A DNA stretch of 64,000 nt, taken from NCBI GenBank assembly GCA_031549605.1, contig JAVBPM010000005.1:2315-66314 (forward strand). Direction: 5' to 3'. This document shows, piece by piece, positions 1 through 64,000 of the stretch; positions within the stretch are counted from its first letter, which is position 1; each line of letters opens with the position of its first letter. The translations under genes and the position numbers were made by a program. The notes under the pieces are model-generated. The model had not been told where the DNA came from. It did no database searches and was given only the letters and a program-made list of their open reading frames with translations. This DNA is from Oscillospiraceae bacterium (GTDB lineage Bacteria > Bacillota > Clostridia > Oscillospirales > UBA929).

Positions 1-437
1 TCGGCCAAATCCAAGCGGCAGCTCTTGCCGTCAGCCTCGTGGGTGTAGAGAAAGTCGATGTCGGGCGCGCCTTGAATAAGCGTCAACAGCGTCGCTTTCA
101 TGTCACCCAGCGGCGGCCGGTCGATATGCGTCAGCCCAAAGCTGACGACGACCTTGGTGCCGACATCGGGCGTGCTGTCAATGAAAAAAGTGCCGTCGGA
201 CTGCTCGGCCGCCATTTTCAGCAGCGGCAACCCCATGCCCACCTTGCGCGTGGTGCGCGTTGTGGTAAAGGGGTCGGTCACACGGGCGAGAAAGTCCTTG
301 TCCATGCCGCAGCCGTTGTCCTCGACGGTCAGTGTCAGCAGCCCGTCGCGCTCGGCCAGCGCAATCACAATGCGCGTCGCCTTGGCGGTGATGCTGTTGC
401 TGACAATATCAAGGATGTGAAGCGACAGTTCCTTCAT
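1..437 (-). CDS. GHKL (HATPase_c)-type ATP-binding protein, C-terminally truncated by the window edge; usual partner of NuoE/NuoF-type hydrogenase operons
   Basis: Absent from the ORF track because it runs off the left edge. My reverse-strand translation from ATG 437-435 reads MKELSLHILDIVSNSITAKATRIVIALAERDGLLTLTVEDNGCGMD...GMGLPLL. It shows the N-box (LDIVxNSIxA) and DxGxG box of GHKL ATPases. TAATG stop/start overlap with the upstream gene. Confidence 0.7.
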   Translation of the reverse strand, partial: MKELSLHILDIVSNSITAKATRIVIALAERDGLLTLTVEDNGCGMDKDFLARVTDPFTTTRTTRKVGMGLPLLKMAAEQSDGTFFIDSTPDVGTKVVVSFGLTHIDRPPLGDMKATLLTLIQGAPDIDFLYTHEADGKSCRLDLA

Positions 438-931
438 TATTTATATTTGGCCAAAATGCCATCGACCTCATCGGGCAGAATGCGCCCGTAGACGTCACCG
501 TCGACAATCATGACCGGAGCCAGACCACAGGCGCCGACACAGCGTGTAGCGTCGATGGAAAACTGGCCGTCAGGCGTGATAGACCCGGCCTTGCAGCCGA
601 GATTGCGCTCCACGCGCTCAAGCAGGTCGCCGGCACCCTTGACATAGCAAGCAGTACCCATACAGACGCTGACCTGGTGCGTGCCCTTGGGGTTGACGGT
701 GAACTGCGTGTAAAACGAGACAACACCATACAACTCGGACACCGAAACATTGATTTCCTCGCTGATGATACGGAGCACTTCTTCGGGCAAATAGCCGTAG
801 ATTTCCTGCGCCTGCTGCAAGATGGGCATGACCAGACCCGGCGTGTTGCGGTTCTGCTCAATGACCTCACGCAGCTTAGCCTCCTGCTCCTTCGTGCCGG
901 TAAAAGGCACTAGCGTTTTTTGGTTGGGCAT
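437..931 (-). CDS. NuoE/HndA-like [2Fe-2S] thioredoxin-fold subunit (NADH dehydrogenase 24 kDa / [FeFe]-hydrogenase small subunit family)
   Basis: 164-aa ORF with Cys pattern VCMGTAC ... RCVGACGLAP typical of NuoE. AAGGAGG RBS upstream of ATG 931. Confidence 0.85.
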   Translation of the reverse strand: MPNQKTLVPFTGTKEQEAKLREVIEQNRNTPGLVMPILQQAQEIYGYLPEEVLRIISEEINVSVSELYGVVSFYTQFTVNPKGTHQVSVCMGTACYVKGAGDLLERVERNLGCKAGSITPDGQFSIDATRCVGACGLAPVMIVDGDVYGRILPDEVDGILAKYK

Positions 932-969
932 CGTTCATCCTCCTTGTTTATAACACTCCAGCCAGTATA

Positions 970-1665
970 TCATAGCGCCCTCAGGGCGTCAATGACAGCT
1001 TTCGGGGTTTTTTCCGCAATTACCAGCCGATTTTCAGCGTCGGGGATGGCGCTGAGATCATGCGCATCGCTGCTGCTAATAAACGGCAGCGGCGCGACAA
1101 AATCCTCGGGCGCATAGCGCGACACCTCCACAACGGAAAAGCCCATCTCCTCGTCGATAAAGCCGAGGTTGGCCAACAGCGAAAACGACGCGCGGTCGAT
1201 GTGCGCCGGTATGGCAATGCCGTTGTAGTGCGCCGCCAACGCAGCCACCTCGTAGCAGTTGATGGCCGTGGCATTGCTGAGCATACGCGACAACTCGCCA
1301 CGCACGGCATCGGCGTCATCCATCAACAGCTGATGACCGAAAATGTCGGGCTGGTTGTCGATATTGGGCAGGCGACTGTACACGTAGTCAGAGAATGCCT
1401 CAGCATCCTCCAGCGTGGCGAACAGGCAGAGCACGTGCACCTCCTCCTCGGTCGTCAGCTCCAGCCCGGGCACAAAAATCACGCCCGCCACCTTAGCAGC
1501 AATGGCCGCCGCTCGGCAGTTGGCGGCACTGTTGTGGTCGGTCAGCGCCACGATGTCATAGCCGCACAGCGCACACATATTCACGGCGTTGTACGGTGTC
1601 ATATCGTCGGCGCCGCAGGGCGACAGACAGGAGTGCATATGTAGATTGTAGGTCAACGCCGGCAT
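970..1665 (-). CDS. PHP-domain phosphoesterase
   Basis: N-terminal LHMHSCLSPCG...ALTDHNS and C-terminal SSSDAH metal-binding His/Asp motifs of the PHP fold. Start moved to ATG 1665, preceded by GGAGG. Same operon direction as the NuoE-like gene. Confidence 0.8.
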   Translation of the reverse strand: MPALTYNLHMHSCLSPCGADDMTPYNAVNMCALCGYDIVALTDHNSAANCRAAAIAAKVAGVIFVPGLELTTEEEVHVLCLFATLEDAEAFSDYVYSRLPNIDNQPDIFGHQLLMDDADAVRGELSRMLSNATAINCYEVAALAAHYNGIAIPAHIDRASFSLLANLGFIDEEMGFSVVEVSRYAPEDFVAPLPFISSSDAHDLSAIPDAENRLVIAEKTPKAVIDALRAL

Positions 1666-1786
1666 TGGGTTGCCTCCTCTGCTTGTCCTCAATTATAACA
1701 CAGCGCATTCCATTCTGCAAAGCCAAATACAGGGGCTGGTCGCCTTGCGTTTCAATAATAATTTATCGTTTATCAATAAATTTTTA

Positions 1787-1815
1787 TTGACATGCGCAAT
1801 GCGGCGCGCTATACT
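1787..1815 (+). promoter_or_regulatory. sigma-70-type promoter for the DUF2975/HTH/membrane cassette
   Basis: TTGACA (1787-1792), 17-nt spacer, TATACT (1810-1815), about 20 nt upstream of the GGAGGG RBS and GTG 1838. Lies in an AT-rich divergent intergenic region. Confidence 0.55.
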
Positions 1816-1837
1816 GTCGGCGAATGGAGGGACTATA

Positions 1838-2320
1838 GTGAAACTGTGCAAACTACTGATCGGCGTGTTTGCCGCCGCCATTGTCGCCATACTAGCCATC
1901 ATGTGCTTTGCGCCAGCGCTGGTGCGGTGGCGTGTCGACATTCTCAACGGGCTGCCGGTCGTCTACCGCGAGCCGGTTGTTCAAACGCTGGTATTTTACA
2001 TTGTCGCCGGTTTGCTGGCCGCGCTAACGCTGGGCTGCGGGCTGCGCGTGCTGCTCAACATCAGCTGCGGCGAGATTTTCGTGGCAAAAAACGCAACGGC
2101 CTGTCATGTCGCCGCTGTGGCCGTTTTTTCCATCGGCGGCGCGGCGTTTGTACGCATGCTGCTGCGCATGGCCGACTACGCCGACGCGGCCGCCGTGCTG
2201 CTGGAATACAACACGCTGGTCGCACCCGCCGCCGCCGTGGCCGGCTTGATGCTGCTGCTGTTTGGTCAAATCTTTGCACAATCGGCGCAGCTCAAGCAGG
2301 ACAACGACTTGGTGATATAG
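1838..2320 (+). CDS. DUF2975-like small integral membrane protein
   Basis: GTG 1838 preceded by GGAGGG. Four hydrophobic helices. Followed after 1 nt by a YozG-type HTH gene, the usual DUF2975/HTH pairing (family recalled, not searched). Confidence 0.6.
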   Translation: MKLCKLLIGVFAAAIVAILAIMCFAPALVRWRVDILNGLPVVYREPVVQTLVFYIVAGLLAALTLGCGLRVLLNISCGEIFVAKNATACHVAAVAVFSIGGAAFVRMLLRMADYADAAAVLLEYNTLVAPAAAVAGLMLLLFGQIFAQSAQLKQDNDLVI

Positions 2321-2321
2321 C

Positions 2322-2540
2322 ATGGCGATTATAGTCAATCTCGATGTCGTCATGGCCCAGCGTAAAATCGGGCTGATGGAGCTGGCACAAAAGCTGGACA
2401 TGACGCCGGCAAACCTGTCTATTCTGAAGAAAAACCATGCGCGCGCCATCCGCTTTTCCACGCTGGATGCACTGTGCCGCGCGCTTGACTGCAACGTTGA
2501 GGACATTCTGGTCTATCAAGAGGAGGATGCGTCGTTATGA
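2322..2540 (+). CDS. XRE (Cro/C1) family helix-turn-helix transcriptional regulator, YozG-like
   Basis: 72 aa. MAQRKIGLMELAQKLDMTPANLSILKKN is a classic HTH_3-type motif. Confidence 0.85.
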   Translation: MAIIVNLDVVMAQRKIGLMELAQKLDMTPANLSILKKNHARAIRFSTLDALCRALDCNVEDILVYQEEDASL

Positions 2541-3985
2541 ACAACCAGCCCAGCCCTTACAACGGCAACGCCAATGTGCCGTTTATCGCCAAGCCGCCAA
2601 CCGTGCCACAACCGCGCGAGTGTCTGTTTGTCATACTCACCTTTGCGCTCTGCTTGCTAACCGTCAACGTTTTCTGGCTTGGCCCACTGCCGCGTCTCGG
2701 CATTCCACTGCTGCTGCTCATTGCTATCGCGCTGTTTTTCCTCTATGCCGGCCGGCCGCTGGCGCAATACAACCGTAGCGGCCTGCTGCTACTGGCCGCC
2801 AGCGTTGCCAACGCGCTGCCGTTCGTGCTTAACGCCAACACGGCGCTCTACCCCATCCGGCTGCTGCTGGTGCAGCTGCTGGCTGCTATCGGCATCACGC
2901 TGGCTGTCAGCCCGTCGGCCGGCGGATTGGCTACGCCGACCGACGCGGCACACGCCGGCGGTGAGGCAATACGCCGCACATTTACCAACGTCAATAAGCC
3001 GGTACGCGTCTTTTTTGGTCTTAAAATCAAGGGCACCGTTGCCAAGGTACTGACCGGCCTGCTGATTGCCGTGCCGGTTGTCATTGTGGTCGTCGTGCTG
3101 CTGTCCTCGGCTGATACCGCCTTTGGCAAGGCCATTGTCGGCATCTTCGGCTCGCTGGCCAAATGGAACAGCGACCGCGTGCCGACTGTCATTTTCGCCT
3201 TGCTGCTCACCTTTCCGCTGTTCAGCTTTTTGTACAGCAACCGCCATGCCGACAGTCTAAATCCGCTGCAATGGCAGGAAAAACGAACGCCACAGAGCGA
3301 CGGCGTCATCGTATTGACGATCATAGCGCTACTCTGTCTGCTCTACGCTTTTTTTGCCGCGTTTCAAATGACCTACCTGTTCGCCAACCGTCCGCCGGTC
3401 GGCTTCTCCTATTCCGACTACGCGCGGCGCGGCTTTTTTGAGCTGACCGCTGTCACCGCCATCAACGTCGTGCTACTCCTGAGCGCAATTGTCTCGATAC
3501 GGCCGGACGGGCGCGGTTACAAGCTGCTGAAGCTGCTGGGCAGCGCCATGCTGGCGCTGACACTGGTCATTTTGGCCTCGGCTGTCTATCGCATGGTTCT
3601 ATACGTCCAGGCCGGTGGCTTCACACTGCTGCGCTTCCTCGTCTTCTGGGGCGAGCTGGTCATGCTGCTTACGCTTGTCATGACCGCCATCAAGCTGTGG
3701 CGGCCACGCGTGCACATCTTCCGCGCGCTAACCGGGCTGTGGCTGGGCGGCTTCCTGCTGCTCAATCTGTGCAACATCGACGCGCGCATCGCCGACATCA
3801 ATGTCGCGCTACACAACAGCGGCCATCTGCCCAACATCGACCTCGAGTATATGTCCACGTTGAGCATCGACGCCGTTCCGGCACTGCAGCGGTTGCCCGC
3901 CAGCGATCAGTGCGGCGACGCCATTCGGAGCATCCAACTGCACGAAAAGGAACAGCGCGTCAGCCTGTGGGACTGGCACTTCTAG
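2537..3985 (+). CDS. polytopic membrane protein (DUF4153/DUF4173-like)
   Basis: 482-aa ORF with an ATGA overlap on the HTH gene and at least 10 hydrophobic segments. The family name is recalled from this three-gene cassette and is not verified. Confidence 0.65.
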   Translation: MNNQPSPYNGNANVPFIAKPPTVPQPRECLFVILTFALCLLTVNVFWLGPLPRLGIPLLLLIAIALFFLYAGRPLAQYNRSGLLLLAASVANALPFVLNANTALYPIRLLLVQLLAAIGITLAVSPSAGGLATPTDAAHAGGEAIRRTFTNVNKPVRVFFGLKIKGTVAKVLTGLLIAVPVVIVVVVLLSSADTAFGKAIVGIFGSLAKWNSDRVPTVIFALLLTFPLFSFLYSNRHADSLNPLQWQEKRTPQSDGVIVLTIIALLCLLYAFFAAFQMTYLFANRPPVGFSYSDYARRGFFELTAVTAINVVLLLSAIVSIRPDGRGYKLLKLLGSAMLALTLVILASAVYRMVLYVQAGGFTLLRFLVFWGELVMLLTLVMTAIKLWRPRVHIFRALTGLWLGGFLLLNLCNIDARIADINVALHNSGHLPNIDLEYMSTLSIDAVPALQRLPASDQCGDAIRSIQLHEKEQRVSLWDWHF

Positions 3986-4035
3986 CCAAAACCGAACAGC
4001 GCGGCATCGGCCTTCTCGGCCGGTGCCGTTTGCCT

Positions 4036-4380
4036 TTAGACCCTCAGCAAGGCGTGCAGCTGGGTGGCCAGCGTGTAGGCGTCGGCGTCGGCAGTAAACA
4101 GCGCAATGCCCTTTTCCAGCGCGCGCGCGCGCAACGCCTCGTCGGGCGTCACGCCCTCGGCCAGCACGACACAAGCGACGTCGGCCAGCAGCGCGACAGC
4201 CGCCACATTGGCGTTCTGCATCACGGTTATCCACACACTGTCGGCGGGCGCGCGGCCCATCACCCAGCTCAGCAAATCGCCGATATAGCAGCCGGTTACC
4301 TCGCGGTCGGGTTCGGGCACCGGCACCTGCTCTTTGAGCGCCAAAGCCTGGCACAACTGTTGTACGGTCACAACCATCAC
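4036..4380 (-). CDS. DRTGG domain protein (hydrogenase-cluster accessory type)
   Basis: 114 aa. REVTGCYIGDLLSWVMGRA...VWITVMQNANVAAVALL...GVTPDE...EKGIAL matches the roughly 110-aa DRTGG proteins found next to PHP/HATPase/NuoE genes in Clostridia and Thermotogae. Confidence 0.7.
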   Translation of the reverse strand: MMVVTVQQLCQALALKEQVPVPEPDREVTGCYIGDLLSWVMGRAPADSVWITVMQNANVAAVALLADVACVVLAEGVTPDEALRARALEKGIALFTADADAYTLATQLHALLRV

Positions 4381-4448
4381 TCCTTATTGCCATTATACCA
4401 CATCGACACCGTGATGCAACGCAAACCGTTCAGGCGGCCTGCGAGAAA

Positions 4449-4755
4449 GAGACCCGCTGCTGTGCAGCGGGTCTCTCAGACTGTCAAAAAAGCGCGCACC
4501 GTAAAACCAGCGTCAGAAAAAGGAGAAACCGGCGACGCAAAGCTGTGTCTTGATTCTCGGCTAACAATTTTGCGGCGCACCGATAAGGTCGCTGCGCCGC
4601 AATGGTTTTACTTGCTGCAGAAACGCTGTCCTAGCGTACCATCGTACGCCGAAGGACAGCGTTTCTTTGCCTGCGCACTTCTTTGTCAGTTTGTCAGCGT
4701 GCCAAAAACAAGTTTTTTGACACGCTGCGAGACACGCTGCTGTGCAGCGGGTCTC
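4449..4755 (+). mobile_element. MITE-like non-coding element, copy 1 (core 4477-4728) with flanking duplicated 27-bp terminator hairpin (4449-4475 and 4729-4755)
   Basis: Core shares its first 33 nt exactly, and about 150 nt nearly exactly, with the copies at 34318-34570 and 59397-59631. Imperfect terminal inverted repeats are CAGACTGTCAAAAAA / TTTTTTGACACGCTG. Confidence 0.7.
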
Positions 4756-4776
4756 TTTCGCGCAAAACGGCTTCAA

Positions 4777-5181
4777 TCAGGACGGGTTGATTGGCTGTAA
4801 AATGGCACTGAGCGGAGTGTTATAGGCTAAAATATTGACAAATTTTATCGAGTAGAGATCACATAAAATGGTGTGGCTGTTGTCAATGGCACCCAGCAGG
4901 ATGTAGTTGGCGCCCACGCTGAGCAGATAGCCGGTGCGGTCGTTGAGCACGTCGCCAATCAAAAATTCAACGCGCATCAGCTTGCCCAGCTGCGTGCGCA
5001 TAAAGCCGGGCGTGTACAGCGGGCTGGTCAGTGTCTCGGGCATCGACGCCAAATCAATTGTTAGCGGCGCCTGGATGTCGGTCACCGGCGGCATAATCAT
5101 ATTGGTGCCTGGCACCGGCGACATGGTGCCCGGCGTCATCATGGTCGGCGGCAAAACGGGTGGGGTAGCGGTGGGATTCAT
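4777..5181 (-). CDS. gerQ: spore coat protein GerQ-like
   Basis: Pro/Thr/Met-rich N-terminus. C-terminal GKLMRVEFLIG...GYLLSVGANYILL...CDLYSIKFV resembles the GerQ/YwdL core. Sits directly downstream of a cwlJ-like gene, and CwlJ is functionally linked to GerQ in Bacillus. Confidence 0.6.
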   Translation of the reverse strand: MNPTATPPVLPPTMMTPGTMSPVPGTNMIMPPVTDIQAPLTIDLASMPETLTSPLYTPGFMRTQLGKLMRVEFLIGDVLNDRTGYLLSVGANYILLGAIDNSHTILCDLYSIKFVNILAYNTPLSAILQPINPS

Positions 5182-5199
5182 ACAAGACTTCCTCCAAAA

Positions 5200-5640
5200 C
5201 TATGTTTTTGCATACAGCGGCGTGGGTCGGTAGAAGCAATGGTCGTTGATGTCGGTGTGATACACACCGCTCTTGTTGTACGGAAAATAGGGAATACACG
5301 GCGCGTAGGGATTGAAGTACCACAGGCTGTTGCCGGTCTCGCCCAACCGCTGGCCGGCCAACGCCCAATCGGCGATTTGATAGTGAATGGGCTCGGGGTT
5401 CATATTGTAAATGTTCTGCGGGTTGTACTTGCCGCCCAGTGTCTCGGTCGCGCAGTCAAACTGCCCCGGCTGAAACACCACGCGTTGCAGGCTGCCCTGC
5501 CCTACGCGCAAGTATTCACCGGTATCGGCGTGGACACGGTTCATCACCACACTGGCCACACCGCGCATCCCGTTGTCGCCCTCGCCGCCCGCTTCACATT
5601 TAATGAGCCGCGCCAGCAGCTCTCGATCACTGAATGCCAT
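5200..5640 (-). CDS. cwlJ: spore cortex-lytic cell wall hydrolase, SleB/CwlJ (Hydrolase_2) family
   Basis: LIKCEAGGEG...GVASVVMNRV...FQPGQF motifs. AAGGAGG RBS before ATG 5640. Confidence 0.85.
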   Translation of the reverse strand: MAFSDRELLARLIKCEAGGEGDNGMRGVASVVMNRVHADTGEYLRVGQGSLQRVVFQPGQFDCATETLGGKYNPQNIYNMNPEPIHYQIADWALAGQRLGETGNSLWYFNPYAPCIPYFPYNKSGVYHTDINDHCFYRPTPLYAKT

Positions 5641-5705
5641 GTGCCGACCTCCTTAGGTTTCAACCCAGTCTATGTCGAACGCAGACCTTCTGCCACAGTA
5701 GACAA

Positions 5706-5740
5706 CGGGGCGGACGCAACCAACAGTTGCGCCCGCCCCG
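5706..5740 (-). terminator. GC-rich stem-loop between the vWA gene and cwlJ (possible operon terminator/attenuator)
   Basis: CGGGGCGGACGCAACC-AAC-AGTTGCGCCCGCCCCG. The apex is a near copy of the iterated GCAACC-N3-GGTTGC palindrome. The downstream U-tract on the minus strand is weak. Confidence 0.3.
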
Positions 5741-5756
5741 TATCATCTTTTGTGTC

Positions 5757-6917
5757 TCACTCGTCCTGTGTCAACGACTCTTTTTTCAACGCGCGTTCCA
5801 GCAGCTGCGGCAGCCTATTGGGCGTACAGGCAAAACAGGGGATGCCCAACACGGCAATGCGCTTGGCCGAGGCATGATCATAGGCGGGGTGCCCACGGTC
5901 GCTGAGCGCCGTCAGCACAATAACAGTAACACCGCTCTGCTGCAAATCCTCCAGCTGGGCATACAGCTGTGCCTGATTGCCGCCCTCATAGAGGTCAGTC
6001 AACAAGATGAAGACCGTGTCCTGCGGCTGCTCTATCAACTGCCGGCAATAGCCAACGCAGCCGTTGATGTCGGTTCCGCCACCCAGCTGCACGCCATACA
6101 GCATATCAACCGGGTCGTCGCCGCACTGCTCGGTTAAATCAACAACGGCGGTATCAAAGGCGACAACGTGCGTTTTCAGCGCCGCCATCGAGGCCAGCAC
6201 CGCACCGCACACGGCACCGTAGACAACCGATTCGGCCATCGAGCCCGACTGGTCCATGGCCAACACCACCGTCCACTTGCTGCTGCGCCGCGCTCTGTCA
6301 AAAAAGTAGACGCGCTCGGGCACAAGGCGGCGTAGCCCCACATTATAGCTTCTGAGGTTCTTGCCAATCGTAGTTTTCCAGTCGATGCTCGCCGCGTGGG
6401 GTATCGGGCTGTGCGCGCGTCGATTGACAGCGCCGGACACCGCCTGCTTCAGCTGACTCTCCAGCCGCTGATTAATATCGTCGACAACGGCCTGCACCAC
6501 TTGACGCGCCACCGCTTTGGTCTGCTCGGGCACCTTGTCCTTCAGCGCCATCAGCGTTGTCACAATGGCCATGTCCGGCTTGACCGCCGCCAGTGTCTCT
6601 GGCTCCAGCAACAGCTGTTTTAGGCCGCGACGCTCCATGGCATCGGCTTGCAGCACACTGACAACATCGCGTGGAAAGCAGCGGCGCACATCGGCCAACC
6701 ACCGCGCGATATAGGGCGCGCTGGCCTCGCGGCTGGCACTGCGCTGTTCGTCGTCTCCGTAGCGAAAGCCCTGCTGCGTCTCGTCGTAAATGGCGGCCAG
6801 CGCTTGGTCCATCAGGCGCTGCTCGCCGCTCAGCGGCGGTGCGCCCTGTTGGTCAAACCAGTCATCGACCTGCGGCCCCAGCAGCAGGCGCCAACGCGTC
6901 AGGTCAGCACCGCTCAT
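5757..6917 (-). CDS. von Willebrand factor A (vWA) domain protein, YehP-like
   Basis: 386 aa. MIDAS VVLAMDQSGSM ... GGGTD ... LLTDLYEGG. ATGA overlap (6914-6917) with the upstream PRTase gene. Confidence 0.85.
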   Translation of the reverse strand: MSGADLTRWRLLLGPQVDDWFDQQGAPPLSGEQRLMDQALAAIYDETQQGFRYGDDEQRSASREASAPYIARWLADVRRCFPRDVVSVLQADAMERRGLKQLLLEPETLAAVKPDMAIVTTLMALKDKVPEQTKAVARQVVQAVVDDINQRLESQLKQAVSGAVNRRAHSPIPHAASIDWKTTIGKNLRSYNVGLRRLVPERVYFFDRARRSSKWTVVLAMDQSGSMAESVVYGAVCGAVLASMAALKTHVVAFDTAVVDLTEQCGDDPVDMLYGVQLGGGTDINGCVGYCRQLIEQPQDTVFILLTDLYEGGNQAQLYAQLEDLQQSGVTVIVLTALSDRGHPAYDHASAKRIAVLGIPCFACTPNRLPQLLERALKKESLTQDE

Positions 6918-7432
6918 TCTTCAATCAATATGGCGTCGACAAAGTTGTCGTCGACCCAGCTGCGGGTGTGCTCATTCAATGCCATACCAATGGTCGCCAC
7001 GCCGGCAATGGCCACCTCCTCGGCATCGAGCAGCCGCAGTGCCGCGCGCACCTGTGCGCCGCTTTGAATCCACTCGTCGACCAGTACAACGCGGCTACCG
7101 CGCGGAATGCTGCCGCGCACAGCGCACAGCGTTTGTGACTGCCCCGTCGAATCGACGTAGCTGTCGCTAATCAATTCCTCCTCGCGGTAGGGCAGCTTGC
7201 CGCCCTTGCGCAAGGCGATAAACCCGACGTGCAGGCGTGCCGCCATCGCCGCGCCGAGGATCCAGCCCAGCGCCTCAGGAGCGGCCACATAGTCGACCTC
7301 GCCGTAGTAACCGGCGCTCAGCCGGTAGACAATGGCCTCAAAAAGCTGCGGCCGTTGAAACAGCGGCAGCAAGTCGTTGCGCCCAACCGTATTGCCCGGC
7401 AGCAATATCTTAATCTGTTCACGTAGATCCAC
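6914..7432 (-). CDS. type I phosphoribosyltransferase, adenine-PRTase (Apt)-like with a divergent PRPP loop
   Basis: 172 aa. VDYVAAPEALGWILGAAMAARLHVGFIALRKGGKLP aligns with the Apt core. The PRPP motif reads RVVLVDEWIQSGAQ instead of VDDLLATGGT. GTG start preceded by AAGGAGGG right after the upstream stop. Confidence 0.8.
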   Translation of the reverse strand: MDLREQIKILLPGNTVGRNDLLPLFQRPQLFEAIVYRLSAGYYGEVDYVAAPEALGWILGAAMAARLHVGFIALRKGGKLPYREEELISDSYVDSTGQSQTLCAVRGSIPRGSRVVLVDEWIQSGAQVRAALRLLDAEEVAIAGVATIGMALNEHTRSWVDDNFVDAILIEE

Positions 7433-7447
7433 AACAAGCCCTCCTTT

Positions 7448-9688
7448 TCAAAACCCGTCAAAATCAAAAGTCGATACCTCATCCAGCCATTGCCGCTCCT
7501 GCTCGCTCAGCGGCTGGCTGACAGCATCCTCCACTTGGTCGGCGCTCAACGCACGCAACTGTGCCAGCTGCTGACACACCATGCGCTTCTCGGCGGGTGA
7601 GAAGCCGGCCAACGCCCGGCGCAGGATTACCAACACCGGCACAAAGGCGTCCTCCTCAAGTGCCGCCATATAGTCGTCCAGCGCCTGCCACAGTTTGGAC
7701 AGCGACAGCAGCGCATAGTGATTGCGCGAGACCAGCCCTTCAAACCAGCGCGCACTGTCGGCCGGCAATGTGGCGGACGACAGTCGGTGGGTCATCAACG
7801 GCAGCCACCGTGTCTCGTCCATGCCGTCGCGCTCCAACAGCAGCGCCGCCGCCGTGCCCGCCAGCAGGGCATTAACACTCTGCCCGTCAGCCACGGCGTG
7901 CAACGCCTGACGCCACGCCTCGCCGTCACACAACGACGGGTGCTGGACGGCGGCCTCCTGCACCAGCCACAGCGCCTTTTGCACCGCTGCGGCGGCGTTA
8001 TCGTCACAGCCGCAACTGGTGGTTGCGATGCCCGTCGCGCGAACAAATAGCTGCGACAGCAACGGCTCCAGCGCCGTAGTATCGGTGTGTCGCAGTCCGC
8101 CAAACTTCACCGTCATGCTGAGCGTGTGCAGTGCCTCGGCCACTCCCTCAAGGCTGTCCTGTTGACCGGTAAAGTCGCGCAGTGCTTCAGCAGCGGCGCG
8201 CAGCGCGTCCGGCAGGCCGCACGCGGCCGCCGACTCGACAACAGCTGTAATATCGGCGATACATGTAACGCACTGTAATTGCTCGGCCAGCATCTCGCGT
8301 GCCGCCTTGTCAATCGTCTCGCCGCGCAGTGCGTTTTCGGCCAGCGCGATTTCGGTATCCGGCGTCCACTGCAGCGCATAGACTTCTTTCCACGTCGCAC
8401 CTGTCTGCCGCACCTGCTGACGCTTGCCAAAAGGCACCCCAAGCGCGGCCAAACGGTTGAGAAAGAAAAAACGATTGAGGTCAAGCCAGCGGCTCTGCAG
8501 ACGCTTGACCGCCGTGTTTTCGCGCAAGTCAAGCTGCAGTTCCTTGGCCACCGGCGTGCGGTAGCGCTCCAGTGTCAGCTGACGACACTGCCGCAAAAAA
8601 TCCTGCTGTATGGGCGCGCTCAGATGCTGCGTTGGCAGTGAGCCGGCCGCTGTGCCCACCTCGACGCGGTTGAGCGCCTCGGCTATCGGCGCCAGTTGAC
8701 CCTGTCCCAGGCAGGTAACCGCTGCGGCGCGCAAGTTGTCCAGTGTTGGCAACCGTTGGTTGCGTACCGATGCCAGCGCCAGTGAAAGCCGCGTTGCCTC
8801 CAGCACATCGGCGGCGGATACCGACCGACCCTGTTGCCGCAAGGTCTGTGCCAACTCAGCAAAAAACTGCACCGGAAGCGATTGCAGCGTATCGTCCCGC
8901 AGTGCACTCCACAGCAGTTCAAAGTAGCGAGGACTGTGGATGCCGGCTTCGTAGCCGGTTCGTGACGACAGTCGCAGATAGGTATAGGGCAGCGCCGTCA
9001 GCTGCACCGGCAGTCGCGGCAGGGCGTCGAGCTCGCTATCGCTCATCGGCGGCGCGTCTGTCAGCACCGACGCGTGATAAGCGCCACAGACGACCGCTAT
9101 GTCTTGGTCGGCCACGCCGCTGCGCCGCACGGTCTCGATTTTGCGGCGCATGTGGGCCTCGCGAACTAGGTTTTCCGGCGCGACCGGCTGTAAATCGCGC
9201 AGTCCTTGTCCCAGCTCGTACACCGCCTGCCGGTAGGCGGCGTCACTGCTGTTGTGCTCGAAGGCGGCTTCCCAATAGTCATCAAAGGTTTCATAGCCGT
9301 TGGCCGCTGCCAGTTGCCGGTAGAGATGCTGCACCGACCAGGTCGGCTGCTGGTCGTCTGCTGGTTTTCGTGCCGACAGCGCCAGAAAGACGCCGGTGGG
9401 CAAATCGATAAACTTGGCCTCGGCGCCATTCTCGGACGCCCAGCGCAGAGCGGTTAACTCGGGCGAGTAGTCGGCGTAGGGAAGCAGCAGCGATCGGACC
9501 GGCGGCTGGGCGGCGTAGGCCATGACCGCAACCGGCGGTTGCGTCTCCGCGTCAGTCAGCAGCGCAATCAGCTGTGTGACATCGCTGGGGCCTTCAACCA
9601 GAACGGCCTTGGGGCGCTGCCTGTCCAATGCCGCGCGCAGGTGGAGCGAGGCGGCCGGTGAAAAGTGCCGCACACCAAATACCATCAC
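7448..9688 (-). CDS. large uncharacterised protein, YehM/DUF5682-like
   Basis: 746-aa ORF. Size and position (between a MoxR-type AAA and a vWA gene) match YehM of the E. coli yehLMPQ cluster. The family name is recalled, not searched. Confidence 0.6.
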   Translation of the reverse strand: MMVFGVRHFSPAASLHLRAALDRQRPKAVLVEGPSDVTQLIALLTDAETQPPVAVMAYAAQPPVRSLLLPYADYSPELTALRWASENGAEAKFIDLPTGVFLALSARKPADDQQPTWSVQHLYRQLAAANGYETFDDYWEAAFEHNSSDAAYRQAVYELGQGLRDLQPVAPENLVREAHMRRKIETVRRSGVADQDIAVVCGAYHASVLTDAPPMSDSELDALPRLPVQLTALPYTYLRLSSRTGYEAGIHSPRYFELLWSALRDDTLQSLPVQFFAELAQTLRQQGRSVSAADVLEATRLSLALASVRNQRLPTLDNLRAAAVTCLGQGQLAPIAEALNRVEVGTAAGSLPTQHLSAPIQQDFLRQCRQLTLERYRTPVAKELQLDLRENTAVKRLQSRWLDLNRFFFLNRLAALGVPFGKRQQVRQTGATWKEVYALQWTPDTEIALAENALRGETIDKAAREMLAEQLQCVTCIADITAVVESAAACGLPDALRAAAEALRDFTGQQDSLEGVAEALHTLSMTVKFGGLRHTDTTALEPLLSQLFVRATGIATTSCGCDDNAAAAVQKALWLVQEAAVQHPSLCDGEAWRQALHAVADGQSVNALLAGTAAALLLERDGMDETRWLPLMTHRLSSATLPADSARWFEGLVSRNHYALLSLSKLWQALDDYMAALEEDAFVPVLVILRRALAGFSPAEKRMVCQQLAQLRALSADQVEDAVSQPLSEQERQWLDEVSTFDFDGF

Positions 9689-9699
9689 GGCTCTGCTTC

Positions 9700-10794
9700 T
9701 CAGCGTTCGGCGGCAGGCAGCAGCGCGGTGAGCGATTGGTATAAGCCCTGCCAGCCGGCGCGTTTTTTGACCACAGTGCTAAGATACTCGCGTAGCACGG
9801 CGGCGTCCTTTTGCTCATCCTTAACCACGGCACTCAACAGGCCGGGCGCGAGGTCGTTGTCGGTGATGCTGCCGCTGCCAAAGCAGCAGGACAGCGACAT
9901 GGCGCCCACCAGCAGACTGATAGCGTCGGCGGTCGACAGCACGCCGGACGGGCACTTTACGCGTTCACGGCCGTCCTCGGTCACGCCGGAGCGCAGCTCG
10001 CGGAACACGGACACGACCTTAGCGACGACCTCGTCACCCGGCTGCGCGCCACCTAGGTTCAGCGTATCGGACAGCTGCGCCACGCGGGTGGAAACAATAC
10101 GTTTTTCGTCCTCGGCGGTGGCCGGCGGTGGTAGCACCACCATGTTAAAGCGCCGTTTGAGCGCTGATGACATGGCGTTGACGCCGCGGTCGCGTGTGTT
10201 GGCGGTAGCGATGAGATTGAAGCCGCGAGCCGCTTTGACATCGGTGGCCAGTTCGGGTATGGCGATACTCTTTTCGCTCAGCAGGCTAATCAGCGCGTCC
10301 TGCACCTCGCCGGCGCAGCGGGAGATTTCTTCAAAACGGGCGATGGCACCGCGCTCCATGGCCTGATAAACCGGTGTCTTGACCAGCGCATCGGGCGTTG
10401 GGCCGTTGGCGATTAACAATGCGTAGTTCCAACCGTAACGAATTTGCTCTTCGGTGGTGCCCAGTGTGCCTTGCACCACCAATGTTGAGTCGCCGGATAT
10501 GGCAGCGGCCAGATGCTCGCTCAGCCACGACTTGGCCGTGCCCGGTTCGCCGATTAGCAGCAGGCCGCGGTCGGCCAGCAGCGAAGCGATGGCGATTTCA
10601 ACGGTGCGGCGGTCACCAATATACTTAGCGCTGATGTCCACGCCCTTGGCCTGTCCGCCCACAATATAGGTCAGCACGGCCTGCGGCGACAGCTGCCAGC
10701 CGTCGGGACGTGTGGCGGTATCGGCGGCGGCCAGCGCCTCGAGTTCGCGGCGATACAGCCATTCGGCCGGCTGACGCAGTACATTTTGGTTCAT
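9700..10794 (-). CDS. MoxR/AAA_5-type AAA+ ATPase, YehL-like
   Basis: Walker A LLLIGEPGTAKS, Walker B-like AIARFEEISR, sensor ATANTRD. Start set at ATG 10794 (GGGGTGG RBS); the ORF-track start at 10812 is a TTG. Confidence 0.85.
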   Translation of the reverse strand: MNQNVLRQPAEWLYRRELEALAAADTATRPDGWQLSPQAVLTYIVGGQAKGVDISAKYIGDRRTVEIAIASLLADRGLLLIGEPGTAKSWLSEHLAAAISGDSTLVVQGTLGTTEEQIRYGWNYALLIANGPTPDALVKTPVYQAMERGAIARFEEISRCAGEVQDALISLLSEKSIAIPELATDVKAARGFNLIATANTRDRGVNAMSSALKRRFNMVVLPPPATAEDEKRIVSTRVAQLSDTLNLGGAQPGDEVVAKVVSVFRELRSGVTEDGRERVKCPSGVLSTADAISLLVGAMSLSCCFGSGSITDNDLAPGLLSAVVKDEQKDAAVLREYLSTVVKKRAGWQGLYQSLTALLPAAER

Positions 10795-10808
10795 GTTGAC
10801 CACCCCAT

Positions 10809-11723
10809 TCAAAAATCCAGCAATGCGTTGTCCAAAAAGGGATACTGGCGCATAAAGCGCGGCAACTTAAGCGCTTGAATACAGGCGTCAAACAGTGCAA
10901 CATCGGCTGCGTGTCGTTCGGCAACCGTTGGTTGCGCCTTCTGCAACGCTTTTAACGCCGCTTTGTCACCCATCTGTACTAAGGCTTTCAGCGCCGCAAC
11001 GCGAACAACCTTATGGTTGTCAAGCAGTAGCGCCTCGAGGGTCGGACGCGCGTCCGGCTCCTTGCGCAAGCGATAGACCGCCTCAGACCGTAGCTCGCTG
11101 CAGCCGCGCTGCAGCACACGCTCAGTAAAACCACGATCCTTTTGGGCCGCCAACAGCCGAAAGGTGAGGCAGTTGCCTCGACGGCTGCTGGTCAACGTAA
11201 ACCGCGACTCAAGCGCGCTGACGGCGTCTTCGCCGATGCCCCGCAACGTCAGCGCGGCGAGTGTGGACACTTCGCTTGACTGACTGTGAAGTGCCATACA
11301 GAGCGAGGGCAACAGGCGCAGGTCGAACAGCTGGTTGCTGTCGAAGGCCCGCTGCAGCAGCTCGGCACGACCGGGTGCCGCTGTTGTCAATGCGGCGTGG
11401 AGGGCTGTCAGGTGGCTGTACGGCAATGTCGTGGTCAGCGCGCTACCTGCTGTACGCGGCGCTTTCGGCGTGGCAACCTGAGGTTGCTTACACTGCGCCA
11501 CCAGCAGCGCCTGTGTCAACGACAACGCGGCCAGCGGCGAGTCGCGCCCCTCGGAACACGCCAATACAAGTTGTTCGAGTCTTTGCAGTGCAGGTGTTTG
11601 GCTTGCCGCAACCTTTAGTTGCGCCGCCAGGCGCACCAACTGGGCATCGTCTTTTGCGGCGGCAGGGCCGGCAATGAGCAGCCGGCGCAGCTGCGTATGC
11701 AGCGCTGTTAACGTATCAGTCAT
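10809..11723 (-). CDS. all-alpha, HEAT/ARM-like repeat protein
   Basis: 304 aa, Ala/Leu-rich helical. The C-terminal DNHKVVRVAALKALVQMGDKAALKALQKA resembles HEAT_2/PBS-lyase repeats. Confidence 0.55.
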   Translation of the reverse strand: MTDTLTALHTQLRRLLIAGPAAAKDDAQLVRLAAQLKVAASQTPALQRLEQLVLACSEGRDSPLAALSLTQALLVAQCKQPQVATPKAPRTAGSALTTTLPYSHLTALHAALTTAAPGRAELLQRAFDSNQLFDLRLLPSLCMALHSQSSEVSTLAALTLRGIGEDAVSALESRFTLTSSRRGNCLTFRLLAAQKDRGFTERVLQRGCSELRSEAVYRLRKEPDARPTLEALLLDNHKVVRVAALKALVQMGDKAALKALQKAQPTVAERHAADVALFDACIQALKLPRFMRQYPFLDNALLDF

Positions 11724-11735
11724 CAGGCACCTCGC

Positions 11736-13160
11736 TTAGGCCAGGCGCAACAGGCCCTGCGGCCCGAGCAGCGACAACGGAGCCACCTGCAGGCTGCCGT
11801 CGCGGTAGGCAAAGCGGCCCAGAAGCGCCGAATACTGTGACAGGCGGCGACCCAGCAGCGATAGCACCGGCAGGGTGTCGGCCCAGCCACCGGAAACGGC
11901 GTTGGCCAGCTGAAACCACACAGTGCCGCAGCGCACGAAGTGGCCGCTCTTATCGGCAGAAAACTCGTCGCAGGAAAGCAACACATAGGGATGCCGACTA
12001 CAAAGCGGATTGATGAGCTGCTGCTTGACCTGACGGCAAATGTGCTCGCCGTCGGTCTGTCGGCATTGGCACGCGGCCTGCCAGTCGGCATCGTCCGGCG
12101 GTGTCATGGACGGCAACTCGTTCCAACGGATGCGACGGTTTTGGCCGGCCGTTGGATAGTGATAACACTGACGCACGGTCAGCATGCGGTCGCAGGAGTC
12201 TTCCTGTGGTACGTGCTGCACGGCGCGGTAAGGACGATAATTGACGCTTAGGTCAACGCGCGACTCCTCAAGGTTCAGCCACACGCCGAGGTCCTGATAG
12301 TGCAGTTCGGCCTCGTTGTCGTAGCAGGTGAAGGCCAGCTGCAGCAGGTGGGCTGTCGACGTATTTCCGATGGCCGCCAAGTCGCTCAGCTGCCACGCTG
12401 TGCCCAGTACGGCCTCGATTTCCGACGTAGTGTCGCGCGGCGCTTCAGGGTTGGCCAATCGGTCTTGCAGATAGCTGCGTCCACGCTGCACGAGGGCATG
12501 CACGCGCGCTGCGTCTTGACATACGATGGTATACATGGCCTCGGTGTCGGTCATGGCGAAGGTGTCCAACAGTTGTAGCAGAAGACCCTGCACGCCGGTC
12601 AGGTGGCAGTCGGCCAGCTGTTTGGTTTGGTTTTTCAGCGCCAGCAGCGTTTTTCCATTGACGGCTGCCAAGCCATTGGCGGTCAAAGCCTGCAGAACGG
12701 TTTCAGCCAGCGCTAACCCTTGCAGCTGTTGCTCAACCCGGCTGTTGCTGCGCGCGGTGCCGGCTGTTGTTGCTGCCGATGCCGCCGGCTTGGACTCGGC
12801 ACGTCGCGCCGCTTTTTCGCGCTTGTCAACCAACGGTTGCGGCAAGGCGGCGGTTGTAAACTTTCGGTTGCGCGCTTTGGCCAGCGTCAGCGCCAATGCA
12901 TGCTTGCACGGACGTTTGCGACTGGGGCAGCTGCAGCTGAAAGCGGGACTGGACTCGTCGGTAAAGTCGGCCGACACGGTGTAGCTGCTTTTGCCACTGC
13001 CGAGGCACTCACCAAAAAGGATGTGACCGTCGGGACTGCTATTCAGTTGCACCAGCTGGCCGGCTTGTTCTATCGCGTCGGCGTTGCGGAAGGAGGCCGG
13101 ATCGGGCGCTAAGGCCTTGACTACAGCTTCAGAAACGTGCACTTTGACCTCTCCCTCCAA
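11736..13160 (-). CDS. SWIM zinc-finger protein, YehQ-like
   Basis: CxCx7CxH SWIM signature FSCSCPSRKRPCKHALAL. The ORF-track start is a TTG. GTG at 13145 behind GGAGGGAGAGG is the likelier start. Confidence 0.8.
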   Translation of the reverse strand: MEGEVKVHVSEAVVKALAPDPASFRNADAIEQAGQLVQLNSSPDGHILFGECLGSGKSSYTVSADFTDESSPAFSCSCPSRKRPCKHALALTLAKARNRKFTTAALPQPLVDKREKAARRAESKPAASAATTAGTARSNSRVEQQLQGLALAETVLQALTANGLAAVNGKTLLALKNQTKQLADCHLTGVQGLLLQLLDTFAMTDTEAMYTIVCQDAARVHALVQRGRSYLQDRLANPEAPRDTTSEIEAVLGTAWQLSDLAAIGNTSTAHLLQLAFTCYDNEAELHYQDLGVWLNLEESRVDLSVNYRPYRAVQHVPQEDSCDRMLTVRQCYHYPTAGQNRRIRWNELPSMTPPDDADWQAACQCRQTDGEHICRQVKQQLINPLCSRHPYVLLSCDEFSADKSGHFVRCGTVWFQLANAVSGGWADTLPVLSLLGRRLSQYSALLGRFAYRDGSLQVAPLSLLGPQGLLRLA

Positions 13161-13320
13161 CCTTCTCTCTCTTCATCATACACCACCCATTAGGGCCTGT
13201 CAAACGACGCTACACCCTTTTTTTCGACATTTTTGGCACCGCTTGCGTTATGTCAACATAGACTGTAGTGGGTGCTGTCGGCAACGCCATCAGAACAACA
13301 TATATAAGGAGACATTGACT

Positions 13321-14394
13321 ATGGATTTGAAAAACTTTTATGAAAAGCTCGAGTTCGAGCCGACGGGAAAACCTCACAAGGAGGACCGCTGCTGCGGGTA
13401 TGACGGCTGTCACAAAAAGTGCGTCTGCATTTGCGAGGGCCCTAAAGGTGACCGTGGACCCTGCGGCCCCAAGGGTGAGACGGGCGATAAGGGCGAGCGC
13501 GGCCACAGGGGCGAGTGCGGCATGCCGGGTTGCCAGGGCGAGTGTGGACCTAAGGGCGAAAAAGGCGACAGGGGATGTCAAGGCGAGCGCGGCCCTAAGG
13601 GTGAGAAAGGCGAGCAGGGCAGCCGCGGTGAGTGCGGGCCCAAGGGTGAAAAAGGCGAGCAGGGTTGCCACGGCGAGCGCGGTCCTAAGGGTGAAAAAGG
13701 CGAGCAGGGCTGCCGCGGTGAGCGCGGTCCCAAGGGTGAAAAAGGCGAGCAGGGCTGCCACGGCGAGCGCGGGCCCAAGGGTGAAAAAGGCGAACAGGGC
13801 TGCCAGGGCGAACGTGGGCCTAAGGGTGAAAAAGGCGACTGTGGCGCTTGCGGCAGCGGCGAGCTGCTGGAAAACCCCGGCTTTGAGCACTGTCATTACG
13901 ACATTCCCTGCGGGTGGAAGCCCTGCTGCCAAGCCTGTGCCGATGATGCTGTGACAATGGCAACGGCGGACGGTCAGGCCGTTGAACCGGGCGAGGCTTT
14001 CCGACCCCACGCCGAGCGCAACATTGAGTGCGTCAACTGCGAGGGTACGGTTCACAGCGGCTGCCAAGCGGTGCGGCTAGAGGACAACGCCTGTTTATAT
14101 CAGACGGTCTACCGCGTTGAGAAAGACCGCTGCTATGCCTTCTCTTTCTTTGCCAAGGGCCAGGACGCCAAACTGACGGCTGAGGTGCTGTTTGAATCCA
14201 AGTGTAAGGATGAAACGGGCGCTTGCATCGTGGTGCGCGCCGGCGATTTGTGCTGTGACTGCTACGGCTATTACCGCGTCGTAACGTCCAAGGTGCCGTA
14301 CGACGTCGACTGCGTCACCGTGCGCTTTACCGTCGACGGCTGCGACTGCCGCGGCTATGTGCTGCTCGACGACGTTTCACTGACCGGCTGCTAA
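13321..14394 (+). CDS. Cys-rich collagen-like (Gly-X-Y) protein with a C-terminal jelly-roll/CBM-like domain; probable spore-surface or exosporium protein
   Basis: ATG 13321 behind AAGGAGA. About 47 uninterrupted GXY triplets (13438-13860). I count 37 Cys in 357 aa. The C-terminal domain is bracketed by ELLENPGFE ... VLLDDVSL. Confidence 0.85.
   Translation: MDLKNFYEKLEFEPTGKPHKEDRCCGYDGCHKKCVCICEGPKGDRGPCGPKGETGDKGERGHRGECGMPGCQGECGPKGEKGDRGCQGERGPKGEKGEQGSRGECGPKGEKGEQGCHGERGPKGEKGEQGCRGERGPKGEKGEQGCHGERGPKGEKGEQGCQGERGPKGEKGDCGACGSGELLENPGFEHCHYDIPCGWKPCCQACADDAVTMATADGQAVEPGEAFRPHAERNIECVNCEGTVHSGCQAVRLEDNACLYQTVYRVEKDRCYAFSFFAKGQDAKLTAEVLFESKCKDETGACIVVRAGDLCCDCYGYYRVVTSKVPYDVDCVTVRFTVDGCDCRGYVLLDDVSLTGC
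13582..13851 (+). repeat. six tandem 45-bp in-frame repeats encoding GE(R/C)GPKGEKGEQG(C/S)x
   Basis: Consecutive units GERGPKGEKGEQGSR / GECGPKGEKGEQGCH / GERGPKGEKGEQGCR / ...GCH / ...GCQ / GERGPKGEKGDCGAC, read directly from the sequence. Confidence 0.9.
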
Positions 14395-14410
14395 GTTGGA
14401 AAATCGGCGC

Positions 14411-14438
14411 AAAAGCCCCTGATTTCAGGGGCTTTTTT
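14411..14438 (+). terminator. rho-independent terminator of the collagen-like gene
   Basis: AAAAGCCCCTGATTTCAGGGGCTTTTTT lies 17 nt after the stop codon. Confidence 0.85.
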
Positions 14439-14504
14439 GCTGTTGAGCAACAGTTAAATATCTGCAACGAAAAAGGTTTTCCTTTTTTGGCTGTAGGGTG
14501 TACA

Positions 14505-15794
14505 ATGGGCGGTGAGGTGATGATTGTGGCTCGTAACACCCATCCCGATTGGCTGCGGCTTGACAACGCCGCTAAAATTTATCCGGCCACGCGCACGGAG
14601 GAATGGAGTGCCGTGTTCCGGCTGGCTGTTGTGCTAAAGCGGGACATCGACGCCGAGTTGCTGAAACAGTCACTGGACGTCGCGGTGCGCCGGTTTCCGT
14701 CGCTCTATGTGCAGATGCGGCACGGCGCTTTTTGGTATTTTCTCGACCGTCCGCCGGCGGGCATGGTTGTGCGTCCCGAGCCGGAGAGCATGCCACCCTG
14801 CCGGCCGTTACGCGACGCCGACGGCGTTGTGTTTCGCGTGCTGTACCACGGGCCGCGGCTGTCGGTGGAGTTTTTTCATGTGTTGACCGACGGCTCGGGT
14901 GCGATGGAGTTTCTCAAGGCGCTGACGGCCGACTACCTGACGCGCTGCGGTTTGCTGGACGAGCCGGTCAGCGGCGTGCTGTCGCTGCATGAGGATCCGC
15001 TGCCGCGTGAGTGGGAGGACAGCTTTGCCCGCTATGCCGACCCTGCCGCGCACGGCAGCCGCGCCGAGCCGCAGGCGTGGCAGGTGCCGGGCCAGCCGCT
15101 CAAGCAGCTGATGGTAACGCACGGTCTGTGCCCTGTTGCCGACATCAAGCGGGCCGCCAAGGCGATGGGCGTTACGATTACCGAGTACCTGACCGGTTTG
15201 CTGCTGACCATTTACAGCGGACAGAAAACCGATAACAGGCCGGTGAAAATTATGATCCCGGTCAATTTGCGCAACTATTTCCCCTCGTTTACACTGCGTA
15301 ATTTTTCGTCATATGTCAATGTTACGCAGGAGGAGGACACCGCTGATGTCGCTTCGGCCTGCCAATTGGCGCACCGTCAGCTGACCGAGCAGGCGCGCGC
15401 CGACGTGCTCAATCACCGCATGAGCCTCAACGTCAACAGCGAGCGCAATGTCTTTGTGCGCCTTGCACCGCTGCCGATTAAACGCCTTGTCCTCAAGGCC
15501 GCGTTTGCCATGTACGGCGAAAACTTATTTACCGCCTCGCTGTCAAATCTCGGATTGATTACGCTGCCGGAGGCGATGGGTCGGCACATTGAGCGCTTCG
15601 ATTTCACGCTGGGCGCACCCTATAAAAATGCACACGCCTTTGCCGTTATCGGCTTTGGCGACACACTGACCATTACCGTCACCCGTACCATTCGTGAGTC
15701 GTGGGTCGAGCGCGCGCTTTTTTCGCAGCTGAGCGCCGCCGGCGTGCCGGTGTCTATTATTGCCAACCAGGAGGTGCTGCCTGATGAAGTGTAG
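14505..15794 (+). CDS. HxxxD-motif acyltransferase (condensation / alcohol acetyltransferase-like superfamily)
   Basis: EFFHVLTDGSGAMEFLKAL contains the HxxxDG catalytic motif. The start is ambiguous (ATG 14505 or 14520; the ORF-track start at 14487 is a TTG). Confidence 0.65.
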   Translation: MGGEVMIVARNTHPDWLRLDNAAKIYPATRTEEWSAVFRLAVVLKRDIDAELLKQSLDVAVRRFPSLYVQMRHGAFWYFLDRPPAGMVVRPEPESMPPCRPLRDADGVVFRVLYHGPRLSVEFFHVLTDGSGAMEFLKALTADYLTRCGLLDEPVSGVLSLHEDPLPREWEDSFARYADPAAHGSRAEPQAWQVPGQPLKQLMVTHGLCPVADIKRAAKAMGVTITEYLTGLLLTIYSGQKTDNRPVKIMIPVNLRNYFPSFTLRNFSSYVNVTQEEDTADVASACQLAHRQLTEQARADVLNHRMSLNVNSERNVFVRLAPLPIKRLVLKAAFAMYGENLFTASLSNLGLITLPEAMGRHIERFDFTLGAPYKNAHAFAVIGFGDTLTITVTRTIRESWVERALFSQLSAAGVPVSIIANQEVLPDEV

Positions 15795-16437
15795 ACGATG
15801 CCAAGTTGAGATTTTATCGGGGCAACGGCGTTGTCCGCTGTGTCACGACGTGCTGACTGAAGCGGCCACGGAAAACACCGCCTACCCTGTCTATACGCTT
15901 AAAAAACAGCGCAGCGCCTTTTACCGTCGGCTGTTGCTCTTTGTGTCGCTGGCGGCTATTTTGGTCTGCTCGTTAATCAACATTCTGACCGGCGGACGGC
16001 TGTGGTCGATTTATGTCACGGCCAGTGTGCTCTGCTTCTGGCTGTTTATTGACTTCTCCGCCTTTCAGCACAGCTGGCTGCGCGCGACGCTGCGCTGCAC
16101 CTTCGCCGGTGCGCTGTTTGTCTTTGTCGTCGATGTGCTGGACGGGCATCTCGACTGGTCGTCGAGCTGGGTATTGCCGGCGGTATTCTTCAGCATTACG
16201 CTGCTGCTGACGGTTTTTATTATCGCCAAGCCGCTGCGGCTGCATGATTTTATGTTTTATCTGCTAACGATGGCTTTCTTTGGGCTGGCGCTGGTTGTCG
16301 GCGGCATTGTCGGGCTGTTCTCGCCCGTGTTGCCCGCCTATATCGGCGCGGCGTATCAGCTGCTGACAATTCTGGCGCTGTCGGTGTTTAGCGACCGCTC
16401 GATGGGTTCTGAGCTGAAAAAACGGCTGCATATTTAA
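15784..16437 (+). CDS. zinc-ribbon membrane protein (DUF6320-like)
   Basis: MKCRRCQVEILSGQRRCPLCHD zinc ribbon followed by about 5 TM helices. GGAGGTG RBS. The start overlaps the end of the acyltransferase gene. Confidence 0.6.
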   Translation: MKCRRCQVEILSGQRRCPLCHDVLTEAATENTAYPVYTLKKQRSAFYRRLLLFVSLAAILVCSLINILTGGRLWSIYVTASVLCFWLFIDFSAFQHSWLRATLRCTFAGALFVFVVDVLDGHLDWSSSWVLPAVFFSITLLLTVFIIAKPLRLHDFMFYLLTMAFFGLALVVGGIVGLFSPVLPAYIGAAYQLLTILALSVFSDRSMGSELKKRLHI

Positions 16438-16517
16438 TCGTTCGGACTTGTCGAAAGCGGTCGCAACTGGTATACTGATAAGAAAAGTAGCGTTGGAGGT
16501 GTGTCCTCATAGAATAT

Positions 16518-17942
16518 GTGCTTTGGGGTGCCATAGCTGTCTTTACAGTACTGGCCGTTTGGTTACTATTGAAAAAGCGGGTCGATCGCCTGCCGCGGCA
16601 GTATGGTGAGCTTTCAATTACGCTGCCGTCGCAGCAAACGATACAGCACGCCGCCGACAGCTTGTCGCTGATGGTGCGCTGTCCGACGGTCAGCGTGCCG
16701 GACGGCAAGGGCGACTTTGTCGCTTTTGACGTAATGCTGCGCTTTTTGAAGCTGGTTTACCCGCTTTGTTTCGCCAGAATGAAGCTCGATTTGGTCAATG
16801 ATTACAGTATTATGCTGCACTGGAAGGGCAAGAACAGCAAGCTGGAGCCGCTGCTGTTTTGTGCCCATCTGGACGTTGTGCCGGCCGGTGAGGGCTGGTC
16901 GCACGACCCCTTTGGCGGCGACCAGTCGGGCGGCTATGTGCACGGACGCGGCACGCTCGACGTGAAGAGCGCGATGGTCTGTTTGCTGGAATCGGCGGAG
17001 CAGCTGCTGGCCGAGGGCTACACGCCGGAAAATGACATTTATTTTGCCTTTGGGCACGACGAGGAGATTGGCGGTCGCCATGGAGCGGCGGCTATGGCTC
17101 GGCGGTTTGCGCATCGCGGCCTGCGGTTTGCCATGGTGCTGGACGAGGGCGGCTTTTGCATGAAGCACGGCGAGCAGTATGTGGCGCAGGTGGGTGTGGC
17201 CGAAAAGGGCATGATGAACCTGCGGCTGTCCTGCCGCGACGACGGCGGTCACGCCGCTACGCCGCCCAAGCACACAGCACTGGGCCGGCTGGCCGAGGCG
17301 ATTAGCCGCATTGAAGCTTGCCAGCCCAAGCCGAGGCTGACGACATTGACACGCGATTATTATACCGCCGTGGCGGCCACGCTGCCGCACAAGCAGCGGT
17401 TTTGGCTGGCCAACAGCCGGCTGTTTGGCCGGGCGCTGATCCGATCGCTGGCCACCGAACCGGCCGACAATGCGCTGCTGCGCACGACGGCGGTGCCGAC
17501 GGTAGCACAGGGCGGGGACACGCCTAACGTACTGCCGCGCACGGCTGAGGCGGTTGTCAATGTCCGGCTGTTGACCGGCGACAGCAGTCAGCATTTCCTC
17601 GACTATATCAAGCGGCTGACCTCTGATTTGCGCGTGGAAATCAACGTGCTGCGCGCGCAGGAGCCGAGTTTGGTTTCGCGTTACAACGATCGCGTCTTTT
17701 TTCAGCTGACCGAGTCAATTCAAGATGTGCTGGGGCCGGTTACGGTGGCGCCCTACCTGATGGCCGGGGCCACCGACGCCTCGAAGTACGAGCAGCTGAG
17801 CTATCACACCTATCGCTATTGTCCCTTTGTGCTGTCCAAGGCCAATCACGCCACCATTCATGCCGCCAACGAGCGTATTCAAGACAAGGCGCTGGGTTGC
17901 GCCGTGCTGTTCTATCGCTCGTTGATGAGTAAAACATGGTAA
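16518..17942 (+). CDS. M20/M25/M40 family metallopeptidase (carboxypeptidase-like) with an N-terminal membrane anchor
   Basis: FCAHLDVVPAGEGWSHDPFGG ... GRGTLDVKS ... FGHDEEIGG motifs. Confidence 0.8.
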   Translation: MLWGAIAVFTVLAVWLLLKKRVDRLPRQYGELSITLPSQQTIQHAADSLSLMVRCPTVSVPDGKGDFVAFDVMLRFLKLVYPLCFARMKLDLVNDYSIMLHWKGKNSKLEPLLFCAHLDVVPAGEGWSHDPFGGDQSGGYVHGRGTLDVKSAMVCLLESAEQLLAEGYTPENDIYFAFGHDEEIGGRHGAAAMARRFAHRGLRFAMVLDEGGFCMKHGEQYVAQVGVAEKGMMNLRLSCRDDGGHAATPPKHTALGRLAEAISRIEACQPKPRLTTLTRDYYTAVAATLPHKQRFWLANSRLFGRALIRSLATEPADNALLRTTAVPTVAQGGDTPNVLPRTAEAVVNVRLLTGDSSQHFLDYIKRLTSDLRVEINVLRAQEPSLVSRYNDRVFFQLTESIQDVLGPVTVAPYLMAGATDASKYEQLSYHTYRYCPFVLSKANHATIHAANERIQDKALGCAVLFYRSLMSKTW

Positions 17943-18769
17943 ACGCCCGCAGCAACGCCGCCGAAGCCGTCGGACTGACGCTACAGGCGTCGGGCGCAGT
18001 CAAAGCGGCTACCGTGTCGCTCGGTGCTTTGGCGCTGAGTCAACGGCGTCTCGACGCGTTGGCGCGCAAAGCTGGCGGCGTCAACAGCGTTTTGGTTGCC
18101 GCGTTTCCCTACTATGCCGGCCCGCGTGACCTGCCTATGTCTCTTTACGCACAGGGCCTTGACTATGTACCGGTGCTGACGGCGCGCATGGAGCGCGCGG
18201 TTGAAGCGCTGGCACGCCGCTGGCCGTCGGCTTTTTTTGCCGCGCTGCCGGAGGGCTCGCCGCTGCCTATTGTGGAGGTTGCGTATCGCGCCGGGCTGGC
18301 GCTCAAGGGCAAGAACGGACTGGCGATTGTACCGCCCTATGGCAGTCTTATTTTTCTCAGCGCACTGGTGTCCGACATGGACTGGTCGGCGCTGTTGCCG
18401 CCGTCTACGGTGTGCAGTGACAGCTGTCGTGCCTGCCTGTCCGCCTGTCCGACCGGCGCCTTGCTATCCGACGGGCTGGATCGAGGTCGCTGTCTGTCCT
18501 ATATCAGCCAGCGCTGGCAGGCGACGCCCGAGCAGCTGGCGCTGCTGGAAAAAGACCCGACTCTCTGGGGCTGTGACCGCTGTCAGCTGTGCTGCCCGCA
18601 CAACCATGCACCCGCGCTGTCGCCTTATCCCGAGTTTACCGCGTCGCTGCTGCCGCCGGTCATTGACGCCGATGCGCTGGTGGGACGCGCCTGCAATAAG
18701 CACGGCCTGGCACTGTTGCAACGCAACGCCGAGCTGGGCGGCTTTCACCACATTAAAGGAGATTCTTGA
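17936..18769 (+). CDS. 4Fe-4S cluster protein, epoxyqueuosine reductase (QueG)-like
   Basis: CRACLSACPTGAL ... RCLSYISQ ... WGCDRCQLCCPHN. Shorter than canonical QueG. Confidence 0.5.
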   Translation: MVNARSNAAEAVGLTLQASGAVKAATVSLGALALSQRRLDALARKAGGVNSVLVAAFPYYAGPRDLPMSLYAQGLDYVPVLTARMERAVEALARRWPSAFFAALPEGSPLPIVEVAYRAGLALKGKNGLAIVPPYGSLIFLSALVSDMDWSALLPPSTVCSDSCRACLSACPTGALLSDGLDRGRCLSYISQRWQATPEQLALLEKDPTLWGCDRCQLCCPHNHAPALSPYPEFTASLLPPVIDADALVGRACNKHGLALLQRNAELGGFHHIKGDS

Positions 18770-18771
18770 CC

Positions 18772-20130
18772 ATGACGCGTTCTACAAAACTGCTCGGTCT
18801 ACTACTGGCAGTCGTGCTGCTGGCTTCACTGCTGCCCTCGGCGTTGGCCGCTTCCAAGCCGGTGCCCGTCGTTTACATTAATAGTGCTGCGATTGCTGTG
18901 GCACGTGACACTATACCGGTGGTGCAGGACAAGGCCGCCTATGGTTCGGCGGCGTTGCTGTCGTCGTTGGGCACGTTGCATTGCAATAGTAAGGAAAGTG
19001 ACAACATGCTGTCGCTGACCGACGCTGTCGGCAATTGGATGGTGTTTGCGCTGGACGACGGCTATGTCTACACCACCGATAACCGCAACCTGTCTAAGTG
19101 CAAGCTGGTTAAGCAGGAGGGCACCTACTACCTGCCGCTGGCTGAAATCTGTAAATTCTTTGGTTACTATTACGAACTGTATACCGGCTCGTTTGGCGCG
19201 GCGGTGCTGATTGACACCACCACTACGGAACCAGCGTCGACCGAATTGGCGGCACTCAAGCAGCGCGCAGTAGCCGAGGTGCCTGTGTTGGTACGCGCGT
19301 ATCAGGACGGAGCGACCGCTCCCAGCGCCAATCCGACAGCGCCGCCTTCGGGCACGCCGACGACATCGCGTGTGACGCTGCCGCCGGTGATTCCTTCGGC
19401 CGGCAGCTACACCAGCCGACCCACGCCCACAGCAAGCCAGCCCACCGACGGCAGTGGAACGACCGAAGTCTCGCCGACGCCCAAGCCCATGACCACCAAG
19501 GTTATTTATCTGACCATTGACGACGGCCCCAGCCAGTATACCCATGCCATTCTGGACGTGCTGGACCAGCACGGCGCGAAAGCCACCTTCTTTATGCAGG
19601 GCTGCTATTATGAGGACGGCGACGACGCCCTGCGCCGCATTGTCGGCAGCGGGCACGCCTACGGGCTGCACAGCTATACGCACTCCGAGAGCAAGTTTTA
19701 CGCCTCGCCCGAGGCTATGATCGGTGAACTGAACCAGTGCAACGACTTGATGCGCGCCATCGCCGTTACGCGCTCGCGCTTGGTGCGAACGCCCTATGGC
19801 TCCGATCCCTATTTTTCACCCGGGGCTAAGAAACACCGCCCGGGCCAGCGCGAGGCGATGAACAACGCCGGCTTCCGCTATTGGGACTGGGATATCGACT
19901 CCAACGACTGGCGCTTCAAAAAGGATCAGGGCGCTGAGGTGGGGCAGGGCATTATTAACCAGCTGAAGAACCACGATTTTTCTTCGCCGGCAATCGTGCT
20001 TTTCCATGAAAAATCGTTTACCGCCGGCTTTTTGCCTGCCGTGTTGGCATACGGCAAAAGCATTGGCGCCGAGTTCCGCGCCATTACCGATGTTGACTCG
20101 CCCTATAACTACCAGCGCGATCGAACGTAA
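18772..20130 (+). CDS. secreted polysaccharide deacetylase (NodB domain) with an N-terminal stalk domain and a Pro/Thr linker
   Basis: Signal peptide MTRSTKLLGLLLAVVLLASLLPSALA. NodB motifs YLTIDDGP ... ATFF ... HSYTH. ATG 18772 behind AAAGGAG. Confidence 0.85.
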   Translation: MTRSTKLLGLLLAVVLLASLLPSALAASKPVPVVYINSAAIAVARDTIPVVQDKAAYGSAALLSSLGTLHCNSKESDNMLSLTDAVGNWMVFALDDGYVYTTDNRNLSKCKLVKQEGTYYLPLAEICKFFGYYYELYTGSFGAAVLIDTTTTEPASTELAALKQRAVAEVPVLVRAYQDGATAPSANPTAPPSGTPTTSRVTLPPVIPSAGSYTSRPTPTASQPTDGSGTTEVSPTPKPMTTKVIYLTIDDGPSQYTHAILDVLDQHGAKATFFMQGCYYEDGDDALRRIVGSGHAYGLHSYTHSESKFYASPEAMIGELNQCNDLMRAIAVTRSRLVRTPYGSDPYFSPGAKKHRPGQREAMNNAGFRYWDWDIDSNDWRFKKDQGAEVGQGIINQLKNHDFSSPAIVLFHEKSFTAGFLPAVLAYGKSIGAEFRAITDVDSPYNYQRDRT

Positions 20131-20138
20131 AAAAGGGG

Positions 20139-20167
20139 TTGCATCTTTTGCGCCGGTGTGCTACAAT
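20139..20167 (+). promoter_or_regulatory. sigma-70-type promoter of the tRNA-His locus
   Basis: TTGCAT, 17-nt spacer, TACAAT, about 30 nt upstream of the tRNA. Confidence 0.55.
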
Positions 20168-20196
20168 ACACTGCGCGCGGGCAAGAGTACCTATGT

Positions 20197-20274
20197 GGTG
20201 GGTGTGGCTTAGCTGGTTAAAGCACCAGATTGTGGTTCTGGGGATCGCCGGTTCGAATCCGGTCACCCACCCCA
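20197..20274 (+). tRNA. tRNA-His (GTG)
   Basis: Extra 5' G(-1), acceptor GTGGGTG/CACCCAC, anticodon loop TTGTGGT, T-loop GGTTCGAATCC, encoded CCA. Confidence 0.9.
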
Positions 20275-20312
20275 ACTTTTCTTGCGTTCAGGACGTCGAC
20301 ACGCCGAAAGGA

Positions 20313-20390
20313 TGGGACGTCCGCCAAGTCGGTAGGGCACTAGGCTTTGAATCTGGCCTTTTGCAGATTCAAATCCTGCCGAGACGTCCA
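20313..20390 (+). pseudogene. degenerate tRNA-Gln(TTG)-like sequence
   Basis: Aligns along its length with the tRNA-Gln at 23155-23231. It has an extra base after the acceptor 5' arm and A instead of G at the G53 position of the T-stem. Extra bases separate the T-stem from the acceptor 3' arm, and there is no CCA. I could not fold a clean cloverleaf by hand. Confidence 0.35.
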
Positions 20391-20401
20391 AGAGCAAATC
20401 A

Positions 20402-20447
20402 AATCGGACAAACCCTTGGAGAAACAGGGCTTGTCCGATTTTTTTGC
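20402..20447 (+). terminator. rho-independent terminator after the tRNA cluster
   Basis: AATCGGACAAACCC...GGGCTTGTCCGATTTTTTT. Confidence 0.8.
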
Positions 20448-20624
20448 ACAATAGTCGCTGATAAAAAAAAGTGCGTCAGGTATTTGCCAAATTGAACTGT
20501 CAAAATACATTACACAAAACAAAAGGACACGAGCTACCGCCACATTAACAGCGGGCTCGTGTCCTGTTTGTTATATCATGCTATAACACTCCGGTGTATT
20601 GCTATCTCTGTACTGCGGCAAGCC

Positions 20625-22667
20625 TCAAGTAGCATCGCTCACGCTGAACCGCTCGCTTATTCTCTGGACAACAGCAGCAACTTCACTGCGACGAGTGTCG
20701 TTAACCGGAGCAAATGTACCATTGCTGCCGACCATCAGCTTTTCAGCGATAACCCACTGCACAGCAGGTTTGGCCCAGTTGCTCACCTTGCCGGCATCCT
20801 TGAACGTACTCAAATCATCCCGCGCGGTAATATCGGCACCTTTGAACCGGGCGTATCTTTGCATAATGGCGGCCATCTGTTCACGGGTTACGACACGGTC
20901 GGGGCGGAAGGTCTCGGCGCTGAAGCCAACAACAATGCCTTTTTCAGCCGCCCAGTCAACGGCAACGTCGTAGTAAGCGCCGGCTGTGACATCGGTGAAG
21001 GTACAGGATGTATTCGCTGCAGGCTTGCCCTCCATGCGCCACAAGATGGTAACAAACATGGCACGGGTGGTGCCGACTGTCGGCGAGAACTTGTCAGCGG
21101 AGGTGCCCGCCATGAAGTCGTTTTGGAAGCAGAAGTCTACATTGGCGGCAAACCAAGCGTTTGCAGGTACGTCGATGAAGACGTGCAGTTTTTTCAACAG
21201 CGCATTGCAGTTGGCTATGGCATCTTTAACTGCACTGATTTCGGCAGCGGTCAGGTTGCCCGTATGGTCTTTCAGCAGCGCCTTGTAGGCAGCCAGCGCA
21301 GTGTTAATGTCGTCGCGGTCGTCCTCTGTTACCGTTTCCTTGGTCAAGCCGCTGACTGCTTCGTCGGCTTTGGTGACTTCGACTTTAACGCGACCCAAGA
21401 CGTCCAGCAAATCCTCACACTTGTCCAGGCCAGCCTGCAATGCAGCCAATTCTTCTTCGGTCGCATCGGTAGTGTCCAACGCTTTGAGTGCGGCGTCCAC
21501 ACGCTCAATGGTGGCCTTGTCCATAGATTTAACATTAAGCTCGGTCAAGTCTTTGATACTGGCGAGAATGCTGTTGATATCCAGCGAATTGCGGATGTCA
21601 TCCAGCGAGCTCTCCACATCGGGGTCCAGGCTCGAGTAGTAGTTGAAACTCGTCGAAGCGGAGGCCGCAATGCTTTGGAGGTTAAACGTAATGGCAATCG
21701 CACTATCCTCCAGGCTGTAGCCGTTCAAATCAGCAGCGGCCAGTTGCTCTTGCGTCAATGCAATGGCTTCTTCAGCTGCCTGCGTGGGCAAACCTTCGGT
21801 AGTTTCTGTCCACAACCCGTCTATGTAAGCCGATGTCGGCGCAAAAGCAACACCGTGTGAAACGCGCGCCCTGTTGTCAAATGCGATAAAAAACATACCG
21901 TCGAGCGTAGTATTGCCGCGTGCGACAACCATGGCGAAGTTCGACGTTGAACCGGCTACATCGGAAACCGGGTTGCAGATCACCTTGTTGTATGTTTCGT
22001 AGTTATTTGTCGGTTTGTAGTCCTGATCGGGATCAAAGCTGCGCATAAAGCGAACATTCTCGACCGCTGCGCTGCCCTGATTGGTAACAACCACCTGAGT
22101 ATCGTAATAACTGTCGTTAACGCCAAAGGAGTATGTAAGTTCTACCTTAACATTCTCGGCGGTAATGCCGGTGGTCACTGCCTTCAGCAAGTCCTTTGAC
22201 GTGTCTGACGCGTCAACAGTTGTCGGCTGCTGAATGGCCGTACCCGGCCAAGCCGCTCCGTTTCTATCCGCGAGCGGATAGTTGTAAGTAGTGGCGCCGA
22301 TTTGATATGTCAAAACCCAGCGCTCTTCCGGTGTCCCCGGTAAAAAGAAATCGCCCGTGGTTGGCGCATTGCCAATATTCCACCCGTCGCCGTCGGACAC
22401 TAACCCCAGGCCTTTGTACGCCATGTCTCTGTGAAAGCTGGCATCGGTCGGCGCGACTTGCGTACCGAACGAACCACCTTTACTGACGCCGACTTCGATG
22501 TAGTTGCCGCCCAAAAAGACGTCGCCGGTAGTGGCATTGTACTCGCTGCGTGCTCCGGGAAGTGTTCCTTCTTCGGCCCTTGCCGAAGTGAGTGGCCCGA
22601 TTGCGACAGACAGCGCCAACGCTGTCGTCAGCATGGTTGAGATGCCTTTTGTTGAAAACAGTTTCAT
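20625..22667 (-). CDS. S-layer-homology (SLH) anchored cell-surface protein
   Basis: Signal peptide from ATG 22667 (MKLFSTKGISTMLTTALALSVAIGPLTSARA, GGAGAAAAA RBS). Three C-terminal SLH repeats (FIDVPANAWF..., FTDVTAGAYY..., FKDAGKVSNWA...). The ORF-track start at 22838 is probably too far upstream. Confidence 0.85.
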   Translation of the reverse strand: MKLFSTKGISTMLTTALALSVAIGPLTSARAEEGTLPGARSEYNATTGDVFLGGNYIEVGVSKGGSFGTQVAPTDASFHRDMAYKGLGLVSDGDGWNIGNAPTTGDFFLPGTPEERWVLTYQIGATTYNYPLADRNGAAWPGTAIQQPTTVDASDTSKDLLKAVTTGITAENVKVELTYSFGVNDSYYDTQVVVTNQGSAAVENVRFMRSFDPDQDYKPTNNYETYNKVICNPVSDVAGSTSNFAMVVARGNTTLDGMFFIAFDNRARVSHGVAFAPTSAYIDGLWTETTEGLPTQAAEEAIALTQEQLAAADLNGYSLEDSAIAITFNLQSIAASASTSFNYYSSLDPDVESSLDDIRNSLDINSILASIKDLTELNVKSMDKATIERVDAALKALDTTDATEEELAALQAGLDKCEDLLDVLGRVKVEVTKADEAVSGLTKETVTEDDRDDINTALAAYKALLKDHTGNLTAAEISAVKDAIANCNALLKKLHVFIDVPANAWFAANVDFCFQNDFMAGTSADKFSPTVGTTRAMFVTILWRMEGKPAANTSCTFTDVTAGAYYDVAVDWAAEKGIVVGFSAETFRPDRVVTREQMAAIMQRYARFKGADITARDDLSTFKDAGKVSNWAKPAVQWVIAEKLMVGSNGTFAPVNDTRRSEVAAVVQRISERFSVSDAT

Positions 22668-22986
22668 GATATTTTTCTCCTTTTTCTTTTGATATACTAC
22701 CGCGGTATCGGGTCGCCGGTCACACGAAACCGCCAGTTTTTGGCACTTAATCATGTGACGTGACCGGAAAGAAAAAGTTCCTGCTTCTCCGTAAAAAAAT
22801 ATGCAATTGTTTTCTAGGGAGTTTGTGTTAGTGCGCAAAAATGGGAATTTTTATTTACGTTTCGCCAAACAATTGCATTGCGACAACGATTAATATCCTA
22901 GTCACACAGCGCATAGCGTCATGCCAGCGCTTCGTTGTATTTTGTCATAATGCCCATAAGGATGCGACCGTGCCTGAAAAATATGA

Positions 22987-23015
22987 TTGACAAATTCGGT
23001 TTACTATTATAGAAT
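22987..23015 (+). promoter_or_regulatory. sigma-70-type promoter of the tRNA-Gln/tRNA-Lys locus
   Basis: TTGACA, 17-nt spacer, TAGAAT, about 140 nt upstream of the tRNA-Gln. Confidence 0.5.
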
Positions 23016-23154
23016 AGTTGGGCAACTGCTTAGAAGGTGTCTGACACACGCTGTCATCCTACTATAAGTATTGCCATAGGTTGTTGTTTTTGCTACAGCT
23101 ATGAAAAGCTCAGTAAAATCAGTGTTTTGCTGACTCTACCGCAGTCTCAAACAT

Positions 23155-23231
23155 TGGGATGTCGCCAAGTCGGTAAGGCACCAGACTTTGACTCTGGCAT
23201 TTCGCAGGTTCGAGTCCTGCCATCCCAGCCA
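23155..23231 (+). tRNA. tRNA-Gln (TTG)
   Basis: Acceptor TGGGATG/CATCCCA, anticodon stem-loop CCAGA-CTTTGAC-TCTGG, T-arm GCAGG-TTCGAGT-CCTGC, encoded CCA. Confidence 0.9.
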
Positions 23232-23268
23232 CGAAGCATCGCGGCAGGCCTCGCTTGCCGCCTTTTAC

Positions 23269-23344
23269 GGTCTGCTAGCTCAGTCGGTAGAGCATCTGCC
23301 TTTTAAGCAGGTGGTCCGCGGTTCGAATCCGCGGCAGATCACCA
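23269..23344 (+). tRNA. tRNA-Lys (TTT)
   Basis: GGTCTGCTAGCTCAGTCGGTAGAGC..., anticodon loop CTTTTAA, T-arm CGCGG-TTCGAAT-CCGCG, encoded CCA. Confidence 0.9.
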
Positions 23345-23347
23345 GAT

Positions 23348-23387
23348 AAGCAGGGTCTTTTCGACCCTGCTTGTTTTCTTTTTTTCT
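23348..23387 (+). terminator. rho-independent terminator after tRNA-Lys
   Basis: AAGCAGGGTCTTTTCGACCCTGCTT followed by a T-rich run. Confidence 0.8.
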
Positions 23388-23464
23388 TGACAACGAGGCT
23401 GTATGCTGGTATGCTGTTTGCCGGCAATAGATTTGCCAATGAATGAAATGTAAGGGGAAAAAAC

Positions 23465-23962
23465 ATGAAAACATCGACCAAACTCGCTGCGCTGCTCATG
23501 CTGGTGCTGGTGCTGCTGACCGCCTGCGGCGGCGAAAAAGCCACCTCGACCACCGCCGCTCCGGCCATTGAAGGCGCGCCGAACGGCACCTACAAGGCCA
23601 CCTTGGATGACACCGAGATGACGCTGAGCTTCAACGGCTACAACTTCACCATGGATGTTCCGGCCGACCAGATGGGTCTGACCGATGGCTCCACCTTTAA
23701 GCTGAGCGGCACCTTTACTATGGACGACAAGACCGTTAAGTTCAAGCCCGATGAAGACGCGCTGAAAACCGAGATGCGCACGCTGGTTAAGAAGATGCTG
23801 AAAGACCAAGGTATGGATGACTCGGTCATTACCGATGATATGATTAACAGTATGCTCGACAGCCAGATGGGTCAGCTGACCTCCTCCTTCGAGCAGATGG
23901 TCGGCACCTATGATGCCGACGCCGACACCGTTACGGCCGGCGAAAACGTCTTTAAGAAGTAA
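23465..23962 (+). CDS. small lipoprotein of unknown function
   Basis: Lipobox LLTAC-GGEK after a hydrophobic signal sequence. 165 aa. Confidence 0.75.
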   Translation: MKTSTKLAALLMLVLVLLTACGGEKATSTTAAPAIEGAPNGTYKATLDDTEMTLSFNGYNFTMDVPADQMGLTDGSTFKLSGTFTMDDKTVKFKPDEDALKTEMRTLVKKMLKDQGMDDSVITDDMINSMLDSQMGQLTSSFEQMVGTYDADADTVTAGENVFKK

Positions 23963-23977
23963 AACACACACAACCTC

Positions 23978-24026
23978 AAAAAAACAAAGCAGGTCGGGAT
24001 ATGTTCCCGACCTGCTTTGTTTTTGT
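23978..24026. terminator. bidirectional rho-independent terminator (lipoprotein gene / PBP2 gene)
   Basis: A-run, ACAAAGCAGGTCGGGA-TATGT-TCCCGACCTGCTTTGT, T-run, between convergent genes. Confidence 0.85.
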
Positions 24027-24027
24027 C

Positions 24028-26073
24028 TTACGGCAGCAGCTGGTTGGCTTGGGTCTGCCGGTTGAGCGCCAGCTGCCGGGCGAAATAACAGTCGTAGATG
24101 GTGCGCGCGATGGGTGCGATGTTGCCGCCCGAGTCGCCTTTTTCCACCACTACGGCTATGGCAATCTCCGGCTGTTCGTAGGGCGCGTAGCTGACGAAGA
24201 TGCCATTTGTTTTGCCGTTGACCTGTGCGCTGCCTGTTTTGGCGGCGACGGCGATAGGGTAATCGCCAAACACCGATGAGGCCGTGCCGCCTGTCTGGCA
24301 GACTAGGCGCATGCCCTGTTGCACGGCGGCAAGATTGGCCGGGTCAAACTCCAGCTGCGCCAGCACGGTTGGCTGCACCGTTTGGGTCACTGTTTTGTAG
24401 TCATAGCTTTTGGCCAACTTGAACAGATGGGGCTGGTAGCGCGTGCCGCCGTTGGCGATGGTGGCCGTGTAGTTGGCCAGCTGCAGCGGCGTAAACAGAT
24501 TGTCCGACTGGCCGATGGCCATTTGCAGCGTGTCGCCGGGATTCCACGTCTTGCCCTGCGCGGCGCGATTTTGCGAGCCGGCCAGCACGCCCGCCTGCTC
24601 ACCCGGCAGATCAAGACCACTGCGCTGGCCGAGGCCCAGCCGATTGGCCATGCCCTCCAGCGGTACGATGCCCATGCGGTCGGCCGTTTCATAAAAAAAG
24701 TAGTTGCAGGATACCTGCAGCGCTGCGGCGACATTGAGGGCGCCATGCGTCTGCCGCGCACTTTTGTAGAGCCCGCACATCGGCGCGTAGCCGACGTTTT
24801 GATAGGCGGTAAACACGCCCAAATCGGTGATGGTGGCGGTTGGCGATACCACTCCGGCCTGCAGCGCCGCCATGGCCGAGCTCATTTTCATCGTCGAGCC
24901 GGGCGCGTACGTGCCGGCAATGGCGCGGTTGAACAGCGGCTTGAGCGGGTCGGCCAGCAGCTTTGCGTAGTCGTTGGTGAGCGTTGACGGCGCGTAGGTG
25001 GGGTAGGTGGCCATAGCCAGCACCTCGCCACTATTGACGTCTATGACCACCACAGCACCGGCGTCGGCCTCTCCGCCAACGCCACGGCCGCCGGCCAGCT
25101 CGGCAATGCGGTCGGACAGCGCTTGCTCAGCGACGCGTTGCAGCTCAATATCCAGCGTGAGCAGGCAGTTGTCGCCCGGCTGCGCCGGCTTGTCGACAGT
25201 CACGCCGGTGGTGTCGCCGTCGCCGTTGGTTTCCACGGTGCGACTGCCGGCGATTCCGCGCAGCCGCGACTCCAGCTGTTTTTCCATACCCTCCTTACCG
25301 ACGATGGCGTCAAGGCTGTATTGCTCAGCTTTTAGCTGCTCGTATTCCTCGGTTGAAATAGGGCCGGTGCGCCCCAGAATATGCGCCGCCAGGTGGGTCT
25401 CGTAGTGACGCGCTGTCTCCTGCGCTGCGCTGACACCGTCCAGCTTTCGCTCCTGTATGGCGGCCACCAGCGCCGCGTCGATATCGCTGGCGAATCGGTA
25501 GGCGCTGATATTGCCGAAGTGGTGGCGCAGCTCAACCTCGTAGCGTACGCCGATGAGTGCCCGGGCCTCGCGCTCGGGTACTTCGGCCTCGACACGGTAG
25601 GTTTTTTTAAGTTTCTCTATGAGGGTTTCGGCGTTGATGTCGGCCGGCCACTCGCGTTTCTTGAGAAAGCGCTCGAGCCGGCTGCGCGCCGTGTCGCTGA
25701 GCGGCTCGAGGTAGCGGTAGGGTGGCTCAGCGGTGATGGGTAACGTGTCAGTGTGCGGCGTGTTGTACTGACGGCACAGCGAAAGCAGCGCCAGCAAGCT
25801 GGCATTGGCGGTCTTGTGGTTGCTCATCAGCGCTGTGGTATCCAGTTTGACGTAGCTGGTCACGCGGTTGGTGACCAACGGGCGGCCGTTGCGATCGAGC
25901 AGCGCGCCGCGCGCGGCGTCAAGGCGCTCGGTTTTGGTATAACGGCGCGTGTCGACGGTATCGGCCTTGGCTGTCAGCAGTTGCAGACGGTAGAGGTTGC
26001 CCAGCAGGGTCAGCAGCGTCGCGGAAAAGCAGAGCCCCAGCAGGATCAAACGCAGGATATAGCGTCGGCGCAC
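24028..26073 (-). CDS. mrdA: penicillin-binding protein 2 (elongation-specific peptidoglycan D,D-transpeptidase)
   Basis: 681 aa. PGSTMK (SxxK) and KTGSAQ (KTG) motifs. Directly downstream of mreC-mreD. GTG start behind AGGAGG. Confidence 0.85.
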   Translation of the reverse strand: MRRRYILRLILLGLCFSATLLTLLGNLYRLQLLTAKADTVDTRRYTKTERLDAARGALLDRNGRPLVTNRVTSYVKLDTTALMSNHKTANASLLALLSLCRQYNTPHTDTLPITAEPPYRYLEPLSDTARSRLERFLKKREWPADINAETLIEKLKKTYRVEAEVPEREARALIGVRYEVELRHHFGNISAYRFASDIDAALVAAIQERKLDGVSAAQETARHYETHLAAHILGRTGPISTEEYEQLKAEQYSLDAIVGKEGMEKQLESRLRGIAGSRTVETNGDGDTTGVTVDKPAQPGDNCLLTLDIELQRVAEQALSDRIAELAGGRGVGGEADAGAVVVIDVNSGEVLAMATYPTYAPSTLTNDYAKLLADPLKPLFNRAIAGTYAPGSTMKMSSAMAALQAGVVSPTATITDLGVFTAYQNVGYAPMCGLYKSARQTHGALNVAAALQVSCNYFFYETADRMGIVPLEGMANRLGLGQRSGLDLPGEQAGVLAGSQNRAAQGKTWNPGDTLQMAIGQSDNLFTPLQLANYTATIANGGTRYQPHLFKLAKSYDYKTVTQTVQPTVLAQLEFDPANLAAVQQGMRLVCQTGGTASSVFGDYPIAVAAKTGSAQVNGKTNGIFVSYAPYEQPEIAIAVVVEKGDSGGNIAPIARTIYDCYFARQLALNRQTQANQLLP

Positions 26074-26076
26074 GGC

Positions 26077-26589
26077 TTACCTCCTGACGGCGGCCGCTTG
26101 GCCGCTCATGGCGCGAACCAGCCACCATAGTGGCGGCACAAACAACAAAGAATAGAGCAGTTCGGGCGCCAGCACTGTCCACAGCGCCGACACGCCGGCA
26201 TAGCCGGGCATCCACAGGTGGAACAGGCCGTACAGCAGCTGCCCCAGCAGCGAAACGACGGTTGACCAGGCGAAGGCTGCCGCCACCGTTTTGGGGTAGA
26301 CGTTCTGGCTCAGCCGCTGGATGCCCCATGCCAGCATGGGGTAGAGTAATGTGAACAGCAGCTCGCCGGGACGAAAGGCGTCACACCACGATCCGAGCAG
26401 CAGCGCGTATAGCAAGACGCCGCCGCCGCTCTCAAACGTAACTATGCAGCCGAGCAGTATCGGCGGCAGAAACGGGCCGGCACCACGTGGAAAGAGGCCG
26501 GGCAACACCGTTAACTGGAGCGCCAGCGTCACAGCGCTTAGCATGCCATAGCGCAGCCATTTGGCCGCGTTTTGCTTGCACTGGTTCAT
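26077..26589 (-). CDS. mreD: rod shape-determining protein MreD
   Basis: Polytopic, about 170 aa, immediately after mreC. ATG 26589 lies 1 nt after the mreC stop; the longer ORF-track start overlaps mreC. Confidence 0.75.
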   Translation of the reverse strand: MNQCKQNAAKWLRYGMLSAVTLALQLTVLPGLFPRGAGPFLPPILLGCIVTFESGGGVLLYALLLGSWCDAFRPGELLFTLLYPMLAWGIQRLSQNVYPKTVAAAFAWSTVVSLLGQLLYGLFHLWMPGYAGVSALWTVLAPELLYSLLFVPPLWWLVRAMSGQAAAVRR

Positions 26590-26590
26590 A

Positions 26591-27436
26591 TCAGTTGACG
26601 ACCGTGAAGCCGGTGATGACGTAGACGTTATCGGCATCGGCCGGCATGGCCGCAGGGCTGACAGTGGCCACCACGCCCATGCCGGACGGCTGCGTTTCTA
26701 CGGCCTCAATGCGGCCAATGGTGATGCCGGGCGGATAGAGCTGGCCGGCCCCCGACGACAGGATAAGATCGCCCTGTTGCACGCCGGTGTCCTGGGGCAG
26801 AAAAGTCAGCTGCAATCGTCCCTTGGACATTAGCTCGAAGCTGCCAGACGCCATACACAGCCCGCCGGTTCGATCATCGACGGCGCCGACACTGGTTTCA
26901 GGGTCAACGACGCTGGCGACCTTGGCCCAGCCGTCTCCGACCTCGGTGATGACACCGACGAGCGCCATGGACTCGTTGACCACACACATATCGGCGGCTA
27001 CGCCGTCAGCGGTACCGACATCCAGTGTCATGCGCGAGCGCCAGCCGTTGTCGTCGCGCTCAACAATTGCGGCGGCGGCAAAGGTCAGGTCACGGCGCTT
27101 ATCGGCCATGCCTAACAGCGTGCGCAGGCGCTGGTTTTCCACGGTATCGGCGCGCGTGGCGCGCAGCTGCTGCTCCAGCTGCGCCACCTGCGCACGCAGG
27201 GCGGTGTTGTCGTCCTGCAGCTCAAGCATAGACTGCCGGTCGGCGAATTGTGTACCCGCCCAGTGTAAGACAGCCGAAAAACCCTTTTCCACGGGCAAAA
27301 AAAGCCGATTCCACAGGCCGGTCAGCGGCGAGGCCCGGCCGCCCGACAGCAGTGTCGCCACCACGAGCAGCAACGCCAAAAGCCCGGTGCACAGCAGGCC
27401 AAACCACGCCTTGTGGCGGCTGGCAAACGAGCGCAT
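26591..27436 (-). CDS. mreC: rod shape-determining protein MreC
   Basis: N-terminal TM, a coiled coil (LELQDDNTALRAQVAQLEQQLRA) and beta-rich domains with GDLILSSGAGQLYPPGITIG. Confidence 0.85.
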   Translation of the reverse strand: MRSFASRHKAWFGLLCTGLLALLLVVATLLSGGRASPLTGLWNRLFLPVEKGFSAVLHWAGTQFADRQSMLELQDDNTALRAQVAQLEQQLRATRADTVENQRLRTLLGMADKRRDLTFAAAAIVERDDNGWRSRMTLDVGTADGVAADMCVVNESMALVGVITEVGDGWAKVASVVDPETSVGAVDDRTGGLCMASGSFELMSKGRLQLTFLPQDTGVQQGDLILSSGAGQLYPPGITIGRIEAVETQPSGMGVVATVSPAAMPADADNVYVITGFTVVN

Positions 27437-27438
27437 AG

Positions 27439-28017
27439 CTATTGCAGCTCGGCCAGCCAGCTGCCCAGTTTGCCCAGCGGCAGGCCGACGACGCAGGTGT
27501 AGTCGCCGCGGATCGACTCGATGAAAAGCGCGCCTTTCTCCTGCGCGCCGTAGGCGCCGGCTTTGTCATATGGCTCGCCGGTGCCGATGTACCAGTCGAG
27601 CTCTGTCGGTGTTATGGTGCGAAAAGTGACCTCTGCAGCCTCTGCGGCGCAACGAGTGCAACCGCTGGTTGCGTCGTGTAACCACAGGCCGGTGTAGACG
27701 GTGTGGGTCTGTCCCGACAGACTGGTCAGCATTTGGCGCGCTTCGACTTCGTCGCGTGGCTTGTTGTAAATCTTGCCCTGAAAGGCGACGACGGTGTCGG
27801 CGGCGAGAATAAGACAACTGCTGTGGCGCTGCGCCACCTCAAGACCTTTGCGCGCGGCCAGCTCGGTGACAACCTCGGCGGGCGACAGGTCGGCGCCGAC
27901 GGTTTCGTCGGCGCTGGAGGGGTCAATGACGACGTCAAACAGCCCCAGCTGTGCCAGCAGTGCGGCACGGCGCGGCGATGACGAGGCCAGAATGAGTTTT
28001 GTTGTTTTGCTCTGCAT
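27439..28017 (-). CDS. maf: Maf-like nucleoside triphosphate pyrophosphatase
   Basis: LILASSSPRR...LLAADTVV...DKAGAYGAQE motifs. Upstream of mreCD as in many Firmicutes. Confidence 0.9.
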   Translation of the reverse strand: MQSKTTKLILASSSPRRAALLAQLGLFDVVIDPSSADETVGADLSPAEVVTELAARKGLEVAQRHSSCLILAADTVVAFQGKIYNKPRDEVEARQMLTSLSGQTHTVYTGLWLHDATSGCTRCAAEAAEVTFRTITPTELDWYIGTGEPYDKAGAYGAQEKGALFIESIRGDYTCVVGLPLGKLGSWLAELQ

Positions 28018-28274
28018 GAACTCGCCTCAAATCGTTCAGAATTCCTTGGTTTCGCGTTTTGCAACCGTTGGTTGCGTCCGACGGACACAACCATGCCTTT
28101 GTATAGTTTATCCAGCGCTTGGCATTTCAGACCTCAATGACCGCGTTTTTCCTGCGCTGAGGATAAACAACGCGCCATCGGTGAAACCCCTATGGCGCGC
28201 TGTGGTGGCGGTGCTGCGCTGCTGCCCCGCCGTTGTTATGAACTTTTGACGCCGCTTGTGATTGCCGCGCGTTA

Positions 28275-28595
28275 TCAGTTGGCGGCGTTATTACGTAGGC
28301 GAATCAGGTCGCGCTTGAGATCGTTGATTTCCATCTTGGCCTTGGACAAATCCTCAATGTAATCCTTGAGCTGGGCGCGCATGTGCTCGGCCTGATCGTT
28401 GGCGCGCAGCAGCTCGTCGATGATGTTTAGACAGGCCAGCGTCGAGGCCTGGCTGGCCGACACGTGCGACGCCTCGACAATGCTGCGAATTTTTTGGTCG
28501 GCGATTGAGGCGACGCGGTACATATACTCCTCATTTTCGGCCACCAGCAGGTGCAATTCCTGTCCGGCGACATTGACTGTAATACGATTTCTCAT
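28275..28595 (-). CDS. zapA: cell division protein ZapA
   Basis: 106 aa. N-terminal ITVNVAGQELHLLV...EEYMYRVASIAD and a C-terminal coiled coil. Confidence 0.8.
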   Translation of the reverse strand: MRNRITVNVAGQELHLLVAENEEYMYRVASIADQKIRSIVEASHVSASQASTLACLNIIDELLRANDQAEHMRAQLKDYIEDLSKAKMEINDLKRDLIRLRNNAAN

Positions 28596-28683
28596 GGTGA
28601 TCCTCCCGACATTATTGATGCCAACATTATAGCATTGACTGGCGCAAACGACAAGCCGTAAACGTGATTTTCGTCAACAATCG

Positions 28684-29136
28684 CTATTTGGTAAATAGAC
28701 CACCGTAAAACTCAAAGGTGTCCTTTTCCTGATTGTACACCAGCTGCTGTTGTTTGGCTAGGGTGCTATCCTGCAGATAGAGCGCTAACGATTGTGCTGC
28801 CAGTGCTTCGTCGGGTTCGTCAACACCCTGCTCGCGCAGCTGTGACAGCACTAGCGGACGATACAGCTCGGCAACCGCCTGCTGGTCAAAGGTCAGTGTC
28901 AGCGCGGTGCCGCTCTGGCTGTAGCTGCCGGTAACTGTGGCGTTGCCCTGACTTTGCAACTGCAACAGTGTCTGTGGCAGCGTCAGCGTAAAGCTGCCCT
29001 TGTCGAAGGCGAGGCTTGCGCCAATGGAGGCCGCGGTGTATGTGCCCTCCACCTTATGGGGGCCGCAGGCCGTCAGCAGCGACAGCAGCAGCGCCAGACA
29101 GAGCAACCGTGCCGCCCTTGCTCGCTTCTTTCCCAA
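28684..29136 (-). CDS. lipoprotein of unknown function
   Basis: Signal sequence plus lipobox LLTAC-GPHK. 150 aa. Confidence 0.7.
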   Translation of the reverse strand: MGKKRARAARLLCLALLLSLLTACGPHKVEGTYTAASIGASLAFDKGSFTLTLPQTLLQLQSQGNATVTGSYSQSGTALTLTFDQQAVAELYRPLVLSQLREQGVDEPDEALAAQSLALYLQDSTLAKQQQLVYNQEKDTFEFYGGLFTK

Positions 29137-29248
29137 ATCACCACCCCCTCATAGTGTCCATTGTAGCCCGACGGGCATTGACTGTCAACACAACGCCGTT
29201 GCCAAAACGGGTAATATCGACTATAATAGCACCGATGGAGGTGTCCAC

Positions 29249-30130
29249 ATGGCTTATTCACCGATAACCGATTTGTCCGCACTGCCTTACGGCGCCGTTA
29301 TGCTGCGTCTGTCGGATGGCAAACCGCTCTACGCCAACGCCATGGCGCTGGATGCGCTGGGCGTTACCGAGCTTAATGAAATGGGCAATTGGCTGATTTC
29401 CTGCCGCAACGAGCAGGAGCAGGCGCCGCTGTTTGACGCTGTTGCCACCGTTGAGGTCAGCAATCAGCAACGACTGCGCCTGACCGGCTCATGGCTACCG
29501 CTGCCGCATCAACCGCAGCGTGAGCAGATGGCGTTGTTTGTGCTGCATTTGTCACCGTTGGTGCATCCGTGGCGCGGTATGCTGATTGAGCTGTCCAACA
29601 CCGGCAGCGCCTCCATTCCCGAACAGCCGGTGGTCTATGATGAGCAGGCCGAATCGCTGCCAACACTGTCGCCTGCCTCGGAAGCCGAGGATCGGCTGTT
29701 GTGGGAGCGCGCCCGTTTCGCGGCCCTGGCGGCCGCTGTCTCGCAGGGCGCGAAGGTGGTTATGCTGTGGGATATTGATTCGGGCGTTATCAACTATGTG
29801 TCGGAGAACCTGCGTGACTGGGACGTGCTGTGCACGACACCGGTGTATATGAGCGAGTGGCTGGACACGGTGCATCCCGCCGACCTACCCGAGCTGCAGC
29901 TGGCGCGCGCCAAGCTGGCCGTCAGCATGGAGGCCGATATCACGCTACTGTCCTACCGTGTTTACGGCGAAAACGACACCATCTTGACGGTGGGCGAACA
30001 TACGCGCCGTGTGCCGGCACCGGGCGGTATCGCGCTGGCCTGTACGGTATTGGACAACCGCACCATGCCACATACACTTAAACACATTGATCCGCTGGCG
30101 CACAACCGCGCCTTTCAATACAATCCATGA
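29249..30130 (+). CDS. hypothetical cytoplasmic protein with two PAS-like segments and no output domain
   Basis: ATG 29249 behind GGAGGTG. Segments GAVMLRLSDGKPLYANAMALDALG and VVMLWDIDSGVINYVSENLRDW...VHPADL resemble PAS cores. Confidence 0.55.
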   Translation: MAYSPITDLSALPYGAVMLRLSDGKPLYANAMALDALGVTELNEMGNWLISCRNEQEQAPLFDAVATVEVSNQQRLRLTGSWLPLPHQPQREQMALFVLHLSPLVHPWRGMLIELSNTGSASIPEQPVVYDEQAESLPTLSPASEAEDRLLWERARFAALAAAVSQGAKVVMLWDIDSGVINYVSENLRDWDVLCTTPVYMSEWLDTVHPADLPELQLARAKLAVSMEADITLLSYRVYGENDTILTVGEHTRRVPAPGGIALACTVLDNRTMPHTLKHIDPLAHNRAFQYNP

Positions 30131-31545
30131 CACGACCAAAGGGTCGCCTATCGGTTTGGATTGCCGCCAGCTTTTTGGCCTCGCTGCTGTTTTTTTGGCT
30201 GGTGTGCCTTTCCGTTAACAGCACCAAGGCCGACGGAATGCCCTCTGTGGGTCTGTTTGACGCCTCAAACTACAACACCTACACGCTGCAGGCCGAGCGG
30301 TGGTGGCAGGGCAAGCTCGATTTGGGCACCAACTACGCTCATCTGGAGATTGCCGAGTACAACGGCCGCTACTACTGCAGCTTTCCGCCTGTTCCGTCGG
30401 TGCCGCTGCTGTTGCTCACGCCGCTTTTCAGCGGCACCGATGCCTTTGGCTCCGGCATTTACAGCACACCGGATCGCCTGATTGGCTTTCTTTACCTCTA
30501 TGTCGGTTGTCTGATGCTGGCGCTCTTTTTGCGGCGCCATATGGCTGATAAGCACGCCTTCTTCTGGGCTTTTTTTGCCGGTATGGGCAGCAATCTGCTC
30601 TCAGTTGACGTTTTTGCCGGTGTTTGGTTTATGGCGCAGTCGCTCTCCTTTGCGCTGTGTTGTGCCGCGTTGTGGGCCATTGACAGCCCCCATAAGAAAG
30701 CGTGGCCGTGGAGCTTTGTCTTTTGGGCGCTGGCGGTGGGCTGCCGGCCACTACAGGCGCTGTACCTTCCGGTACTGCTGATTTTGCTGTTTCGCAACCA
30801 GCGGTTGCCCCTTGGCAAATGGCTGTGTCAGCTGCCCCGTTTTTTGCTGGCGCCGGCCGGCATTGCGCTGTGCTATTGCTGGCTTAACTACGCTAGGTTT
30901 GGCAACCCGCTGGAGTTTGGCCACAGCTATCTGCCCGAGATGCTCAACGCGCCGCACGGGCAGTTTAATCCCTATTATATGTTTGTACGAGGCGACAACT
31001 GCGCGACCAGCAACCTAGCCAGTGTGCTGCGCTGGCCGTCGCTGTCGGACTATGATTGGTCTTTTAGTTTGGCGCATCCGTTGCAGAGCTTGGGTGACTT
31101 CTTTCGTTACAAGCTGCACTTTCCGTCGCACAACGGCTTTTTTTACCCGTTGGCCAACCCCATTTTCATCAGCATGTATCTGTCGCTGTTCGGCTTTATC
31201 GGCTGGAAGCGGCGACATCGCGACCCGTTGGCCGACATTGCCCTGCCCGACGTCGAGAGCGCGTCGCAGGCAGTGACGCCGCGCTTCTCGCGCTGTTTGA
31301 TTTTAACCGCGCTGGCGCTGACGGTTGTCCATATGGCGGCGTTGCTGTGCCATACGACAAACGGCGGCTGGCACTTTGGCGTGCGCTACTTCTGCGACGC
31401 CATTCCCTTCTTGATGCTGTTGTTGTTTGCCCGAAAGCGGACGGCGCCGCGCTGGGCCGACATAGCGCTGGCGGTCTTTGCGTTGGCCTTCCAGTGGTAT
31501 GGCACGCTGGGTTGGCTGGGACAATGGTGGCTACAGACGGCATAA
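30127..31545 (+). CDS. polytopic membrane protein, GT-C fold (ArnT/PMT family 39-like) glycosyltransferase candidate
   Basis: 472 aa with more than 10 TM helices and an ATGA overlap with the upstream gene. The family assignment is weak. Confidence 0.5.
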   Translation: MTRPKGRLSVWIAASFLASLLFFWLVCLSVNSTKADGMPSVGLFDASNYNTYTLQAERWWQGKLDLGTNYAHLEIAEYNGRYYCSFPPVPSVPLLLLTPLFSGTDAFGSGIYSTPDRLIGFLYLYVGCLMLALFLRRHMADKHAFFWAFFAGMGSNLLSVDVFAGVWFMAQSLSFALCCAALWAIDSPHKKAWPWSFVFWALAVGCRPLQALYLPVLLILLFRNQRLPLGKWLCQLPRFLLAPAGIALCYCWLNYARFGNPLEFGHSYLPEMLNAPHGQFNPYYMFVRGDNCATSNLASVLRWPSLSDYDWSFSLAHPLQSLGDFFRYKLHFPSHNGFFYPLANPIFISMYLSLFGFIGWKRRHRDPLADIALPDVESASQAVTPRFSRCLILTALALTVVHMAALLCHTTNGGWHFGVRYFCDAIPFLMLLLFARKRTAPRWADIALAVFALAFQWYGTLGWLGQWWLQTA

Positions 31546-31548
31546 GCG

Positions 31549-31590
31549 ACCCCCTTTTGGCAGACAATAGGCCAAAAGGGGGCTTTCTTT
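31549..31590 (+). terminator. rho-independent terminator after the GT-C gene
   Basis: CCCCCTTTTGGC-AGACAATAG-GCCAAAAGGGGG followed by CTTTCTTTT. Confidence 0.7.
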
Positions 31591-32495
31591 TGTACACAAT
31601 CCGCACCGATTTGGCCATTGAGGCTCATCAACTCTGGCAACAGTCGAGCCGGCAGACCACACAACTGAGCGGCGTGCAGGCCACAGACAGCACCGTCTTT
31701 GGTTGCGCTGTCAACACCGTCAATATTTTGGACGACGAGGGTGCCTCGGCGCTCGGCAAGCCGGTCGGCACGTATATTACCGTCAGTCTTCCCGACATGC
31801 GACGCCGTGATGTTGACGACTTCGAGCGCGGCGTCCACGCTGTGGCCGACCAGTTGCGCGCGGTGCTGACACCGCTGAACGCGCGCACAGCGCTTGTGGT
31901 GGGACTGGGCAATCGCTCCATTACACCCGACGCCGTTGGGCCACTGACAGTGGAGAGCACCATGATTACACGCCATCTGCTCGATCGGCACCCCGATTTG
32001 TTTCGACAGTTGTCGCCGGTGTCGGCGCTGGCGCCGGGTGTGCTGGCCTCGACCGGCATGGAGGTGGCCAGCATTCTGCAGGGCGTAGTGCAGCAGCTGA
32101 AGCCGGATGTGGTGCTGGTCATCGACGCCTTGGCCAGCCGGCAGCTGTCTCGGCTATGTGCGACAGTGCAGCTGTGCGACACCGGCATTATTCCCGGCGC
32201 CGGCGTCGGCAATGCGCGCGCCGCGATTAACCGCGATACGCTGGGTGTGCCGGTGCTGGCGCTGGGCGTGCCGACTGTCGTCGACGCCGGTACGCTGGCG
32301 CTCGACCTGCTGGAACAGGCGGGACAGCCGCAGCCGGAGCATGACTTGCTCGCGCAGCATGGTGGCTCGCTGATTGTCACACCTAAGGACATTGACAGCC
32401 TGGTCTCCGAGGTGGCGCGCCTGATGGGCTATGCGCTTAATTTGTCGCTGCACAACGGCTTGGAGCTTTCCGACGTGCGTAGCTTCTTATCCTAA
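31590..32495 (+). CDS. gpr: germination protease GPR (spore endopeptidase, A25 family)
   Basis: IRTDLAIEAH...VVGLGNRSITPDAVGP...DTGIIPGAGVGN motifs. The start is uncertain: TTG 31590 behind AAGGGGG, or ATG 31524, which would overlap the upstream gene and terminator. Confidence 0.85.
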   Translation: MYTIRTDLAIEAHQLWQQSSRQTTQLSGVQATDSTVFGCAVNTVNILDDEGASALGKPVGTYITVSLPDMRRRDVDDFERGVHAVADQLRAVLTPLNARTALVVGLGNRSITPDAVGPLTVESTMITRHLLDRHPDLFRQLSPVSALAPGVLASTGMEVASILQGVVQQLKPDVVLVIDALASRQLSRLCATVQLCDTGIIPGAGVGNARAAINRDTLGVPVLALGVPTVVDAGTLALDLLEQAGQPQPEHDLLAQHGGSLIVTPKDIDSLVSEVARLMGYALNLSLHNGLELSDVRSFLS

Positions 32496-32544
32496 CCGGC
32501 GCCGCATATACTGTATGGACATACTACGAAAGAGAGGGTTGTCC

Positions 32545-33783
32545 ATGCACAAAACCACCCCGATTCCGCTGCGCCGCAAGTCTTCACGTCGTTTTCGGCT
32601 GACGGCTTTACGGCCGATTGCGGCGCTGTCACTGCTGACCGCCGCGCTTTATCTGCTGTTAAACACCAGCCTACTGGCCACCATCGGGCGTGCCGCTCAC
32701 GCGGCCACGCAACAGCCGGCCATTGCCCGACAAGCGCTGGCCTATCAAAGTGCGCTGTTTGATGAGCCGGTTGACCCCGATGTGTGCGACGCTATTACAC
32801 TGCAATCGGCGTCGGTGGCCAGCTGGCTGGAACTGGCGCCGACGGCTGTCACGACGCCGGCGGACGGCGCCTGGACGCCGCCCAACCTGCCGGTACGATT
32901 GCCGAGCGCAACGTCGGAAACCACTGCGCCGCAGTCCTCTGATCCACCTGCGCAACCAGCGGTTGCGACACCGTTTGTACCCAACCTCAACGCCGACAAG
33001 ATTCGTGAGGGCACCTTTGTGCCCACGAGCACTGAGGGCTATACTTATTACAAAGACGTGTATATCAAAAACATTTCCGGCTATAAAGTCGATGTCAAAA
33101 AACTGTCGGAGCAGCGACTCAAGCTGTCGCTGGCGGCTGGTAAGCCACAGATACTGATTGTGCACACCCACGGCAGTGAGTCCTATTTCCCCGATCAGGA
33201 GAACTGGTATGAGCCAACCGACGTCGAGCGTACGGAGGACAAGAATTTTAACGTCATCCGCATTGGCGACGAGCTGGAAAAGGTCTTCACCGCGCGCGGC
33301 TTTGTGGTACTGCACGACCGCAATATCTACGATTATCCCACCTATACCGGCTCGTATAACCGCTCACTTGACTCGATTACGCGGTATATTAACGACAACC
33401 CCAGTATTGCCATGGTGATTGACCTGCACCGTGACTCGATTAACAATGACGCCGGTAACATCTACAAAGCGGTCACCAGTGTCGACGGCCAGAAGGTGGC
33501 GCAGCTGATGCTGGTGATGGGTTCGGACGGCAACGGGCAGCCCTTTCCCAACTGGCGGGATAATTTGGCGCTGGCCGTGCAGCTGAATCAGGCGCTGGCC
33601 GAGAAATATCCGCAGCTGATGCGGCCGATGTCGCTGCGCAAAGGGCGGTACAACGAGCACGCCACCACCGGCTCGATTTTGCTGGAGGTCGGTGCGTTTG
33701 GCAACAGCTTGCCCGAGGCGCTGCGCGCAATTCGCCTGTTTGGCAATACGGCCGCCGACCTATTGCAGCCCTATGTTGACTGA
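32545..33783 (+). CDS. spoIIP: stage II sporulation protein P
   Basis: ILIVHTHGSESY ... DLHRD ... catalytic-domain motifs. N-terminal TM and a Pro/Ala-rich linker. Conserved gpr-spoIIP adjacency. Confidence 0.85.
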   Translation: MHKTTPIPLRRKSSRRFRLTALRPIAALSLLTAALYLLLNTSLLATIGRAAHAATQQPAIARQALAYQSALFDEPVDPDVCDAITLQSASVASWLELAPTAVTTPADGAWTPPNLPVRLPSATSETTAPQSSDPPAQPAVATPFVPNLNADKIREGTFVPTSTEGYTYYKDVYIKNISGYKVDVKKLSEQRLKLSLAAGKPQILIVHTHGSESYFPDQENWYEPTDVERTEDKNFNVIRIGDELEKVFTARGFVVLHDRNIYDYPTYTGSYNRSLDSITRYINDNPSIAMVIDLHRDSINNDAGNIYKAVTSVDGQKVAQLMLVMGSDGNGQPFPNWRDNLALAVQLNQALAEKYPQLMRPMSLRKGRYNEHATTGSILLEVGAFGNSLPEALRAIRLFGNTAADLLQPYVD

Positions 33784-33875
33784 TAACTGTATAATCCGGC
33801 ACGGTTTATACTTCTTGTTTTTGTTTTTGCGCTGTGCTATGATGAGATTAACTTGTTGTCGCACAGGAGGTTGCT

Positions 33876-34283
33876 ATGGATTTTCAAGAGCTTTACCGCC
33901 GCGCCGCCGAGGTAGCGGTGCCGCATGAACTGTCCCTGTATGGGCTGTCCGGTGTTGTGGGCGCCGCCTTGCTGACGCAGCAGGGCCATGTCTATGTCGG
34001 CGTGAATGTTGATACCGCCTGTGCTGTTGGCTTTTGTGCCGAGCACGCCGCCGCGGCCGCCATGCTGACTGCGCACGAAAATGTGGTGGTGAAGATGATT
34101 GCCGTTAACAGCAATGGGCAGATTTTGCCGCCCTGCGGGCGGTGTCGCGAATTTATCAACCAGCTGTCTGATTTGAACTGCGACGCCGAGGTGATGATTG
34201 GTGTCGACAGCGTTGTCAGGTTGCATGAGCTGTTGCCTCACGACTGGCGCAAGGTGGCGCCTAAACAGGATTTTCCGTTGTAG
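33876..34283 (+). CDS. cdd: cytidine deaminase family protein (Cdd / blasticidin-S deaminase-like)
   Basis: CAEHAA (C/H-A-E) and PCGRCRE zinc-ligand motifs. 135 aa. Confidence 0.8.
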   Translation: MDFQELYRRAAEVAVPHELSLYGLSGVVGAALLTQQGHVYVGVNVDTACAVGFCAEHAAAAAMLTAHENVVVKMIAVNSNGQILPPCGRCREFINQLSDLNCDAEVMIGVDSVVRLHELLPHDWRKVAPKQDFPL

Positions 34284-34291
34284 CGCACAGA

Positions 34292-34595
34292 AGGACCGTG
34301 CCGGCCGGCACGGTCCTCAGACTGTCAAAAAAGCGCGCACCGTAAAACCACAGCGCCAGAAAAAAGAGGGAGCGGCGACGTAAGGCGGCGTTTTACTGCT
34401 CGGCTAATGATTTGCGGCGCATCGACAAGGTCGCTGCGCCGCAATGGTTTTACTTGATGCAGAAACGCTGTCCTTGCGTACCATCGTGCGCCGACGGACA
34501 GCGTTTCGTTGCCTGCGCACTTCTTTGTCAGTCTGTCAGCATGCCAAAAAACAAGTTTTTTGACGCGCTGAGGACCGTGCCGCCGGCACGGTCCT
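34292..34595 (+). mobile_element. MITE-like non-coding element, copy 2 (core 34318-34570) with flanking duplicated 25/26-bp terminator hairpin
   Basis: Same ends and internal hairpins as copy 1. Flanked by AGGACCGTGCCGGCCGGCACGGTCCT (34292-34317) and AGGACCGTGCCGCCGGCACGGTCCT (34571-34595). Confidence 0.7.
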
Positions 34596-34618
34596 TTTCG
34601 TTAGGCAACCGTTGGTTG

Positions 34619-36298
34619 CTATTCCATTTCTTCTACGGCGGCAATGTAGTTGTCAATATTCAGCCGCGGTGACAGGATGTAAAACTTGATTTTGGGCTCG
34701 GTGCCGGACGGGCGCACCAGTGTGGTCACGCCGTCGGCCGTTGTGAAGCCCAGCACGTCGGAGCCGGACAGCTCGATGGGCGTTGTGCTGCCGTCAGCGG
34801 CAATGGCCACGCCGGCGAGGTAGTCGGTCTTGGTCACGACGTCGACACCGGCAAACTGCGCCGTGTGCTCGTTGCGCAGCCGTTCCATCAACTGCTGCAT
34901 CTTGGTCAGGCCGTCGAGCCCGGGCATGATTTTGTTGATTGTCTTTTCGGTGTAGCGGCCATACTTGTCATACAGCGCCTCGAGCGCGTCGCTGAGCGTC
35001 ATGCCCTGACCGGCGTACCAATGGGCCATTTCAACAATCAGCAGCGATGCCGTAACGGCGTCCTTGTCGCGGCAAAAATCGCCGGCCATGTAACCGTAGG
35101 ACTCCTCAAAGCCAAGCAACAGTTTGTTTTTATCCTTGTTTTGTTCCATTTTCTCGGCAATGAACTTAAAGCCGGTGAAGGTGCGGAACAAGTCCACGCC
35201 ATGCTCGGCGGCAACGGCATCGACCATTTTGGTGCTGACGACGGTGGTAATGATGCAGGCGTCGGACGCCAGTGTGCCCGTCTCTTTGCGAGCGCGGATG
35301 AGGTAGTCGCAGAGCAGCACGCCGGTTTGGTTGCCGCTCAACGCGATGTATTCGCCGCGGCTGTCATGCACGACGACACCGACACGGTCGGCATCGGGGT
35401 CAGTGCCGATGATGACGTCAACACCCTTGGCCTGCGCCTGCGCTACGGCCAGCGAGAAGGACTCAAGGTTCTCGGGATTGGGGGAGGCGACGGTGGGAAA
35501 GCTGCCATCGGGCACAGCCTGCGCCTCGACCAGCGATACGCCGGTGTAGCCGGCCTCGCGCAGCACCTGCGGCACAAGAGCGTAGCCGGCGCCGTGAAAG
35601 GGCGTGTAGACGATGCTCAGCTGGCGCTGCGGCGGCTGCGGAAAAACACGCTGGGCCAGCGCGCAGTCGAGAAAGGCACGGTCGACGGCGGCGTCTAGCA
35701 CCGTAATAGTGCCATCGGCGACGGCGGCATCGTAATCGGTCGTTTTGGCGCCGCTAAAGATGTCGAGTGCGGCCATTTCGGCGGCGACCTTGTCGGCGTG
35801 GTGCGGCGGCAACTGGGCACCGTCCTGCCAGTAGACCTTGTAACCGTTATATTCGCGGGGATTATGCGAGGCCGTGATGTTAATACCGGCCGTGGCGCCA
35901 AAATAGCGGATAGCAAAAGAAACCTGCGGCGTGGGGCAGAGGTTGGCAAACAGTTTGACGGTAATGCCGCTGGCGGCCAGCACACAGGCGGCTTCGCGCG
36001 CGAAGAGCTGGCTGTTTTCGCGGCAGTCGTATCCGATAATGACGCCGGCGTCGCAGGCTTGTCGACCCTCGGCGACGATGAGGTTGGCCAGCCCCTGTGT
36101 GGCTTGGCGCACGACATAGCTGTTCATGCGGTGCAGTCCGGGGCCCATAACACCGCGCAGGCCGGCCGTGCCGAAGGACAGCGGCGCGTAAAAACGGGCC
36201 TTGATTTCACCCTCGTCAAGCTGGCGCAGCTCCTCGCGCTCGGCCTCGGTGATGACAGGGCTGTTGAGCCACTGTTGGTATGCTTCTTGTCCGATCAT
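34619..36298 (-). CDS. pgcA: phosphoglucomutase / phosphomannomutase family (PgcA-like)
   Basis: Active-site TASHNPREYNGYK. 559 aa. Confidence 0.9.
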   Translation of the reverse strand: MIGQEAYQQWLNSPVITEAEREELRQLDEGEIKARFYAPLSFGTAGLRGVMGPGLHRMNSYVVRQATQGLANLIVAEGRQACDAGVIIGYDCRENSQLFAREAACVLAASGITVKLFANLCPTPQVSFAIRYFGATAGINITASHNPREYNGYKVYWQDGAQLPPHHADKVAAEMAALDIFSGAKTTDYDAAVADGTITVLDAAVDRAFLDCALAQRVFPQPPQRQLSIVYTPFHGAGYALVPQVLREAGYTGVSLVEAQAVPDGSFPTVASPNPENLESFSLAVAQAQAKGVDVIIGTDPDADRVGVVVHDSRGEYIALSGNQTGVLLCDYLIRARKETGTLASDACIITTVVSTKMVDAVAAEHGVDLFRTFTGFKFIAEKMEQNKDKNKLLLGFEESYGYMAGDFCRDKDAVTASLLIVEMAHWYAGQGMTLSDALEALYDKYGRYTEKTINKIMPGLDGLTKMQQLMERLRNEHTAQFAGVDVVTKTDYLAGVAIAADGSTTPIELSGSDVLGFTTADGVTTLVRPSGTEPKIKFYILSPRLNIDNYIAAVEEME

Positions 36299-36711
36299 GT
36301 TGTCTCCTCCGATTCTTCAAAGACGGGCGGGGCATTGAGCAGTTCGAGCGCCTCTTCGTGCCGGCTCTGCGGCACAAAGACGTCGAATTCAAAGCGGTTT
36401 TGCCAAGTGCCGCCGAGGTAGATTTTGGAAATCTCGGTATCGCGCGGGGCTGGCACAAACGTGGCGATGCCCATGGCGTCCAGCATACCGCGCAACGCGT
36501 CGAGGCGCATGTTAATGTTGTCCATGCTGGTCAGCAATGCCGGCGTTTCGGGCTCGTTGTCGTCGCCATTGGGCCAGTCGCCCAGCACGTTGGTCGGCGA
36601 CACCTGCTGCCAGTCGCTTGGCTCGGTCGGCTGGGGCAGAGGCTCATCGCAATAGGGACACTTCTCCGGCCAATCGGCCAATAAGGCTTGACCGTGTGGG
36701 CAGCGATCCAT
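36295..36711 (-). CDS. small zinc-ribbon protein with a DUF2007-like C-terminal domain
   Basis: MDRCPHGQ...CPYCDEP zinc ribbon. ATGA-type overlap with pgcA. Confidence 0.55.
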   Translation of the reverse strand: MDRCPHGQALLADWPEKCPYCDEPLPQPTEPSDWQQVSPTNVLGDWPNGDDNEPETPALLTSMDNINMRLDALRGMLDAMGIATFVPAPRDTEISKIYLGGTWQNRFEFDVFVPQSRHEEALELLNAPPVFEESEETT

Positions 36712-36723
36712 GGGAAATCCCTC

Positions 36724-37146
36724 CTATTTATGGTATGCGCGCCCGTCGCGAATCATAAAGGCGCGGTAGATTTGCTCTAGCAGTATGGCACGCGCCATGT
36801 GGTGCGGAAAGGTCATAGGCGACAGCGACAACCGCCAGTCGGCGCGGCGCTTGTCCTGCTCGAACAGGCCGTCGGAGCCACCGATGAGAAAACGCCACTT
36901 GGAGTGACCGCTGTCGGCTTTTTGCCAAAAGGTGTCGGCAAACCGCTGGCTGGTCAGCAGCTCACCCTCAATGCAAAGTGCCACCGTAAAAGCGCGGTCG
37001 TCGGGCAGCGTCAGCGGCCTACCCTCCGGCTGCTCTTGGACAGACAGCTTGCAGCTGGTGGACAGTCGCTTGCTATACTCCTTGCAGGCATCGCCCCAAA
37101 AGGCTTCTTTCAGCTTTCCGGCGCAGACAATCTCAACAGTCAGCAT
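36724..37146 (-). CDS. rlmH: 23S rRNA (pseudouridine1915-N3)-methyltransferase RlmH (SPOUT)
   Basis: 140 aa. IGGSDG...LSLSPMTFPHHMARAILLEQIYRA C-terminal knot motif. Confidence 0.85.
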   Translation of the reverse strand: MLTVEIVCAGKLKEAFWGDACKEYSKRLSTSCKLSVQEQPEGRPLTLPDDRAFTVALCIEGELLTSQRFADTFWQKADSGHSKWRFLIGGSDGLFEQDKRRADWRLSLSPMTFPHHMARAILLEQIYRAFMIRDGRAYHK

Positions 37147-37912
37147 AGAGACTCACCGGCTCGCAGGGCTCGGAACGGGGCGCAACCTGCAGTTGCACAT
37201 CTTGCCCCACAACAACTCCATGGTTGTTCAGCAGTGCTTCCGTGGTGGCGAAGGCCAGTTCCGGTCGGTTGTTGTCCTTGGACAGGTGCATAAGTACCAG
37301 GCTGCGCAACTTACGGTTGACACAGGCCAGCGCCGCTTGGGCGCAGTCGTAATTGGACAAATGGCCAAGTGAACCGGCGATGCGCTTTTTCAGAAAGGGC
37401 GGGTACCGGCCGGTAGACAGCAGCTGCTCGTCGTAGTTGGACTCGAGGAACAGCACAGGGATGTCGGCGAGCAATGACAGCACATCGGGCGGCATGTAAC
37501 CCATGTCGGTGGCCAGCGCCATGCGGTAAGCGCCCTGCTGCAGTACATAGCCGACGCTGTCGGGCGTGTCGTGCGGCGTGGCGAAGGGTGTAATGACAAC
37601 ATCGTTGACGGCAAAGGCATTGCCGGCCGCGATCAGCTGCGGCGTACCGGGCAGCCGCGCGCTGGTGCCCAGCGTGGCGTAGACAGGAATGTGCTTGGGC
37701 AGCGCCGGCAGCGCCTGTATGTGGTCGCTGTGCTCATGCGTAATCAACACGGCCGAAAGGTCGTAAGCTGACAGTGAAAAACGAGCCAGCGCCTTGGACA
37801 AGGCGCGGCCCGAAAGTCCTGCGTCAAGCAGGATATGGGTCTTTCCGTCGGAAAACAGTGTGGCATTTCCGGCCGAACTGCTGGCTAGCGTGCAGGCGAA
37901 CGGCTGCGTCAC
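37133..37912 (-). CDS. MBL-fold metallo-hydrolase, WalJ/YycJ-like
   Basis: HEHSDH metal motif. 259 aa. The adjacency to rlmH is as in the Bacillus walJ region. Confidence 0.8.
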   Translation of the reverse strand: MTQPFACTLASSSAGNATLFSDGKTHILLDAGLSGRALSKALARFSLSAYDLSAVLITHEHSDHIQALPALPKHIPVYATLGTSARLPGTPQLIAAGNAFAVNDVVITPFATPHDTPDSVGYVLQQGAYRMALATDMGYMPPDVLSLLADIPVLFLESNYDEQLLSTGRYPPFLKKRIAGSLGHLSNYDCAQAALACVNRKLRSLVLMHLSKDNNRPELAFATTEALLNNHGVVVGQDVQLQVAPRSEPCEPVSLYADC

Positions 37913-39201
37913 GGTGCGGCCGTGGCGGTCGTTTGCTCCTCCTCCGCCTCCTCAATGCGTTGGATATGCGCGCCGACGGCGGTCAGCTTGCCAATCATGT
38001 CCTCGTAGCCGCGCTCAATTTGATAGACGTCGGTGACGGTGGTGGTGCCCCAGGCGGCCAGGCCCGAGATGACCATGGCGGCGCCGGCGCGCAGGTCACA
38101 GGCCTGCACCGGTGCGCCGGTGAGACGCGGCACGCCGCTGATGTGTGCGACGCGGCCATCAATCTTAATGTCAGCGCCCATGCGGCGCAATTCGTTGACG
38201 TAACGATAGCGGTTTTCCCACACGCGCTCGGTAATCATAGACTCGCCGCCGGCGATGGCCAACAGTGCGCCGATTTGCGGGTTCATATCGGTGGGAAAGC
38301 CGGGGTAGGGCATAGTTTTGACGTTGGTGGCGGTCAAGGGCTTGTCGCGGCGCACGATGATGGCGTCGTCCAGCTCCTCGATGTCCACGCCCATCTCCAG
38401 CAACTTGACGCTGATGCACTCCAGATGCTTGGGGATGACATTGTTGATTTTTAGCTCGCCGCCGGTTGCGGCTACGGCGGTCATGTAGGTGCCGGCCTCG
38501 ATTTGGTCGGGGATGACCGAGTAGTTGCGCGCCTCCAGCTCCGATGTGCCGTGGATTTTAATGACGTCGGTACCGGCGCCGCGCACTTCGGCGCCGCAAT
38601 AATTGAGAAAGTTAGCCAAATCGACAATGTGAGGCTCTTTTCCGGCGTTGTCAATGACAGTTGTGCCGGGCGCCAGTACGGCGGCCAGCATGATGTTGAT
38701 GGTAGCGCCAACCGAGCCGCTATCCAAGTATACGGTGCCGCCCGTCAGTGTTTCGGCCTCAGCGACAATAGAGTCGCCGCTGACGTCGACAACGGCTCCC
38801 AGCGCCGAAAAACCCTTGATGTGCTGGTCGATGGGCCGTACGCCGAAGTCGCAACCGCCCGGCATGGCCACCTCAGCGCGGTGGAAGCGCCCCAAACAGG
38901 CGCCGACCAGATAGTAGCTGGCCCGAATACGGCGCGCCAGCTCAAAAGGCGCGACATGCGAATTGGCGTAGTCGGCGTTGAACTCGTAGCAGTTGTTGTC
39001 AATTTTTGCGATTTTGACGCCCATGCCGCGCATAATCTCAATGATTGTGCGGACGTCATGTACGTCGGGAATATTGTCAATGCGGCAGGTGCCCTTCAAC
39101 AGAAGGGTTGCCGGTAAAATGGCCAAAGCCGCGTTTTTTGCACCGCTTATGGTGATGGCACCCTTCAGCTGAAAGCCACCCTCGATGCTGTAATAAACCA
39201 C
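37909..39201 (-). CDS. murA: UDP-N-acetylglucosamine 1-carboxyvinyltransferase
   Basis: 430 aa. GAKNAALAILPA..., GGCDFGVRPID (active-site Cys loop), PGFPTDM. Confidence 0.95.
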   Translation of the reverse strand: MVYYSIEGGFQLKGAITISGAKNAALAILPATLLLKGTCRIDNIPDVHDVRTIIEIMRGMGVKIAKIDNNCYEFNADYANSHVAPFELARRIRASYYLVGACLGRFHRAEVAMPGGCDFGVRPIDQHIKGFSALGAVVDVSGDSIVAEAETLTGGTVYLDSGSVGATINIMLAAVLAPGTTVIDNAGKEPHIVDLANFLNYCGAEVRGAGTDVIKIHGTSELEARNYSVIPDQIEAGTYMTAVAATGGELKINNVIPKHLECISVKLLEMGVDIEELDDAIIVRRDKPLTATNVKTMPYPGFPTDMNPQIGALLAIAGGESMITERVWENRYRYVNELRRMGADIKIDGRVAHISGVPRLTGAPVQACDLRAGAAMVISGLAAWGTTTVTDVYQIERGYEDMIGKLTAVGAHIQRIEEAEEEQTTATAAP

Positions 39202-39349
39202 GATTGCTGCACCTCATTTGTATTGGCGCACGGACGCACCATAATACGTGTATTATAGCACCTTTCTAAACGCAAATCAAAGGTTTTTTTCTCGAATGAA
39301 AAATTGGTTGGCGGTTTGCCGGTTATGTAGGCCGCAACAGCGGCCATTG

Positions 39350-39553
39350 CTAGAAATCTTCAACCTCTCGGCGTTCGCGGAAGAGCAGCGAGATACACCA
39401 TACACCGGCCAACGCGACCACTGTGTATACGATGCGGCTCAAGGTTGCCGTCTGGCCACCAAAAATCGCTCCTACGAGGTCGGTCTTGAATAGCCCGATG
39501 CTACCCCAGTTCAGCGCACCAATGATGGTGAGCACCAATGCAAAACGATCCAC
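39350..39553 (-). CDS. DUF378 small membrane protein
   Basis: IGALNWGSIGLF motif. GTG 39553 behind AAGGAG; the ORF-track start is probably too long. Confidence 0.7.
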   Translation of the reverse strand: MDRFALVLTIIGALNWGSIGLFKTDLVGAIFGGQTATLSRIVYTVVALAGVWCISLLFRERREVEDF

Positions 39554-39705
39554 GGAGTACACTCCTTCTTTTTCGATTTGCGCGCGATGGGCGCATGAAA
39601 CGAAATGTTTCAGGCATAGTATCGTCATTTGCTTTCGCTAGTATGTATAGCAACGCTGTTCAATCATTTCCATTGTCGGCATGCTCCTTTTGAAAAATGG
39701 CGCAA

Positions 39706-39740
39706 AAAAAGCAGGGCACGCTGCCCTGCTTAAAAAACGG
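39706..39740 (-). terminator. rho-independent terminator of the V-type ATPase operon
   Basis: Minus-strand GCAGGGCAGCGTGCCCTGC followed by TTTTTTT, just after the subunit D stop. Confidence 0.8.
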
Positions 39741-39745
39741 ATGTG

Positions 39746-40351
39746 CTAGGCTTGCTGGCGTTTGATGACCTTGAGTCGGACAAACTCCTCGCGCTCTTTT
39801 TCCTCCAACGCATCGGTGATGAATTTTACTGAGTTGTTAAAGTTGGGAATAATGATATTTTGCAACGCATTGGCGCGTTTTTGCGTCTTCTTGATGGCGT
39901 AGGCGAGTCTATAAATAGAGGTTTCGGTCTCGGCCAGCTGCTGGGTCAGCAGTTTGACTTGATGAAACTGTGCGGCGGCCTCGTCGAGCATCGAGTTGGA
40001 GAAGGCAAAGCCGTATTCCATGACCGGCGGCGCATCGGAGGCCGCAACGGCTGGGATTTCCACGCCCATAACGCTGCGGAAGCGGATGGCCACGCTGTCA
40101 TCGACGCGTACCGACTGCGACAGCTCCTCGGTGATGCCGATGGTGATGTTGGCCATTTGCAGTGCCGCGTAAGCCTTTTCAAAGGTGCCGGCTATGCGTG
40201 TTTGCAGTTCTCCCGCCTCGTCGATGAGCGACATCATCTCGCGTATGAGAATATTGCGCTTGCGGTCCATCAGGTCGTAGCCCAGCTCGGCCAGTGCCAG
40301 CGAGCGCTTGATGGCCATTAAATTGCCCTTGGTTGGTATGACTTGTGCCAC
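39746..40351 (-). CDS. ntpD: V/A-type ATP synthase subunit D
   Basis: 201 aa. MAQVIPTKGNLMAIKRSLALAELGYDLMDRKRNILIRE is the typical subunit D N-terminus. Confidence 0.9.
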   Translation of the reverse strand: MAQVIPTKGNLMAIKRSLALAELGYDLMDRKRNILIREMMSLIDEAGELQTRIAGTFEKAYAALQMANITIGITEELSQSVRVDDSVAIRFRSVMGVEIPAVAASDAPPVMEYGFAFSNSMLDEAAAQFHQVKLLTQQLAETETSIYRLAYAIKKTQKRANALQNIIIPNFNNSVKFITDALEEKEREEFVRLKVIKRQQA

Positions 40352-40389
40352 GCTGGCTCACCTCCTCGCCTTTGCGCTGTGATGGGGTA

Positions 40390-41787
40390 CTATACGCCGC
40401 GTAGCGCCAGACCGGCGGCCTCGGTGTAGTATTTTTTCAACAAAACGGCGTCAATGCGGTCAAGCTCTTCCTTGGGAAGGATGGACAACAGCTGCCACCC
40501 GATTTCCAGCGTCTGGTCAATGCTGCGGTTTTCCTCACGACCCTGCTGCACGAAGTTTGCCTCGAACAGCCGGCCGAATTCCATGTACTTACGGTCGATG
40601 GCCGACAGCTCTTCTTCGCCGATGACGCTGGCCAGCGAGCGCGCCTCCTGCACCTTGGCGTAGCAGGAGAACAGCTGGTTGGACAGGCTGGGGTGATCCT
40701 CGCGGGTATAGCCTTTGCCGATGCCGTCCTTCATCAGACGCGACAGCGACGGCAGTACCGAGATGGACGGATAGGTACCGCGGTTGTCCAGATCACGGTC
40801 GAGCACGATTTGCCCCTCGGTGATGTAACCCGTCAGGTCGGGGATGGGGTGGGTGATGTCATCGTTGGGCATGGTGAGCACCGGCACCTGCGTAACGCTG
40901 CCCGGTAGCCCCTCAATCATACCGGCGCGCTCGTAGAGCGACGCCAGATCGGAGTACAAATAGCTGGGATAGCCCTTGCGGCTGGGAATTTCGCCCTTGG
41001 ATGACGAAAATTCGCGCAACGCCTCGCAGTAGCTGGTCATGTCGGTCATGATGACAAGCACGTGATAGCCGTGCTTGAAGGCCAGATACTCGGCGGCGGT
41101 CAGCGCGCAGCGCGGCGTGAGTATGCGCTCAATGATGGGGTCGCTGGCCAGATTCATAAACATACAGACGCGCTGCAAGGCGCCCGACTCCTCAAAGTCG
41201 CGGCGGAAGAACTCGGCCGTGTCGTTCTTGACGCCCATGGCGGCAAAGACGATGGCAAAGTCGGCGTTGGTGTCGGCGACGCTGGCCTGACGCACCATCT
41301 GCGCCGCCAGCTCGTTGTGCTTCATGCCCGAGCCGCTGAAAATGGGCAGCTTTTGGCCGCGAATCAGCGTCGACATGCCGTCGATAGCCGAAAGGCCGGT
41401 ATAAATGCAGCTGCGCGGGTAGAGACGCGACACGGGGTTGATGGCCGCGCCGTTGATGTTGCGCTGCTCGTCGGGCAGCAGTTCGCCCAGCCCGTCGATG
41501 GGCGTGCCAGAGCCGCTGAACACACGGCCCAGCATGTCCTTGGACAGCGCCAGCTCCATCGGTCGGCCGGTGAAGCGGGTGCGTGTATTTTCCAGACTGA
41601 TGTTCTTCGTGCCCTCGAAGAGCTGCACAACAACACGGTCTCCGTCGATGAGGATAACGCGGCCCTTGCGGCGCTCGCCGTTGTCGAGTGTGACCTCGGC
41701 CATTTCCTCATAGCTGACGCCGGTGACCTTTTCCAGCACAATCAGGGGTCCGCTGACCTCCTGCAGGCCCATATATTCGAGACGCAT
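40390..41787 (-). CDS. ntpB: V/A-type ATP synthase subunit B
   Basis: 465 aa. Non-catalytic beta-like subunit motifs GQKLPIFSGSG ... SYLYSDLASLYERAG. Confidence 0.95.
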   Translation of the reverse strand: MRLEYMGLQEVSGPLIVLEKVTGVSYEEMAEVTLDNGERRKGRVILIDGDRVVVQLFEGTKNISLENTRTRFTGRPMELALSKDMLGRVFSGSGTPIDGLGELLPDEQRNINGAAINPVSRLYPRSCIYTGLSAIDGMSTLIRGQKLPIFSGSGMKHNELAAQMVRQASVADTNADFAIVFAAMGVKNDTAEFFRRDFEESGALQRVCMFMNLASDPIIERILTPRCALTAAEYLAFKHGYHVLVIMTDMTSYCEALREFSSSKGEIPSRKGYPSYLYSDLASLYERAGMIEGLPGSVTQVPVLTMPNDDITHPIPDLTGYITEGQIVLDRDLDNRGTYPSISVLPSLSRLMKDGIGKGYTREDHPSLSNQLFSCYAKVQEARSLASVIGEEELSAIDRKYMEFGRLFEANFVQQGREENRSIDQTLEIGWQLLSILPKEELDRIDAVLLKKYYTEAAGLALRGV

Positions 41788-41799
41788 GGCGGTCCCTCC

Positions 41800-43563
41800 C
41801 TATCGGTTGGCGGCCAGAATCTGGTCTACCGTTTTATCAATGTCGGTCTTATACTCATCCAGCAGCTGTAGCTGGTCGTTGGGTACGTCGTACTTGATAC
41901 GAATCAGCTTGTCGAGCAGCTCGGTGGATTTAAGCGTGTTCATGGGAATGTTGTTGTCGACCAGCTGCTTGGCGCGGTCGAATAACTGCATATACAGCTC
42001 CATCATCTTGAGCTGCTTGTCCAACGGCACATAGGTGTCGGTGGCGTGATAGGCGTTTTGCTGCAGGAAGCCGAGGCGCACGACACGCGCTACCTCGATA
42101 ATCAGTTTTTGGTCCTCGGGCAGGATGTCGCTACCGATGAGCTTGACGATTTCGTTTAGTTTGGACTCCTCTTGCAATAGGCGCGAAATGCGCTGTCGTA
42201 GCTCGGCAAATTCCTGGCCGTAACGCTGCTGATACCACGGCAACAGCTCGTCGAAATACTCGGAGTAGGAGGTAATCCAGTTGATGGCCGGGAAGTGGCG
42301 TGCGTAGGCCAGACTGCGGTCGAGCGCCCAGAAGCAGCGAATAAAACGCTTGGTGTTCTGCGTAACCGGCTCGGAGAAGTCGCCGCCCTGCGGGCTGACG
42401 GCGCCGATAACGGTGACGCTGCCCTCGGTGCCGCTCTTGGTCTCCATGTAGCCGGCGCGCTCGTAAAACTCGGCCAACCGCGACGACAGATAGGCGGGGT
42501 AGCCCTCCTCGGCGGGCATTTCCTCGAGTCGGCCGGAAATCTCGCGCAGCGCCTCGGCCCAGCGGGAGGTCGAATCGGCCATGATGGCAACGTGATAGCC
42601 CATGTCACGGAAGTACTCGGCCACCGTCATGCCGGTGTAAATGGACGCTTCACGCGCGGCGACCGGCATATTGGAGGTATTGGCAATCAGTACGGTGCGG
42701 CCCATCAGCGGCTTGCCCGTCTTGGGGTCGAGCAGCTCAGAGAACTCCTCAAGCACCTGCGTCATCTCGTTGCCGCGCTCGCCGCAGCCGAGGTAGACAA
42801 TGATGTCGGCGTCCGACCACTTGGCCAGCTGGTGCTGGGTGATGGTCTTGCCGGCGCCGAACGGGCCGGGCACGGCGGCACAGCCGCCCTTGGCGATGGG
42901 AAAAAGCGTATCAATGATGCGCTGGCCGGTAATCAGCGGTCGGTCGATGGGCAGACGCTTGTCGACCGGGCGCGGCTTGCGGATGGGCCAACGCTGGCAG
43001 AGCGTTAACGTAAAGGTCTCGCCCTTGTCGTTTTGCACCTCGGCCACGACGTCGGTAACTGCATAGTCACCGTCAGGCTTGGCGCTGATGACCTTGCCGC
43101 CGGCGCCGATGGGTACGAGCAGACGGTGGGTCACGGCCTCGGTCTCCACGCAGGTGGCGTAGACTTGGCCGTCCTTGACCTCGTCGCCGGTCTTTATGGT
43201 CATCTTGACCGGCCATTTCTTTTGGTTGTCGAGCGAATCAATGTTGAGTCCGCGAGCGATGAACATACCGCTCTTCTCGGCAATTACGCGCAGCGGACGG
43301 GCGATACCGTCAAAAATGTTGTTGAGCAGGCCGGGGCCAAGCAGCACAGACATCGGGCCGCCGGTCGGGATGACCGGTTGTCCCGGCATCAGGCCGGTTG
43401 TGTCCTCATATACCTGCACAATGGTATCGTCGCCATGCACGCCAACGACCTCGCCAATCAAACGGTCGTCGCCGACATAGACCATTTCCATCATGGTCAG
43501 TCCGCGGCCACCGGTGACGGTAACAACAGGCCCGTTGACGCCTTGTACGCTATAGAGCGGCAT
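41800..43563 (-). CDS. ntpA: V/A-type ATP synthase catalytic subunit A
   Basis: Walker A GPFGAGKT, ...ADSTSRWAEALREISGRLEEMP. Start at ATG 43563 behind GAGGTGA; the ORF-track start overlaps subunit E. Confidence 0.95.
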   Translation of the reverse strand: MPLYSVQGVNGPVVTVTGGRGLTMMEMVYVGDDRLIGEVVGVHGDDTIVQVYEDTTGLMPGQPVIPTGGPMSVLLGPGLLNNIFDGIARPLRVIAEKSGMFIARGLNIDSLDNQKKWPVKMTIKTGDEVKDGQVYATCVETEAVTHRLLVPIGAGGKVISAKPDGDYAVTDVVAEVQNDKGETFTLTLCQRWPIRKPRPVDKRLPIDRPLITGQRIIDTLFPIAKGGCAAVPGPFGAGKTITQHQLAKWSDADIIVYLGCGERGNEMTQVLEEFSELLDPKTGKPLMGRTVLIANTSNMPVAAREASIYTGMTVAEYFRDMGYHVAIMADSTSRWAEALREISGRLEEMPAEEGYPAYLSSRLAEFYERAGYMETKSGTEGSVTVIGAVSPQGGDFSEPVTQNTKRFIRCFWALDRSLAYARHFPAINWITSYSEYFDELLPWYQQRYGQEFAELRQRISRLLQEESKLNEIVKLIGSDILPEDQKLIIEVARVVRLGFLQQNAYHATDTYVPLDKQLKMMELYMQLFDRAKQLVDNNIPMNTLKSTELLDKLIRIKYDVPNDQLQLLDEYKTDIDKTVDQILAANR

Positions 43564-43594
43564 TGCTTTCACCTCAAATCGTGTGGATAAAGAA

Positions 43595-44203
43595 TTACTC
43601 GGCGTCTGGCTGGACACTGCCCAGCAACGCGTAGAAGCGCTGGTTCAGCGCCAGATAACGGGTGTCAAAGGTGTCATCGACCTGCCAGCCTTTGGCGGGG
43701 CACTGACACAACAGTCCGCCCAGCTTAAAGCTGCCTTCAAAAAAAGACAGCTCGGCGCCCGGCAGCGCCGCTTGCAGCTGCGCTGTTTTGTCCATGTCGC
43801 GGGCGCATAGGTAAACGTGGATGGGGTCATTGCCAAACGCCTTGTGGATTTTCTTGAGCGTTTCAATCAGCGCGCTGACGTAGTCGGGCGTGGCCGTATA
43901 CTGCGCCAGCTTGGCGTCGACGTCGGCCTTGCTCTGCTCAAACATACGCTGCTGCAACGCGTGCAGCTCCCGCTTGTTTTCCAGCATCTTGTGGCTGACG
44001 CTGCGGCGCATCTCGGTGCGCAGGCGGCTGACCTCGTTTTTGATATAGCGGTAGGTCTCGTTGAGGTACTCGTCCTCGGCAGCCGTCATTTGCTGCTGGC
44101 TTTCGGCCTGAACCTCTTCCATGACCTTAGAGGCCAGCGCGGCGGCCTCGGCGCTGATGGCCGAAGTAAAAAAGGATAGCTTTTCGTCGGCGTGAGACGT
44201 CAT
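43595..44203 (-). CDS. ntpE: V/A-type ATP synthase subunit E
   Basis: 202 aa. Long N-terminal coiled coil plus a globular C-terminus. Lies between F and A. Confidence 0.75.
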   Translation of the reverse strand: MTSHADEKLSFFTSAISAEAAALASKVMEEVQAESQQQMTAAEDEYLNETYRYIKNEVSRLRTEMRRSVSHKMLENKRELHALQQRMFEQSKADVDAKLAQYTATPDYVSALIETLKKIHKAFGNDPIHVYLCARDMDKTAQLQAALPGAELSFFEGSFKLGGLLCQCPAKGWQVDDTFDTRYLALNQRFYALLGSVQPDAE

Positions 44204-44221
44204 TGCGGCTGCACCTCCTTA

Positions 44222-44530
44222 CTATACTTTGATGCCGATAGCTTCACGGATATAATGGGTGATCGAATCGGCGCTGCGCCCGGTGCCAAACCGGTGCGGA
44301 ATTTCCACAACCAGCGTGTGGTTGGTCTTGAGCTTGAGCTCGTAAATCAGCTCGGGGCACAGCTGCGCCAGTCCCTCGGTAATGAGCAAAATGCCGATGG
44401 AGGGATCTTTAATCACGTTGTCGATGGCCTCCTGCACCTCAGCCTTTTCGGTGAGGTACGCGCCCTCAATACCGGCCAGCCGGAACCCGTTGATGGTGTC
44501 GTAGCTGTCGGCGATGCAATAGTAGCGCAT
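44222..44530 (-). CDS. ntpF: V/A-type ATP synthase subunit F
   Basis: 102 aa. GFRLAGIEG...IGILLITE pattern. Confidence 0.8.
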   Translation of the reverse strand: MRYYCIADSYDTINGFRLAGIEGAYLTEKAEVQEAIDNVIKDPSIGILLITEGLAQLCPELIYELKLKTNHTLVVEIPHRFGTGRSADSITHYIREAIGIKV

Positions 44531-44535
44531 GGCGT

Positions 44536-44943
44536 TTAGCCCAGAATCATAAAGGCGATGATCAGACCCCAGAGTGAAATACCTTCGGCCAGTGCGACCA
44601 TAATCAAGCTCTTACCGAAAACTGTCTCATTCTCACTGATGGCGCCCAGCGCGGCAGCAGCGGCCGACGACACGGCGATGCCGCCACCGATGCCCGACAG
44701 ACCAACCGAAAGCGCGGCGGCGATATACTTGAGGCCCGATTCGGCCGTTGCGGCAGCGGCCTGAGTGCCCTCGGCACTACCGGTCAGCATGAGGCCGAGG
44801 CCGGCGACGCCGACGACAAAAAAGCAGGCGATTTGCGCGATCAGCGGGCTTTTGACCGATTTGCCGCTCTTGCGGCGCAAATAGACGTAGAGCAGTGGGG
44901 CCACGATGATGGCGGTCATAACGATAGGATAGAGGTATTTCAT
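44536..44943 (-). CDS. ntpK: V/A-type ATP synthase proteolipid subunit K (c)
   Basis: Gly/Ala-rich helical hairpins with the essential Glu in LAEGISLWGLI. ATG 44943 behind AAAGGA. Confidence 0.85.
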   Translation of the reverse strand: MKYLYPIVMTAIIVAPLLYVYLRRKSGKSVKSPLIAQIACFFVVGVAGLGLMLTGSAEGTQAAAATAESGLKYIAAALSVGLSGIGGGIAVSSAAAAALGAISENETVFGKSLIMVALAEGISLWGLIIAFMILG

Positions 44944-45011
44944 TTGAAACAGTCCTTTCAAAAGTGTGAGTCTTTTTTTATGATACAGGCAGTTGCCGAA
45001 CGATAGGGGAG

Positions 45012-46943
45012 CTATTCTTTGCGGGACTTATAATCGATAAAGACAGGCTTATAGGGCTTGCCCCCGCCGGAATAAAAGCGGCTAAAGAACTCGTAGAATT
45101 CCAGACGCAAAACCTGGATGCCAACCAGCAGACCCTCCAGACACATGACGATGAGGTTGCCAATGATAATAATGACCAGATTTTTACTCTCACCGGCCAT
45201 AGAGAAGATAGCGCCCATTAGGCTGGCGTGGCTGATGGCGTAAGCACCGACACGCAAAAAGGACAACGAGTTGGTGATGTACGACAGAATAATTTCCAGC
45301 ATCTCAAACAGGTTTTCAACAATAAACCCGCCCACGGGGTGCTTTTGCTCCTGCTTAGTCCGCTGTACCCAGCGTGCCAAAGGCTCACGCAGAAAAATGA
45401 CAACAAGTGGCACTGCTATGATGGCAAAGAATGCGCCGGCCGACAGCAGCGGCTCGCCAAAGCCGACAATGGGCAAGAAGAAAGCCATCAGCGCCAGATA
45501 GAATATCAGGCCGGCCAATCCGTTATGGCCGAACAATAACTTGACCAATGATTTCTGCCGTATGCCGTTCCACATGTTGACGATAATGCAAACACTGAGC
45601 AACGCCACACCCATATACAGTCCCGCGCGCAATACCGTGTTTGATTGGTGCAGCACGCTGAGGTGCAGCGGGTCAGGCAGCAGATGGTCAAACTCAAAGC
45701 CAAAAATGCTTCCATAAAAGAGGCCGAAGCACACGGCGCTAAGCCCGGCATAGGACACTATCTTTCCCAGCCACATTTTTTTCAGCTTCCACAGCAGCCA
45801 CCCGCCAAGCGCCAGCACGGCGCCCTGACCGGCGTCGCCAAACATCATGCCAAAGATAAAGGTATAGGTCAGGCACATCAGCGCTGTGGGGTCGGTCTCG
45901 TTGTACTCGGGCAACCCGTACATTTCGACAAAGGGCTCAAAGGGCCGCACCAACCGGGTGTTTTTCAGCTTAATGGGTGGCGTATAATCGCGTATCTTCT
46001 CGGCGCTGTCGCTGACAACGACGAGATTGGCGTGGGGATAGGTTTCCAACTGCTGCACAAATGCGTCGTGCTGTGCGGCGGGCACCCAGCCCAGCATATA
46101 GAAGCTTTCCTCGGTGTGCGCGGCGTAGCCACGCAGGTTGTAGGAGTCGTTCATGTAGCGCACATAGGAGTAATAGGGCAGGAACTGTTGCTCTATTTCG
46201 ACGCGCAACGCGTCAAGCTCGCCGGCGATGGCCGTGATGCGGGCGCTGCTCTGCTCGTTTTCCCGATGCAGCCGCTCGGCCGCCTCGCTACTGGTGCCGT
46301 AGGCGTGGTCGCTGATGCGGATGCGCTCAAATTGCAGCGACAGGAACAGCGCGTCGATACGTTCCTGCATCTGCCCGGGTGTCAGGTACATGCCGTAGAC
46401 ATAGTCTTTCTCCATGCTGGTGGCAAAGAAATAGACATCCTTGCGCTCCAGCAGGTGAGGGAGGAAGTCATTGTAAATATCGCGTGGCATGCGGCCGAAA
46501 CGGAACTTGACAAAACGGACCGAGAAGAAGTCCTGTAGGTTGACGTTGATGTCACCCAAATGTGTCAGCTGAATGGCGACTTGCTCGTTTTCAATGATGC
46601 TGCGTTTAAGTGACTCGCGCTCGTCCAACAGCTGCGTGAAGCGCTGCTGCGACTGCTCGAAGAACTGCGCCAGCTCAGTTGAGTCTAGTTTTACGTCCTC
46701 AAAGTCGCGGTAGCCCAGCTTGATGCCACCGACCTCCGACAACTGCTCGGCCTTGCGCAGCAGCTCGGTAAAGGGATTGCTTTGGTCAAAGGCATGCAGG
46801 AACTTGACCTTGCGCATGACCTGTGCCGCCGATTCGGGATGAAAATCACGATTGATAATACAGCCGCGAACGACATTGTCAAACTCCTGCAACGGGCCGA
46901 CAATCGTCACCAGTTTCATGGGCGTTACGGCCATGATTTTCAC
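45012..46943 (-). CDS. ntpI: V/A-type ATP synthase subunit I (a)
   Basis: 643 aa. Soluble N-terminal half plus a polytopic C-terminal half containing SFLRVGAYAISHA (essential Arg region). Confidence 0.9.
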   Translation of the reverse strand: MKIMAVTPMKLVTIVGPLQEFDNVVRGCIINRDFHPESAAQVMRKVKFLHAFDQSNPFTELLRKAEQLSEVGGIKLGYRDFEDVKLDSTELAQFFEQSQQRFTQLLDERESLKRSIIENEQVAIQLTHLGDINVNLQDFFSVRFVKFRFGRMPRDIYNDFLPHLLERKDVYFFATSMEKDYVYGMYLTPGQMQERIDALFLSLQFERIRISDHAYGTSSEAAERLHRENEQSSARITAIAGELDALRVEIEQQFLPYYSYVRYMNDSYNLRGYAAHTEESFYMLGWVPAAQHDAFVQQLETYPHANLVVVSDSAEKIRDYTPPIKLKNTRLVRPFEPFVEMYGLPEYNETDPTALMCLTYTFIFGMMFGDAGQGAVLALGGWLLWKLKKMWLGKIVSYAGLSAVCFGLFYGSIFGFEFDHLLPDPLHLSVLHQSNTVLRAGLYMGVALLSVCIIVNMWNGIRQKSLVKLLFGHNGLAGLIFYLALMAFFLPIVGFGEPLLSAGAFFAIIAVPLVVIFLREPLARWVQRTKQEQKHPVGGFIVENLFEMLEIILSYITNSLSFLRVGAYAISHASLMGAIFSMAGESKNLVIIIIGNLIVMCLEGLLVGIQVLRLEFYEFFSRFYSGGGKPYKPVFIDYKSRKE

Positions 46944-46992
46944 CTCCCTTGTCTTTATAATAAGGAAACGAGGGGCGCATCCTGTCTTTGGC

Positions 46993-48039
46993 TCAGAACA
47001 GCAGCAGGTTTACGTTGGCTTGGTGCGGCGCTACGCCATAATAGACACATTCAATGACGTTGATGAGGTTCTTGACCTCAATTTGCTTGAGCAGCAGGTA
47101 GGATATGGCGCTGAGGATAGACGGCACGCCCGAGGATATCTGATGGTGATGAAATTCATACATCAGCCGGTAATAATACTCTTCGATATGACTAAACGTA
47201 TTGTTGGTAAACAGCTTGGCGTAGGGCGAGCTCCTGAGCTGCTCATCCACGGCCTGGTCATCCTTGGCCTCAAGCAGCGTCTTGAAAAAGGCCGGCTTAA
47301 GGTTGAAGTAGATGGGCAGCAGGTAGCCGTTGACGTTGTCGGCCATGCCGCCAAAGTACTTGCGAACGCGCACGACGTGGATGAGGTTAATCATGTCTAT
47401 CTGCTGGCCAAACGACTTGATTAGCAGCTGGCGTATCTTGCCGCCGTAGGCTTTTTGCACGCTGTTGTACACGGTGCGATAATAATAGCTCTGCATGATG
47501 ATTTCGACCTGTGCGTAAGGTGGCAACGAGCCGTCATCGGGCGCGATGCGCTCCAGCGCGTCGCGGAAGTCGGCCTCGCGGACGGCGGACAACAGACCCT
47601 CGTAGGTGGTGGCCTCTGATAACTCCTGGTAGTATATGGCGCTTTCTCTACGCAAAAAGGGCGGCAGCGTGCAGTTGTACTCGTGGCTGCGGCCTTGCGC
47701 AGTCAGGCGCATAAAGGCCATGACCTCCTCCATTTCGGCGGCGATGACGGGGAAGTGCATGACCTCCTTGTCCTCACGCGACATGAAATGGAACAGCTTC
47801 ATGTAATTGTTGTACTCGGCACGGTGGATGGCGCCAATCAGCACGGCGCGGTTGGTGCCCTCGCTGTGAAACTCGCGCAGACCCTCGCTCCAGCCGGGCG
47901 CCTGCTTGAGATAGCTGGCGATCTCAGGGATGGATTTCATATCCATCAGCTTGGCGAAATCCTCTTTTTTCAGCCGTTTGCCGTACATGGCACGCACCTT
48001 GGTGGCCAGCGCGCCATATTTCATTTGTTGCCGAAGCAT
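46993..48039 (-). CDS. ntpC: V/A-type ATP synthase subunit C (d)
   Basis: 348 aa, all-helical. Lies upstream of subunit I. Confidence 0.75.
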   Translation of the reverse strand: MLRQQMKYGALATKVRAMYGKRLKKEDFAKLMDMKSIPEIASYLKQAPGWSEGLREFHSEGTNRAVLIGAIHRAEYNNYMKLFHFMSREDKEVMHFPVIAAEMEEVMAFMRLTAQGRSHEYNCTLPPFLRRESAIYYQELSEATTYEGLLSAVREADFRDALERIAPDDGSLPPYAQVEIIMQSYYYRTVYNSVQKAYGGKIRQLLIKSFGQQIDMINLIHVVRVRKYFGGMADNVNGYLLPIYFNLKPAFFKTLLEAKDDQAVDEQLRSSPYAKLFTNNTFSHIEEYYYRLMYEFHHHQISSGVPSILSAISYLLLKQIEVKNLINVIECVYYGVAPHQANVNLLLF

Positions 48040-48085
48040 ATGACCACTGCCTTTACCGGAATGTCAACCGTTGGTTGCGCCTTGC

Positions 48086-48418
48086 TTACTCACCCTCGAC
48101 GCTCGATTGCGTGACGTACGAAAACAGCGCTTCTGTCCAAGTTGACGCGTTTTCCTGATAACTGCGTTGTAGCTGCTCGCGGCTAGTGACCATCTGCTTT
48201 TCCAGCTGGGCCAGATTTTCCTCGGCTTCCTCTTGGTCCTGCTGGCGGACAAGCTCGACGCGCCGTTTGGCGCGCTCGACAAATTGGTCGTGCAGATTTT
48301 GCTTTTTTTCGGTTAGGCTGCTGGCAAGGTTTTGTTTTTGCGCCAATGCGTCATCGGCCACTTTCTGGGCGGCCTGCTCGGCCTCAATAATCTTGACAAT
48401 GACCTCAATGTGTTCCAT
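48086..48418 (-). CDS. small coiled-coil protein, probable V/A-type ATPase peripheral-stalk subunit (G/H-like)
   Basis: About 110 aa, Glu/Gln/Ala-rich helix. First gene of the ATPase operon. ATG 48418 behind GGAGGCGAG. Confidence 0.5.
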   Translation of the reverse strand: MEHIEVIVKIIEAEQAAQKVADDALAQKQNLASSLTEKKQNLHDQFVERAKRRVELVRQQDQEEAEENLAQLEKQMVTSREQLQRSYQENASTWTEALFSYVTQSSVEGE

Positions 48419-48710
48419 GCACTCGCCTCCGTTCAAACGCTTCTCATAGAATAGCAGAGCTGCCGACAAAATTCTATAGGAAAATCGAAAATAGTAGCCA
48501 ATTCAAAGCGGCGGCGCCCCACCCCTTTTGGCAATATTGCCAGTTGATGGTGCGCGACGAGGCACAGCACTTCCGATTCCAGTAAAATCTGCCTATTAAT
48601 TTTAAGAAGGGCGGTCGCCCGCCGGCCGAACACAGGCTCACGCGACGGTGCATTCGGCGTAATTGATTTATAGTATAGTCCCTTTTGCCGAAAAAAGCAA
48701 ATCCTTTACC

Positions 48711-48739
48711 TTGTCAGTCGGCACCCCATATGCTATGAT
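48711..48739 (+). promoter_or_regulatory. sigma-70-type promoter of the ABC exporter pair
   Basis: TTGTCA, 17-nt spacer, TATGAT, about 20 nt upstream of ATG 48759. Confidence 0.5.
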
Positions 48740-48758
48740 AGCCGCAAGGGGTGACAAT

Positions 48759-49496
48759 ATGCTTGTTTTACACGGCTTGACCAAGAAATTCGGCGACTTT
48801 ACCGCCGTTGATAACCTGTCGCTTGAAATCAACGACGGCGAGGTCTTTGGCCTACTGGGTGCCAACGGCGCGGGCAAAACCACGACGCTGCGCATGCTGG
48901 CCACCATGCTGGCGCCGACATCGGGTCGCGCTACGGTCGAGGGCTTTGACGTGGTTGACCAGCCGGCGACCGTGCGCAAGAGCGTCGGCCTGCTGTTTGG
49001 TGGCGACACCGGCCTGTACGACCGCCTGTCGGCGCGCGAAAACATTGAGTATTTCGCCCAGCTCAACGATATGCCCGCCGAGGAAGCGTCGCAACGCGTT
49101 GAGCAACTGGCGCAGCTCTTTTCTTTTACCGAATTTCTCGACAAATGGACGGGTAAACTGTCCAAGGGCACGCGCCAGAAGGTGGCCTTTGCCCGCGCGA
49201 TTATCAACAATCCCAAGGTTATGCTCTTTGACGAGCCGACGACGGGCTTGGACATCACCAGCCGGCAGAACGTCGAGGAGTTTATCGACGCTTGCCGGCG
49301 CAATGGCAGCACCATTATTCTATCCGACCACAACCTCGACAGCATTGAGCGCGTCTGCGACCGCATTGGCATTCTTGACCACGGCCGGTTGATTGGCGTC
49401 GGCACGGTTGAGGAGCTGTGCCGCAGCCACGGCTGCGCTTCACTCAAGGATGTCTTTTTCAAGCTGGCAACGCCGGAGAGCGGAGGTGTGGCATGA
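48759..49496 (+). CDS. ABC transporter ATP-binding protein (ABC-2/NatA-like)
   Basis: Walker A GANGAGKTT, signature LSKGTRQK, Walker B MLFDEPTTGLD. Confidence 0.9.
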   Translation: MLVLHGLTKKFGDFTAVDNLSLEINDGEVFGLLGANGAGKTTTLRMLATMLAPTSGRATVEGFDVVDQPATVRKSVGLLFGGDTGLYDRLSARENIEYFAQLNDMPAEEASQRVEQLAQLFSFTEFLDKWTGKLSKGTRQKVAFARAIINNPKVMLFDEPTTGLDITSRQNVEEFIDACRRNGSTIILSDHNLDSIERVCDRIGILDHGRLIGVGTVEELCRSHGCASLKDVFFKLATPESGGVA

Positions 49497-50740
49497 AAAA
49501 GAACCGTTACACGCGCATTGTATTGCGCAAGGAGCTCAAGGACGCTTTCCGCGACAGGCGGACGATTCTGACCGGCATGTTGATGCCGCTCGTGCTTTAT
49601 CCGCTCATCTTTTGGCTGATGGGCAGCAGCGCGCTGGGCGCGCAAAAGGAAGCGGTTACCAACACCACCATCGCGCTGATTGACGCCGCACAGCAGCAGC
49701 CGGTACAGGAGTTTCTGACCCGTGAGGTGTTTGAAGGCAACCACGGCATTAAGTTCGCGCAGCATGACGACGCCAAGCAGGCGTTGGCCGACGGCGATGT
49801 CAAGCTGGTGCTGAGCATGACTGAGGAGGCGGCCACGGCGCTGCTTTCCGGCCAACAGGCCGACATCGCGCTGCTGTACAACGACACCAAGGCGGCCTCG
49901 TCGGCCAGCCTACAGGTGGTTACCGTCGCCATCAACAACTACAACAACCGCATTGTTTCCGACAAGCTTAAGCAGCAGTTTAACACCAGTCTCGGCGCGC
50001 TGCAGCCTATTCACATGGGCACGCCACAGATTTACAACGAGACCATTGCCAATGGCGGCGAGAGCAGTGGCGGCAACGTGTTTCTGTCGATGATGATTCC
50101 GCTGCTGCTGCTGATTATGCTGTCGGTGGGCAGCATGGCGGCGGCCGTTGATATGTTTGCCGGCGAAAAAGAGCGGCGGACGCTTGAGCCGCTGCTGACC
50201 ACACACGCCGGACGCTCGTCTATCCTGTCGGGCAAGTTTCTGGCTGTCTCGCTGCTGGGACTGCTGACAACACTGCTGACGCTGCTGGGCATGGTCATTG
50301 GCTTTGCCATGACGCCCGAAATACTGGAACAGACGAGCGAGGCTGGCGCAACCTCATCCGGACTCAACATTCCGATACCGGCGGTGGCGCTGTGCGTGCT
50401 GTTGGTCGTGGTGGTGCAGCTCAGCTTCTCGGCCATTCACGTCATGCTGTCGGCCTACGCGCGCAACATCAAGGAGGCCTCAACCTATTCGACCTTCGTC
50501 ATGATGGCCGGCATGATTCCCGCCTACGCCACGATGTATTTGCAGTCGGGCGACGTGTCGACGTGGATGATGTTTGTGCCGGTTCTCAATGTGGCCGGTG
50601 CGCTCAAAATGTTACTGGGCGGCCTGCTTGACTATGGTCTGGTGGCTATATCGTTGGCCATTTCACTGGCATTTCTCGCCGTGCTGCTGCGTTTCACGGC
50701 GCGCATGTTCCACAAAGAGTCGATTATGTTGCGCAGCTAA
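49493..50740 (+). CDS. ABC-2 family permease (NatB-like) with a large extracytoplasmic loop
   Basis: ATGA overlap with the ATPase gene. One TM, a loop of about 150 aa, then 5 TM helices. Confidence 0.8.
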   Translation: MKKNRYTRIVLRKELKDAFRDRRTILTGMLMPLVLYPLIFWLMGSSALGAQKEAVTNTTIALIDAAQQQPVQEFLTREVFEGNHGIKFAQHDDAKQALADGDVKLVLSMTEEAATALLSGQQADIALLYNDTKAASSASLQVVTVAINNYNNRIVSDKLKQQFNTSLGALQPIHMGTPQIYNETIANGGESSGGNVFLSMMIPLLLLIMLSVGSMAAAVDMFAGEKERRTLEPLLTTHAGRSSILSGKFLAVSLLGLLTTLLTLLGMVIGFAMTPEILEQTSEAGATSSGLNIPIPAVALCVLLVVVVQLSFSAIHVMLSAYARNIKEASTYSTFVMMAGMIPAYATMYLQSGDVSTWMMFVPVLNVAGALKMLLGGLLDYGLVAISLAISLAFLAVLLRFTARMFHKESIMLRS

Positions 50741-50744
50741 ACCG

Positions 50745-50902
50745 GCAACGCCTGATTGTTGAAAGGAGTGAACGTAGTGGATCCGTATCCTAGTCGAAAA
50801 CCCACCGGGACTCCTGTGGCTACCACTGCGTTTGCGTCAACACTTTGATGCAGTGTGGCTGTGCGGCGTCCCTCCCAATTGAACGAAAGAGGGGTGTGCC
50901 GT
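50745..50902 (+). promoter_or_regulatory. structured mgtE 5' leader; possible Mg2+-responsive (M-box-like) riboswitch with an SD-sequestering hairpin
   Basis: About 155 nt with no ORF before mgtE. CCCTCC...GAGGGG pairing can occlude the RBS. Only loose resemblance to M-box core strings (…GGGACTCCTGTGG…, …GCGTCAACAC…). Confidence 0.25.
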
Positions 50903-52249
50903 ATGGACGCACAATGGCTGGAGTTGCTGCAAGGCAACCGGCTTACCGCACTGAAAAAGGAGCTTTCCGGCGCGAATGCCGTCGATTTGGCCGAGTTTTT
51001 GGAGACGCTGGACAACGACAAGCTGCTGCTGGTGTTCCGCATCCTGCCCAAGGATGTGTCGGCCGAGGTCTTTGCCTACATGACGCCGTCGCAGCAGCAG
51101 ATTATCGTCGAAGGCATCAGCAACCGCGAGGTGCGCGCGCTGGTCGATGACTTGTTCCTCGACGATACCGTCGACTTTTTAGAGGAGGTGCCGGCCAGCG
51201 TCGTGAAAAAGGTGCTGTCCAACACCGATGAAAACACGCGCAAGCTGATTAACCAGTTTCTCGCCTACCCCGACGACAGTGCCGGCGGGCTGATGACCAT
51301 TGAATACGTCGACCTCAAGGACACCTACACGGTAGGACGCGCGCTGGACGACATTCGCAAGACGGGTCTGGAAAAAGAGACGGTCAACACCTGCTACGTC
51401 ACCGACGCCTCGCGGCGGCTGACCGGCACCGTTTCGTTGCGGCGGCTGATTCTTTGCCAGCCGGAGCAGGCGATTCGCGATATTATGAGCGAGAGCCACA
51501 TCCGTGTCAACACCCACGACGACCAGGAGACGGTCGCCGATATGTTCCGCAAGTACGATTTGACCGCCATGCCCGTCGTCGACGGCGAGGACCGGCTGGT
51601 CGGCATCATTACCGTTGACGATATCATCGACGTCATCGAGGAGGAAAACACCGAGGACTTCCACAAGATGGCGGCTATCGTGCCTTCAACCGACGAGTAT
51701 ATGAAGACCAGCGTGCTGACGCTGGCCAAAAACCGCATCTTGTGGCTGCTGGTGCTGATGATTAGCGCCTCGCTGACCAGCACTGTCATCAGCGGCTTTG
51801 AAAACGCCATGGAGAAAATCGCCGTGCTGACCACCTTTATCCCTGTACTGATGGGCAGCGGCGGCAACGCCGGCTCGCAGACGACGACGATGGTCATCCG
51901 CAGTATGGCGCTTGACGAAATTACACCCGCCGACGTCTGGCGCGTGCTGTGGAAGGAGCTGCGCGTGGCGCTGCTGACCGGCGGCATACTGGCGCTCGTT
52001 AACTTCGGCCGCGTGCTGCTGCTTAACATAGGTACAGCAGGCATGACTCCGACTGTGGCGCTGGTCATGAGCCTGAGTATGTACATCACGGTCATTCTGG
52101 CCAAGATGATTGGCACGCTGATGCCGATGGCGGCCAAGAAGCTGAAGCTTGACCCGGCGCTGCTGGCCAGCCCCATGATCAGCACCATTGTCGATACCAC
52201 CTCGCTGTTGGTCTACTTCTCGCTGGCTACCGTTATTTTAGGTCTGTAA
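50903..52249 (+). CDS. mgtE: magnesium transporter MgtE
   Basis: N-domain, tandem CBS (MTIEYV... / LTAMPVVD...) and a TM domain with GSGGNAGSQ. Confidence 0.95.
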   Translation: MDAQWLELLQGNRLTALKKELSGANAVDLAEFLETLDNDKLLLVFRILPKDVSAEVFAYMTPSQQQIIVEGISNREVRALVDDLFLDDTVDFLEEVPASVVKKVLSNTDENTRKLINQFLAYPDDSAGGLMTIEYVDLKDTYTVGRALDDIRKTGLEKETVNTCYVTDASRRLTGTVSLRRLILCQPEQAIRDIMSESHIRVNTHDDQETVADMFRKYDLTAMPVVDGEDRLVGIITVDDIIDVIEEENTEDFHKMAAIVPSTDEYMKTSVLTLAKNRILWLLVLMISASLTSTVISGFENAMEKIAVLTTFIPVLMGSGGNAGSQTTTMVIRSMALDEITPADVWRVLWKELRVALLTGGILALVNFGRVLLLNIGTAGMTPTVALVMSLSMYITVILAKMIGTLMPMAAKKLKLDPALLASPMISTIVDTTSLLVYFSLATVILGL

Positions 52250-52271
52250 GATTATAGTAGGAGGCCATTGT

Positions 52272-53960
52272 ATGAAATTTTCCGAGATCCCCTATCAGCG
52301 CCTGACCGTTGAGCAGGTCGCGCCTCAGGTCGAGCAACTCATTGCCGCACTAGATGCCGCAACCAACGGTTGCGAGGCCTGCGAGGTCTACGAGCGCTAT
52401 AATGCGCTGGTTGTGCAGGTTGAGTCGACGGTGGCGCTGGTGTACATCCGCAACCACCTCGACACCACTGACGCGCTGTACGCCGCCGAGCAGGACTATT
52501 ATGACGAGCAGATTCCACGCCTGACCGAGCTGCTGCACGGCTTTGCCACCAAGCTGATGCTAACGCCGCACCTCAAGGCGTTGGAGGACAAGTACGGCGA
52601 GCAGGCCTTCCGCCGGACGGCCATTGAGCTGCGCACCTTCTCGCCCGCTATTCTGGAGGATATGCAAGAGGAGAACCGGCTGGAGACGCAGTACACCAAG
52701 CTGCTGGCCAGCGCTCAGATTGACTTTGACGGCGGCGTTTACACACTGGCACAACTGGCCGCCTTCCACGTCCACGCCGACCGCGACGTGCGCAAGCGCT
52801 CGATGGAGACAAAGGCGGCGTGGTTTGAGAGCCACAAGGCGGAATTTGACGAGCTGTATGACAAGCTGGTGGCGCTGCGCACGCAGATGGGCCGCAAAAT
52901 GGGCTATGACAACTATCTGCCGCTGGGCTACGACCGCCGTGCCCGCGACTGCTACGGCCCCGCCGAGGTTGCCAAGTTCCGTGCCGCTGTGGTGGAGCAC
53001 ATTGTACCGGTGGCGCACCGTCTCAAGCGCGAGCAGGCGGCGCGTATTGGCGCTGACGCGCTGACGTTGTTCGACGACGGTTTTCTGTACAAGAGCGGCA
53101 ACGCCGCACCCATTGGCACGCCGGAGGAGATTTTTGCCAACGGCAAGAAGATGTACCACGAGCTGAGCGACGAAACCGGCCGCTTTATCGACGATATGCT
53201 GGATATGGACGCCTTTGACGTGCTGGCGCGTCAAAACAAGGCGGGCGGCGGCTTCTGCTATTCCATGTCGGCCTACAACCTGCCCTTTATCTTCGCCAAT
53301 TTCAACGGCACGTCCGACGACATTGAAACGCTGACACACGAGGCGGGTCACGCCTTTGCCGCCTGGGAGGCTTACAAATACCCAGCCGAGGCGCAGCGCA
53401 ACCCCACCTATGACGCCGCCGAGACACACTCGATGTCGATGGAGTTTTTGACCTGGCCGTGGATGGAGCTGTTCTACGGCGGTCAGACCGACAAGTTTAA
53501 GCAGTCGCATCTGGCGGGTGCGTTGACCTTCCTGCCGTATGGCGTCATGGTCGACCATTTTCAGCACATCGTGTATGAAAATCCGTCGCTGTCGCCGCAG
53601 CAGCGTTGCGACGAATGGAAGAAGCTGGAGGCCATTTACCGCCCGTGGCTTGACTACGATATGCCCTTCTACGGCGAGGGACGCCGCTGGATGGGGCAGG
53701 GTCACATCTACACCGACCCGCTTTACTACATTGACTACTGCTTTGCACAGGCCAATGCGCTGAGCGTGTGGGCGCTGGCGCAGCAGGATGCCGCCGACGC
53801 CTGGCGACGCTACTACGGCTTTGTCTCGCTGGCCGGCACCAAGAACTTTGTCGACCTCAACCACGCGGCGGGCCTGGGCGACCCCTTCAGCGCCGAGACG
53901 CTCAAGCGTGTGGCCACTGAGGCACTGGCGTGGCTGGACGAACAGCCCAAACTCGATTAA
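52272..53960 (+). CDS. pepF: M3B family oligoendopeptidase F
   Basis: 562 aa. Zinc motif HEAGHAF. Confidence 0.85.
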   Translation: MKFSEIPYQRLTVEQVAPQVEQLIAALDAATNGCEACEVYERYNALVVQVESTVALVYIRNHLDTTDALYAAEQDYYDEQIPRLTELLHGFATKLMLTPHLKALEDKYGEQAFRRTAIELRTFSPAILEDMQEENRLETQYTKLLASAQIDFDGGVYTLAQLAAFHVHADRDVRKRSMETKAAWFESHKAEFDELYDKLVALRTQMGRKMGYDNYLPLGYDRRARDCYGPAEVAKFRAAVVEHIVPVAHRLKREQAARIGADALTLFDDGFLYKSGNAAPIGTPEEIFANGKKMYHELSDETGRFIDDMLDMDAFDVLARQNKAGGGFCYSMSAYNLPFIFANFNGTSDDIETLTHEAGHAFAAWEAYKYPAEAQRNPTYDAAETHSMSMEFLTWPWMELFYGGQTDKFKQSHLAGALTFLPYGVMVDHFQHIVYENPSLSPQQRCDEWKKLEAIYRPWLDYDMPFYGEGRRWMGQGHIYTDPLYYIDYCFAQANALSVWALAQQDAADAWRRYYGFVSLAGTKNFVDLNHAAGLGDPFSAETLKRVATEALAWLDEQPKLD

Positions 53961-53980
53961 CAACTAAGGACGGACAAACC

Positions 53981-54928
53981 ATGCAAGACTGGCAGCTCAC
54001 CAAACCGGCTCATTTAACCATACCTGCCCGCGCGGCGCGCTCGCTGATTAACGAGCGCGCCGGCGACGCCTTGCTGCTGTATTTTCACATGCAGCTGGCC
54101 GGCGGACGGCTCAACGGCAAAGGCGCCATGGAGGAGCTGGACCTGACCGCCGACCAACTTAACAGCGCGCTACATACGCTGCAGCAGCTCGGCTTGGCCG
54201 ATGTCGAGGGCGCCGCCGTCCGCGCGCTGCAGAGCGAGAAGCGGCCCGATTACTCGCCCGACGAGCTGACGGCCAGCCTACAGCGCGACAACCATTTTCA
54301 GCAGCTGACCGAGGATGTGTCGCGCAAAATGGGTAAAATTCTGTCCAACAGCGACTTGGCGACATTACTGGGATTGTACACCTGGCTGGGTCTGCCCGCC
54401 GACGTCATCAGCCTGCTGGTGGTCTATTGCCAAACCGAGCACCGGCGCCGTATGGGCACCGGAGGCCGCGGCCCTACGCTGCGACAAATTGAGAAAACGG
54501 CCATTGAGTGGGAGAAGCAGGGACTGGTCACCGCCGAGCGGTGCGAGGCGTGGATGGTCGAGCGCGAACGGCTGCAGTCGACCACGGCTCAGCTGGCGCG
54601 CGCGGTGCAGATTACTGGCCGCGTGCCCACCAACAGCGAGGAGGGCTATCTCCAGCGCTGGGCGACAATGGGACTGTCGCCAGAATTGGTTTACGAGGCG
54701 TACGACCGCACGGTGCTGCGCTGCGGCAAAATGGAGTGGAAGTACATTGACGCCATTTTGGGCAACTGGCACCAAAAAGGCCTGTTGACCGTGGACGATG
54801 TGCGCGGTGGCGACAAAAAAAGCACCTTTGACAACGCCAAGGACAAGCGCAAGACGGGGCAGCCGGGTGATTTCGAGCGGCTGGCCGTCGAGCAAATGCG
54901 TCTACTGCGGCAGAAAAAGGAGGACTAA
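53981..54928 (+). CDS. DnaD-domain replication initiation / helicase-loading protein (DnaB/DnaD-like)
   Basis: Two DnaD-type (DnaB_2) C-terminal repeats: ...LLGLYTWLGLPADVISLLVVYC... and YLQRWATMGLSPELVYEAYDRTV...YIDAILGNWHQKGLLTVDDV. Confidence 0.75.
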   Translation: MQDWQLTKPAHLTIPARAARSLINERAGDALLLYFHMQLAGGRLNGKGAMEELDLTADQLNSALHTLQQLGLADVEGAAVRALQSEKRPDYSPDELTASLQRDNHFQQLTEDVSRKMGKILSNSDLATLLGLYTWLGLPADVISLLVVYCQTEHRRRMGTGGRGPTLRQIEKTAIEWEKQGLVTAERCEAWMVERERLQSTTAQLARAVQITGRVPTNSEEGYLQRWATMGLSPELVYEAYDRTVLRCGKMEWKYIDAILGNWHQKGLLTVDDVRGGDKKSTFDNAKDKRKTGQPGDFERLAVEQMRLLRQKKED

Positions 54929-54931
54929 GCC

Positions 54932-55921
54932 ATGCCCTATTCGGCAGAACTGGTCAATACGGCGCTGGCGCAGCTGCGCGCGCGTCGACATCGTGATGAG
55001 GCGGCGTTGATTGAGCGGCGTACGCGGCTCTATGAGCATCTGCCCGACTTACAGCGGCTGGACGCACAGCTGGTCACGACGGTGTCGCGGCTGTTGACGC
55101 TGCCGCGTGACGAGACCGAGCAGGAGTGGGCGCTGGCCGAGCTGCGCGCCGAGAACCTGCGTTTGCAGGCGGAACGAGCCGCCTTGCTGGAGGACAACGG
55201 CTATGACGCCGATGTGTTGGATTTGCCCATCTACTGCACCAACTGCAACGACAGCGGTTACGCCGACGGCGCAACCTGTGGTTGCGTTGAGGCGCTATGT
55301 GCCGCCGAACAGCGCAAGCGGCTGAGCCATATGCTCGACCTGCGCGGTCAGACCTTTGACTCGTTTGACCTATCCTATTACAGCACGCAGGTCGACCAAG
55401 CCATGGGTGACAGTCCGCGTGCGCTGGCCGAAATCAGCCTGCGCTATTGCCGGCGTTACGCCGCCGAGTTTTCGCTTGACAGTCCCAGCTTACTGCTGCT
55501 GGGCAAGCCGGGTTTGGGCAAGACTTTTTTATCGGCCGCCATCGCCGGCGTCGTGGCGGGAAATGGCTTTTCGGTCGTCTACGACAGCATTGGCGCCATC
55601 ATTACCACGATGGAGGCCGAAAAGTTTGAGCGCCGCGACGGCACGCAGGGCAGCGAGCGCTATCTAAACTGCGACCTGCTTATTCTCGACGATTTGGGCA
55701 CGGAAATGGCCACACCCTTTGCCCAATCGGCATTGTACACGCTTGTCAACCAACGGTTGACAAGCAGCCGACCCACCATTATCAGCACCAATTTGACGAT
55801 GGACGAGCTGGGCAAACGCTATAACCCCGCTCTGCTCAGCCGTTTGCGCGGCGTTTATGAGACGCTTTTTTTCCTCGGCGAGGACATTCGCCAGCAGAAA
55901 AGGCGCTTCACCCAGCCTTAA
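54932..55921 (+). CDS. DnaI/DnaC-like AAA+ helicase loader
   Basis: Zinc-binding CTNCNDSGY...CGC, Walker A GKPGLGKTF, Walker B LLILDDLG. Directly downstream of the DnaD-like gene. Confidence 0.8.
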   Translation: MPYSAELVNTALAQLRARRHRDEAALIERRTRLYEHLPDLQRLDAQLVTTVSRLLTLPRDETEQEWALAELRAENLRLQAERAALLEDNGYDADVLDLPIYCTNCNDSGYADGATCGCVEALCAAEQRKRLSHMLDLRGQTFDSFDLSYYSTQVDQAMGDSPRALAEISLRYCRRYAAEFSLDSPSLLLLGKPGLGKTFLSAAIAGVVAGNGFSVVYDSIGAIITTMEAEKFERRDGTQGSERYLNCDLLILDDLGTEMATPFAQSALYTLVNQRLTSSRPTIISTNLTMDELGKRYNPALLSRLRGVYETLFFLGEDIRQQKRRFTQP

Positions 55922-56014
55922 ATTGTGAACAAGCTTTACAAATTGTTCACTTTTTCGCCCATTCGTTGCCGTATACTGGTTCTAACCTACTGACAACTGT
56001 GTGGAGGGAACAAG

Positions 56015-56704
56015 ATGGCAACCAAGGTGCTGATTATTGAGGACGATCACAACATAGCCCAGCTGCTCCGTTTGTATATGGAGAAGGAGGATTATGTGGT
56101 TGAGACGGCCGGCGACGGCCACACCGGCCTTGAGCTGTTCCACAGCTTTCAGCCGAACCTGGTGCTGCTTGACCTCATGCTGCCGGGCATTGACGGCTGG
56201 CAGATTTGCCGCGCCATCCGCGCCGCCGGTCCGACGCCGGTCATCATGCTGACGGCCAAGGACGAGAGCTTTGACAAAATTGCGGGGTTGGAAATGGGCG
56301 CCGACGACTATGTGACCAAGCCCTTTGACGCCAAGGAACTGGTGGCGCGCGTACACGCCGTGCTGCGCCGCACGATGCCCGGCGGCGACAACAAAGAGCG
56401 CGTGCTTGGCTTTGACAAGCTGATTATTAACCTTGACGCCTATGAGCTGCTGGTCGACGGCCAGCGGGTCGACGCGCCGCCCAAGGAGATGGAGCTGCTG
56501 TTTCATCTGGCCTCCTCGCCCAACCGCGTTTTTTCGCGCAATAGCCTGCTGGACGAGGTGTGGGGGTTTGACTACTTTGGCGACTCACGCACGGTCGACG
56601 TGCACATCAAGCGCCTGCGCGAGAAGCTGGAGGGCGTTAGCCAGCAGTGGGCACTCAAGACAGTGTGGGGTGTCGGCTATAAGTTTGAGGTCATGCGCCC
56701 ATGA
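56015..56704 (+). CDS. OmpR/PhoB-family response regulator (WalR-like)
   Basis: Receiver LVLLDLMLPG..., DDYVTKPF, winged-helix C-terminus ...TVWGVGYKF. Confidence 0.9.
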   Translation: MATKVLIIEDDHNIAQLLRLYMEKEDYVVETAGDGHTGLELFHSFQPNLVLLDLMLPGIDGWQICRAIRAAGPTPVIMLTAKDESFDKIAGLEMGADDYVTKPFDAKELVARVHAVLRRTMPGGDNKERVLGFDKLIINLDAYELLVDGQRVDAPPKEMELLFHLASSPNRVFSRNSLLDEVWGFDYFGDSRTVDVHIKRLREKLEGVSQQWALKTVWGVGYKFEVMRP

Positions 56705-58143
56705 AATCGGCTTTTCTACGCTATTTCCGCATGACTGCGCTGCTGTTATTTGTCAGCGTGCTGTCGATTGGAGTTGCCTTTTCCGGCCTAATTCGCAATT
56801 ACATTGCCGACCAGCGCGCGGCCCAGCTGCACAAGCACGCCGAAAGCTTGCGCACTTACGCTTCTCAGACCATCAACAATTCGCCCTTTATGGCACAGGA
56901 CAGCTCGTTTCGACGTACCATCAATTTGGTGGCCAACGTTTCGGATACGCAAATTCTGCTCGTTGATCTCAACGGCAACATCACCTTTGAGTCGGAAAAC
57001 TCGGTCGAAAAGACGGCAGGCGTCACCTCGGTCAGCCTCGATCTGGTCGACAACGTGTTAGACGGCCTGATGTTTGACAAAACGCGCAATTTTGAGGGCA
57101 CGCTGGGCGGCTATTACAGCAAGCCGCAAAGCACAGAGGTCGTGCCGGTTGTGTACAACGACCAGTACATCGCGCTTTTCTTTGTCTCTATGCCGGCCAA
57201 CAACTACGCGCCGCTAGCCACGGAGCTGCTGCGCATTTTCCTGCTGGTGTCGCTTCTGGTGCTGTTGATTGCGGCTGTGTTTGCCTATGTGCTGTCGCGC
57301 CGCATGATGCGGCCGCTGCGCTATATGCACACCGTTGTCTCCAGCTTCACGCTGGGTGATTTCGGCGCTCGCATCCCCATCACCGGCAAGCGTGACGACG
57401 AGTTTGTCGAGCTGGCGCGCGCCTTTAACTCGATGGCCGACGCGCTGGCGCAGGGTGAGACGCTGCGTCGCGGCTTTATCGCCAACATCAGCCACGAAAT
57501 GCGGACGCCCATGACCAACGTGCTGGGCTATATCAACGGCGTGCTGGACGGCACCATTCCGCCCGAGAGCACACAGCACTACCTCGGCATTATCAGCGAC
57601 GAAATCCAGCGCCTGTCGCGATTGATTCAGCGTATGATGGACCTGGCGCGGCTACAGTCGAGCCAATACGCCGTGCATCCGCGGCCGCTGCCGCTCAACG
57701 AGCTGGCCACGCGCGTGCTGCTCTCGTTTGAGACAAAAATCAATCAGCACAGCCTTGAGGTTGAGGCCGATTTTCCCGACGACAGCTGGTGCATGGCCGA
57801 CGCCGACGCCATTACACAGGTGCTGTTTAACCTGATTGAAAACGCCATCAAGTTTGCCGATGAGGGCTCGACGCTGCTGCTGGCGCTTTCGCACGGCGGC
57901 GGCAAGGTTTTTTTCTCGGTCAGTAACCATGGCACGCCGATACCGCCCGATGAGCTGCCCTTTATTTTTGACCGCTTTCACAAGGCCGACCGCTCGCGCG
58001 CGCTTGACCCGACCGGACTCGGGCTCGGTCTGTATTTGGTGAAAACGATTGTCAACGCCCACGGTGAGCAGGTTTCGGCGACCAGTCAGGGCGGCCTGAC
58101 CACCTTTGTCTTTTCACTGCCCAGCTGCAAAAAACCGAATTAG
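56701..58143 (+). CDS. sensor histidine kinase (two TM, extracytoplasmic loop, HAMP, HisKA, HATPase_c)
   Basis: H-box SHEMRTPMT, N-box NLIENAIKF, G-boxes. ATGA overlap with the regulator gene. Confidence 0.9.
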   Translation: MKSAFLRYFRMTALLLFVSVLSIGVAFSGLIRNYIADQRAAQLHKHAESLRTYASQTINNSPFMAQDSSFRRTINLVANVSDTQILLVDLNGNITFESENSVEKTAGVTSVSLDLVDNVLDGLMFDKTRNFEGTLGGYYSKPQSTEVVPVVYNDQYIALFFVSMPANNYAPLATELLRIFLLVSLLVLLIAAVFAYVLSRRMMRPLRYMHTVVSSFTLGDFGARIPITGKRDDEFVELARAFNSMADALAQGETLRRGFIANISHEMRTPMTNVLGYINGVLDGTIPPESTQHYLGIISDEIQRLSRLIQRMMDLARLQSSQYAVHPRPLPLNELATRVLLSFETKINQHSLEVEADFPDDSWCMADADAITQVLFNLIENAIKFADEGSTLLLALSHGGGKVFFSVSNHGTPIPPDELPFIFDRFHKADRSRALDPTGLGLGLYLVKTIVNAHGEQVSATSQGGLTTFVFSLPSCKKPN

Positions 58144-58153
58144 GAGCATCAGT

Positions 58154-59398
58154 ATGCCGAAAAAAAAGAGTGACCGCGCCTTTATTTTCACTGTTGTCGT
58201 GCTGACAACGGTGTTGTTTGGCATTATCACGACCGCCATTGTGCTGTTTACCGCCGGCCATGTCAAGATTTACTCCAACAACGGACATCTGACCATTGGC
58301 GTGCCGCCGGCATCCTTGGCGCCCACCGGCGCGGTACCGCCAGCCGACGGCTCGTCGCCAACGCCCTACGATGGCAGTCCCACGCCCGTGCCTACCTATC
58401 CCGGCGCGCAGTCGGGCAGCGGCGGTGTGGACGCGACGGTGCAAATTCTGCCGCCGCCCGTGGCGGCGACACCGCAGCCGGTGCTTGACGGCGTGCTGAC
58501 CACCGAGCAAATCGGCCAGCTGCTGACGCCCTCTGTTGTCGGTATTACCAGCACCAACAACGGTGTTGAAGGCGAAGCGACCGGCACCGGCATGATTTTC
58601 AGTGCCGACGGGCTGATTTTAACCAACAACCATGTCATCGAAGGCTTTGACACACTGACGGTCACGCTTTTCGACACTTCAGAGCACCCCGCGACGCTTA
58701 TTGGCCGCGACCGGCAGACCGATTTGGCCGTGCTGAAAATTGAGGCGGGTAAACCGTTGCGAGCGGTTGTCTTCGGCAATTCCGACCAGTTGTCGGTGGG
58801 CGAGCGCGCTGTGTGTATTGGCAACCCCTTCGGGCTTGAGCTGTCAGGCACGCTGACGCAGGGCGTTATCAGCGCTGTCAATCGCAGCATTTCGGTCGAC
58901 GATTTGACCATGACGGTCATCCAGATTGACGCCGCTGTCAATCCCGGCAACTCGGGTGGCCCGCTGATTAACCAGTACGGGCAGGTGGTCGGCGTCATTA
59001 GCAGCAAGCTGATGGGTAGCTTCAACACCGCCGTCGAGGGGCTTGGTTTTGCGATACCCATCGTTAAAGCCGCCCCGATTATTAACCAGCTGTTATCAAC
59101 CGGCTACATCGCAGGACGTCCGGCTATCGGCATTACCGGCACTGATACTCCGGCTCAAGGCGACGCGCCGGCCGGCTTTTTGGTTGCGACCGTGAGCCTC
59201 GACAGTGACGCCCACCGTGCCGGCATTAAGCCGGGCGACATCATCTACACCTTTAACGGGAAGACCATTACCACGCGCACCGAAATCAACGTCATTAAAA
59301 ACGACCTGAAAGCCGGCGACACTATTACCGTAGGCGTCTACCGCGACGGCGATCGTTTTGATGTAGATTTTAAGCTGATGGACGAGAGCGGCCATTAA
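58154..59398 (+). CDS. htrA: HtrA/DegP-family serine protease with a PDZ domain, membrane-anchored
   Basis: Catalytic TNNHV ... DLAVL ... GNSGGPL triad. C-terminal PDZ (GIKPGDIIYTFNG). AGGAG RBS. Confidence 0.9.
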   Translation: MPKKKSDRAFIFTVVVLTTVLFGIITTAIVLFTAGHVKIYSNNGHLTIGVPPASLAPTGAVPPADGSSPTPYDGSPTPVPTYPGAQSGSGGVDATVQILPPPVAATPQPVLDGVLTTEQIGQLLTPSVVGITSTNNGVEGEATGTGMIFSADGLILTNNHVIEGFDTLTVTLFDTSEHPATLIGRDRQTDLAVLKIEAGKPLRAVVFGNSDQLSVGERAVCIGNPFGLELSGTLTQGVISAVNRSISVDDLTMTVIQIDAAVNPGNSGGPLINQYGQVVGVISSKLMGSFNTAVEGLGFAIPIVKAAPIINQLLSTGYIAGRPAIGITGTDTPAQGDAPAGFLVATVSLDSDAHRAGIKPGDIIYTFNGKTITTRTEINVIKNDLKAGDTITVGVYRDGDRFDVDFKLMDESGH

Positions 59399-59661
59399 CT
59401 TGACTTGGCACGCTGCAGACTGACAAAGACGTGCGCAGGCAAAGAAACGCTGTCCGTCGGCGTAGGATGGTACGCTAGGACAGCGTTTTTGCAGCAAGTA
59501 AAACCATTGCGGCGCAACGACCTTGTCGATGCGCCGCAAATCATTACCCGGGTATCAATACGCAGCCTCACGCCGCCGTGTCCTCTCTTTCCTGATACTG
59601 GTTTTACGGTGCGCGCTTTTTTGACAGTCTGCAAAGGACGCAGGGCAAGCCTGCGTCCTTT
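59397..59661 (-). mobile_element. MITE-like non-coding element, copy 3 (core 59397-59631, inverted) plus one adjoining terminator hairpin (59633-59661)
   Basis: The reverse complement starts with the same 33 nt as copies 1 and 2 and shares the conserved about 150-nt hairpin region. It lacks the TTTTTTGAC end and the second hairpin copy. Its truncated end abuts the htrA stop codon. Confidence 0.65.
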
Positions 59662-59675
59662 TGTTCTATCAATTA

Positions 59676-60404
59676 TTACAGCAGCGCGTCGAGTGCGCCG
59701 ATGGCGACGTCTATGGCCTGTTGCCCGTTGACAAACCGGCCGGTGCCGCCGCTGTCCTGATTCCACACCGTTTGCAGCACGGTGCCGACGCGCACGCCCA
59801 GCGCGGCACCGACGACGTAGAGTGCCGCCGTTTCCATTTCCGAGGCCAGGACGTTGAGTCGTTTCCATGCCGTCCAGTAGGCGATAAGCTGCTCGGAAAC
59901 CGGCATGCGCTGTGGGTCGTGCTGGCCGTAGAAGCTGTCCTTGGACTGCACGACGCCGACGTGGTATGGCAGCTGTTGCGCCTGTGCGCTGTCGGCCAGC
60001 GCGCGCAGGACGGCGTAGTCGGCAGTGGCAGGGTAGTGCAGCGGCGCGTATTCGCGCGTGGTGCCCTCCTGACGGCAGGCGGCGCTGGCAATGACGACAT
60101 CGCCGCCCTTGACCTGCTCAGCAATGCCGCCGCAGGTGCCGATGCGAACGGCGGTCTTGACGCCCAGCGCGGCCAGCTCCTCCAGCGCGATAGCGGCACT
60201 GGGGCCGCCGATGCCGGTGCTGGTAACGGTAATCAGCTCGCCCTTGTATCGACCGGTGTAGGTAACAAATTCACGGTTGGCAGCGGCCAACCGCGGCTGC
60301 TCAAGCCGCGCGGCGATGGTCTCGACGCGCCCGGGGTCGCCCGGCAGCAGGGCAATACGTCCGACGTCCTCGGGCCGGCAGTGCAGATGAAAGGCGGGTT
60401 GCAT
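59676..60404 (-). CDS. udp: uridine phosphorylase (PNP/UDP family 1)
   Basis: LLPGDPGRVETIA ... STGIGGPSAAIALEELAALG ... RIGTCGG. Closer to Udp than to DeoD strings as I recall them. Confidence 0.7.
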   Translation of the reverse strand: MQPAFHLHCRPEDVGRIALLPGDPGRVETIAARLEQPRLAAANREFVTYTGRYKGELITVTSTGIGGPSAAIALEELAALGVKTAVRIGTCGGIAEQVKGGDVVIASAACRQEGTTREYAPLHYPATADYAVLRALADSAQAQQLPYHVGVVQSKDSFYGQHDPQRMPVSEQLIAYWTAWKRLNVLASEMETAALYVVGAALGVRVGTVLQTVWNQDSGGTGRFVNGQQAIDVAIGALDALL

Positions 60405-60413
60405 ACGCGCACC

Positions 60414-61847
60414 CTATATGGGTGCGCCCACGATGTGGACGCGCTGCATGTTGGTGGCCGGGCCTCCTTGTGCGTGCAGTGGCAGGCCGGCGGTCAGCAC
60501 TACGAGGTCGCCATCCTTAACGTAGCCGGCGTCTTGTGCCGCTTTGACGGCGTTGGCCATCAACTGCTCGCTGGTGTCCACAATGGTGGTCATCACGGGC
60601 CGCACGCCCCAGAACAGCGCCATCTGGTGGTAGGTTTTCTCCACCGGCGTACAACCGATAATCATGCAGTCGGGGCGGTGCTTGGCGATATGCTGCGCTG
60701 TTTCGCCGCTCTTGGTGATGGTGATAATGGCCTTGGCGTTAAGGTCGGTGGCCGTGGTGCAGGTAGAGTGGCTGATGGCGTTGGCAATCATGGTGTTCTG
60801 GTCGGTGACGATGTTGCGCGTGTGCTTGACCGGTACATAGCCGGCCTCGGTGCACTTGGCAATGCGCACCATCGTCTGCACCGTTTCAACCGGGTACAGG
60901 CCGCTGGCCGTCTCGCCCGACAACATAATGGCGCTGGTGTTGTCGTAAATGGCATTGGCGACGTCGGTCACCTCGGCGCGGGTCGGGCGGGGGTTTTGCG
61001 TCATCGAGTCCAGCATCTGGGTGGCGGTAATGACCGGCTTACCCCAGTAGAGCCCCTTGCGAATCAGCTTCTTTTGGATGATGGGCAGCTCTTCGAGCGC
61101 GACCTCGACGCCCATGTCCCCGCGCGCGACCATGATGCCGTCAGCGGCATCAAAAATGTCGTCAACCTCGGCGATGCCCTCGGCGTTTTCAATCTTGGCA
61201 ATAATGCGCAGCCTGTCGCCGCCCATGTCGTGCAGCGCCTCGCGCAGCGCCCTAATATCGGCGGCGTTGCGCGTGAACGAAGCGGCGACGTAGTCGAAGT
61301 CGTTGTCGACGGCAAATTGCAGGTCTTTCTTGTCCTGTTGGGACAGGAAGGGCATGTGCAGCTTGACGTTGGGCACGTTAATGCCCTTGCGCGAGTTGAT
61401 TTTGCCGCTGTTCATGACCATTGTATAGATGTTTTGCGAGTCGGTGCGCTCGACAGTCAGCGCAATCAGCCCGTCGTCGAGCAGTATTTGGTCGCCGGCT
61501 TTGACGTCCCGCGGCAGCTCGTCGTAACTGATACCGATGCGCTCGGCGGTGCCCTCACACTCCTGCGTCGTCAGCGTCAGCGTCTGACCTTTTTGCAGCA
61601 TGATGGGGCCATCTTTGACAAGGCCGGTGCGGATTTCAGGGCCGCGTGTATCGGCCAGCAGTGCCAAGGGCATGTTAAGCTCGGCACGCAACTTTTTGGC
61701 CATCAGCACACGCTTGAGCTGTTCGTCGTGGTCGCCGTGGGAAAAGTTGAAGCGCACAACGTTGGCGCCGGCCAACAGCAGCTCGCGCATGGTCTTTTCT
61801 TCACCGCTGGCGGGGCCGAGGGTGGCTACAATTTTTGTTTTACGCAT
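60414..61847 (-). CDS. pyk: pyruvate kinase
   Basis: MRKTKIVATLGPAS ... NFSHG ... MVARGDMGVE. Confidence 0.95.
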   Translation of the reverse strand: MRKTKIVATLGPASGEEKTMRELLLAGANVVRFNFSHGDHDEQLKRVLMAKKLRAELNMPLALLADTRGPEIRTGLVKDGPIMLQKGQTLTLTTQECEGTAERIGISYDELPRDVKAGDQILLDDGLIALTVERTDSQNIYTMVMNSGKINSRKGINVPNVKLHMPFLSQQDKKDLQFAVDNDFDYVAASFTRNAADIRALREALHDMGGDRLRIIAKIENAEGIAEVDDIFDAADGIMVARGDMGVEVALEELPIIQKKLIRKGLYWGKPVITATQMLDSMTQNPRPTRAEVTDVANAIYDNTSAIMLSGETASGLYPVETVQTMVRIAKCTEAGYVPVKHTRNIVTDQNTMIANAISHSTCTTATDLNAKAIITITKSGETAQHIAKHRPDCMIIGCTPVEKTYHQMALFWGVRPVMTTIVDTSEQLMANAVKAAQDAGYVKDGDLVVLTAGLPLHAQGGPATNMQRVHIVGAPI

Positions 61848-61990
61848 GGGTCAACATCACCATTCTTTTTATAGTGTTTCCAGTATATCAAAATTGAGCC
61901 GGTGCGACAAGATTGTTTTACCACTTTTCGTAGGCTTTCCCACGTATGCCGCCGATACGCAATAGGCAGACTAGCAGCGAGGTGATTATT

Positions 61991-62605
61991 ATGAAACGCT
62001 GGATTATACACTGCTGTGCGGTCGCTTTTGCGTTGACAGCACTGCTTTTGCCGGTGCAAGCGCAGCCGGGCTCGTGCACGGTGCGCAACGGTGACACACT
62101 CGATTCGATTGCCAAGCGCTATCAAATTAATATTAACGAGCTGCGCAAGGCCAACCCGCAGTGTGGCAAGGGCACCGCGCTCAAGCCGGGCCAGAAGGTC
62201 AGTATTCCCAACACCGACAAGCTGGCCGGTCTCGAGGAGGAAGTGGCGCGCCTGGTCAATCAAGAGCGCGCCAAGCGCAAGCTGCCGGCGCTGGCCTACA
62301 ACGCCGAGCTGTGTCGGCTGGCGCGCATGAAATCGCAGGACTTTATCAACAAGGGCTATTTTGCCCACCAGTCGCCGACTTACGGCAGTCCCTTTGATAT
62401 GCTCAAGCGCAACGGCATCAAGTACACGTCGGCGGGCGAGAACATCGCCAAGGGTCAGCCGACGGCGCAGTCTGTGATGGCCGGCTGGATGGCGTCGACG
62501 GGTCACCGCGGCAACATCCTGTCGTCCGCCTTTACCAAGATTGGCGTCGGTGCGGCTAAGGACTCTAAAGGAAATTTGTACTGGACACAGCTGTTTATCC
62601 GCTAA
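61991..62605 (+). CDS. secreted LysM + CAP/SCP (YkwD-like) domain protein
   Basis: Signal peptide, LysM (CTVRNGDTLDSIAKRYQININELRKANP), CAP domain ending GHRGNILS...IGVG. Confidence 0.85.
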   Translation: MKRWIIHCCAVAFALTALLLPVQAQPGSCTVRNGDTLDSIAKRYQININELRKANPQCGKGTALKPGQKVSIPNTDKLAGLEEEVARLVNQERAKRKLPALAYNAELCRLARMKSQDFINKGYFAHQSPTYGSPFDMLKRNGIKYTSAGENIAKGQPTAQSVMAGWMASTGHRGNILSSAFTKIGVGAAKDSKGNLYWTQLFIR

Positions 62606-62625
62606 TTCCTACTCTTTTCTATGCA

Positions 62626-62663
62626 AAAAGCAATGCCGCAACCAATGGTTGCGGCATTGCGCT
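62626..62663 (-). terminator. terminator hairpin downstream of the minD-like gene (possibly bidirectional)
   Basis: GCAATGCCGCAACCAATGGTTGCGGCATTGC. On the minus strand it is followed by CTTTTTGC. The apex is a copy of the iterated palindrome. Confidence 0.6.
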
Positions 62664-62665
62664 GT

Positions 62666-63463
62666 TCAGTCTTTTTTCTTGGGCATGACAAACCGGGAGG
62701 GTGACGACTTGATTTTCTTGGGCAGCTGAACCGTCTGGCCGTCGATGCGCTTGGCGATGTTGAGAAAGGCGAGGCCGGCGGCTGTTTTGCCCTGTAGCAC
62801 CAGCGGCGTTGTGTGGTTGGCACAGGCGATAACCGTTTCGTCCTCAGGCACCAATCCCAGCAACGGTAGGCCGGCGATGTCCATGGCCTCGTCGATGTTG
62901 GCGGCCTCACCGGCTTTGATTTGGTGCGGGCGCAGCCGGTTGATGATGAGTCGGCAGTCGGTGATGTTCATTTCGCGCAACAGCTGGTGGGTACGTGCGG
63001 CGTCGCGCAAGCTGACCAGCTCGGTGTTGGCCACAAGAATTGCCGATTCGGCCGCGCCGGCCGCCAGCTGAAAGGCGGTGTCGAGACCGGCGGCACAGTC
63101 GATGAGCACATAGTCATAAAACGGCTTGACCGCGCGCATGATGGCGCGGAACACCTGCGGCTCAATGTCGCCCGGCATAATGGACATAGGTGCGGCCAGC
63201 AGCGACAGCCGCTTGATTTTGCGATGGCTGACAATGGCGTCGTTGAGCGTGCAACGGCCCTGAATGACGTCGTTGTAGTCAAAAGGCACCTGCTCGTTCA
63301 TGCCCAGCACGAGATCGAGGTTGCGCAGACCGATGTCGCCGTCTATTACCAGCACACGACGGCCCAGACCGGCCAGACAGCTGGCAATGGCCGCCGTACA
63401 GGTCGTTTTGCCCGTGCCGCCCTTACCCGATGTGACAACGATTGACTGTCCGATACCGCTCAC
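62666..63463 (-). CDS. minD: MinD-family septum-site-determining ATPase
   Basis: Deviant Walker A SGKGGTGKTT and the MinD signature DGDIGLRNLDLVLG. No minC or minE adjacent. Confidence 0.8.
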   Translation of the reverse strand: MSGIGQSIVVTSGKGGTGKTTCTAAIASCLAGLGRRVLVIDGDIGLRNLDLVLGMNEQVPFDYNDVIQGRCTLNDAIVSHRKIKRLSLLAAPMSIMPGDIEPQVFRAIMRAVKPFYDYVLIDCAAGLDTAFQLAAGAAESAILVANTELVSLRDAARTHQLLREMNITDCRLIINRLRPHQIKAGEAANIDEAMDIAGLPLLGLVPEDETVIACANHTTPLVLQGKTAAGLAFLNIAKRIDGQTVQLPKKIKSSPSRFVMPKKKD

Positions 63464-64000
63464 CTCCCGACGCCGAGCGCCTTCAGCAACTCAAGAATGC
63501 CCAACACAACAGGCTGATGTGCCAGATAGATGATCAGCGTGTGGCGGCCGATCCAAGGCAGCACCGGCATGTGAAACGTGTAAAACCAGCGCGGAAATCT
63601 GTTGTAAACGACCTGACGGCCCAGCCACGTTCCCAACAGAAAGAGAAAAAACCAGGGCAGCAACGGGAAAAAGTCCCAGCTTTGGATCCCCGTATAGCCG
63701 AGGCCCAAAGGTAGTGTCCATTTGGGCAGTTGGCGTTCGATGGGCAGCCAGCAATAGCTGGCGATAAACATCGCGCCGTATACCCACGGCTGCGCGCGGT
63801 TAAGCAACAGCTGCAGCGGCTTTTGCAGCGCCGCATAGAGCAGCATGGCTGTGCCTAAGAAGTGCAGTATGCCAAACCAGACGGGGTAACCGGCAAAATA
63901 CATCACAACGCTTACTGCTATGGCACATGCCCATGTCTTGAGTCCGCGTGCGACATTCGAGCGAGCGAAATAGCAGCTCATGCCCGACAGCAGAATAAAC
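63460..64000 (-). CDS. DUF1624 / heparan-alpha-glucosaminide N-acetyltransferase-like membrane acyltransferase, N-terminus outside the window
   Basis: Polytopic with a WDFFPLLPWFFLFLLG motif. The reading frame stays open upstream of Met 63981 to the window edge (…FILLSGMSCYF…). 4-bp overlap with minD. Confidence 0.6.
   Translation of the reverse strand, partial: FILLSGMSCYFARSNVARGLKTWACAIAVSVVMYFAGYPVWFGILHFLGTAMLLYAALQKPLQLLLNRAQPWVYGAMFIASYCWLPIERQLPKWTLPLGLGYTGIQSWDFFPLLPWFFLFLLGTWLGRQVVYNRFPRWFYTFHMPVLPWIGRHTLIIYLAHQPVVLGILELLKALGVGR

What the first reader, a model, noticed from the sequence alone, without database searches (positions are those of the whole stretch)
4449..4755. Family of about 250-bp TIR-bounded, hairpin-rich non-coding elements (three copies in 64 kb)
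Seen: one sequence recurs in intergenic DNA at 4477-4728 (+), 34318-34570 (+) and 59397-59631 (-). The first 33 nt are identical in all three (CAGACTGTCAAAAAAGCGCGCACCGTAAAACCA). A variable stretch of about 55 nt follows. Then come about 150 nt with only scattered substitutions, folding into two long hairpins. These are TTGCGGCGCA…TGCGCCGCAA, and GAAACGCTGTCC…GGACAGCGTTTC with a nested GCGTAC…GTACGC. One substitution in copy 2 turns a T-A pair into T-G, which is compatible with RNA pairing. The ends are imperfect inverted repeats (CAGACTGTCAAAAAA / TTTTTTGACACGCTG, 13 of 15), and each contains an outward-facing TTGACA hexamer. There is no transposase-sized ORF and no RBS. Inference: this is a non-autonomous MITE-like element or a mobile structured-RNA gene. 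The outward -35-like hexamers could influence neighbours (DRTGG gene, pgcA, udp).
Basis: seen in the sequence. Interest (0 to 1): 0.65.

Follow-up and report, generated by a model that had tools for sequence, protein, structure and literature searches.

The report
Miniature IS1182 transposon duplicating terminator hairpins
The three repeats are copies of a small transposon with no transposase gene, derived from an IS1182-type insertion sequence, that lands at the foot of transcription-terminator hairpins and duplicates the whole hairpin; this is a tidy example of a known kind of mobile DNA, not a new RNA gene.

Summary
There are three copies of a roughly 250-bp element, with an identical 33-nt left end and 87-89% identity overall. 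It carries imperfect terminal inverted repeats, is strongly self-complementary, has no coding signal and matches no Rfam family.

The two complete copies are each flanked by a direct duplication of a GC-rich terminator hairpin specific to that locus (29 bp and 26 bp). The duplication spans exactly the hairpin, foot to foot. The third copy abuts a hairpin on its left and is truncated on its right.

The termini (CAGACTGTCAAAAAAG) match the ends of IS1182-family insertion sequences at 14 of 16 positions when anchored at the tip. One such IS sits after the pgcA terminator of a 71%-related organism. All 22 readable ends across 15 sampled IS1182 copies abut a hairpin. Five of the ten copies with both flanks readable carry perfect whole-hairpin duplications of 19-35 bp.

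The element is therefore a MITE of a hairpin-targeting IS1182 clade, presumably moved in trans by a transposase encoded outside the window. The readings as a structured-RNA gene or an outward promoter find no support.

One thing is unexplained. About 190 nt, including two internal hairpins, differ by about 5% between copies, while a 59-nt segment differs by 25-32%. I class this as a new member of a known kind, of modest interest.

The parts
4448..4476 (.). Copy 1, left copy of the duplicated target hairpin (AGAGACCCGCTGCTGTGCAGCGGGTCTCT, a perfect 13-bp stem)
   Evidence: families D12, D20; -16.2 kcal/mol as DNA, z = -7.3
4477..4727 (+). MITE copy 1, complete (251 bp)
4728..4756 (.). Copy 1, right copy of the duplicated target hairpin (27 of 29 identical to the left copy)
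34292..34317 (.). Copy 2, left copy of the duplicated target hairpin (AGGACCGTGCCGGCCGGCACGGTCCT), downstream of the cytidine-deaminase-like gene 33876-34283
34318..34570 (+). MITE copy 2, complete (253 bp)
34571..34595 (.). Copy 2, right copy of the duplicated target hairpin. It has a 1-nt loop deletion and is followed by TTTTCGTT. It serves as a shared terminator for the convergent cdd-like gene and pgcA.
34318..34339 (+). Left terminal inverted repeat (IRL) of copy 2, CAGACTGTCAAAAAAGCGCGCA. Its first 16 nt match the left ends of the IS1182 copies in L083 and L088 at 14 of 16 positions.
34351..34409 (+). Variable segment (25-32% divergent between copies, against about 5% elsewhere)
34412..34444 (+). 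Internal hairpin A (TTGCGGCGCA...TGCGCCGCAA). It is enclosed, together with the variable segment, by the GTAAAACCA (34342-34350) / TGGTTTTAC (34445-34453) stem.
34459..34512 (+). Internal hairpin B (GAAACGCTGTCC...GGACAGCGTTTC, with the nested GCGTAC/GTGCGC stem), followed by a T-rich run
34514..34535 (+). Internal inverted copy of IRL (TGCGCACTTCTTTGTCAGTCTG, 19 of 22 complementary to positions 1-22). It corresponds to the internal inverted copy of the left end (here called IRL') found just inside the left end of full-length IS1182 copies, or to an inner right end.
34537..34570 (+). Right-end A/T hairpin plus the right terminal inverted repeat (IRR, ...CAAGTTTTTTGACGCGCTG)
59405..59631 (-). 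MITE copy 3. Its right end is truncated, with the last 25 nt or so and the second hairpin copy missing. It abuts the stop codon of the htrA-like ORF 58106-59398.
59632..59662 (.). Copy 3, single target hairpin at the left end of the element (AAAGGACGCAGGCTTGCCCTGCGTCCTTT). It is a bidirectional terminator between udp and the htrA-like gene.

Best explanation
The repeats are a family of miniature inverted-repeat transposable elements (MITEs) of about 250 bp, derived from an IS1182-family insertion sequence.

Proposed mechanism, with its status:
- The element keeps the IS ends but has no transposase gene. It must be mobilised in trans by an IS1182-type DDE transposase encoded elsewhere in the genome. 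This is inferred: no such gene lies in the 64-kb window.
- The target is a structure, not a sequence: GC-rich stem-loops of intrinsic terminators. This is shown by the three different hairpins that abut the element.
- The two element ends are joined to opposite strands at the two feet of the palindrome, probably while it is extruded as a cruciform. Gap repair then duplicates the whole hairpin. The outcome is shown by the 29-bp and 26-bp duplications that coincide exactly with the stems. The cruciform step is inferred, following the model published for IS1272.
- Each insertion therefore leaves a terminator on both sides and should disturb the neighbouring genes little.
- The internal hairpins and the stem that closes positions 1-22 against 197-218 are an expanded version of the IRL/IRL' hairpin found at the left end of full-length relatives. 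Their low divergence suggests that they act in cis in transposition. This last point is inferred.
For: Evidence that this is a discrete mobile unit:
- Three copies lie in unrelated intergenic contexts with sharp common ends.
- Both complete copies are flanked by direct repeats that differ between loci and are the same on the two sides of each copy. They are exactly the terminator hairpin, stem foot to stem foot.

Evidence for the link to IS1182:
- In a metagenomic contig from an organism whose pgcA is 71% identical (L083), an IS with ends CAGCCTGTCGAAAAAG / CTTTGTCGACAGGCTG directly follows the pgcA terminator hairpin. It encodes a fragment matching NCBIfam NF033551, IS1182 family transposase (E = 6.8e-61).
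- The MITE's left tip matches the left tips of the IS1182 copies in L083 and L088 at 14 of 16 positions when anchored at the tip. It matches other members of the clade at 11-13 of 16 (the L085-L087 rows of that call were mis-registered, and their true tips can be read).
- Among all 127,968 16-mers of the window, only six match the L083 end at 13 of 16 or better. Four of those six are MITE termini.
- I sampled 15 IS1182 copies (L083, L085-L090, L093-L101). All 22 of their readable ends (14 left, 8 right) abut a hairpin directly.
- In ten copies both flanks are readable. Five of these carry perfect whole-hairpin direct duplications: 30, 19, 24, 19 and 35 bp in L090, L093, L094, L096 and L097.
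- Full-length copies have IRL followed by an internal inverted copy of itself. The MITE has the same architecture at 1-22 / 197-218.

Published support:
- IS1272 and TnSha1 (IS1182 family) target terminator hairpins without primary-sequence specificity (PMC4923244).
- A published model explicitly predicts whole stem-loop duplication when the ends attack the 5' feet of the cruciform (PMC5678879, Fig. 13, pathway b).
- MITEs of an IS1182-family element, ISMac2, are known (PMC3852290).
Against: - No IS1182 transposase lies in the window. The rest of the genome could not be reached, so a cognate autonomous partner is not shown.
- Sequence similarity to IS1182 elements is confined to the terminal 16 nt or so. 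An unanchored local alignment of those 16 nt is not significant on its own.
- No true empty site from a closely related strain was available. L082 (pgcA 74% identical) has a single terminator and no element, but its synteny differs.
- No further copy was found in 185,579 species-representative genomes, in JGI metagenomes, IMG/VR, plasmids or phages.
- Five of the ten sampled IS1182 copies with both flanks readable have two different hairpins at their two ends. Whole-hairpin duplication is therefore not the only outcome.
- Conservation of about 190 nt, well beyond the inverted repeats, is more than a minimal MITE needs.
Confidence: 0.85

Rival explanations
1. The element is a structured non-coding RNA gene, or a cis-regulatory RNA, that has been spread or duplicated. 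The hairpins would be RNA helices, and the flanking GC hairpins its own terminators or insulators.
For: - The fold is very stable (RNA -113 kcal/mol, z = -5.9).
- About 190 nt are much more conserved than the 59-nt variable segment.
- In the conserved stems, three one-sided changes give G-U on the + strand, against one that gives A-C.
Against: - There is no Rfam match at gathering or relaxed thresholds.
- There is no sigma-70-like promoter in or next to any copy.
- The opposite strand folds even better (z = -8.1), as expected of DNA palindromes.
- Only one compensatory pair is seen, and it lies in the variable part.
- The flanking hairpins differ between loci, so they derive from the target and are not part of a gene.
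- The termini match the ends of a transposon family.
Confidence: 0.07
2. It is a MITE, but of another transposon family (IS5, IS4/IS231, IS630, or a Correia- or RUP-like element). On this reading the resemblance to IS1182 ends would be coincidental.
For: - The IS5 and IS1182 transposases are related: the L083 fragment also hits IS5 models weakly.
- The sequence link rests on short inverted repeats.
Against: - To my knowledge (ISfinder tables recalled from memory, not checked here), those families make short fixed duplications of 2-12 bp. Here the duplication is 26-29 bp and equals the hairpin.
- This behaviour is found directly in IS1182-family copies and is predicted for that family (PMC5678879).
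- The best NCBIfam hit of the neighbouring IS with near-identical ends is IS1182 (E = 6.8e-61, against 6e-19 for IS5).
Confidence: 0.05
3. The repeats are not mobile. They would be remnants of segmental duplication, or a REP-like host repeat associated with terminators and maintained by recombination.
For: - All copies sit at terminators between genes.
- No transposase is nearby.
- No other copies were found in public collections.
Against: - The flanking genes and flanking hairpins are unrelated between copies.
- The boundaries are sharp and marked by inverted repeats.
- Each complete copy carries its own duplicated target.
Confidence: 0.03

Closest known systems
IS1272 / TnSha1 (IS1182 family, Staphylococcus)
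   Same: Both belong to the same IS family. Both target stem-loops, mostly intrinsic terminators, with no primary-sequence specificity, in either orientation, immediately downstream of genes (PMC4923244, PMC5678879).
   Different: IS1272 and TnSha1 delete or replace part of the target hairpin and leave no duplication. Here the whole hairpin is duplicated, which is pathway b of the published model rather than pathway a. IS1272 is autonomous (about 1.9 kb, from memory), whereas this element is about 250 bp with no transposase gene.
Full-length IS1182-family copies of Bacillota
   Same: The copies compared include those on plasmids of Sutcliffiella horikoshii, Bacillus sp. S3, Peribacillus sp. 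R9-11, Enterococcus casseliflavus, Cytobacillus firmus and Thermocaproicibacter melissae, and the ISEfa7-type copy. They share CAG-NN-TGT... termini, ends that abut hairpins, whole-hairpin duplications of 19-35 bp, and an IRL followed by an internal inverted copy of itself.
   Different: Those elements carry a transposase gene of about 1.3-1.4 kb. Similarity to the MITE is limited to the termini and the overall architecture. The MITE has about 175 nt of unrelated, hairpin-rich sequence in the IRL/IRL' loop.
MITEs of ISMac2 (IS1182 family) in Methanosarcina acetivorans (PMC3852290)
   Same: They are also non-autonomous derivatives of an IS1182-family element: 160-169 bp, inverted repeats of 25-26 bp, multiple copies.
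   Different: They are archaeal and are reported with direct repeats of 4 or 0 bp, with no hairpin duplication. No sequence relationship was tested.
Palindrome-targeting IS elements such as IS1397 / ISKpn1 (IS3 family, which insert into REP/BIME loops), and class C group II introns (which insert after terminators). This comparison is recalled from memory and was not tested.
   Same: They also use extragenic palindromes or terminators as safe landing sites.
   Different: They have different transposition chemistry and ends, and none duplicates the whole hairpin. No Rfam group II intron hit was found here.

Membership tests
MITE (non-autonomous DDE-transposon derivative) | Small size, with no transposase or other coding capacity | tested here: met
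   The element is 251-253 bp. tblastn with IS1182 transposases finds nothing in the window. The open frame through the core shows substitutions at 6/8/8 over the codon positions and 16 non-synonymous against 6 synonymous codon differences.
MITE (non-autonomous DDE-transposon derivative) | Terminal inverted repeats | tested here: met
   CAGACTGTCAAAAAA against CAGCGTGTCAAAAAA: 13 of 15 in copy 1 and 12 of 15 in copy 2
MITE (non-autonomous DDE-transposon derivative) | Target-site duplication flanking each insertion, differing between loci | tested here: met
   Copy 1 has 29 bp (27 of 29 identical). Copy 2 has 26 versus 25 bp (one indel). Copy 3 is truncated on one side.
MITE (non-autonomous DDE-transposon derivative) | Multiple dispersed copies in unrelated contexts | tested here: met
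   There are three copies in 64 kb between unrelated genes. A Logan short-read contig of the same organism ends inside the element. That fits a repeat, though it is not proof.
MITE (non-autonomous DDE-transposon derivative) | Ends shared with an autonomous element present in the same genome | not testable with these tools
   Only the 64-kb window is available, and attempts to extend the contig failed. The nearest autonomous relatives found are in other organisms (L083 and L088, 14 of 16 at the tip).
IS1182 family (as a derivative) | Termini homologous to those of elements encoding an IS1182 transposase (NCBIfam NF033551) | tested here: met
   The L083 ORF scores E = 6.8e-61 against NF033551. 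Tip-anchored identity is 14 of 16 to L083 and L088 and 11-13 of 16 to the other correctly registered left ends. Four of the six best matches in the window to the L083 end are MITE termini. The similarity does not extend inward.
IS1182 family (as a derivative) | Insertion at palindromes or stem-loops, with duplication of variable length (ISfinder lists direct repeats of 0-60 bp; recalled from memory) | tested here: met
   All three MITE copies abut perfect 11-13-bp stems. The same holds for every readable end of the 15 sampled IS1182 copies. Five of the ten copies with both flanks readable have whole-hairpin duplications. Hairpin targeting in this family is published (PMC4923244, PMC5678879).
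Known structured RNA family (Rfam) | Covariance-model match at or near the gathering score | tested here: not met
   No hit at gathering. The best relaxed hits score 13-18 bits against cut-offs of 42-114.
Structured RNA gene in general | Compensatory base changes, own promoter, strand-specific fold | tested here: inconclusive
   One compensatory pair among 77. No promoter-like site. Both strands fold well (z = -5.9 and -8.1). Three copies give little statistical power.
IS200/IS605-derived palindrome-associated elements (PATEs) | No terminal inverted repeats, no target duplication, insertion 3' of a fixed tetra- or pentanucleotide (from established knowledge) | tested here: not met
   Terminal inverted repeats and long target duplications are present.

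The most novel reading that the evidence does not exclude
The roughly 175-nt hairpin-rich interior (the GTAAAACCA/TGGTTTTAC stem, hairpins A and B) may not be junk carried between two IS ends. It could be a functional module under purifying selection.

Two forms of this are not excluded. It could be a cis-acting DNA structure that mimics the cruciform target and is required for hairpin-directed transposition. Or it could be a passenger structured RNA spread by the MITE.

The uneven divergence (about 5% against 25-32%) is what such selection would produce. The evidence here does not exclude either form.
Probability: 0.15. Interest if true: 0.55.

Novelty: new member of a known kind. Interest (0 to 1): 0.3.

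Why it matters
The transposition mechanism of the IS1182 family is still undescribed. Its habit of recognising DNA shape (stem-loops) rather than sequence is known mainly from IS1272, which destroys its target.

This MITE, and the full-length relatives examined here, show the complementary outcome. The whole terminator is duplicated exactly, foot to foot, whatever its length (19-35 bp). That is direct natural evidence for strand transfer at the base of an extruded cruciform.

A 250-bp element defines a small set of cis requirements that could be tested in a transposition assay.

For annotation, the pattern to recognise is two identical terminators about 250 bp or 1.5 kb apart, bracketing CAG..TGTC.. 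ends. That pattern is an IS1182-type insertion, not a small-RNA gene. Such insertions are expected to be nearly neutral, because a terminator is kept on both sides.

Tried and rejected
Searches that found nothing:
- Exact-pattern scans for the 33-mer (genome representatives), the 22-nt core (JGI metagenomes) and the 24-nt left end (metagenomes; IMG/VR).
- blastn of the element against plasmids and phages.
- An nhmmer profile of the three copies against 1.33 Mb of loci from related Oscillospiraceae.
- Rfam at gathering and at relaxed thresholds.

Ideas tested and rejected:
- A guide-like relation between the variable segment and the flanking hairpin. Matches to the cognate hairpin (4-6 nt) are no longer than matches to non-cognate hairpins.
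- A small protein encoded by the TTG-initiated ORF through the core. The substitution pattern is not that of a coding sequence.
- Outward hybrid promoters from the TTGACA hexamers. No -10 partner exists.
- Homology of the interior to the IS1182 5' region. Nothing beyond the 16-nt tip is significant.

Attempts that failed:
- Extending the window's 80-kb contig to look for the transposase.
- Finding the exact parent IS among close relatives of the L083 transposase. All of these have related ends, but none has identical ones.

Families considered and rejected (see the membership table): IS200/IS605 PATEs, group II introns, Correia- or REP-type repeats, retron RNA and IS110 bridge RNA. The last two were not pursued because no reverse transcriptase or recombinase was seen beside the element and the ends match a DDE IS family.

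Full report
**1. The observation**

The 33-nt sequence CAGACTGTCAAAAAAGCGCGCACCGTAAAACCA occurs exactly three times in the window, at 4477 (+), 34318 (+) and 59631 (-). None is expected by chance. The copies align over their whole length at 87-89% identity. A profile search finds no further copy in the window.

The exact limits are 4477-4727, 34318-34570 and 59631-59405 (-). The third copy lacks the last 25 nt or so.
- A variable stretch of 59 nt, 68-75% identical between copies, while the other segments are 90-100% identical.
- The T-A to T-G change in copy 2.
- The 13-of-15 terminal inverted repeat.
- The TTGACA hexamers in both ends.

**2.

Copy 1 is bracketed by AGAGACCCGCTGCTGTGCAGCGGGTCTCT (4448-4476) and CGAGACACGCTGCTGTGCAGCGGGTCTCT (4728-4756). 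Copy 2 is bracketed by AGGACCGTGCCGGCCGGCACGGTCCT (34292-34317) and the same sequence minus one loop base (34571-34595).

These are perfect 11-13-bp GC-rich stem-loops. They lie where the terminators of the neighbouring genes should be. They differ between loci but are the same on the two sides of each copy. They are therefore target-site duplications, and each duplication spans exactly one hairpin from foot to foot.

Copy 3 abuts a third, unrelated hairpin at its left end (59632-59662). That hairpin is a bidirectional terminator between udp and an htrA-like gene. On its right, copy 3 is truncated at the htrA-like stop codon.

**3. Internal anatomy**

- Positions 1-22 are complementary to positions 197-218 in 19 of 22 positions.
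- GTAAAACCA pairs with TGGTTTTAC and encloses the variable segment plus hairpin A.
- Hairpin B follows.
- The right end is an A/T hairpin that contains the right inverted repeat.

The whole element folds into one closed structure, as DNA or RNA and on either strand (z = -6.3, -5.9 and -8.1). Only one of the 77 predicted pairs shows a compensatory change.

The evidence against an RNA gene or a coding sequence is as follows:
- Rfam gives nothing at gathering or at relaxed thresholds.
- No promoter-like site lies in or beside any copy.
- The open frame through the core shows no coding signature.

**4. Where it comes from**

The organism is a deep-branching member of, or relative of, the Oscillospiraceae. 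The best pgcA match among 185,579 species-representative genomes is 56-58% identical. The element itself was not found in any public collection that could be scanned.

The wider protein collection holds three closer pgcA relatives, at 69-74% identity. In one of them (L083, 71%), the pgcA terminator hairpin is followed directly by an IS with these features:
- Its ends are CAGCCTGTCGAAAAAG ... CTTTGTCGACAGGCTG.
- It encodes a truncated transposase.
- That protein matches NCBIfam NF033551, IS1182 family transposase (E = 6.8e-61).

I then read the ends of homologues of this transposase on metagenomic contigs and on complete plasmids. Four things emerged.

- **Termini.** The clade has CAG-NN-TG... 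termini, for example CAGACTGTAGACAAA, CAGACTGTCGACAAA and CAGCCTGTCGAAAAAG. The MITE tip CAGACTGTCAAAAAAG matches L083 and L088 at 14 of 16 positions when anchored at the tip, and matches other members at 11-13 of 16. In the whole window only six 16-mers match the L083 end at 13 of 16 or better, and four of them are MITE termini.
- **Hairpin flanks.** All 22 readable ends of the 15 sampled copies abut a hairpin directly.
- **Whole-hairpin duplications.** Of the ten copies with both flanks readable, five carry perfect direct duplications of the whole hairpin:
  - Sutcliffiella horikoshii, 30 bp
  - Bacillus sp. S3, 19 bp
  - Peribacillus sp. R9-11 plasmid pB, 24 bp
  - Enterococcus casseliflavus, 19 bp
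  - Cytobacillus firmus, 35 bp
  - The other five have two different hairpins at their two ends.
- **Left-end architecture.** The left end of full-length copies is IRL followed by an internal inverted copy of itself and a T-run. The MITE has the same arrangement at 1-22 / 197-218, but with about 175 nt in the loop.

**5. Interpretation**

The element is a MITE of a hairpin-targeting IS1182 clade. The published record fits:
- IS1272 and TnSha1, which are IS1182-family members, insert into terminator hairpins without sequence specificity (PMC4923244).
- The model proposed for IS1272 states that attack at the 5' feet of an extruded cruciform would duplicate the whole stem-loop (PMC5678879, Fig. 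13, pathway b).
- MITEs of an IS1182-family element are known in Methanosarcina (PMC3852290).
- From memory, ISfinder lists direct repeats of 0-60 bp for this family.

The status of each step is as follows.
- Shown here: the ends, the structure-defined duplication, and the family link through the termini and through insertion behaviour.
- Inferred: mobilisation in trans by a transposase elsewhere in the genome (none lies in the window, and the contig could not be extended), and the cruciform geometry of strand transfer.

**6. Rivals**

- A structured-RNA gene is not excluded as a passenger function, but nothing positive supports it.
- A MITE of another IS family is unlikely, because the hairpin-length duplication is seen directly in IS1182 copies.
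- Segmental duplication is excluded by the unrelated flanks.
- The variable segment is not a guide for the target. Matches to the cognate hairpin are no better than matches to non-cognate hairpins.

**7. What remains unexplained**

- Divergence is very uneven: 25-32% in the 59-nt segment against about 5% in the other 190 nt or so (Fisher p between 4e-5 and 3e-7). Drift after insertion appears low, since the duplicated hairpins differ by only one or two positions. The pattern therefore implies that lineages of the element have long kept hairpins A and B and the closing stems intact. This points to a cis-acting role beyond the inverted repeats, or to some other selected function.
- Half of the IS1182 copies with both flanks readable have different hairpins at their two ends.
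- The MITE has two nested right ends, an inner one at positions 206-218 and an outer one at 239-253. The duplication flanks the outer one.

**8. Verdict**

The MITE reading is supported and sharpened, and the readings as an RNA gene or an outward promoter are not supported. This is a new member of a known kind. It is a clean natural example of whole-terminator duplication by an IS1182-type element, useful for annotation and as a minimal substrate for studying an uncharacterised transposition mechanism. It would not surprise a specialist. Interest is 0.3.

Noticed in passing
window 8749, 9528, 10921, 11473, 27658, 28061, 30794, 32952, 34605, 52359, 55271, 62638 (15 nt each); also L082 about 2588-2602: The palindrome GCAACC-N3-GGTTGC occurs 12 times in 64 kb, against 0.03 expected. 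One occurrence overlaps the pgcA stop, 9 nt from the hairpin duplicated by MITE copy 2. The same motif follows pgcA in a relative whose pgcA is 74% identical. It could be a REP-like repeat, an uptake or recognition signal, or a regulator site.
   Followed up: partly
window 59396-59405: MITE copy 3 is truncated exactly where the htrA-like ORF (58106-59398) stops. The TAA stop lies at the junction, with two of its bases coming from the element. The present C-terminus and stop of this gene may have been created by a deletion that also removed the MITE's right end and the second hairpin copy.
   Followed up: no
window 13447-13844: A tandem repeat of period 45 nt has about 7 copies, 63-70% identical to the first. 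It lies inside the ORF 13084-14394 (+) and is probably a repetitive 15-residue protein motif.
   Followed up: no
L083 2389-3450; L088 with L091; L095; L098; L099: Five IS1182 copies are flanked by two different hairpins rather than by a duplication. In each case the right-hand hairpin carries the T-run of a real terminator. This suggests a second insertion outcome, or recombination between copies.
   Followed up: partly
L094 and L095, about 265-460: In two Peribacillus IS1182 copies, a GC-rich insert of about 180 nt lies between the IRL/IRL' hairpin and a second IRL'-like sequence (CCGCGGGCGGTCAGGGAGCCTCCTCGGCGCC...). The region just inside the left end therefore tolerates extra structured DNA in full-length elements too.
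   Followed up: no
L001 4781-4860: The only other public contig carrying the gene next to copy 1 is from Logan run SRR23967709. It ends 31 nt inside the MITE. This is what a short-read assembly does at a multi-copy repeat, and it identifies a sample that holds this rare organism.
   Followed up: partly

Follow-up and report, generated by a model that had tools for sequence, protein, structure and literature searches.

A highly over-represented GCAACC-N3-GGTTGC dyad in the DNA of an uncultured Clostridia bacterium

The USS of Pasteurellaceae and the DUS of Neisseriaceae occupy weakly constrained positions in coding DNA and are over-represented in non-coding DNA, and DNA that appears foreign lacks them. 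Their exact copies outnumber one-off copies by about 2:1, and their density is of a similar order of magnitude to that reported here. The molecular-drive model explains these features. Both words are also over-represented in terminator hairpins (PMC1852404). HIP1 (GCGATCGC) and the alternate cyanobacterial HIPs are perfect palindromes that are hugely over-represented; HIP1 lies within genes in all frames and between genes, spreads via substitution rather than insertion, and has its one-base deviations concentrated outside an invariant core (PMC5861425, PMC4390886). Conservation analyses of HIP1 favoured selection for chromosome structure over neutral drive (PMC5861425).

We analyzed a 64-kb stretch of DNA (the window) from an uncultured gut-type Clostridia bacterium in which the palindrome GCAACC-N3-GGTTGC shares these features of occurrence. 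The original prediction for this window had likened the palindrome to HIP1, DUS, and USS, a comparison that is supported, and had named no known motif with this sequence. In the literature searched, we likewise found no report of this sequence, nor of such a motif in this group.

Abundance and anatomy of the motif

The window contains 12 exact copies of the motif, compared with 0.03 expected from dinucleotide shuffles, and 18 copies with at most one mismatch (0.46 expected). The 13-mer CAACCGTTGGTTG or its reverse complement is found at the eight predicted sites (0.00 expected). None of 100 shuffles matched the observed counts, and the motif words are the top-enriched 10-12-mers in the window. 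Exact copies outnumber one-off copies by about 2:1, whereas two-mismatch copies (three observed) are at the chance level of about two, our own estimate assuming uniform base frequencies. The density is about one copy per 3.5 kb; genome-wide abundance is an extrapolation from the 64 kb plus 2.4 kb of the source genome that were examined.

The original prediction was right about the over-representation and in all 16 of its coordinates, but missed an exact copy (27658-27672) and two one-mismatch copies (8012-8026, GCAACTGGTGGTTGC; 37182-37196, GCAACCTGCAGTTGC). Two of its 13-mer sites, 12826-12840 (TCAACCAACGGTTGC) and 48064-48078 (TCAACCGTTGGTTGC), do carry the 13-mer but have one mismatch, T replacing G at position 1. 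A third, 55746-55760 (TCAACCAACGGTTGA), has an exact 13-mer core but both outer bases are changed (TCAACC...GGTTGA). The copies span 57 kb and their flanks are unrelated, so they are not local duplications, the possibility that the prediction had raised against itself. Nor are they an assembly artefact, since independent Logan contigs of run SRR23967709 reproduce those at 55271, 55746, and 62638. In the same contigs, another exact copy follows about 174 bp after the window ends.

The full consensus, c-GCAACC-RNY-GGTTGC-g, is a strict dyad of 15-17 bp with an information content of about 24 bits by our own sum. Twelve copies have the N3 spacing; at all other spacings between N0 and N15, with the arms arranged either way, there are none. 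The spacer is R-N-Y symmetric in 15 of 19 copies (p about 1e-6), and C flanks 63% of half-sites. Positions 2-5 of the arms never vary and there are no compensatory changes; CAAC-N5-GTTG occurs at 20 sites (2.5 expected), every one a near-full motif. All deviations lie outside CAAC and GTTG, either at position 1/15 (G>T) or at position 6/10 (C>T, in four one-off copies and one two-off copy). Because the arms never covary and the spacer keeps its symmetry, this anatomy speaks for a symmetric dimer that reads duplex DNA and against an RNA fold. The earlier suggestion of a dimeric DNA-binding protein gains support from the strict N3, the R-N-Y spacer, the c/g flank, and an association with ArsR-family genes elsewhere. 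The option that selection acts on RNA is weakened by the invariant, uncompensated arms and variable loop.

Placement in genes and absence from relatives

Thirteen of the 18 copies are intragenic. The DUF5682 gene contains the one-mismatch copy at 8012 (C6>T; reads ATTSC) and exact copies at 8749-8763 (spacer GTT; NQRL, in a hypervariable stretch) and 9528-9542 (spacer GGC; QPPVA, in which PPVA is conserved and Q new). A HEAT-repeat gene contains exact copies at 10921-10935 (GTT; QPTVA) and 11473-11487 (TGA; QPQVA), as well as GCAACCTTTAGTTGC at 11608-11622 (one mismatch, G10>A). The copy at 12826 lies in a gene of 474 aa (QPLV), that at 27658 in maf (exact, spacer GCT; ATSGC), and that at 37182 in a metallo-beta-lactamase-fold gene (G10>A). 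Further exact copies are found in a 472-aa gene (30794-30808, AGC; NQRL), spoIIP (32952-32966, AGC; QPAVA), an M3 oligoendopeptidase gene (52359-52373, AAC; ATNGC, compared with AVSAA or AKTAE in relatives), and a DnaC/DnaI-like gene (55271-55285, TGT; ATCGC over an invariant C-x-C). The doubtful copy at 55746 falls in the conserved V-N-x-R-L-T of the DnaC/DnaI-like gene.

In the spacers, GCAACCAACAGTTGC (5716-5730; one mismatch, G10>A) forms the apex of a hairpin with a 17-bp stem (5705-5741), 27 nt past the stop of a VWA/CoxE-like gene. The exact copy at 62638-62652 (AAT) likewise tops a hairpin, here with a stem of 14 bp (62630-62660). On the minus strand this hairpin runs into TTTTT, and it is the intrinsic terminator of a ParA-like gene. 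Of 28061, 48064, and 62638, which the original prediction had assigned to spacers or hairpin apices, 62638 alone occupies an apex. The exact copy at 28061-28075 (GTT) is 44 nt upstream of the maf start and has no extended motif-centred hairpin, and that at 48064 precedes the next start codon by 25 nt, at the 5' (upstream) end of the V-ATPase cluster, and has no hairpin extension. The exact copy at 34605-34619 (GTT) adjoins the stop codon of a phosphoglucomutase-family gene. It is also 45 nt from one copy of a 250-nt intergenic repeat.

The frame distribution, a check that the original prediction had proposed, shows the motif used in three reading frames as well as in spacers. Of nine peptides that the exact motif could encode, all nine are encoded by it, compared with 0.08 expected from codon usage, and the force therefore acts at the DNA level, in agreement with the predicted constraint on nucleic acid rather than peptide. 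The codons involved (CAA, GTT, GCA, TTG) are rare ones. The motif overrides codon usage and even amino-acid choice, imposing odd residues such as NGC in place of the SAA or TAE of relatives. Protein alignments (DnaC-like, DUF5682, M3) contain no indels at six motif sites, and the motif falls on variable positions or makes use of conserved residues that are compatible with it; the copies thus arose by point substitution, not insertion. Non-coding DNA has 3.3 times as many copies per base as coding DNA (p 0.014). The spread is uneven: one operon has seven copies in 4.8 kb, and there are none between 37.2 and 48.0 kb. The low-GC tRNA island at 20-24 kb has no copies.

A comparison with relatives, also proposed earlier, found no copy in 1.4 Mb of related Clostridia (80 loci). 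The closest syntenic relatives (30 kb in total) come from termite guts. The nearest of them (21.7 kb) has no copy even with two mismatches allowed, and the sole match in a further 8.4 kb is a two-mismatch site orthologous to 55746, where the relative L138 has TCAACCATCGGTTGA. Because the V-N-x-R-L-T peptide is conserved, the arms of 55746 pre-exist at this orthologous site; with its changed outer bases, this makes 55746 the weakest member of the set. At the density of the window, the probability of finding no true copy in the relatives is 2e-4. Among the loci compared, the motif is lineage-specific and absent from the nearest relatives found.

Candidate explanations

We tentatively favour reading the motif as a DNA word of the USS/DUS/HIP1 class that is specific to one lineage and has been written by point substitutions wherever coding constraints allow, and consider this plausible, if short of probable. 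The dyad would be read on duplex DNA by a homodimeric sequence-specific protein acting in a process that passes on DNA unequally, be it the uptake of self-DNA, the start or resolution of homologous recombination, or the correction of mismatches. Alleles with the motif would replace alleles without it by molecular drive, which would be balanced by mutation, chiefly C>T at the inner end of the arm and G>T at its outer end. Later extension may have turned some intergenic copies into terminator hairpins. The ratio of exact to one-off copies, the chance level of two-off copies, the non-coding enrichment, the two terminator-like apices, and the empty tRNA island are in line with such a driven word. 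Against it, the 64-kb window has no candidate reader protein, competence, methyltransferase, or repair gene, and we know of no sequence-specific DNA uptake described in Firmicutes. The uneven spread of copies would also fit a regional organizer. Its palindromic form and its absence from the nearest relatives found set the motif apart from USS and DUS, and for HIP1 the conservation analyses spoke for selection rather than neutral drive (PMC5861425).

Such a chromosome-organizing site, bound by an abundant nucleoid-associated or centromere-like dimer and selected for folding, segregation, or polar anchoring in sporulation, is an unlikely explanation but a substantial contender. Its function might be akin to that of ParB/parS, Noc/NBS, MatP/matS, or RacA/ram, possibly confined to an origin-proximal domain. 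The 6-RNY-6 dyad parallels matS (GTGAC-RNY-GTCAC), the organism, which has SpoIIP and a SleB-like hydrolase, forms spores, and the copies are clustered, departing from a Poisson distribution. A role in nucleoid structure has also been argued for HIP1 (PMC5861425). In the closest syntenic relative, about 8 kb separates M3-murA-spoIIP from a ParA-type gene with a ParB-domain gene on either side, the order expected for noc-soj-spo0J, and likewise from two parS-like palindromes; for this reason the window may be origin-proximal. However, one copy per 3.5 kb is 10-20 times the density of parS, NBS, matS, or ram, and binding-selected sites are usually degenerate, while 12 of the 18 copies here match at all 12 positions. 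A ParA-like gene is present, but neither a ParB-like gene nor parS was found in the window. Altered protein sequences would also be a high price for a redundant architectural site.

It is rather unlikely that the motif is the footprint of methylation-linked repair, the process that the Elhai model assumes for HIP1. A methyltransferase (Type I-like or orphan) whose specificity subunit is symmetric would recognize the invariant core CAAC-N5-GTTG, and methylation-dependent or very-short-patch-like mismatch correction would turn near-matches into complete copies. Type I targets are typically bipartite words of this 4-N5-4 kind that carry adenines in each half, and half-size HsdS dimers have palindromic targets. 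Deamination of a methylated cytosine would be consistent with the C>T seen repeatedly at a single position. That every deviation spares CAAC and GTTG parallels HIP1, whose one-nucleotide deviations lie outside the methyltransferase core (PMC4390886). Nevertheless, the window yielded no gene for a methyltransferase or a Vsr-like protein, and bare CAAC-N5-GTTG is not in excess, each site already having the longer motif. A methyltransferase core alone would leave the 24 bits of specificity unexplained, and restriction-linked targets are normally avoided, not enriched.

A hairpin of RNA or single-stranded DNA (6-bp stem, 3-nt loop), acting as a terminator seed, mRNA stability element, or target of a hairpin-binding enzyme, is very improbable. 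The lone 15-mer does fold at -5 to -6.5 kcal/mol, the copies at 5716 and 62638 cap long hairpins, one of them a canonical terminator, and by our reading three of four C6>T variants retain a G-U pair in the transcript. The intragenic majority lacks terminator context, however, and three of the five intergenic copies lack an extended hairpin. Identical stems without covariation around a variable loop are the opposite of structure-selected RNA, R-N-Y symmetry would be meaningless in a loop, and an Rfam search gave no match.

That the copies are operators of an ordinary transcription factor, such as an ArsR-family regulator, is barely credible. On about 10 high-GC metagenome contigs from soil, the promoters of ArsR-AHSA1(-DUF899) operons carry the identical 15-mer in pairs 32-45 bp apart, and the word is apparently an ArsR-family operator in those bacteria. 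Since these pairs adjoin genes for winged-helix regulators, dimeric proteins with such specificity appear to exist. In the window, by contrast, the copies are single, mostly intragenic, and arbitrarily positioned, no pairs at 32-45 bp and no nearby ArsR-like gene are found, and the density is far beyond that of any regulon. Finally, chance, local duplication, a mobile mini-insertion (MITE or REP type), or an assembly artefact has nothing in its favour but the small sample, and is already refuted by the shuffles, unrelated flanks, indel-free alignments, intragenic majority, and independent contigs.

Comparison with known systems

REP/BIME, MITEs, and Rickettsia palindromic elements are also short dispersed palindromic repeats, but they spread by insertion or transposition, are extragenic or inserted in frame, and have common flanks; the present copies have no indels and nothing in common beyond 17 bp. 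The ArsR-family (HTH_20/HTH_5) operators accompanying AHSA1/SRPBCC and DUF899 genes in high-GC soil bacteria have the same arms and spacing (tGCAACC-N3-GGTTGCa), an association which suggests that a winged-helix dimer can read the word. They differ in their t/a rather than c/g flanking base and in being paired, promoter-bound, and present once or twice per operon rather than hyper-abundant. The matS, parS, NBS, and ram sites are likewise dyads of 13-16 bp that are dimer-bound and often intragenic, and matS has the same arm-RNY-arm layout. These sites number tens per genome and are macrodomain-confined, unlike the far denser motif here, and no cognate ParB, MatP, or RacA-type gene is found in the window.

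USS and DUS are asymmetric 9-12-mers with a monomeric receptor, forming terminators only as inverted pairs, whereas the present motif is itself a dyad. They are family-wide, in contrast to a motif missing from the closest relatives found. The present host is a Gram-positive spore former, a group for which, to our knowledge, no uptake specificity is known. HIP1 is a contiguous 8-mer of 16 bits, found up to once per gene or more and phylum-wide in cyanobacteria, compared with a sparser bipartite dyad with a 3-bp spacer in one deep lineage of Clostridia, without an embedded GATC-type methyltransferase site. With these differences, the motif resembles the DNA-uptake and HIP1 "signature" motifs known from other phyla, here in Clostridia.

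Abundance and architecture of the palindrome

The word GCAACC-N3-GGTTGC is strongly over-represented in the 64-kb window. It occurs in 12 exact copies, compared with 0.03 expected from dinucleotide-preserving shuffles, and in 18 copies when up to one mismatch is allowed (0.46 expected). The 13-mer CAACCGTTGGTTG or its complement is present eight times against an expectation of zero, and the top-ranked 10- to 12-mers of an unbiased k-mer screen of the window are words of this motif. Exact copies outnumber one-off copies by about 2:1, and the three two-mismatch matches are near the level estimated from uniform base frequencies. Motif searches of the window confirmed every site coordinate in the original prediction, but its list had missed an exact copy at 27658 and one-mismatch copies at 8012 and 37182. 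Local duplication, which it had named as the alternative to check, is ruled out, given that the copies share no similarity in their flanking sequence.

The density is one copy per 3.6 kb over the 64 kb, with one more in the 2.4 kb that follows. Run SRR23967709 provides independent Logan contigs that match the window at 99.6-100% identity and contain copies 55271, 55746 and 62638 (copies are named by start coordinate). These contigs add approximately 2.4 kb of sequence past the window, including the further exact copy, which lies about 174 bp beyond its end and is read as T-Q-P-L-V-A. One of them (L262) shows six single-base differences in 1.5 kb from positions 1-1485 (99.6% identity) and two others are 100% identical to the window, an indication that sample SRR23967709 contains variation between strains.

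Copies are clustered, with seven in 4.8 kb. This highest density falls in a minus-strand operon (5757-13160) encoding VWA/CoxE-like, phosphoribosyltransferase-like, DUF5682, MoxR-type AAA ATPase, HEAT-repeat and unknown 474-aa proteins. The operon has a patchy distribution, with homologues of 38-47% identity in Planctomycetota, Paenibacillus and Prevotellaceae, and yielded no PADLOC match. A plus-strand gene (13318-14394) encodes a collagen-like (G-X-Y) protein with a Cys-rich C-terminal domain, resembling exosporium proteins of the BclA type. It contains a tandem array (13527-13839) of 6.9 copies of a 45-bp unit with 85% matches; the minus-strand ORF overlapping it (13210-14067) is probably spurious.

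The spacing of the two arms is absolute: the 12 exact copies have a three-base spacer and none occurs at any other spacing from N0 to N15. Inverted or direct arrangements of the two hexamers are absent from the window, and the hexamers alone show no enrichment there beyond their own share in the motif. CAAC-N5-GTTG is found at 20 sites, compared with 2.5 expected, and all 20 are full or near-full motifs. When both orientations are pooled for half-site statistics, C stands immediately outside the arm in 63% of half-sites, and 33 of 38 half-sites open the spacer with a purine. The spacer reads R-N-Y in 15 of 19 copies (p ~1e-6); among these and the two-mismatch copy 37306, 14 of 16 follow G-N-T/A-N-C, and about half of the copies carry GTT or AAC. 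As a result of the outer C and R-N-Y features, the unit can be written c-GCAACC-RNY-GGTTGC-g, to which we assign roughly 24 bits by our own summation. Numbering the motif from 1 to 15, deviations are confined to positions 1/15 (G>T) and 6/10 (C>T, in four one-off copies), and positions 2-5 and 11-14 show no deviation among the copies. By our own count, the asymmetric spacer (GTT/AAC) places AAC on the sense strand in seven of ten copies, which is not a significant bias relative to transcription.

Origin of the copies in genes and spacers

Thirteen of the 18 copies lie in coding sequences. As originally described, they occupy all three frames; they are read as A-T-x-G-C, N-Q-R-L or Q-P-x-V-A. 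The DnaC-like, DUF5682 and M3 proteins were aligned to their homologues, and six motif sites showed no insertion or deletion; these indel-free alignments rule out an origin by insertion or mini-elements. In some cases the motif overlays hypervariable residues, for example as NQRL in DUF5682 and as ATNGC in the M3 peptidase, where relatives show AVSAA or AKTAE. Elsewhere it re-uses compatible conserved residues (PPVA, C-x-C, N-x-R-L) with a neighbouring residue changed. All nine peptides able to encode the exact motif synonymously do so, compared with 0.08 expected from codon usage, and the codons that it demands (CAA, GTT, GCA, TTG) are rare. This codon-opportunity test is decisive: the cause operates at the DNA level. 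Non-coding sequence makes up 8.3% of the window and holds the other five copies, a 3.3-fold higher density per base (p = 0.014).

The original prediction held that selection acts on the DNA or RNA and not on a peptide. Its second half is borne out, since three reading frames and the nine of nine codon choices rule out peptide-level selection, but the case for RNA is weakened. The isolated 15-mer folds at -5 to -6.5 kcal/mol, and two of the five intergenic copies cap long hairpins with the motif at the apex. These are found at 5705-5741, with a 17-bp stem, and at 62630-62660, where a 14-bp stem followed by U5 lies 14 nt past a ParA-like gene and forms the best terminator-like site in its region. 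No terminator-like hairpin context surrounds the remaining three intergenic copies or any intragenic one. Across the copies the stems are identical, with zero compensatory changes, and the loop sequence is variable. A hairpin gives no meaning to R-N-Y symmetry in its loop, which is natural where a protein with two-fold symmetry reads duplex DNA. Because stems do not covary, the loop varies and R-N-Y fits the duplex, the terminator cases are best regarded as a secondary use. USS and DUS in terminators offer a parallel to the motif-capped hairpins (PMC1852404).

Rfam matched three tRNAs only in the window, with no match at the motif or at an intergenic repeat of about 250 nt. This repeat occurs three times (4477-4718 and 34320-34560 on the plus strand; 59416-59631 inverted) at 80-94% identity. 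It contains many internal hairpins, and in at least two copies a terminator-like hairpin specific to that copy is duplicated so as to border the repeat at either end. The arrangement is suggestive of a MITE-like element whose insertion targets, or duplicates, terminator hairpins. Motif copy 34605 is 45 nt from one end of a repeat copy.

Host lineage and phylogenetic range

The window represents ordinary chromosomal DNA (59% GC) from a spore former of the Oscillospiraceae-like Clostridia. It encodes a V-type ATPase operon, pbp2, maf, spoIIP, murA, a SleB-like hydrolase, a dnaD/dnaI-like pair, a two-component system and three tRNAs. The host belongs to a very isolated lineage: among 5.8 billion proteins, the top homologues of DUF5682, the DnaC-like protein and the M3 peptidase reach 47%, 57% and 62% identity. 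The V-type ATPase A and B subunits (operon 39350-48039, minus strand) share 76-81% identity with their counterparts in other Oscillospiraceae, compared with 47-62% at most for housekeeping genes of the window. This operon, which has no internal motif copy, may be very strongly conserved or more recently transferred. A low-GC island at 20100-24000 (52% compared with 59%) has zero motif copies and is possibly foreign DNA. It carries tRNA-His, tRNA-Gln, tRNA-Lys, a 737-aa leucine-rich-repeat surface protein and an unknown 210-aa protein.

A scan with the V-ATPase A subunit retrieved 80 Clostridia loci. The V-ATPase operon is the only one syntenic with the window, and these loci were used only as a negative control. 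Their 1.4 Mb contain no exact copy, at most one near copy per locus and no other hyper-abundant palindrome. The sole other repeated palindrome with 6-bp arms among them is TGTAAT-N2-ATTACA, present four times in a 21.7-kb locus of a Halanaerobiales MAG (L067).

The closest syntenic relatives, reached through DnaC-like and M3 homologues, have 44-50% GC and come from JGI samples, which we take to be higher-termite gut metagenomes. The nearest of them has no copy at up to two mismatches in 21.7 kb. In two further relatives (8.4 kb), the sole match is a two-mismatch site orthologous to 55746, itself a doubtful copy in the DnaC-like gene. The probability of finding no true copy in these 30 kb at the density of the window is approximately 2e-4. 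HIP sites keep their orthologous positions from one species to another; for the motif, no sister genome with copies turned up, and the sole other source, the Logan contigs, is the same organism. A scan of IMG/VR for the 15-mer gave 55 single occurrences, about chance level by our own estimate, and no motif-enriched phage. The equivalent metagenome scan returned at least 120 stretches, with no relative of the window among the matches listed. Given its absence from relatives, the motif is a recent, lineage-specific acquisition that coincides with a rise in GC content.

In the window, the ParA/MipZ-like ATPase gene (62666-63463, minus strand) is an orphan with an acyltransferase gene upstream, no ParB and no parS in 64 kb. 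In the closest relative (locus L263, 331-2994), two ParB-domain genes flank the ParA-type gene, as expected for noc-soj-spo0J. These genes and two parS-like palindromes are about 8 kb from the M3 peptidase gene.

Possible readers and relation to known genomic words

Pfam, NCBIfam and PADLOC searches of the window for a cognate protein gave no obvious candidate: neither a methyltransferase, ParB or ArsR gene nor one for competence or defence was detected. Among the metagenome matches listed, about ten high-GC contigs (62-71%), several from soil, carry the same word in pairs spaced 32-45 bp apart (L166, L174, L184, L197, L198, L210, L243, L249, L258, L261). There, tGCAACC-N3-GGTTGCa pairs or triplets lie in promoters of operons that combine genes for an ArsR-family winged-helix regulator (HTH_20/HTH_5) and an AHSA1/SRPBCC protein, often with DUF899. 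These sites are apparently an uncharacterised autoregulatory operator, and this association at the genomic level suggests that dimeric winged-helix proteins with exactly the specificity of the motif exist.

Our preferred reading, held tentatively, is that the motif is a genomic word of the USS/DUS/HIP1 class, read by a symmetric dimer in a process that transmits DNA unequally. It is favoured because of the enrichment, strict dyad, substitution origin, override of codons and residues, non-coding excess, approximately 2:1 ratio of exact to one-off copies, and the lack of copies both in relatives and in the low-GC island. We infer the cognate protein and the process behind the motif. A symmetric dimer would read the dyad during uptake, recombination or mismatch correction, and the resulting unequal transmission would spread alleles carrying the motif. 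Recent work has tied HIP1 to transformation efficiency (10.1101/2024.09.10.611283), making this reading coherent.

It is rather unlikely that the motif is instead a site for a chromosome-organising dimer. The layout is matS-like, the copies are clustered and the window is possibly origin-proximal. Sites such as parS, NBS, matS and ram are 13-16 bp dyads bound by a dimer, and the motif would fit them in its dyad anatomy. Such systems comprise tens of sites in one macrodomain, their cognate protein being encoded in the genome; the motif is far denser in the window, where a ParB gene is absent and a parS search found nothing above chance. A footprint of methylation-linked repair appears quite unlikely. 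HIP words contain targets of orphan methyltransferases encoded in the same genome, and the invariant CAAC-N5-GTTG core would be compatible with a Type I-like target. The repeated C>T change at position 6 also favours this model, and HIP1 has a comparable pattern (PMC4390886). No methyltransferase gene was detected in the window. The ArsR-type operator does not account for the window: copies there stand singly, inside genes and far more densely than a regulon would allow, with no 32-45 bp pairs and no ArsR-family gene detected.

A more specific form of the preferred word-class reading is unlikely as it stands: that the 17-bp dyad is a DNA signal for self-recognition, the first from a Gram-positive spore former, bound by a homodimeric receptor or recombination factor and spread by molecular drive. 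Such a factor would favour uptake or recombination of own-lineage DNA. If true, biology of the USS/DUS/HIP1 type would reach the Firmicutes, and recognition there would be of a new, symmetric kind. Few clades are known to have hyper-abundant genomic words (USS, DUS, HIP1), and no such palindrome inside genes is known to us from Firmicutes. What HIP1 does has been under debate for about three decades. The motif provides an independent example, in another phylum, with a long spaced dyad and very sharp lineage restriction. Because sister lineages lack it, comparison with them offers a way to study the origin of such motifs; the responsible gene should be a lineage-specific gain, traceable by comparing gene content. 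The costs to proteins (rare codons, odd residues such as Gly-Cys) quantify the strength of the DNA-level force. In addition, the word is a specific metagenome marker for this uncultured lineage and may be required for efficient genetic manipulation, as HIP1 is relevant to cyanobacterial transformation.

The motif belongs to no named family, as it lacks defining features of USS, DUS, HIP1 and REP/MITE elements, and a string search of the literature library found no paper with its sequence. Like USS and DUS, it originates by substitution at weakly constrained coding and non-coding positions. Those words occur about once per kb genome-wide; the motif occurs once per 3.6 kb over the 64 kb, with one more copy in the adjoining 2.4 kb. 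In USS/DUS systems, competent cells preferentially import motif-bearing DNA by way of a dedicated receptor; in the window, no competence gene was detected. They are asymmetric and form terminators as inverted pairs, whereas the motif is itself a dyad and single copies cap hairpins. They are also common to the species of a family, as dialects, whereas the motif has no true copy in 30 kb of its nearest relatives or in 1.4 Mb of other Clostridia. REP and MITE sequences are extragenic, or insert with indels and common flanks, in contrast to the mostly intragenic, indel-free copies with unrelated flanks described here. Chi, KOPS and SRS are asymmetric and strand-polar relative to replication, unlike the motif, with its palindromic arms and no significant bias in spacer orientation. 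HIP1 is GCGATCGC or a contiguous GC-rich 8-mer of cyanobacteria, and the motif is a bipartite word of a Clostridia host. With HIP words it nevertheless shares the character of a perfect palindrome, over-represented 15- to 300-fold or more in genes and spacers. One-base deviations likewise lie outside an invariant core, at 1/15 and 6/10 only, and a similar off-core pattern is reported for HIP1 (PMC4390886).

Follow-up and report, generated by a model that had tools for sequence, protein, structure and literature searches.

A widespread five-gene MoxR-vWA-DUF5682 cassette with a captured phosphoribosyltransferase gene in an uncultured gut Oscillospiraceae bacterium

What might six tightly packed genes of an uncultured gut member of the Oscillospiraceae do, and which of them belong together? 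The genes lie at 5757-13160 of the window, by which we mean the whole 64,000-nucleotide stretch of DNA analyzed. A preliminary description, made from the sequence alone, read them as a module akin to E. coli yehLMPQ with two extra genes, and preferred a role in defense. We conclude that these genes are one chromosomal representative of a cassette that is widespread and self-contained and has five genes, for a SWIM protein, a partner in the HEAT/DUF5691 position, a YehL-type MoxR AAA+ ATPase, DUF5682 (YehM), and a vWA protein of the CoxE type. E. coli yehLMPQ is related to this cassette but divergent and rearranged. Two lineage features distinguish the window copy: a short HEAT partner and a captured phosphoribosyltransferase (PRTase) gene. 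Our best explanation of the whole, to which we assign a probability of about one-half, is a cassette of these five genes, with the PRTase added, in which the MoxR-vWA pair controls a TIKI-type hydrolase.

Results

An open reading frame check recovered the six co-directional minus-strand genes, with coordinates and junctions in agreement with the preliminary description, and Pfam searches matched all six domain assignments made there. Intergenic gaps are 12 bp (SWIM to HEAT), 11 bp (AAA to DUF5682), and 15 bp (DUF5682 to PRTase); the HEAT-to-AAA gap is 14 bp if the ATPase starts at ATG 10794 and becomes a 4-bp overlap if it starts at TTG 10812, and the PRTase and vWA genes share an ATGA overlap at 6914-6917. 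Ribosome-binding sites of the GGAGG type had been proposed for both the PRTase and the ATPase genes. That of the PRTase was found 5' of its start (AAGGAGGG), whereas the ATPase gene has only the G-rich signal GGGGTGG. The divergent intergenic region upstream of the SWIM gene contains a promoter-like TTGACA-17 nt-TATGAT (13203..13175, minus strand; 11/12 matches), a consensus match only, from a scan of the 9-kb region that returned 3 sites where 1.7 were expected. At the other end, 17 nt past the vWA stop codon, a GC-rich hairpin with a 17-bp stem (5706..5739, minus strand) has a predicted RNA folding energy of -38.5 kcal/mol (z = -7.13), equaled by 0 of 200 shuffles. This hairpin is a probable transcription terminator that lacks a classical U-tract, and a terminator scan requiring a T-tract did not detect it.

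The architecture was compared across a census of 80 loci from Bacillota, Planctomycetota, Verrucomicrobiota, Bacteroidota, and one Alcaligenaceae (Pseudomonadota) metagenome-assembled genome. All five genes are present at 67 loci, and in 64 of these they share one order and strand: SWIM, HEAT partner (~600 aa), AAA, DUF5682, and vWA. The HEAT gene is therefore a core member of the predominant arrangement and extra relative to E. coli only, so that just one of the two supposed additions, the PRTase gene, is truly extra. The five-gene order also occurs in NCBI annotations of Rhizobium, Deinococcus, and Methylosinus, and was seen in Fusobacterium; the family comprises 4,489 clusters at 50% identity. 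The kinship with yehLMPQ that had been proposed is borne out by phmmer comparison of the window proteins with the K-12 locus (YehL, 2e-76; YehM, 9e-29; YehP, 7e-67), and the cassette does appear to be uncharacterized, as no paper containing the term "DUF5682" was found in the literature searched.

The surroundings of the cassette are heterogeneous. The 736 flanking ORFs of the 80 loci fall into 581 clusters, the commonest neighbor is present at 8 of the 80, and six or more contexts occur within Paenibacillus alone; the cassette is thus a self-contained module. These flanks bear on the possibility, raised earlier as a dedicated assembly machine, that the cassette is a maturation or metal-insertion chaperone for one client enzyme, comparable to CbbQ-CbbO (Rubisco), NorQ-NorD (NO reductase), and CoxD-CoxE (CO dehydrogenase). 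The membership of the vWA protein in the CoxE family, the near-core status of the cassette in E. coli, and the fact that the MoxR proteins characterized so far mature specific complexes (PMC3893208) are consistent with such a role. No conserved client gene lies nearby, however, and the neighbors are functionally heterogeneous, so we consider a client-specific chaperone quite improbable.

The first gene (11736..13160, minus strand; 474-aa ORF) encodes a SWIM zinc-finger protein (Pfam SWIM, 1.3e-5, above the gathering score of 19.6 bits), for which GTG 13142, preceded by a GGAGG, is the probable start. Its finger, CSCPSRKRPCKH, was located at 12900-12935, as previously reported; the C-terminal ~370 aa contain no known domain, and the protein has no sequence relative in the PDB. 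A homologous SWIM gene comes first at 65 census loci (phmmer, 1e-60 to 1e-83). The second gene (10809..11723, minus strand) encodes a HEAT-repeat partner of 304 aa (Pfam HEAT_2, 3e-8), shorter than any in the census (minimum, 587 aa; median, 609 aa; n = 68). It is equivalent to the N-terminal half of the partner, ~600 aa long, that most cassettes have: its residues 3-263 align by blastp with residues 4-272 of 605- to 612-aa partners, and in hhalign the long-form profile of 638 columns is matched by the short form at columns 16-283 (probability, 100%; E = 2.7e-47). A similar short form (300-331 aa) is found in L172/L173, where the PRTase is absent. In the annotated Rhizobium, Deinococcus, and Methylosinus loci a DUF5691 gene occupies the HEAT position, and a 1,009-aa Hymenobacter protein is a fusion of SWIM to the DUF5691 partner; hhalign of the HEAT partner with Pfam DUF5691 gave a probability of 29%, which does not establish homology.

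The ATPase gene (9700..10794, minus strand; Pfam AAA_5, 1.2e-36) encodes 364 aa from its likely start at ATG 10794, within an ORF that reaches TTG 10812 (9700-10812, 370 aa). Its Walker A motif GEPGTAKS (10528-10551), named in the preliminary description, is shared by 75 of the 80 cassettes, all of which have GxPGTAKS, and the acidic pair EE of the Walker B region (RFEEISR in the window, 10318-10338) is likewise present in 80/80. The only PDB sequence relatives of this protein are the AAA modules of Midasin (2e-11). The vWA gene (5757..6917, minus strand; 386 aa; Pfam VWA_CoxE, 4e-51) carries the MIDAS motif DQSGS at 6240-6254, where it had been noted, and this motif is invariant in 79/79 vWA proteins. 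No PDB sequence relative of the vWA protein was found.

The DUF5682 protein (7448..9688, minus strand; 746 aa; Pfam DUF5682, 1.9e-150) begins with an alpha/beta domain that resembles TIKI/TraB (residues ~1-250; the N-domain), followed by C-terminal alpha-helical repeats; AlphaFold models gave pLDDT values of 84.8 (full-length protein) and 87.2 (N-domain). The top three Foldseek matches of the N-domain (probability, 0.72-0.91) are all one Tetrahymena complex IV subunit of 383-384 residues, and the sole complex IV subunit of that length is COXTT5, annotated "TraB family protein"; the fold match is marginal (E = 0.011; TM, 0.36), and the top 50 include no ChaN, EreB, or RRSP structure. Besides DUF5682, the only recurrent Pfam families are TraB_PrgY_gumN (4/12) and ChaN/"Tiki superfamily" (3/12), both weak and under gathering scores, and the window's own N-domain matches neither TraB nor ChaN in Pfam. 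The N-domain carries the motifs FGVRH (9665-9679), VLVEG (9590-9604), YSPE (9458-9469), REAHM (9149-9163), and CGAYH (9074-9088), all on the minus strand. The residues GxRH, E32, SPE, D95, RE(A/S)xM, and GxxH are fully conserved even at identities as low as ~28%, and the motifs are unchanged in E. coli, Rhizobium, Deinococcus, Hymenobacter, Methylosinus, and Fusobacterium; the window protein deviates at two otherwise near-invariant peptides (GYEAGI for GYGAGN and ARWFEG for GAGWFE). TIKI-fold proteins can be nonenzymatic binders, as in the case of ChaN. TIKI enzymes have a signature of two His, two Glu, and a basic residue (PMC6254334), with which the invariant residues of DUF5682 agree. The best reading of the models and the motifs is that this domain has a TIKI/TraB-superfamily hydrolase-like fold, an assignment that is new here. 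Because the His/Glu/Arg set is invariant, catalysis is favored over pure chaperoning, which also speaks against the client-specific chaperone.

The gene between DUF5682 and vWA (6914..7432, minus strand) encodes an Apt-like type I PRTase of 172 aa (Pfam Pribosyltran, 3.8e-9) with a PRPP loop, VVLVDEWIQSGAQ, at 7052-7090 and RKGGKLP at 7190-7210. Its best PDB relatives are Apt proteins (1.7e-13), and all NCBIfam Apt models score under cut-off (82.7 bits versus 125), so that by NCBI thresholds it is, as the preliminary description supposed, not an ordinary Apt. The protein probably keeps an ancestral PRPP- or nucleotide-binding chemistry. Its catalytic competence is uncertain, because the family has Leu at the PPi-loop position where Apt has Arg and the window copy has lost a family-conserved Tyr (VDSTG for VDYSG); the 14-sequence family alignment includes the window copy, in which its invariant residues are thus present by construction.

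This PRTase is rare. Only 14 relatives were found among 5.8 billion clusters, none of the 80 reference cassettes contains it, and 79 of the best 80 metagenomic relatives stand alone. The arrangement seen in the window recurs in L009/L091 and L174, with the ribosome-binding site and the ATGA overlap with vWA conserved. The three known in-operon PRTases (window, L009, and L174) group together in 200/200 bootstraps, as a clade that lies within stand-alone Apt-like genes; its sister group and every relative with no more than 51% identity likewise stand alone, in unrelated contexts. We conclude that a single capture brought an Apt-like gene out of a stand-alone family and into the DUF5682|vWA junction, and that its translation there is coupled to that of vWA.

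Is the captured gene an unrelated passenger, an Apt-like enzyme of salvage or of another substrate that inserted at a permissive junction and gains only expression from the operon while the cassette works as its five-gene version does? The junction in which it sits is the one most often and most heavily interrupted, with a gap of >150 bp at 9/75 loci versus 2/75 for AAA|DUF5682, and its cargo elsewhere is mutually unrelated: HipA_C-like, TonB_C, AAA-ATPase_like+PDDEXK_9, and TPR proteins, or an insert of 3.4 kb that encodes an ABM protein and, on the opposite strand, an MCP. The stand-alone relatives point the same way, as does the finding that no derived active-site change is common to the three in-operon PRTases. 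Against this, the three copies form a single clade, and the insertion, with its ribosome-binding site and stop-start overlap, was retained while the PRTases diverged to 56-68% identity and the flanking DUF5682 to 40-45% over the parts that could be compared (331 aa at the C terminus in L009 and the final 73 aa in L174); this favors selection on co-expression, not necessarily a common function. We hold a pure passenger to be possible without favoring it. The best reading is a co-expressed accessory or passenger, and the odds that the PRTase feeds a nucleotide signal into the complex rather than merely riding the operon are about even.

Discussion

The preliminary description favored a conflict system. 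In such a system the SWIM and HEAT proteins would sense an invader, the MoxR-vWA pair would transduce the signal, and death or arrest of the cell would be brought about by an effector, namely the PRTase through its action on nucleotides or PRPP or else the hydrolase DUF5682. MoxR-vWA pairs have been placed at the core of predicted NTP-dependent conflict systems (PMC7159879), and a MoxR-vWA pathway that senses threats has experimental backing in a 2026 preprint (PMC13622651). The distribution of the cassette is patchy across phyla and spans many genomic contexts, some plasmid copies adjoin recombinases, toxin-antitoxin genes, and IS elements, and among the cargo found at the junction elsewhere are a HipA-like kinase and an AAA+PD-(D/E)XK protein. 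Expression of E. coli yehL and yehM rises in hns/stpA mutants, a frequent behavior of horizontally acquired genes (PMC3686432).

The context nevertheless fails to support a defense function. The six proteins have no PADLOC match (the best, at 0.0017 and 0.005, cover small regions), and the neighbors show no enrichment in defense genes and no defense island; among 149 nonredundant immediate neighbors no PADLOC family has more than two matches, mostly to generic ATPase or TatD models, and by Pfam the neighbors are transporters, metabolic enzymes, and regulators. E. coli yehLMPQ is near-core, the kind of placement that the preliminary description itself set against its proposal: it is present in 5,353 of 5,426 complete genomes (98.7%), chromosomal in 5,371 of 5,374 places, and has a median of one copy, unlike strain-variable defense systems. 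No relative was found on 2.9 million viral contigs, and GenBank has a single "phage" record, an UNVERIFIED fecal contig of 14 kb with no evident phage genes. The PRTase, once taken as the sign of a system acting on nucleotides or PRPP, is a rare lineage capture at a variable-cargo junction; known from three cassettes only, it cannot be the general effector, and it matched no PADLOC model, a result that covers ShosT- and retron-type PRTases if PADLOC v2 holds them. The Aravind-group paper alluded to previously (Kaur et al. 2020) does not contain the cassette and makes no mention of SWIM, YehL/M/P, or PRTases. Nothing found marks the window cassette as an anti-phage system, and we consider such a function unlikely.

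For the preferred reading, control of a TIKI-type hydrolase by MoxR-vWA, we infer a complex, its hydrolase activity, and its target. A MoxR hexamer with intact Walker A and B motifs and the vWA protein with its invariant MIDAS would form an ATP-driven remodeling pair, with DUF5682 as its partner. The TIKI/TraB N-domain of the latter, with two His, at least two Glu, and two Arg invariant, would be the likely catalytic output, as a peptidase or esterase, and its alpha-solenoid may serve as a docking surface. The SWIM and HEAT proteins, fused in Hymenobacter, could act as a target-recognition or scaffold module, and ATP hydrolysis would serve to load the hydrolase, release it, or switch it on at a cytoplasmic target. 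Three further conserved large proteins, SWIM, HEAT, and DUF5682, are not known from the client-specific systems, which is another point against a client-specific chaperone. The proposed remodeling pair itself is modeled on other MoxR-vWA systems and on Midasin.

Results

The locus as a variant of a conserved five-gene cassette

We conclude that the window locus is a rare variant of a known, uncharacterised cassette family, distinguished by the short form of its HEAT partner and by a PRTase gene that it has captured. Six co-directional open reading frames on the minus strand lie precisely at the coordinates claimed in the preliminary description: a SWIM gene (11736-13160), a HEAT gene (10809-11723), an AAA gene (9700-10794), a DUF5682 gene (7448-9688), a PRTase gene (6914-7432), and a vWA gene (5757-6917). 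They are spaced by 12, 14, 11, and 15 bp, except that an ATGA stop-start overlap joins the PRTase gene to the vWA gene. Upstream of the first gene there is a strong match to the -35/-10 consensus (TTGACA-17-TATGAT), and the last gene is followed by a 17-bp GC hairpin (5706-5739; -38.5 kcal/mol, z = -7.1). GGAGG-type ribosome-binding sites had been claimed for the PRTase and AAA genes; the site of the PRTase gene stands, and that of the AAA gene does not, as its most likely start (ATG 10794) follows a Shine-Dalgarno sequence that is G-rich and non-canonical. For the SWIM gene the probable start is GTG 13142, which is preceded by GGAGG.

All six domain calls were borne out by Pfam profile searches: SWIM (1.3e-5, above the gathering score), HEAT_2 (3e-8), AAA_5 (1.2e-36), PF18934 for the DUF5682 protein (1.9e-150, with 701 of 727 profile positions covered), Pribosyltran (4e-9), and VWA_CoxE (4e-51). 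NCBIfam gave no name to any of the six proteins. The AAA protein, whose gene is separated by 11 bp from the downstream DUF5682 gene, has intact GEPGTAKS and hEE motifs. The vWA gene, parted from DUF5682 by the intervening PRTase gene, encodes a protein with the MIDAS sequence DQSGS, which is invariant (79/79).

The family was delimited by searching reference genomes with the DUF5682 profile, which gave 80 loci (from Paenibacillus, Cohnella, Lachnospiraceae, Oscillospiraceae, Planctomycetota, Verrucomicrobiota, Prevotellaceae, and Dysgonomonas) whose open reading frames were labelled with the six window proteins. SWIM, HEAT partner, AAA, DUF5682, and vWA genes are all present in 67 of the 80 loci, and 64 of these complete loci have them in identical order and strand; most of the other 13 are short contigs or contig ends. 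The window SWIM protein is homologous to the first gene of 65 census loci. NCBI annotation gives the order SWIM, DUF5691, AAA, DUF5682, vWA at 28-32% identity on replicons of Rhizobium (pRSpK102d), Deinococcus taeanensis, and Methylosinus OB3b (plasmids), and the Fusobacterium cassette has this order as well. In these cassettes the genes have the order, strand, and close spacing found at the window locus, and homology extends to four of the five proteins. Unlike them, the window locus has a PRTase gene ahead of vWA and a second gene of half length. We conclude that the window locus belongs to this cassette family. The DUF5682 family itself comprises 4,489 clusters at 50% identity (among 1.84 billion representatives) from many phyla, and a literature search found no paper naming it.

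On a plasmid of Hymenobacter sp. HDW8, a single 1,009-aa protein (3189-6218) consists of the SWIM protein fused to its DUF5691 partner. The SWIM part carries CSCPSRVFPCKH at residue ~64 and shares 30% identity over 450 aa with the SWIM protein of Rhizobium, and the DUF5691 match falls at residues 623-740. Because the two are fused in this organism (Rosetta-stone evidence), SWIM protein and partner appear to act as one unit. The true unit is the five-gene module of SWIM, HEAT/DUF5691, MoxR, DUF5682, and vWA, and not the four genes of Escherichia coli.

The divergent relative in Escherichia coli

The K-12 genes yehL (AAA), yehM (DUF5682), yehP (vWA), and yehQ (SWIM) lie in one co-directional cluster, and phmmer aligns the window proteins with YehL (2e-76), YehM (9e-29), and YehP (7e-67). 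The catalytic-type motifs of DUF5682 are common to YehM and the window protein. The SWIM gene comes last in E. coli and first in the window; both products have a Pfam SWIM finger, and neither blastp nor phmmer detects similarity between YehQ (614 aa) and the window protein. The E. coli cluster also lacks a gene at the HEAT/DUF5691 position and a PRTase gene, and has a DUF4132 gene (yehI) and yehK upstream. It is a rearranged, divergent relative of the five-gene cassette. The cluster is present in 5,353 of 5,426 complete E. coli genomes (98.7%), with a median of one copy and a chromosomal placement in 5,371 of 5,374 cases. Expression of both yehL and yehM rises in hns/stpA mutants (PMC3686432), and yehP is a predicted hotspot of +1 ribosomal frameshifting, which was confirmed by mass spectrometry of a yehP-egfp fusion (PMC2790909). 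Across yehLMPQ (16597-22945 of the E. coli locus, L090), 934 genomes have a nucleotide identity to K-12 of 90-95% and 3,407 one of 95-99%. Such diversity seems high for a core chromosomal locus; possible causes are diversifying selection, recombination, and a constraint relaxed by H-NS silencing.

The HEAT partner

The HEAT gene had been regarded as an addition to a yehLMPQ-type module. The census overturns this claim, as a partner in the second position is a regular member of the cassette. Its length in 68 loci is at least 587 aa (median, 609). The 304-aa window protein aligns to residues ~4-272 of the long partners (E = 2.7e-47 for short against long form, hhalign), and from the limits of this alignment the second window gene corresponds to the N-terminal half, with the C-terminal ~330 aa missing. 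It might be supposed that the short form compensates for the gain of the PRTase. This is ruled out by a Clostridiales lineage (L172/L173) that has the short form (300-331 aa) and no PRTase, so that the two traits are uncoupled. As for family assignment, the window protein has no Pfam DUF5691 match, and for the long partner a relation to DUF5691 is no more than hinted at (hhalign probability of just 29%). DUF4132, the domain of E. coli YehI, was considered for the long partner and rejected (no Pfam support).

A probable TIKI/TraB-like domain in DUF5682

AlphaFold models full-length DUF5682 (pLDDT 84.8) as an alpha/beta N-domain (residues ~1-250) joined to a long helical region; the model of the N-domain has a pLDDT of 87.2 and a pTM of 0.87. 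The invariant motifs of this domain (G-x-R-H8, E32, S-P-E77, D95, R176-E177-A-x-M, and G-x-x-H205) are placed at strand ends in the model. The histidines H8 and H205, both within GxxH motifs, and the residues E32, E77, E177, R7, and R176 are invariant in a set of 24 + 12 sequences with identities as low as ~28%, and the motifs are unaltered in E. coli, Rhizobium, Deinococcus, Hymenobacter, Methylosinus, and Fusobacterium. The signature that defines TIKI enzymes consists of a 2His/2Glu site and a conserved basic residue (PMC6254334). Judged by sequence, the DUF5682 residue set corresponds to this signature, and its motifs share the pattern and order of the TIKI/TraB superfamily.

The fold and profile searches lead to the same group of proteins. 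With the N-domain model, Foldseek returned just three matches with a probability of at least 0.7, all to one 383-384-residue subunit of Tetrahymena complex IV and all marginal (E = 0.011-0.06, TM 0.34-0.37). The chain was taken to be COXTT5 by length alone, as the only subunit of that size; COXTT5 is the "TraB family protein" of this complex (PMC10060162). When 12 N-domains were compared with Pfam at a permissive threshold, TraB_PrgY_gumN (4/12, best 0.0064) and ChaN/"Tiki superfamily" (3/12, best 1.5e-4) were the sole recurrent families, with every match below the curated thresholds. Single-sequence searches with the N-domain gave no significant Pfam or PDB match, and sequence searches of the PDB with DUF5682, its N-domain, vWA, and SWIM found nothing. 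The whole-chain fold search yielded weak alpha-solenoid matches only (E >= 0.015), among them a chain of the ZSWIM8 complex (E = 0.03) that was judged not meaningful.

Because three independent lines (motifs, fold search, and profile search) coincide, we consider the placement of the DUF5682 N-domain in the TIKI/TraB superfamily well supported, if not proven. Should it be a hydrolase of this type, the putative catalytic residues would be H8, E32, E77, R176/E177, and H205. The window protein also departs from two near-invariant peptides of the family, with TGYEAGI for SGYGAGN and SARWFEG for GAGWFE.

A probable single PRTase capture at a frequently interrupted junction

The PRTase has 14 relatives among 5.8 billion clusters (word-indexed search), and no Apt-like gene occurs within 10 kb of the cassette at any of the 80 reference loci. 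Among its best 80 metagenomic relatives, 79 are stand-alone genes, and those looked up one by one lie in unrelated neighbourhoods. The window arrangement (DUF5682 C terminus, PRTase, vWA N terminus) recurs on two further contigs, where the PRTase is 56% (L009/L091) and 68% (L174) identical to the window copy; L174 also has the GGAGG site and ATGA overlap seen in the window. In a neighbor-joining tree of 76 family members (200 bootstraps), the three in-operon PRTases form an exclusive clade (200/200) nested inside the stand-alone genes, which points to one capture, since maintained. The flanking DUF5682 sequences of these loci have diverged to 40-45%, a value that refers to short stretches only.

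The protein resembles Apt, to which its nearest solved structures belong (1.7e-13) and with which it shares the RKxGKLP motif. It scores under every NCBIfam Apt cut-off (best, NF002636 with 82.7 versus 125 bits; TIGR01090, 72.9 versus 185.85). The hallmarks of Apt are a PRPP loop in which an acidic pair is followed by T/S-G-x-T and a PPi-loop Arg within E-A-R-G-F. The window PRPP loop, VDEWIQSGAQ, retains the acidic pair and S-G of Apt (VDDLLATGGT) and differs in the remainder; the loop typical of its family is VDEWIETGAQ. PEALGW stands in place of the PEARGF of Apt, with Leu for the PPi-loop Arg throughout the family, and a family-conserved Tyr is missing from the window and L174 copies. At E <= 0.01 the PRTase matched 0 PADLOC families, a result that extends to ShosT and retron PRTases if they are included in PADLOC v2. 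Taken together, the sub-cut-off Apt scores, the altered loops, and the lack of a PADLOC match suggest that the protein can be assigned neither to the canonical salvage Apts nor to the known PRTases of defence systems.

The position of the capture is shared with other genes. The DUF5682|vWA junction is the most often interrupted one, with a gap of >150 bp in 9 of 75 loci (versus 2 of 75 for AAA|DUF5682), and the genes it holds in different lineages bear no relation to each other. They include a HipA_C-like protein (L025, 12249-13196; 28.5 bits, slightly under the gathering score), a TonB_C protein (L040, 12270-13127), an AAA-ATPase_like protein with PDDEXK_9 (L051, 12287-13861), a TPR protein (L039, 2486-4195), and a 3.4-kb insert with a 206-aa gene, an ABM protein, and an opposite-strand MCP gene (L171, 3270-6049). 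The 206-aa gene, which follows DUF5682, was considered as a hidden PRTase and rejected, as it shows no similarity. Since the PRTase sits in the same slot as these unrelated inserts, the case that it reveals the chemistry of the cassette is weakened. The junction may be a true "cargo slot" or simply a tolerated insertion site, and the PRTase, co-translated with vWA, may be a modulatory accessory or a passenger. What is evident is that one operon junction repeatedly accepts foreign genes, and that the PRTase is one such capture, kept in three lineages. A few lineages have small open reading frames at the AAA|DUF5682 junction as well: one of 189 aa in Dysgonomonas (L040, 9250-9819; no Pfam match, transposase-like by eye), and hypothetical proteins of 203 aa in Hymenobacter (L178, 7368-7979) and 78 aa in Deinococcus (L176, 8762-8998).

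Genomic context and the question of defence

The cassette lies in highly variable surroundings. The 736 open reading frames in the flanks fall into 581 clusters, and Paenibacillus cassettes alone occupy at least 6 different contexts. A conserved adjacent client enzyme, of the kind found with CbbQO, NorQD, or CoxDE, was not found, as the commonest neighbour family occurs at 8 of 80 loci. The module is self-contained, without a conserved client. The neighbours are ordinary (transporters, metabolic enzymes, and regulators), and plasmid-borne cassettes are mostly on large, non-mobilizable replicons.

The preliminary description had proposed a candidate sensor, ATPase, and effector system acting on nucleotides or PRPP. 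A defence reading is not supported, on three counts: the absence of a match to a catalogued system, neighbours that are not enriched in defence genes, and an E. coli homologue with near-core distribution. PADLOC gave no meaningful match for the six window proteins, and among 149 non-redundant immediate neighbours no family matches more than 2 and nothing is convincing. In four Paenibacillus loci (L029, L030, L042, and L048) the cassette is directly downstream of an RNA-repair-type cluster, RlaP - RtcB - AAA - TatD, an association present in ~5-8 of 80 loci; some neighbours from this cluster may account for the PADLOC matches to "mad2/mad3/mad8" and "QatD."

A phage origin was rejected. A scan of viral contigs found no relative, and the sole GenBank "phage" record with DUF5682 looks bacterial. 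This record (MT835988.1, L180) is an UNVERIFIED 14-kb faecal contig with AAA, DUF5682, and otherwise bacterial-looking genes; it has no evident phage genes, and no vWA homologue in the ~1.2 kb downstream of DUF5682. In PHROGs, phrog_30700 matches DUF5682 (2e-31) and phrog_31592 matches vWA (7e-68); both are small, carry no functional annotation, and may stem from prophage-region calls.

The window is an ordinary stretch of chromosome, with V-type ATPase genes, minD, and apparent mreCD and PBP2 genes (calls by eye). It comes from an Oscillospiraceae bacterium, and its V-ATPase A subunit has 74% identity to the closest relative with a name. The divergent neighbour of the cassette (13321-14394, plus strand) encodes a protein with a collagen triple helix (Pfam Collagen, 1.9e-24) and a C-terminal domain rich in Cys; the gene contains 6.9 copies of a 45-bp tandem repeat (13527-13838). 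The protein resembles exosporium or BclA-type proteins of spore formers. On the other flank lies a cell-wall hydrolase gene (Hydrolase_2, 5200-5640). The segment 20001-24000, around a 737-aa open reading frame (20625-22838, minus strand), has a GC content of 0.51-0.53, compared to ~0.58-0.63 elsewhere, and may have been horizontally acquired.

Discussion

The cassette is conserved and self-contained, its ATPase and MIDAS motifs are intact, and its DUF5682 protein has enzyme-like invariant residues. The preliminary description was sound in its observations, and its interpretation holds in part: kinship to yehLMPQ and the domain assignments stand, and a defence or nucleotide-effector system is not supported. 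The locus reveals no new defence system. What it offers is mainly a sharper definition of the cassette and the testable hypothesis that DUF5682/YehM is a TIKI-type hydrolase, and less the six-gene variant as such. Cassettes of the yehLMPQ type are a "known unknown," widespread among bacteria and near-universal in E. coli.

We infer that the MoxR ring and the vWA/MIDAS protein would form an ATP-driven remodelling pair. This pair may engage DUF5682, with the TIKI-type domain as the catalytic output, and the SWIM and HEAT proteins may select or scaffold the target. YehL is one of seven recognised MoxR subfamilies (PMC3893208). The only solved-structure relatives of the window AAA protein by sequence are the AAA modules of eukaryotic Midasin/Rea1 (2e-11), and solved bacterial MoxR proteins (e.g., RavA and CbbQ) are absent among its structure matches. 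Since Midasin, too, joins an AAA_5 motor to a MIDAS domain, the cassette can be likened to a "split Midasin."

In a more far-reaching reading, the cassette would be an ATP-gated intracellular hydrolase machine, in effect a bacterial "split Midasin," with a cargo slot and a PRTase that couples it to nucleotide or PRPP status. The MoxR ring and MIDAS protein would deploy a TIKI/TraB-type peptidase on targets chosen by SWIM and HEAT; the DUF5682|vWA slot would take alternative input or effector genes (the PRTase, or elsewhere a HipA-like kinase, PD-(D/E)XK, or TPR protein); and the PRTase variant would tie the machine to nucleotide/PRPP status in a stress or conflict response. We regard this combination as unlikely to hold in full, with roughly one chance in eight. 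If true, it would describe a previously unrecognised class of machine. If functionally coupled, the PRTase would provide a handle on the signal to which the cassette machine responds.

The components can be compared with several known systems. The window PRTase has the type I PRTase fold in common with Apt, ShosT, and retron PRTases, and the acidic-pair PRPP loop and RKxGKLP motif as in Apt, yet it belongs to a separate ~170-aa "VDEWIETGAQ" family that is mostly stand-alone. DUF5682 resembles the TIKI/TraB/PrgY/ChaN/erythromycin-esterase superfamily in its alpha/beta domain, with two GxxH motifs at strand ends and Glu and basic residues. Unlike TIKI/TraB members, the domain is fused to a helical region of ~480 residues and is encoded inside a MoxR-vWA operon.

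The cassette as a whole might still have a part in conflict. The MoxR-vWA ternary conflict systems (PMC7159879) likewise combine MoxR and vWA with further large partners. The bpMoxR match of the window is sub-threshold (24.6 versus 27 bits), Pfam found no beta-propeller, VMAP, or fused effector domain in the cassette, and Kaur et al. 2020 (PMC7159879) do not mention SWIM, YehL/M/P, TraB, or PRTase. The NCBIfam matches to MadB, GvpN, and ViaA are all far under their cut-offs.

The combination of an AAA_5 ATPase with a MIDAS vWA module is shared with RavA-ViaA, CbbQ-CbbO, NorQ-NorD, CoxD-CoxE, and Midasin/Rea1, and the vWA protein of the cassette falls in the Pfam family of CoxE. The AAA and vWA modules are separate polypeptides here, unlike in Midasin. 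Compared to the known MoxR-vWA chaperone pairs, the cassette has no adjacent client gene and carries three extra conserved partners, SWIM, HEAT, and DUF5682.
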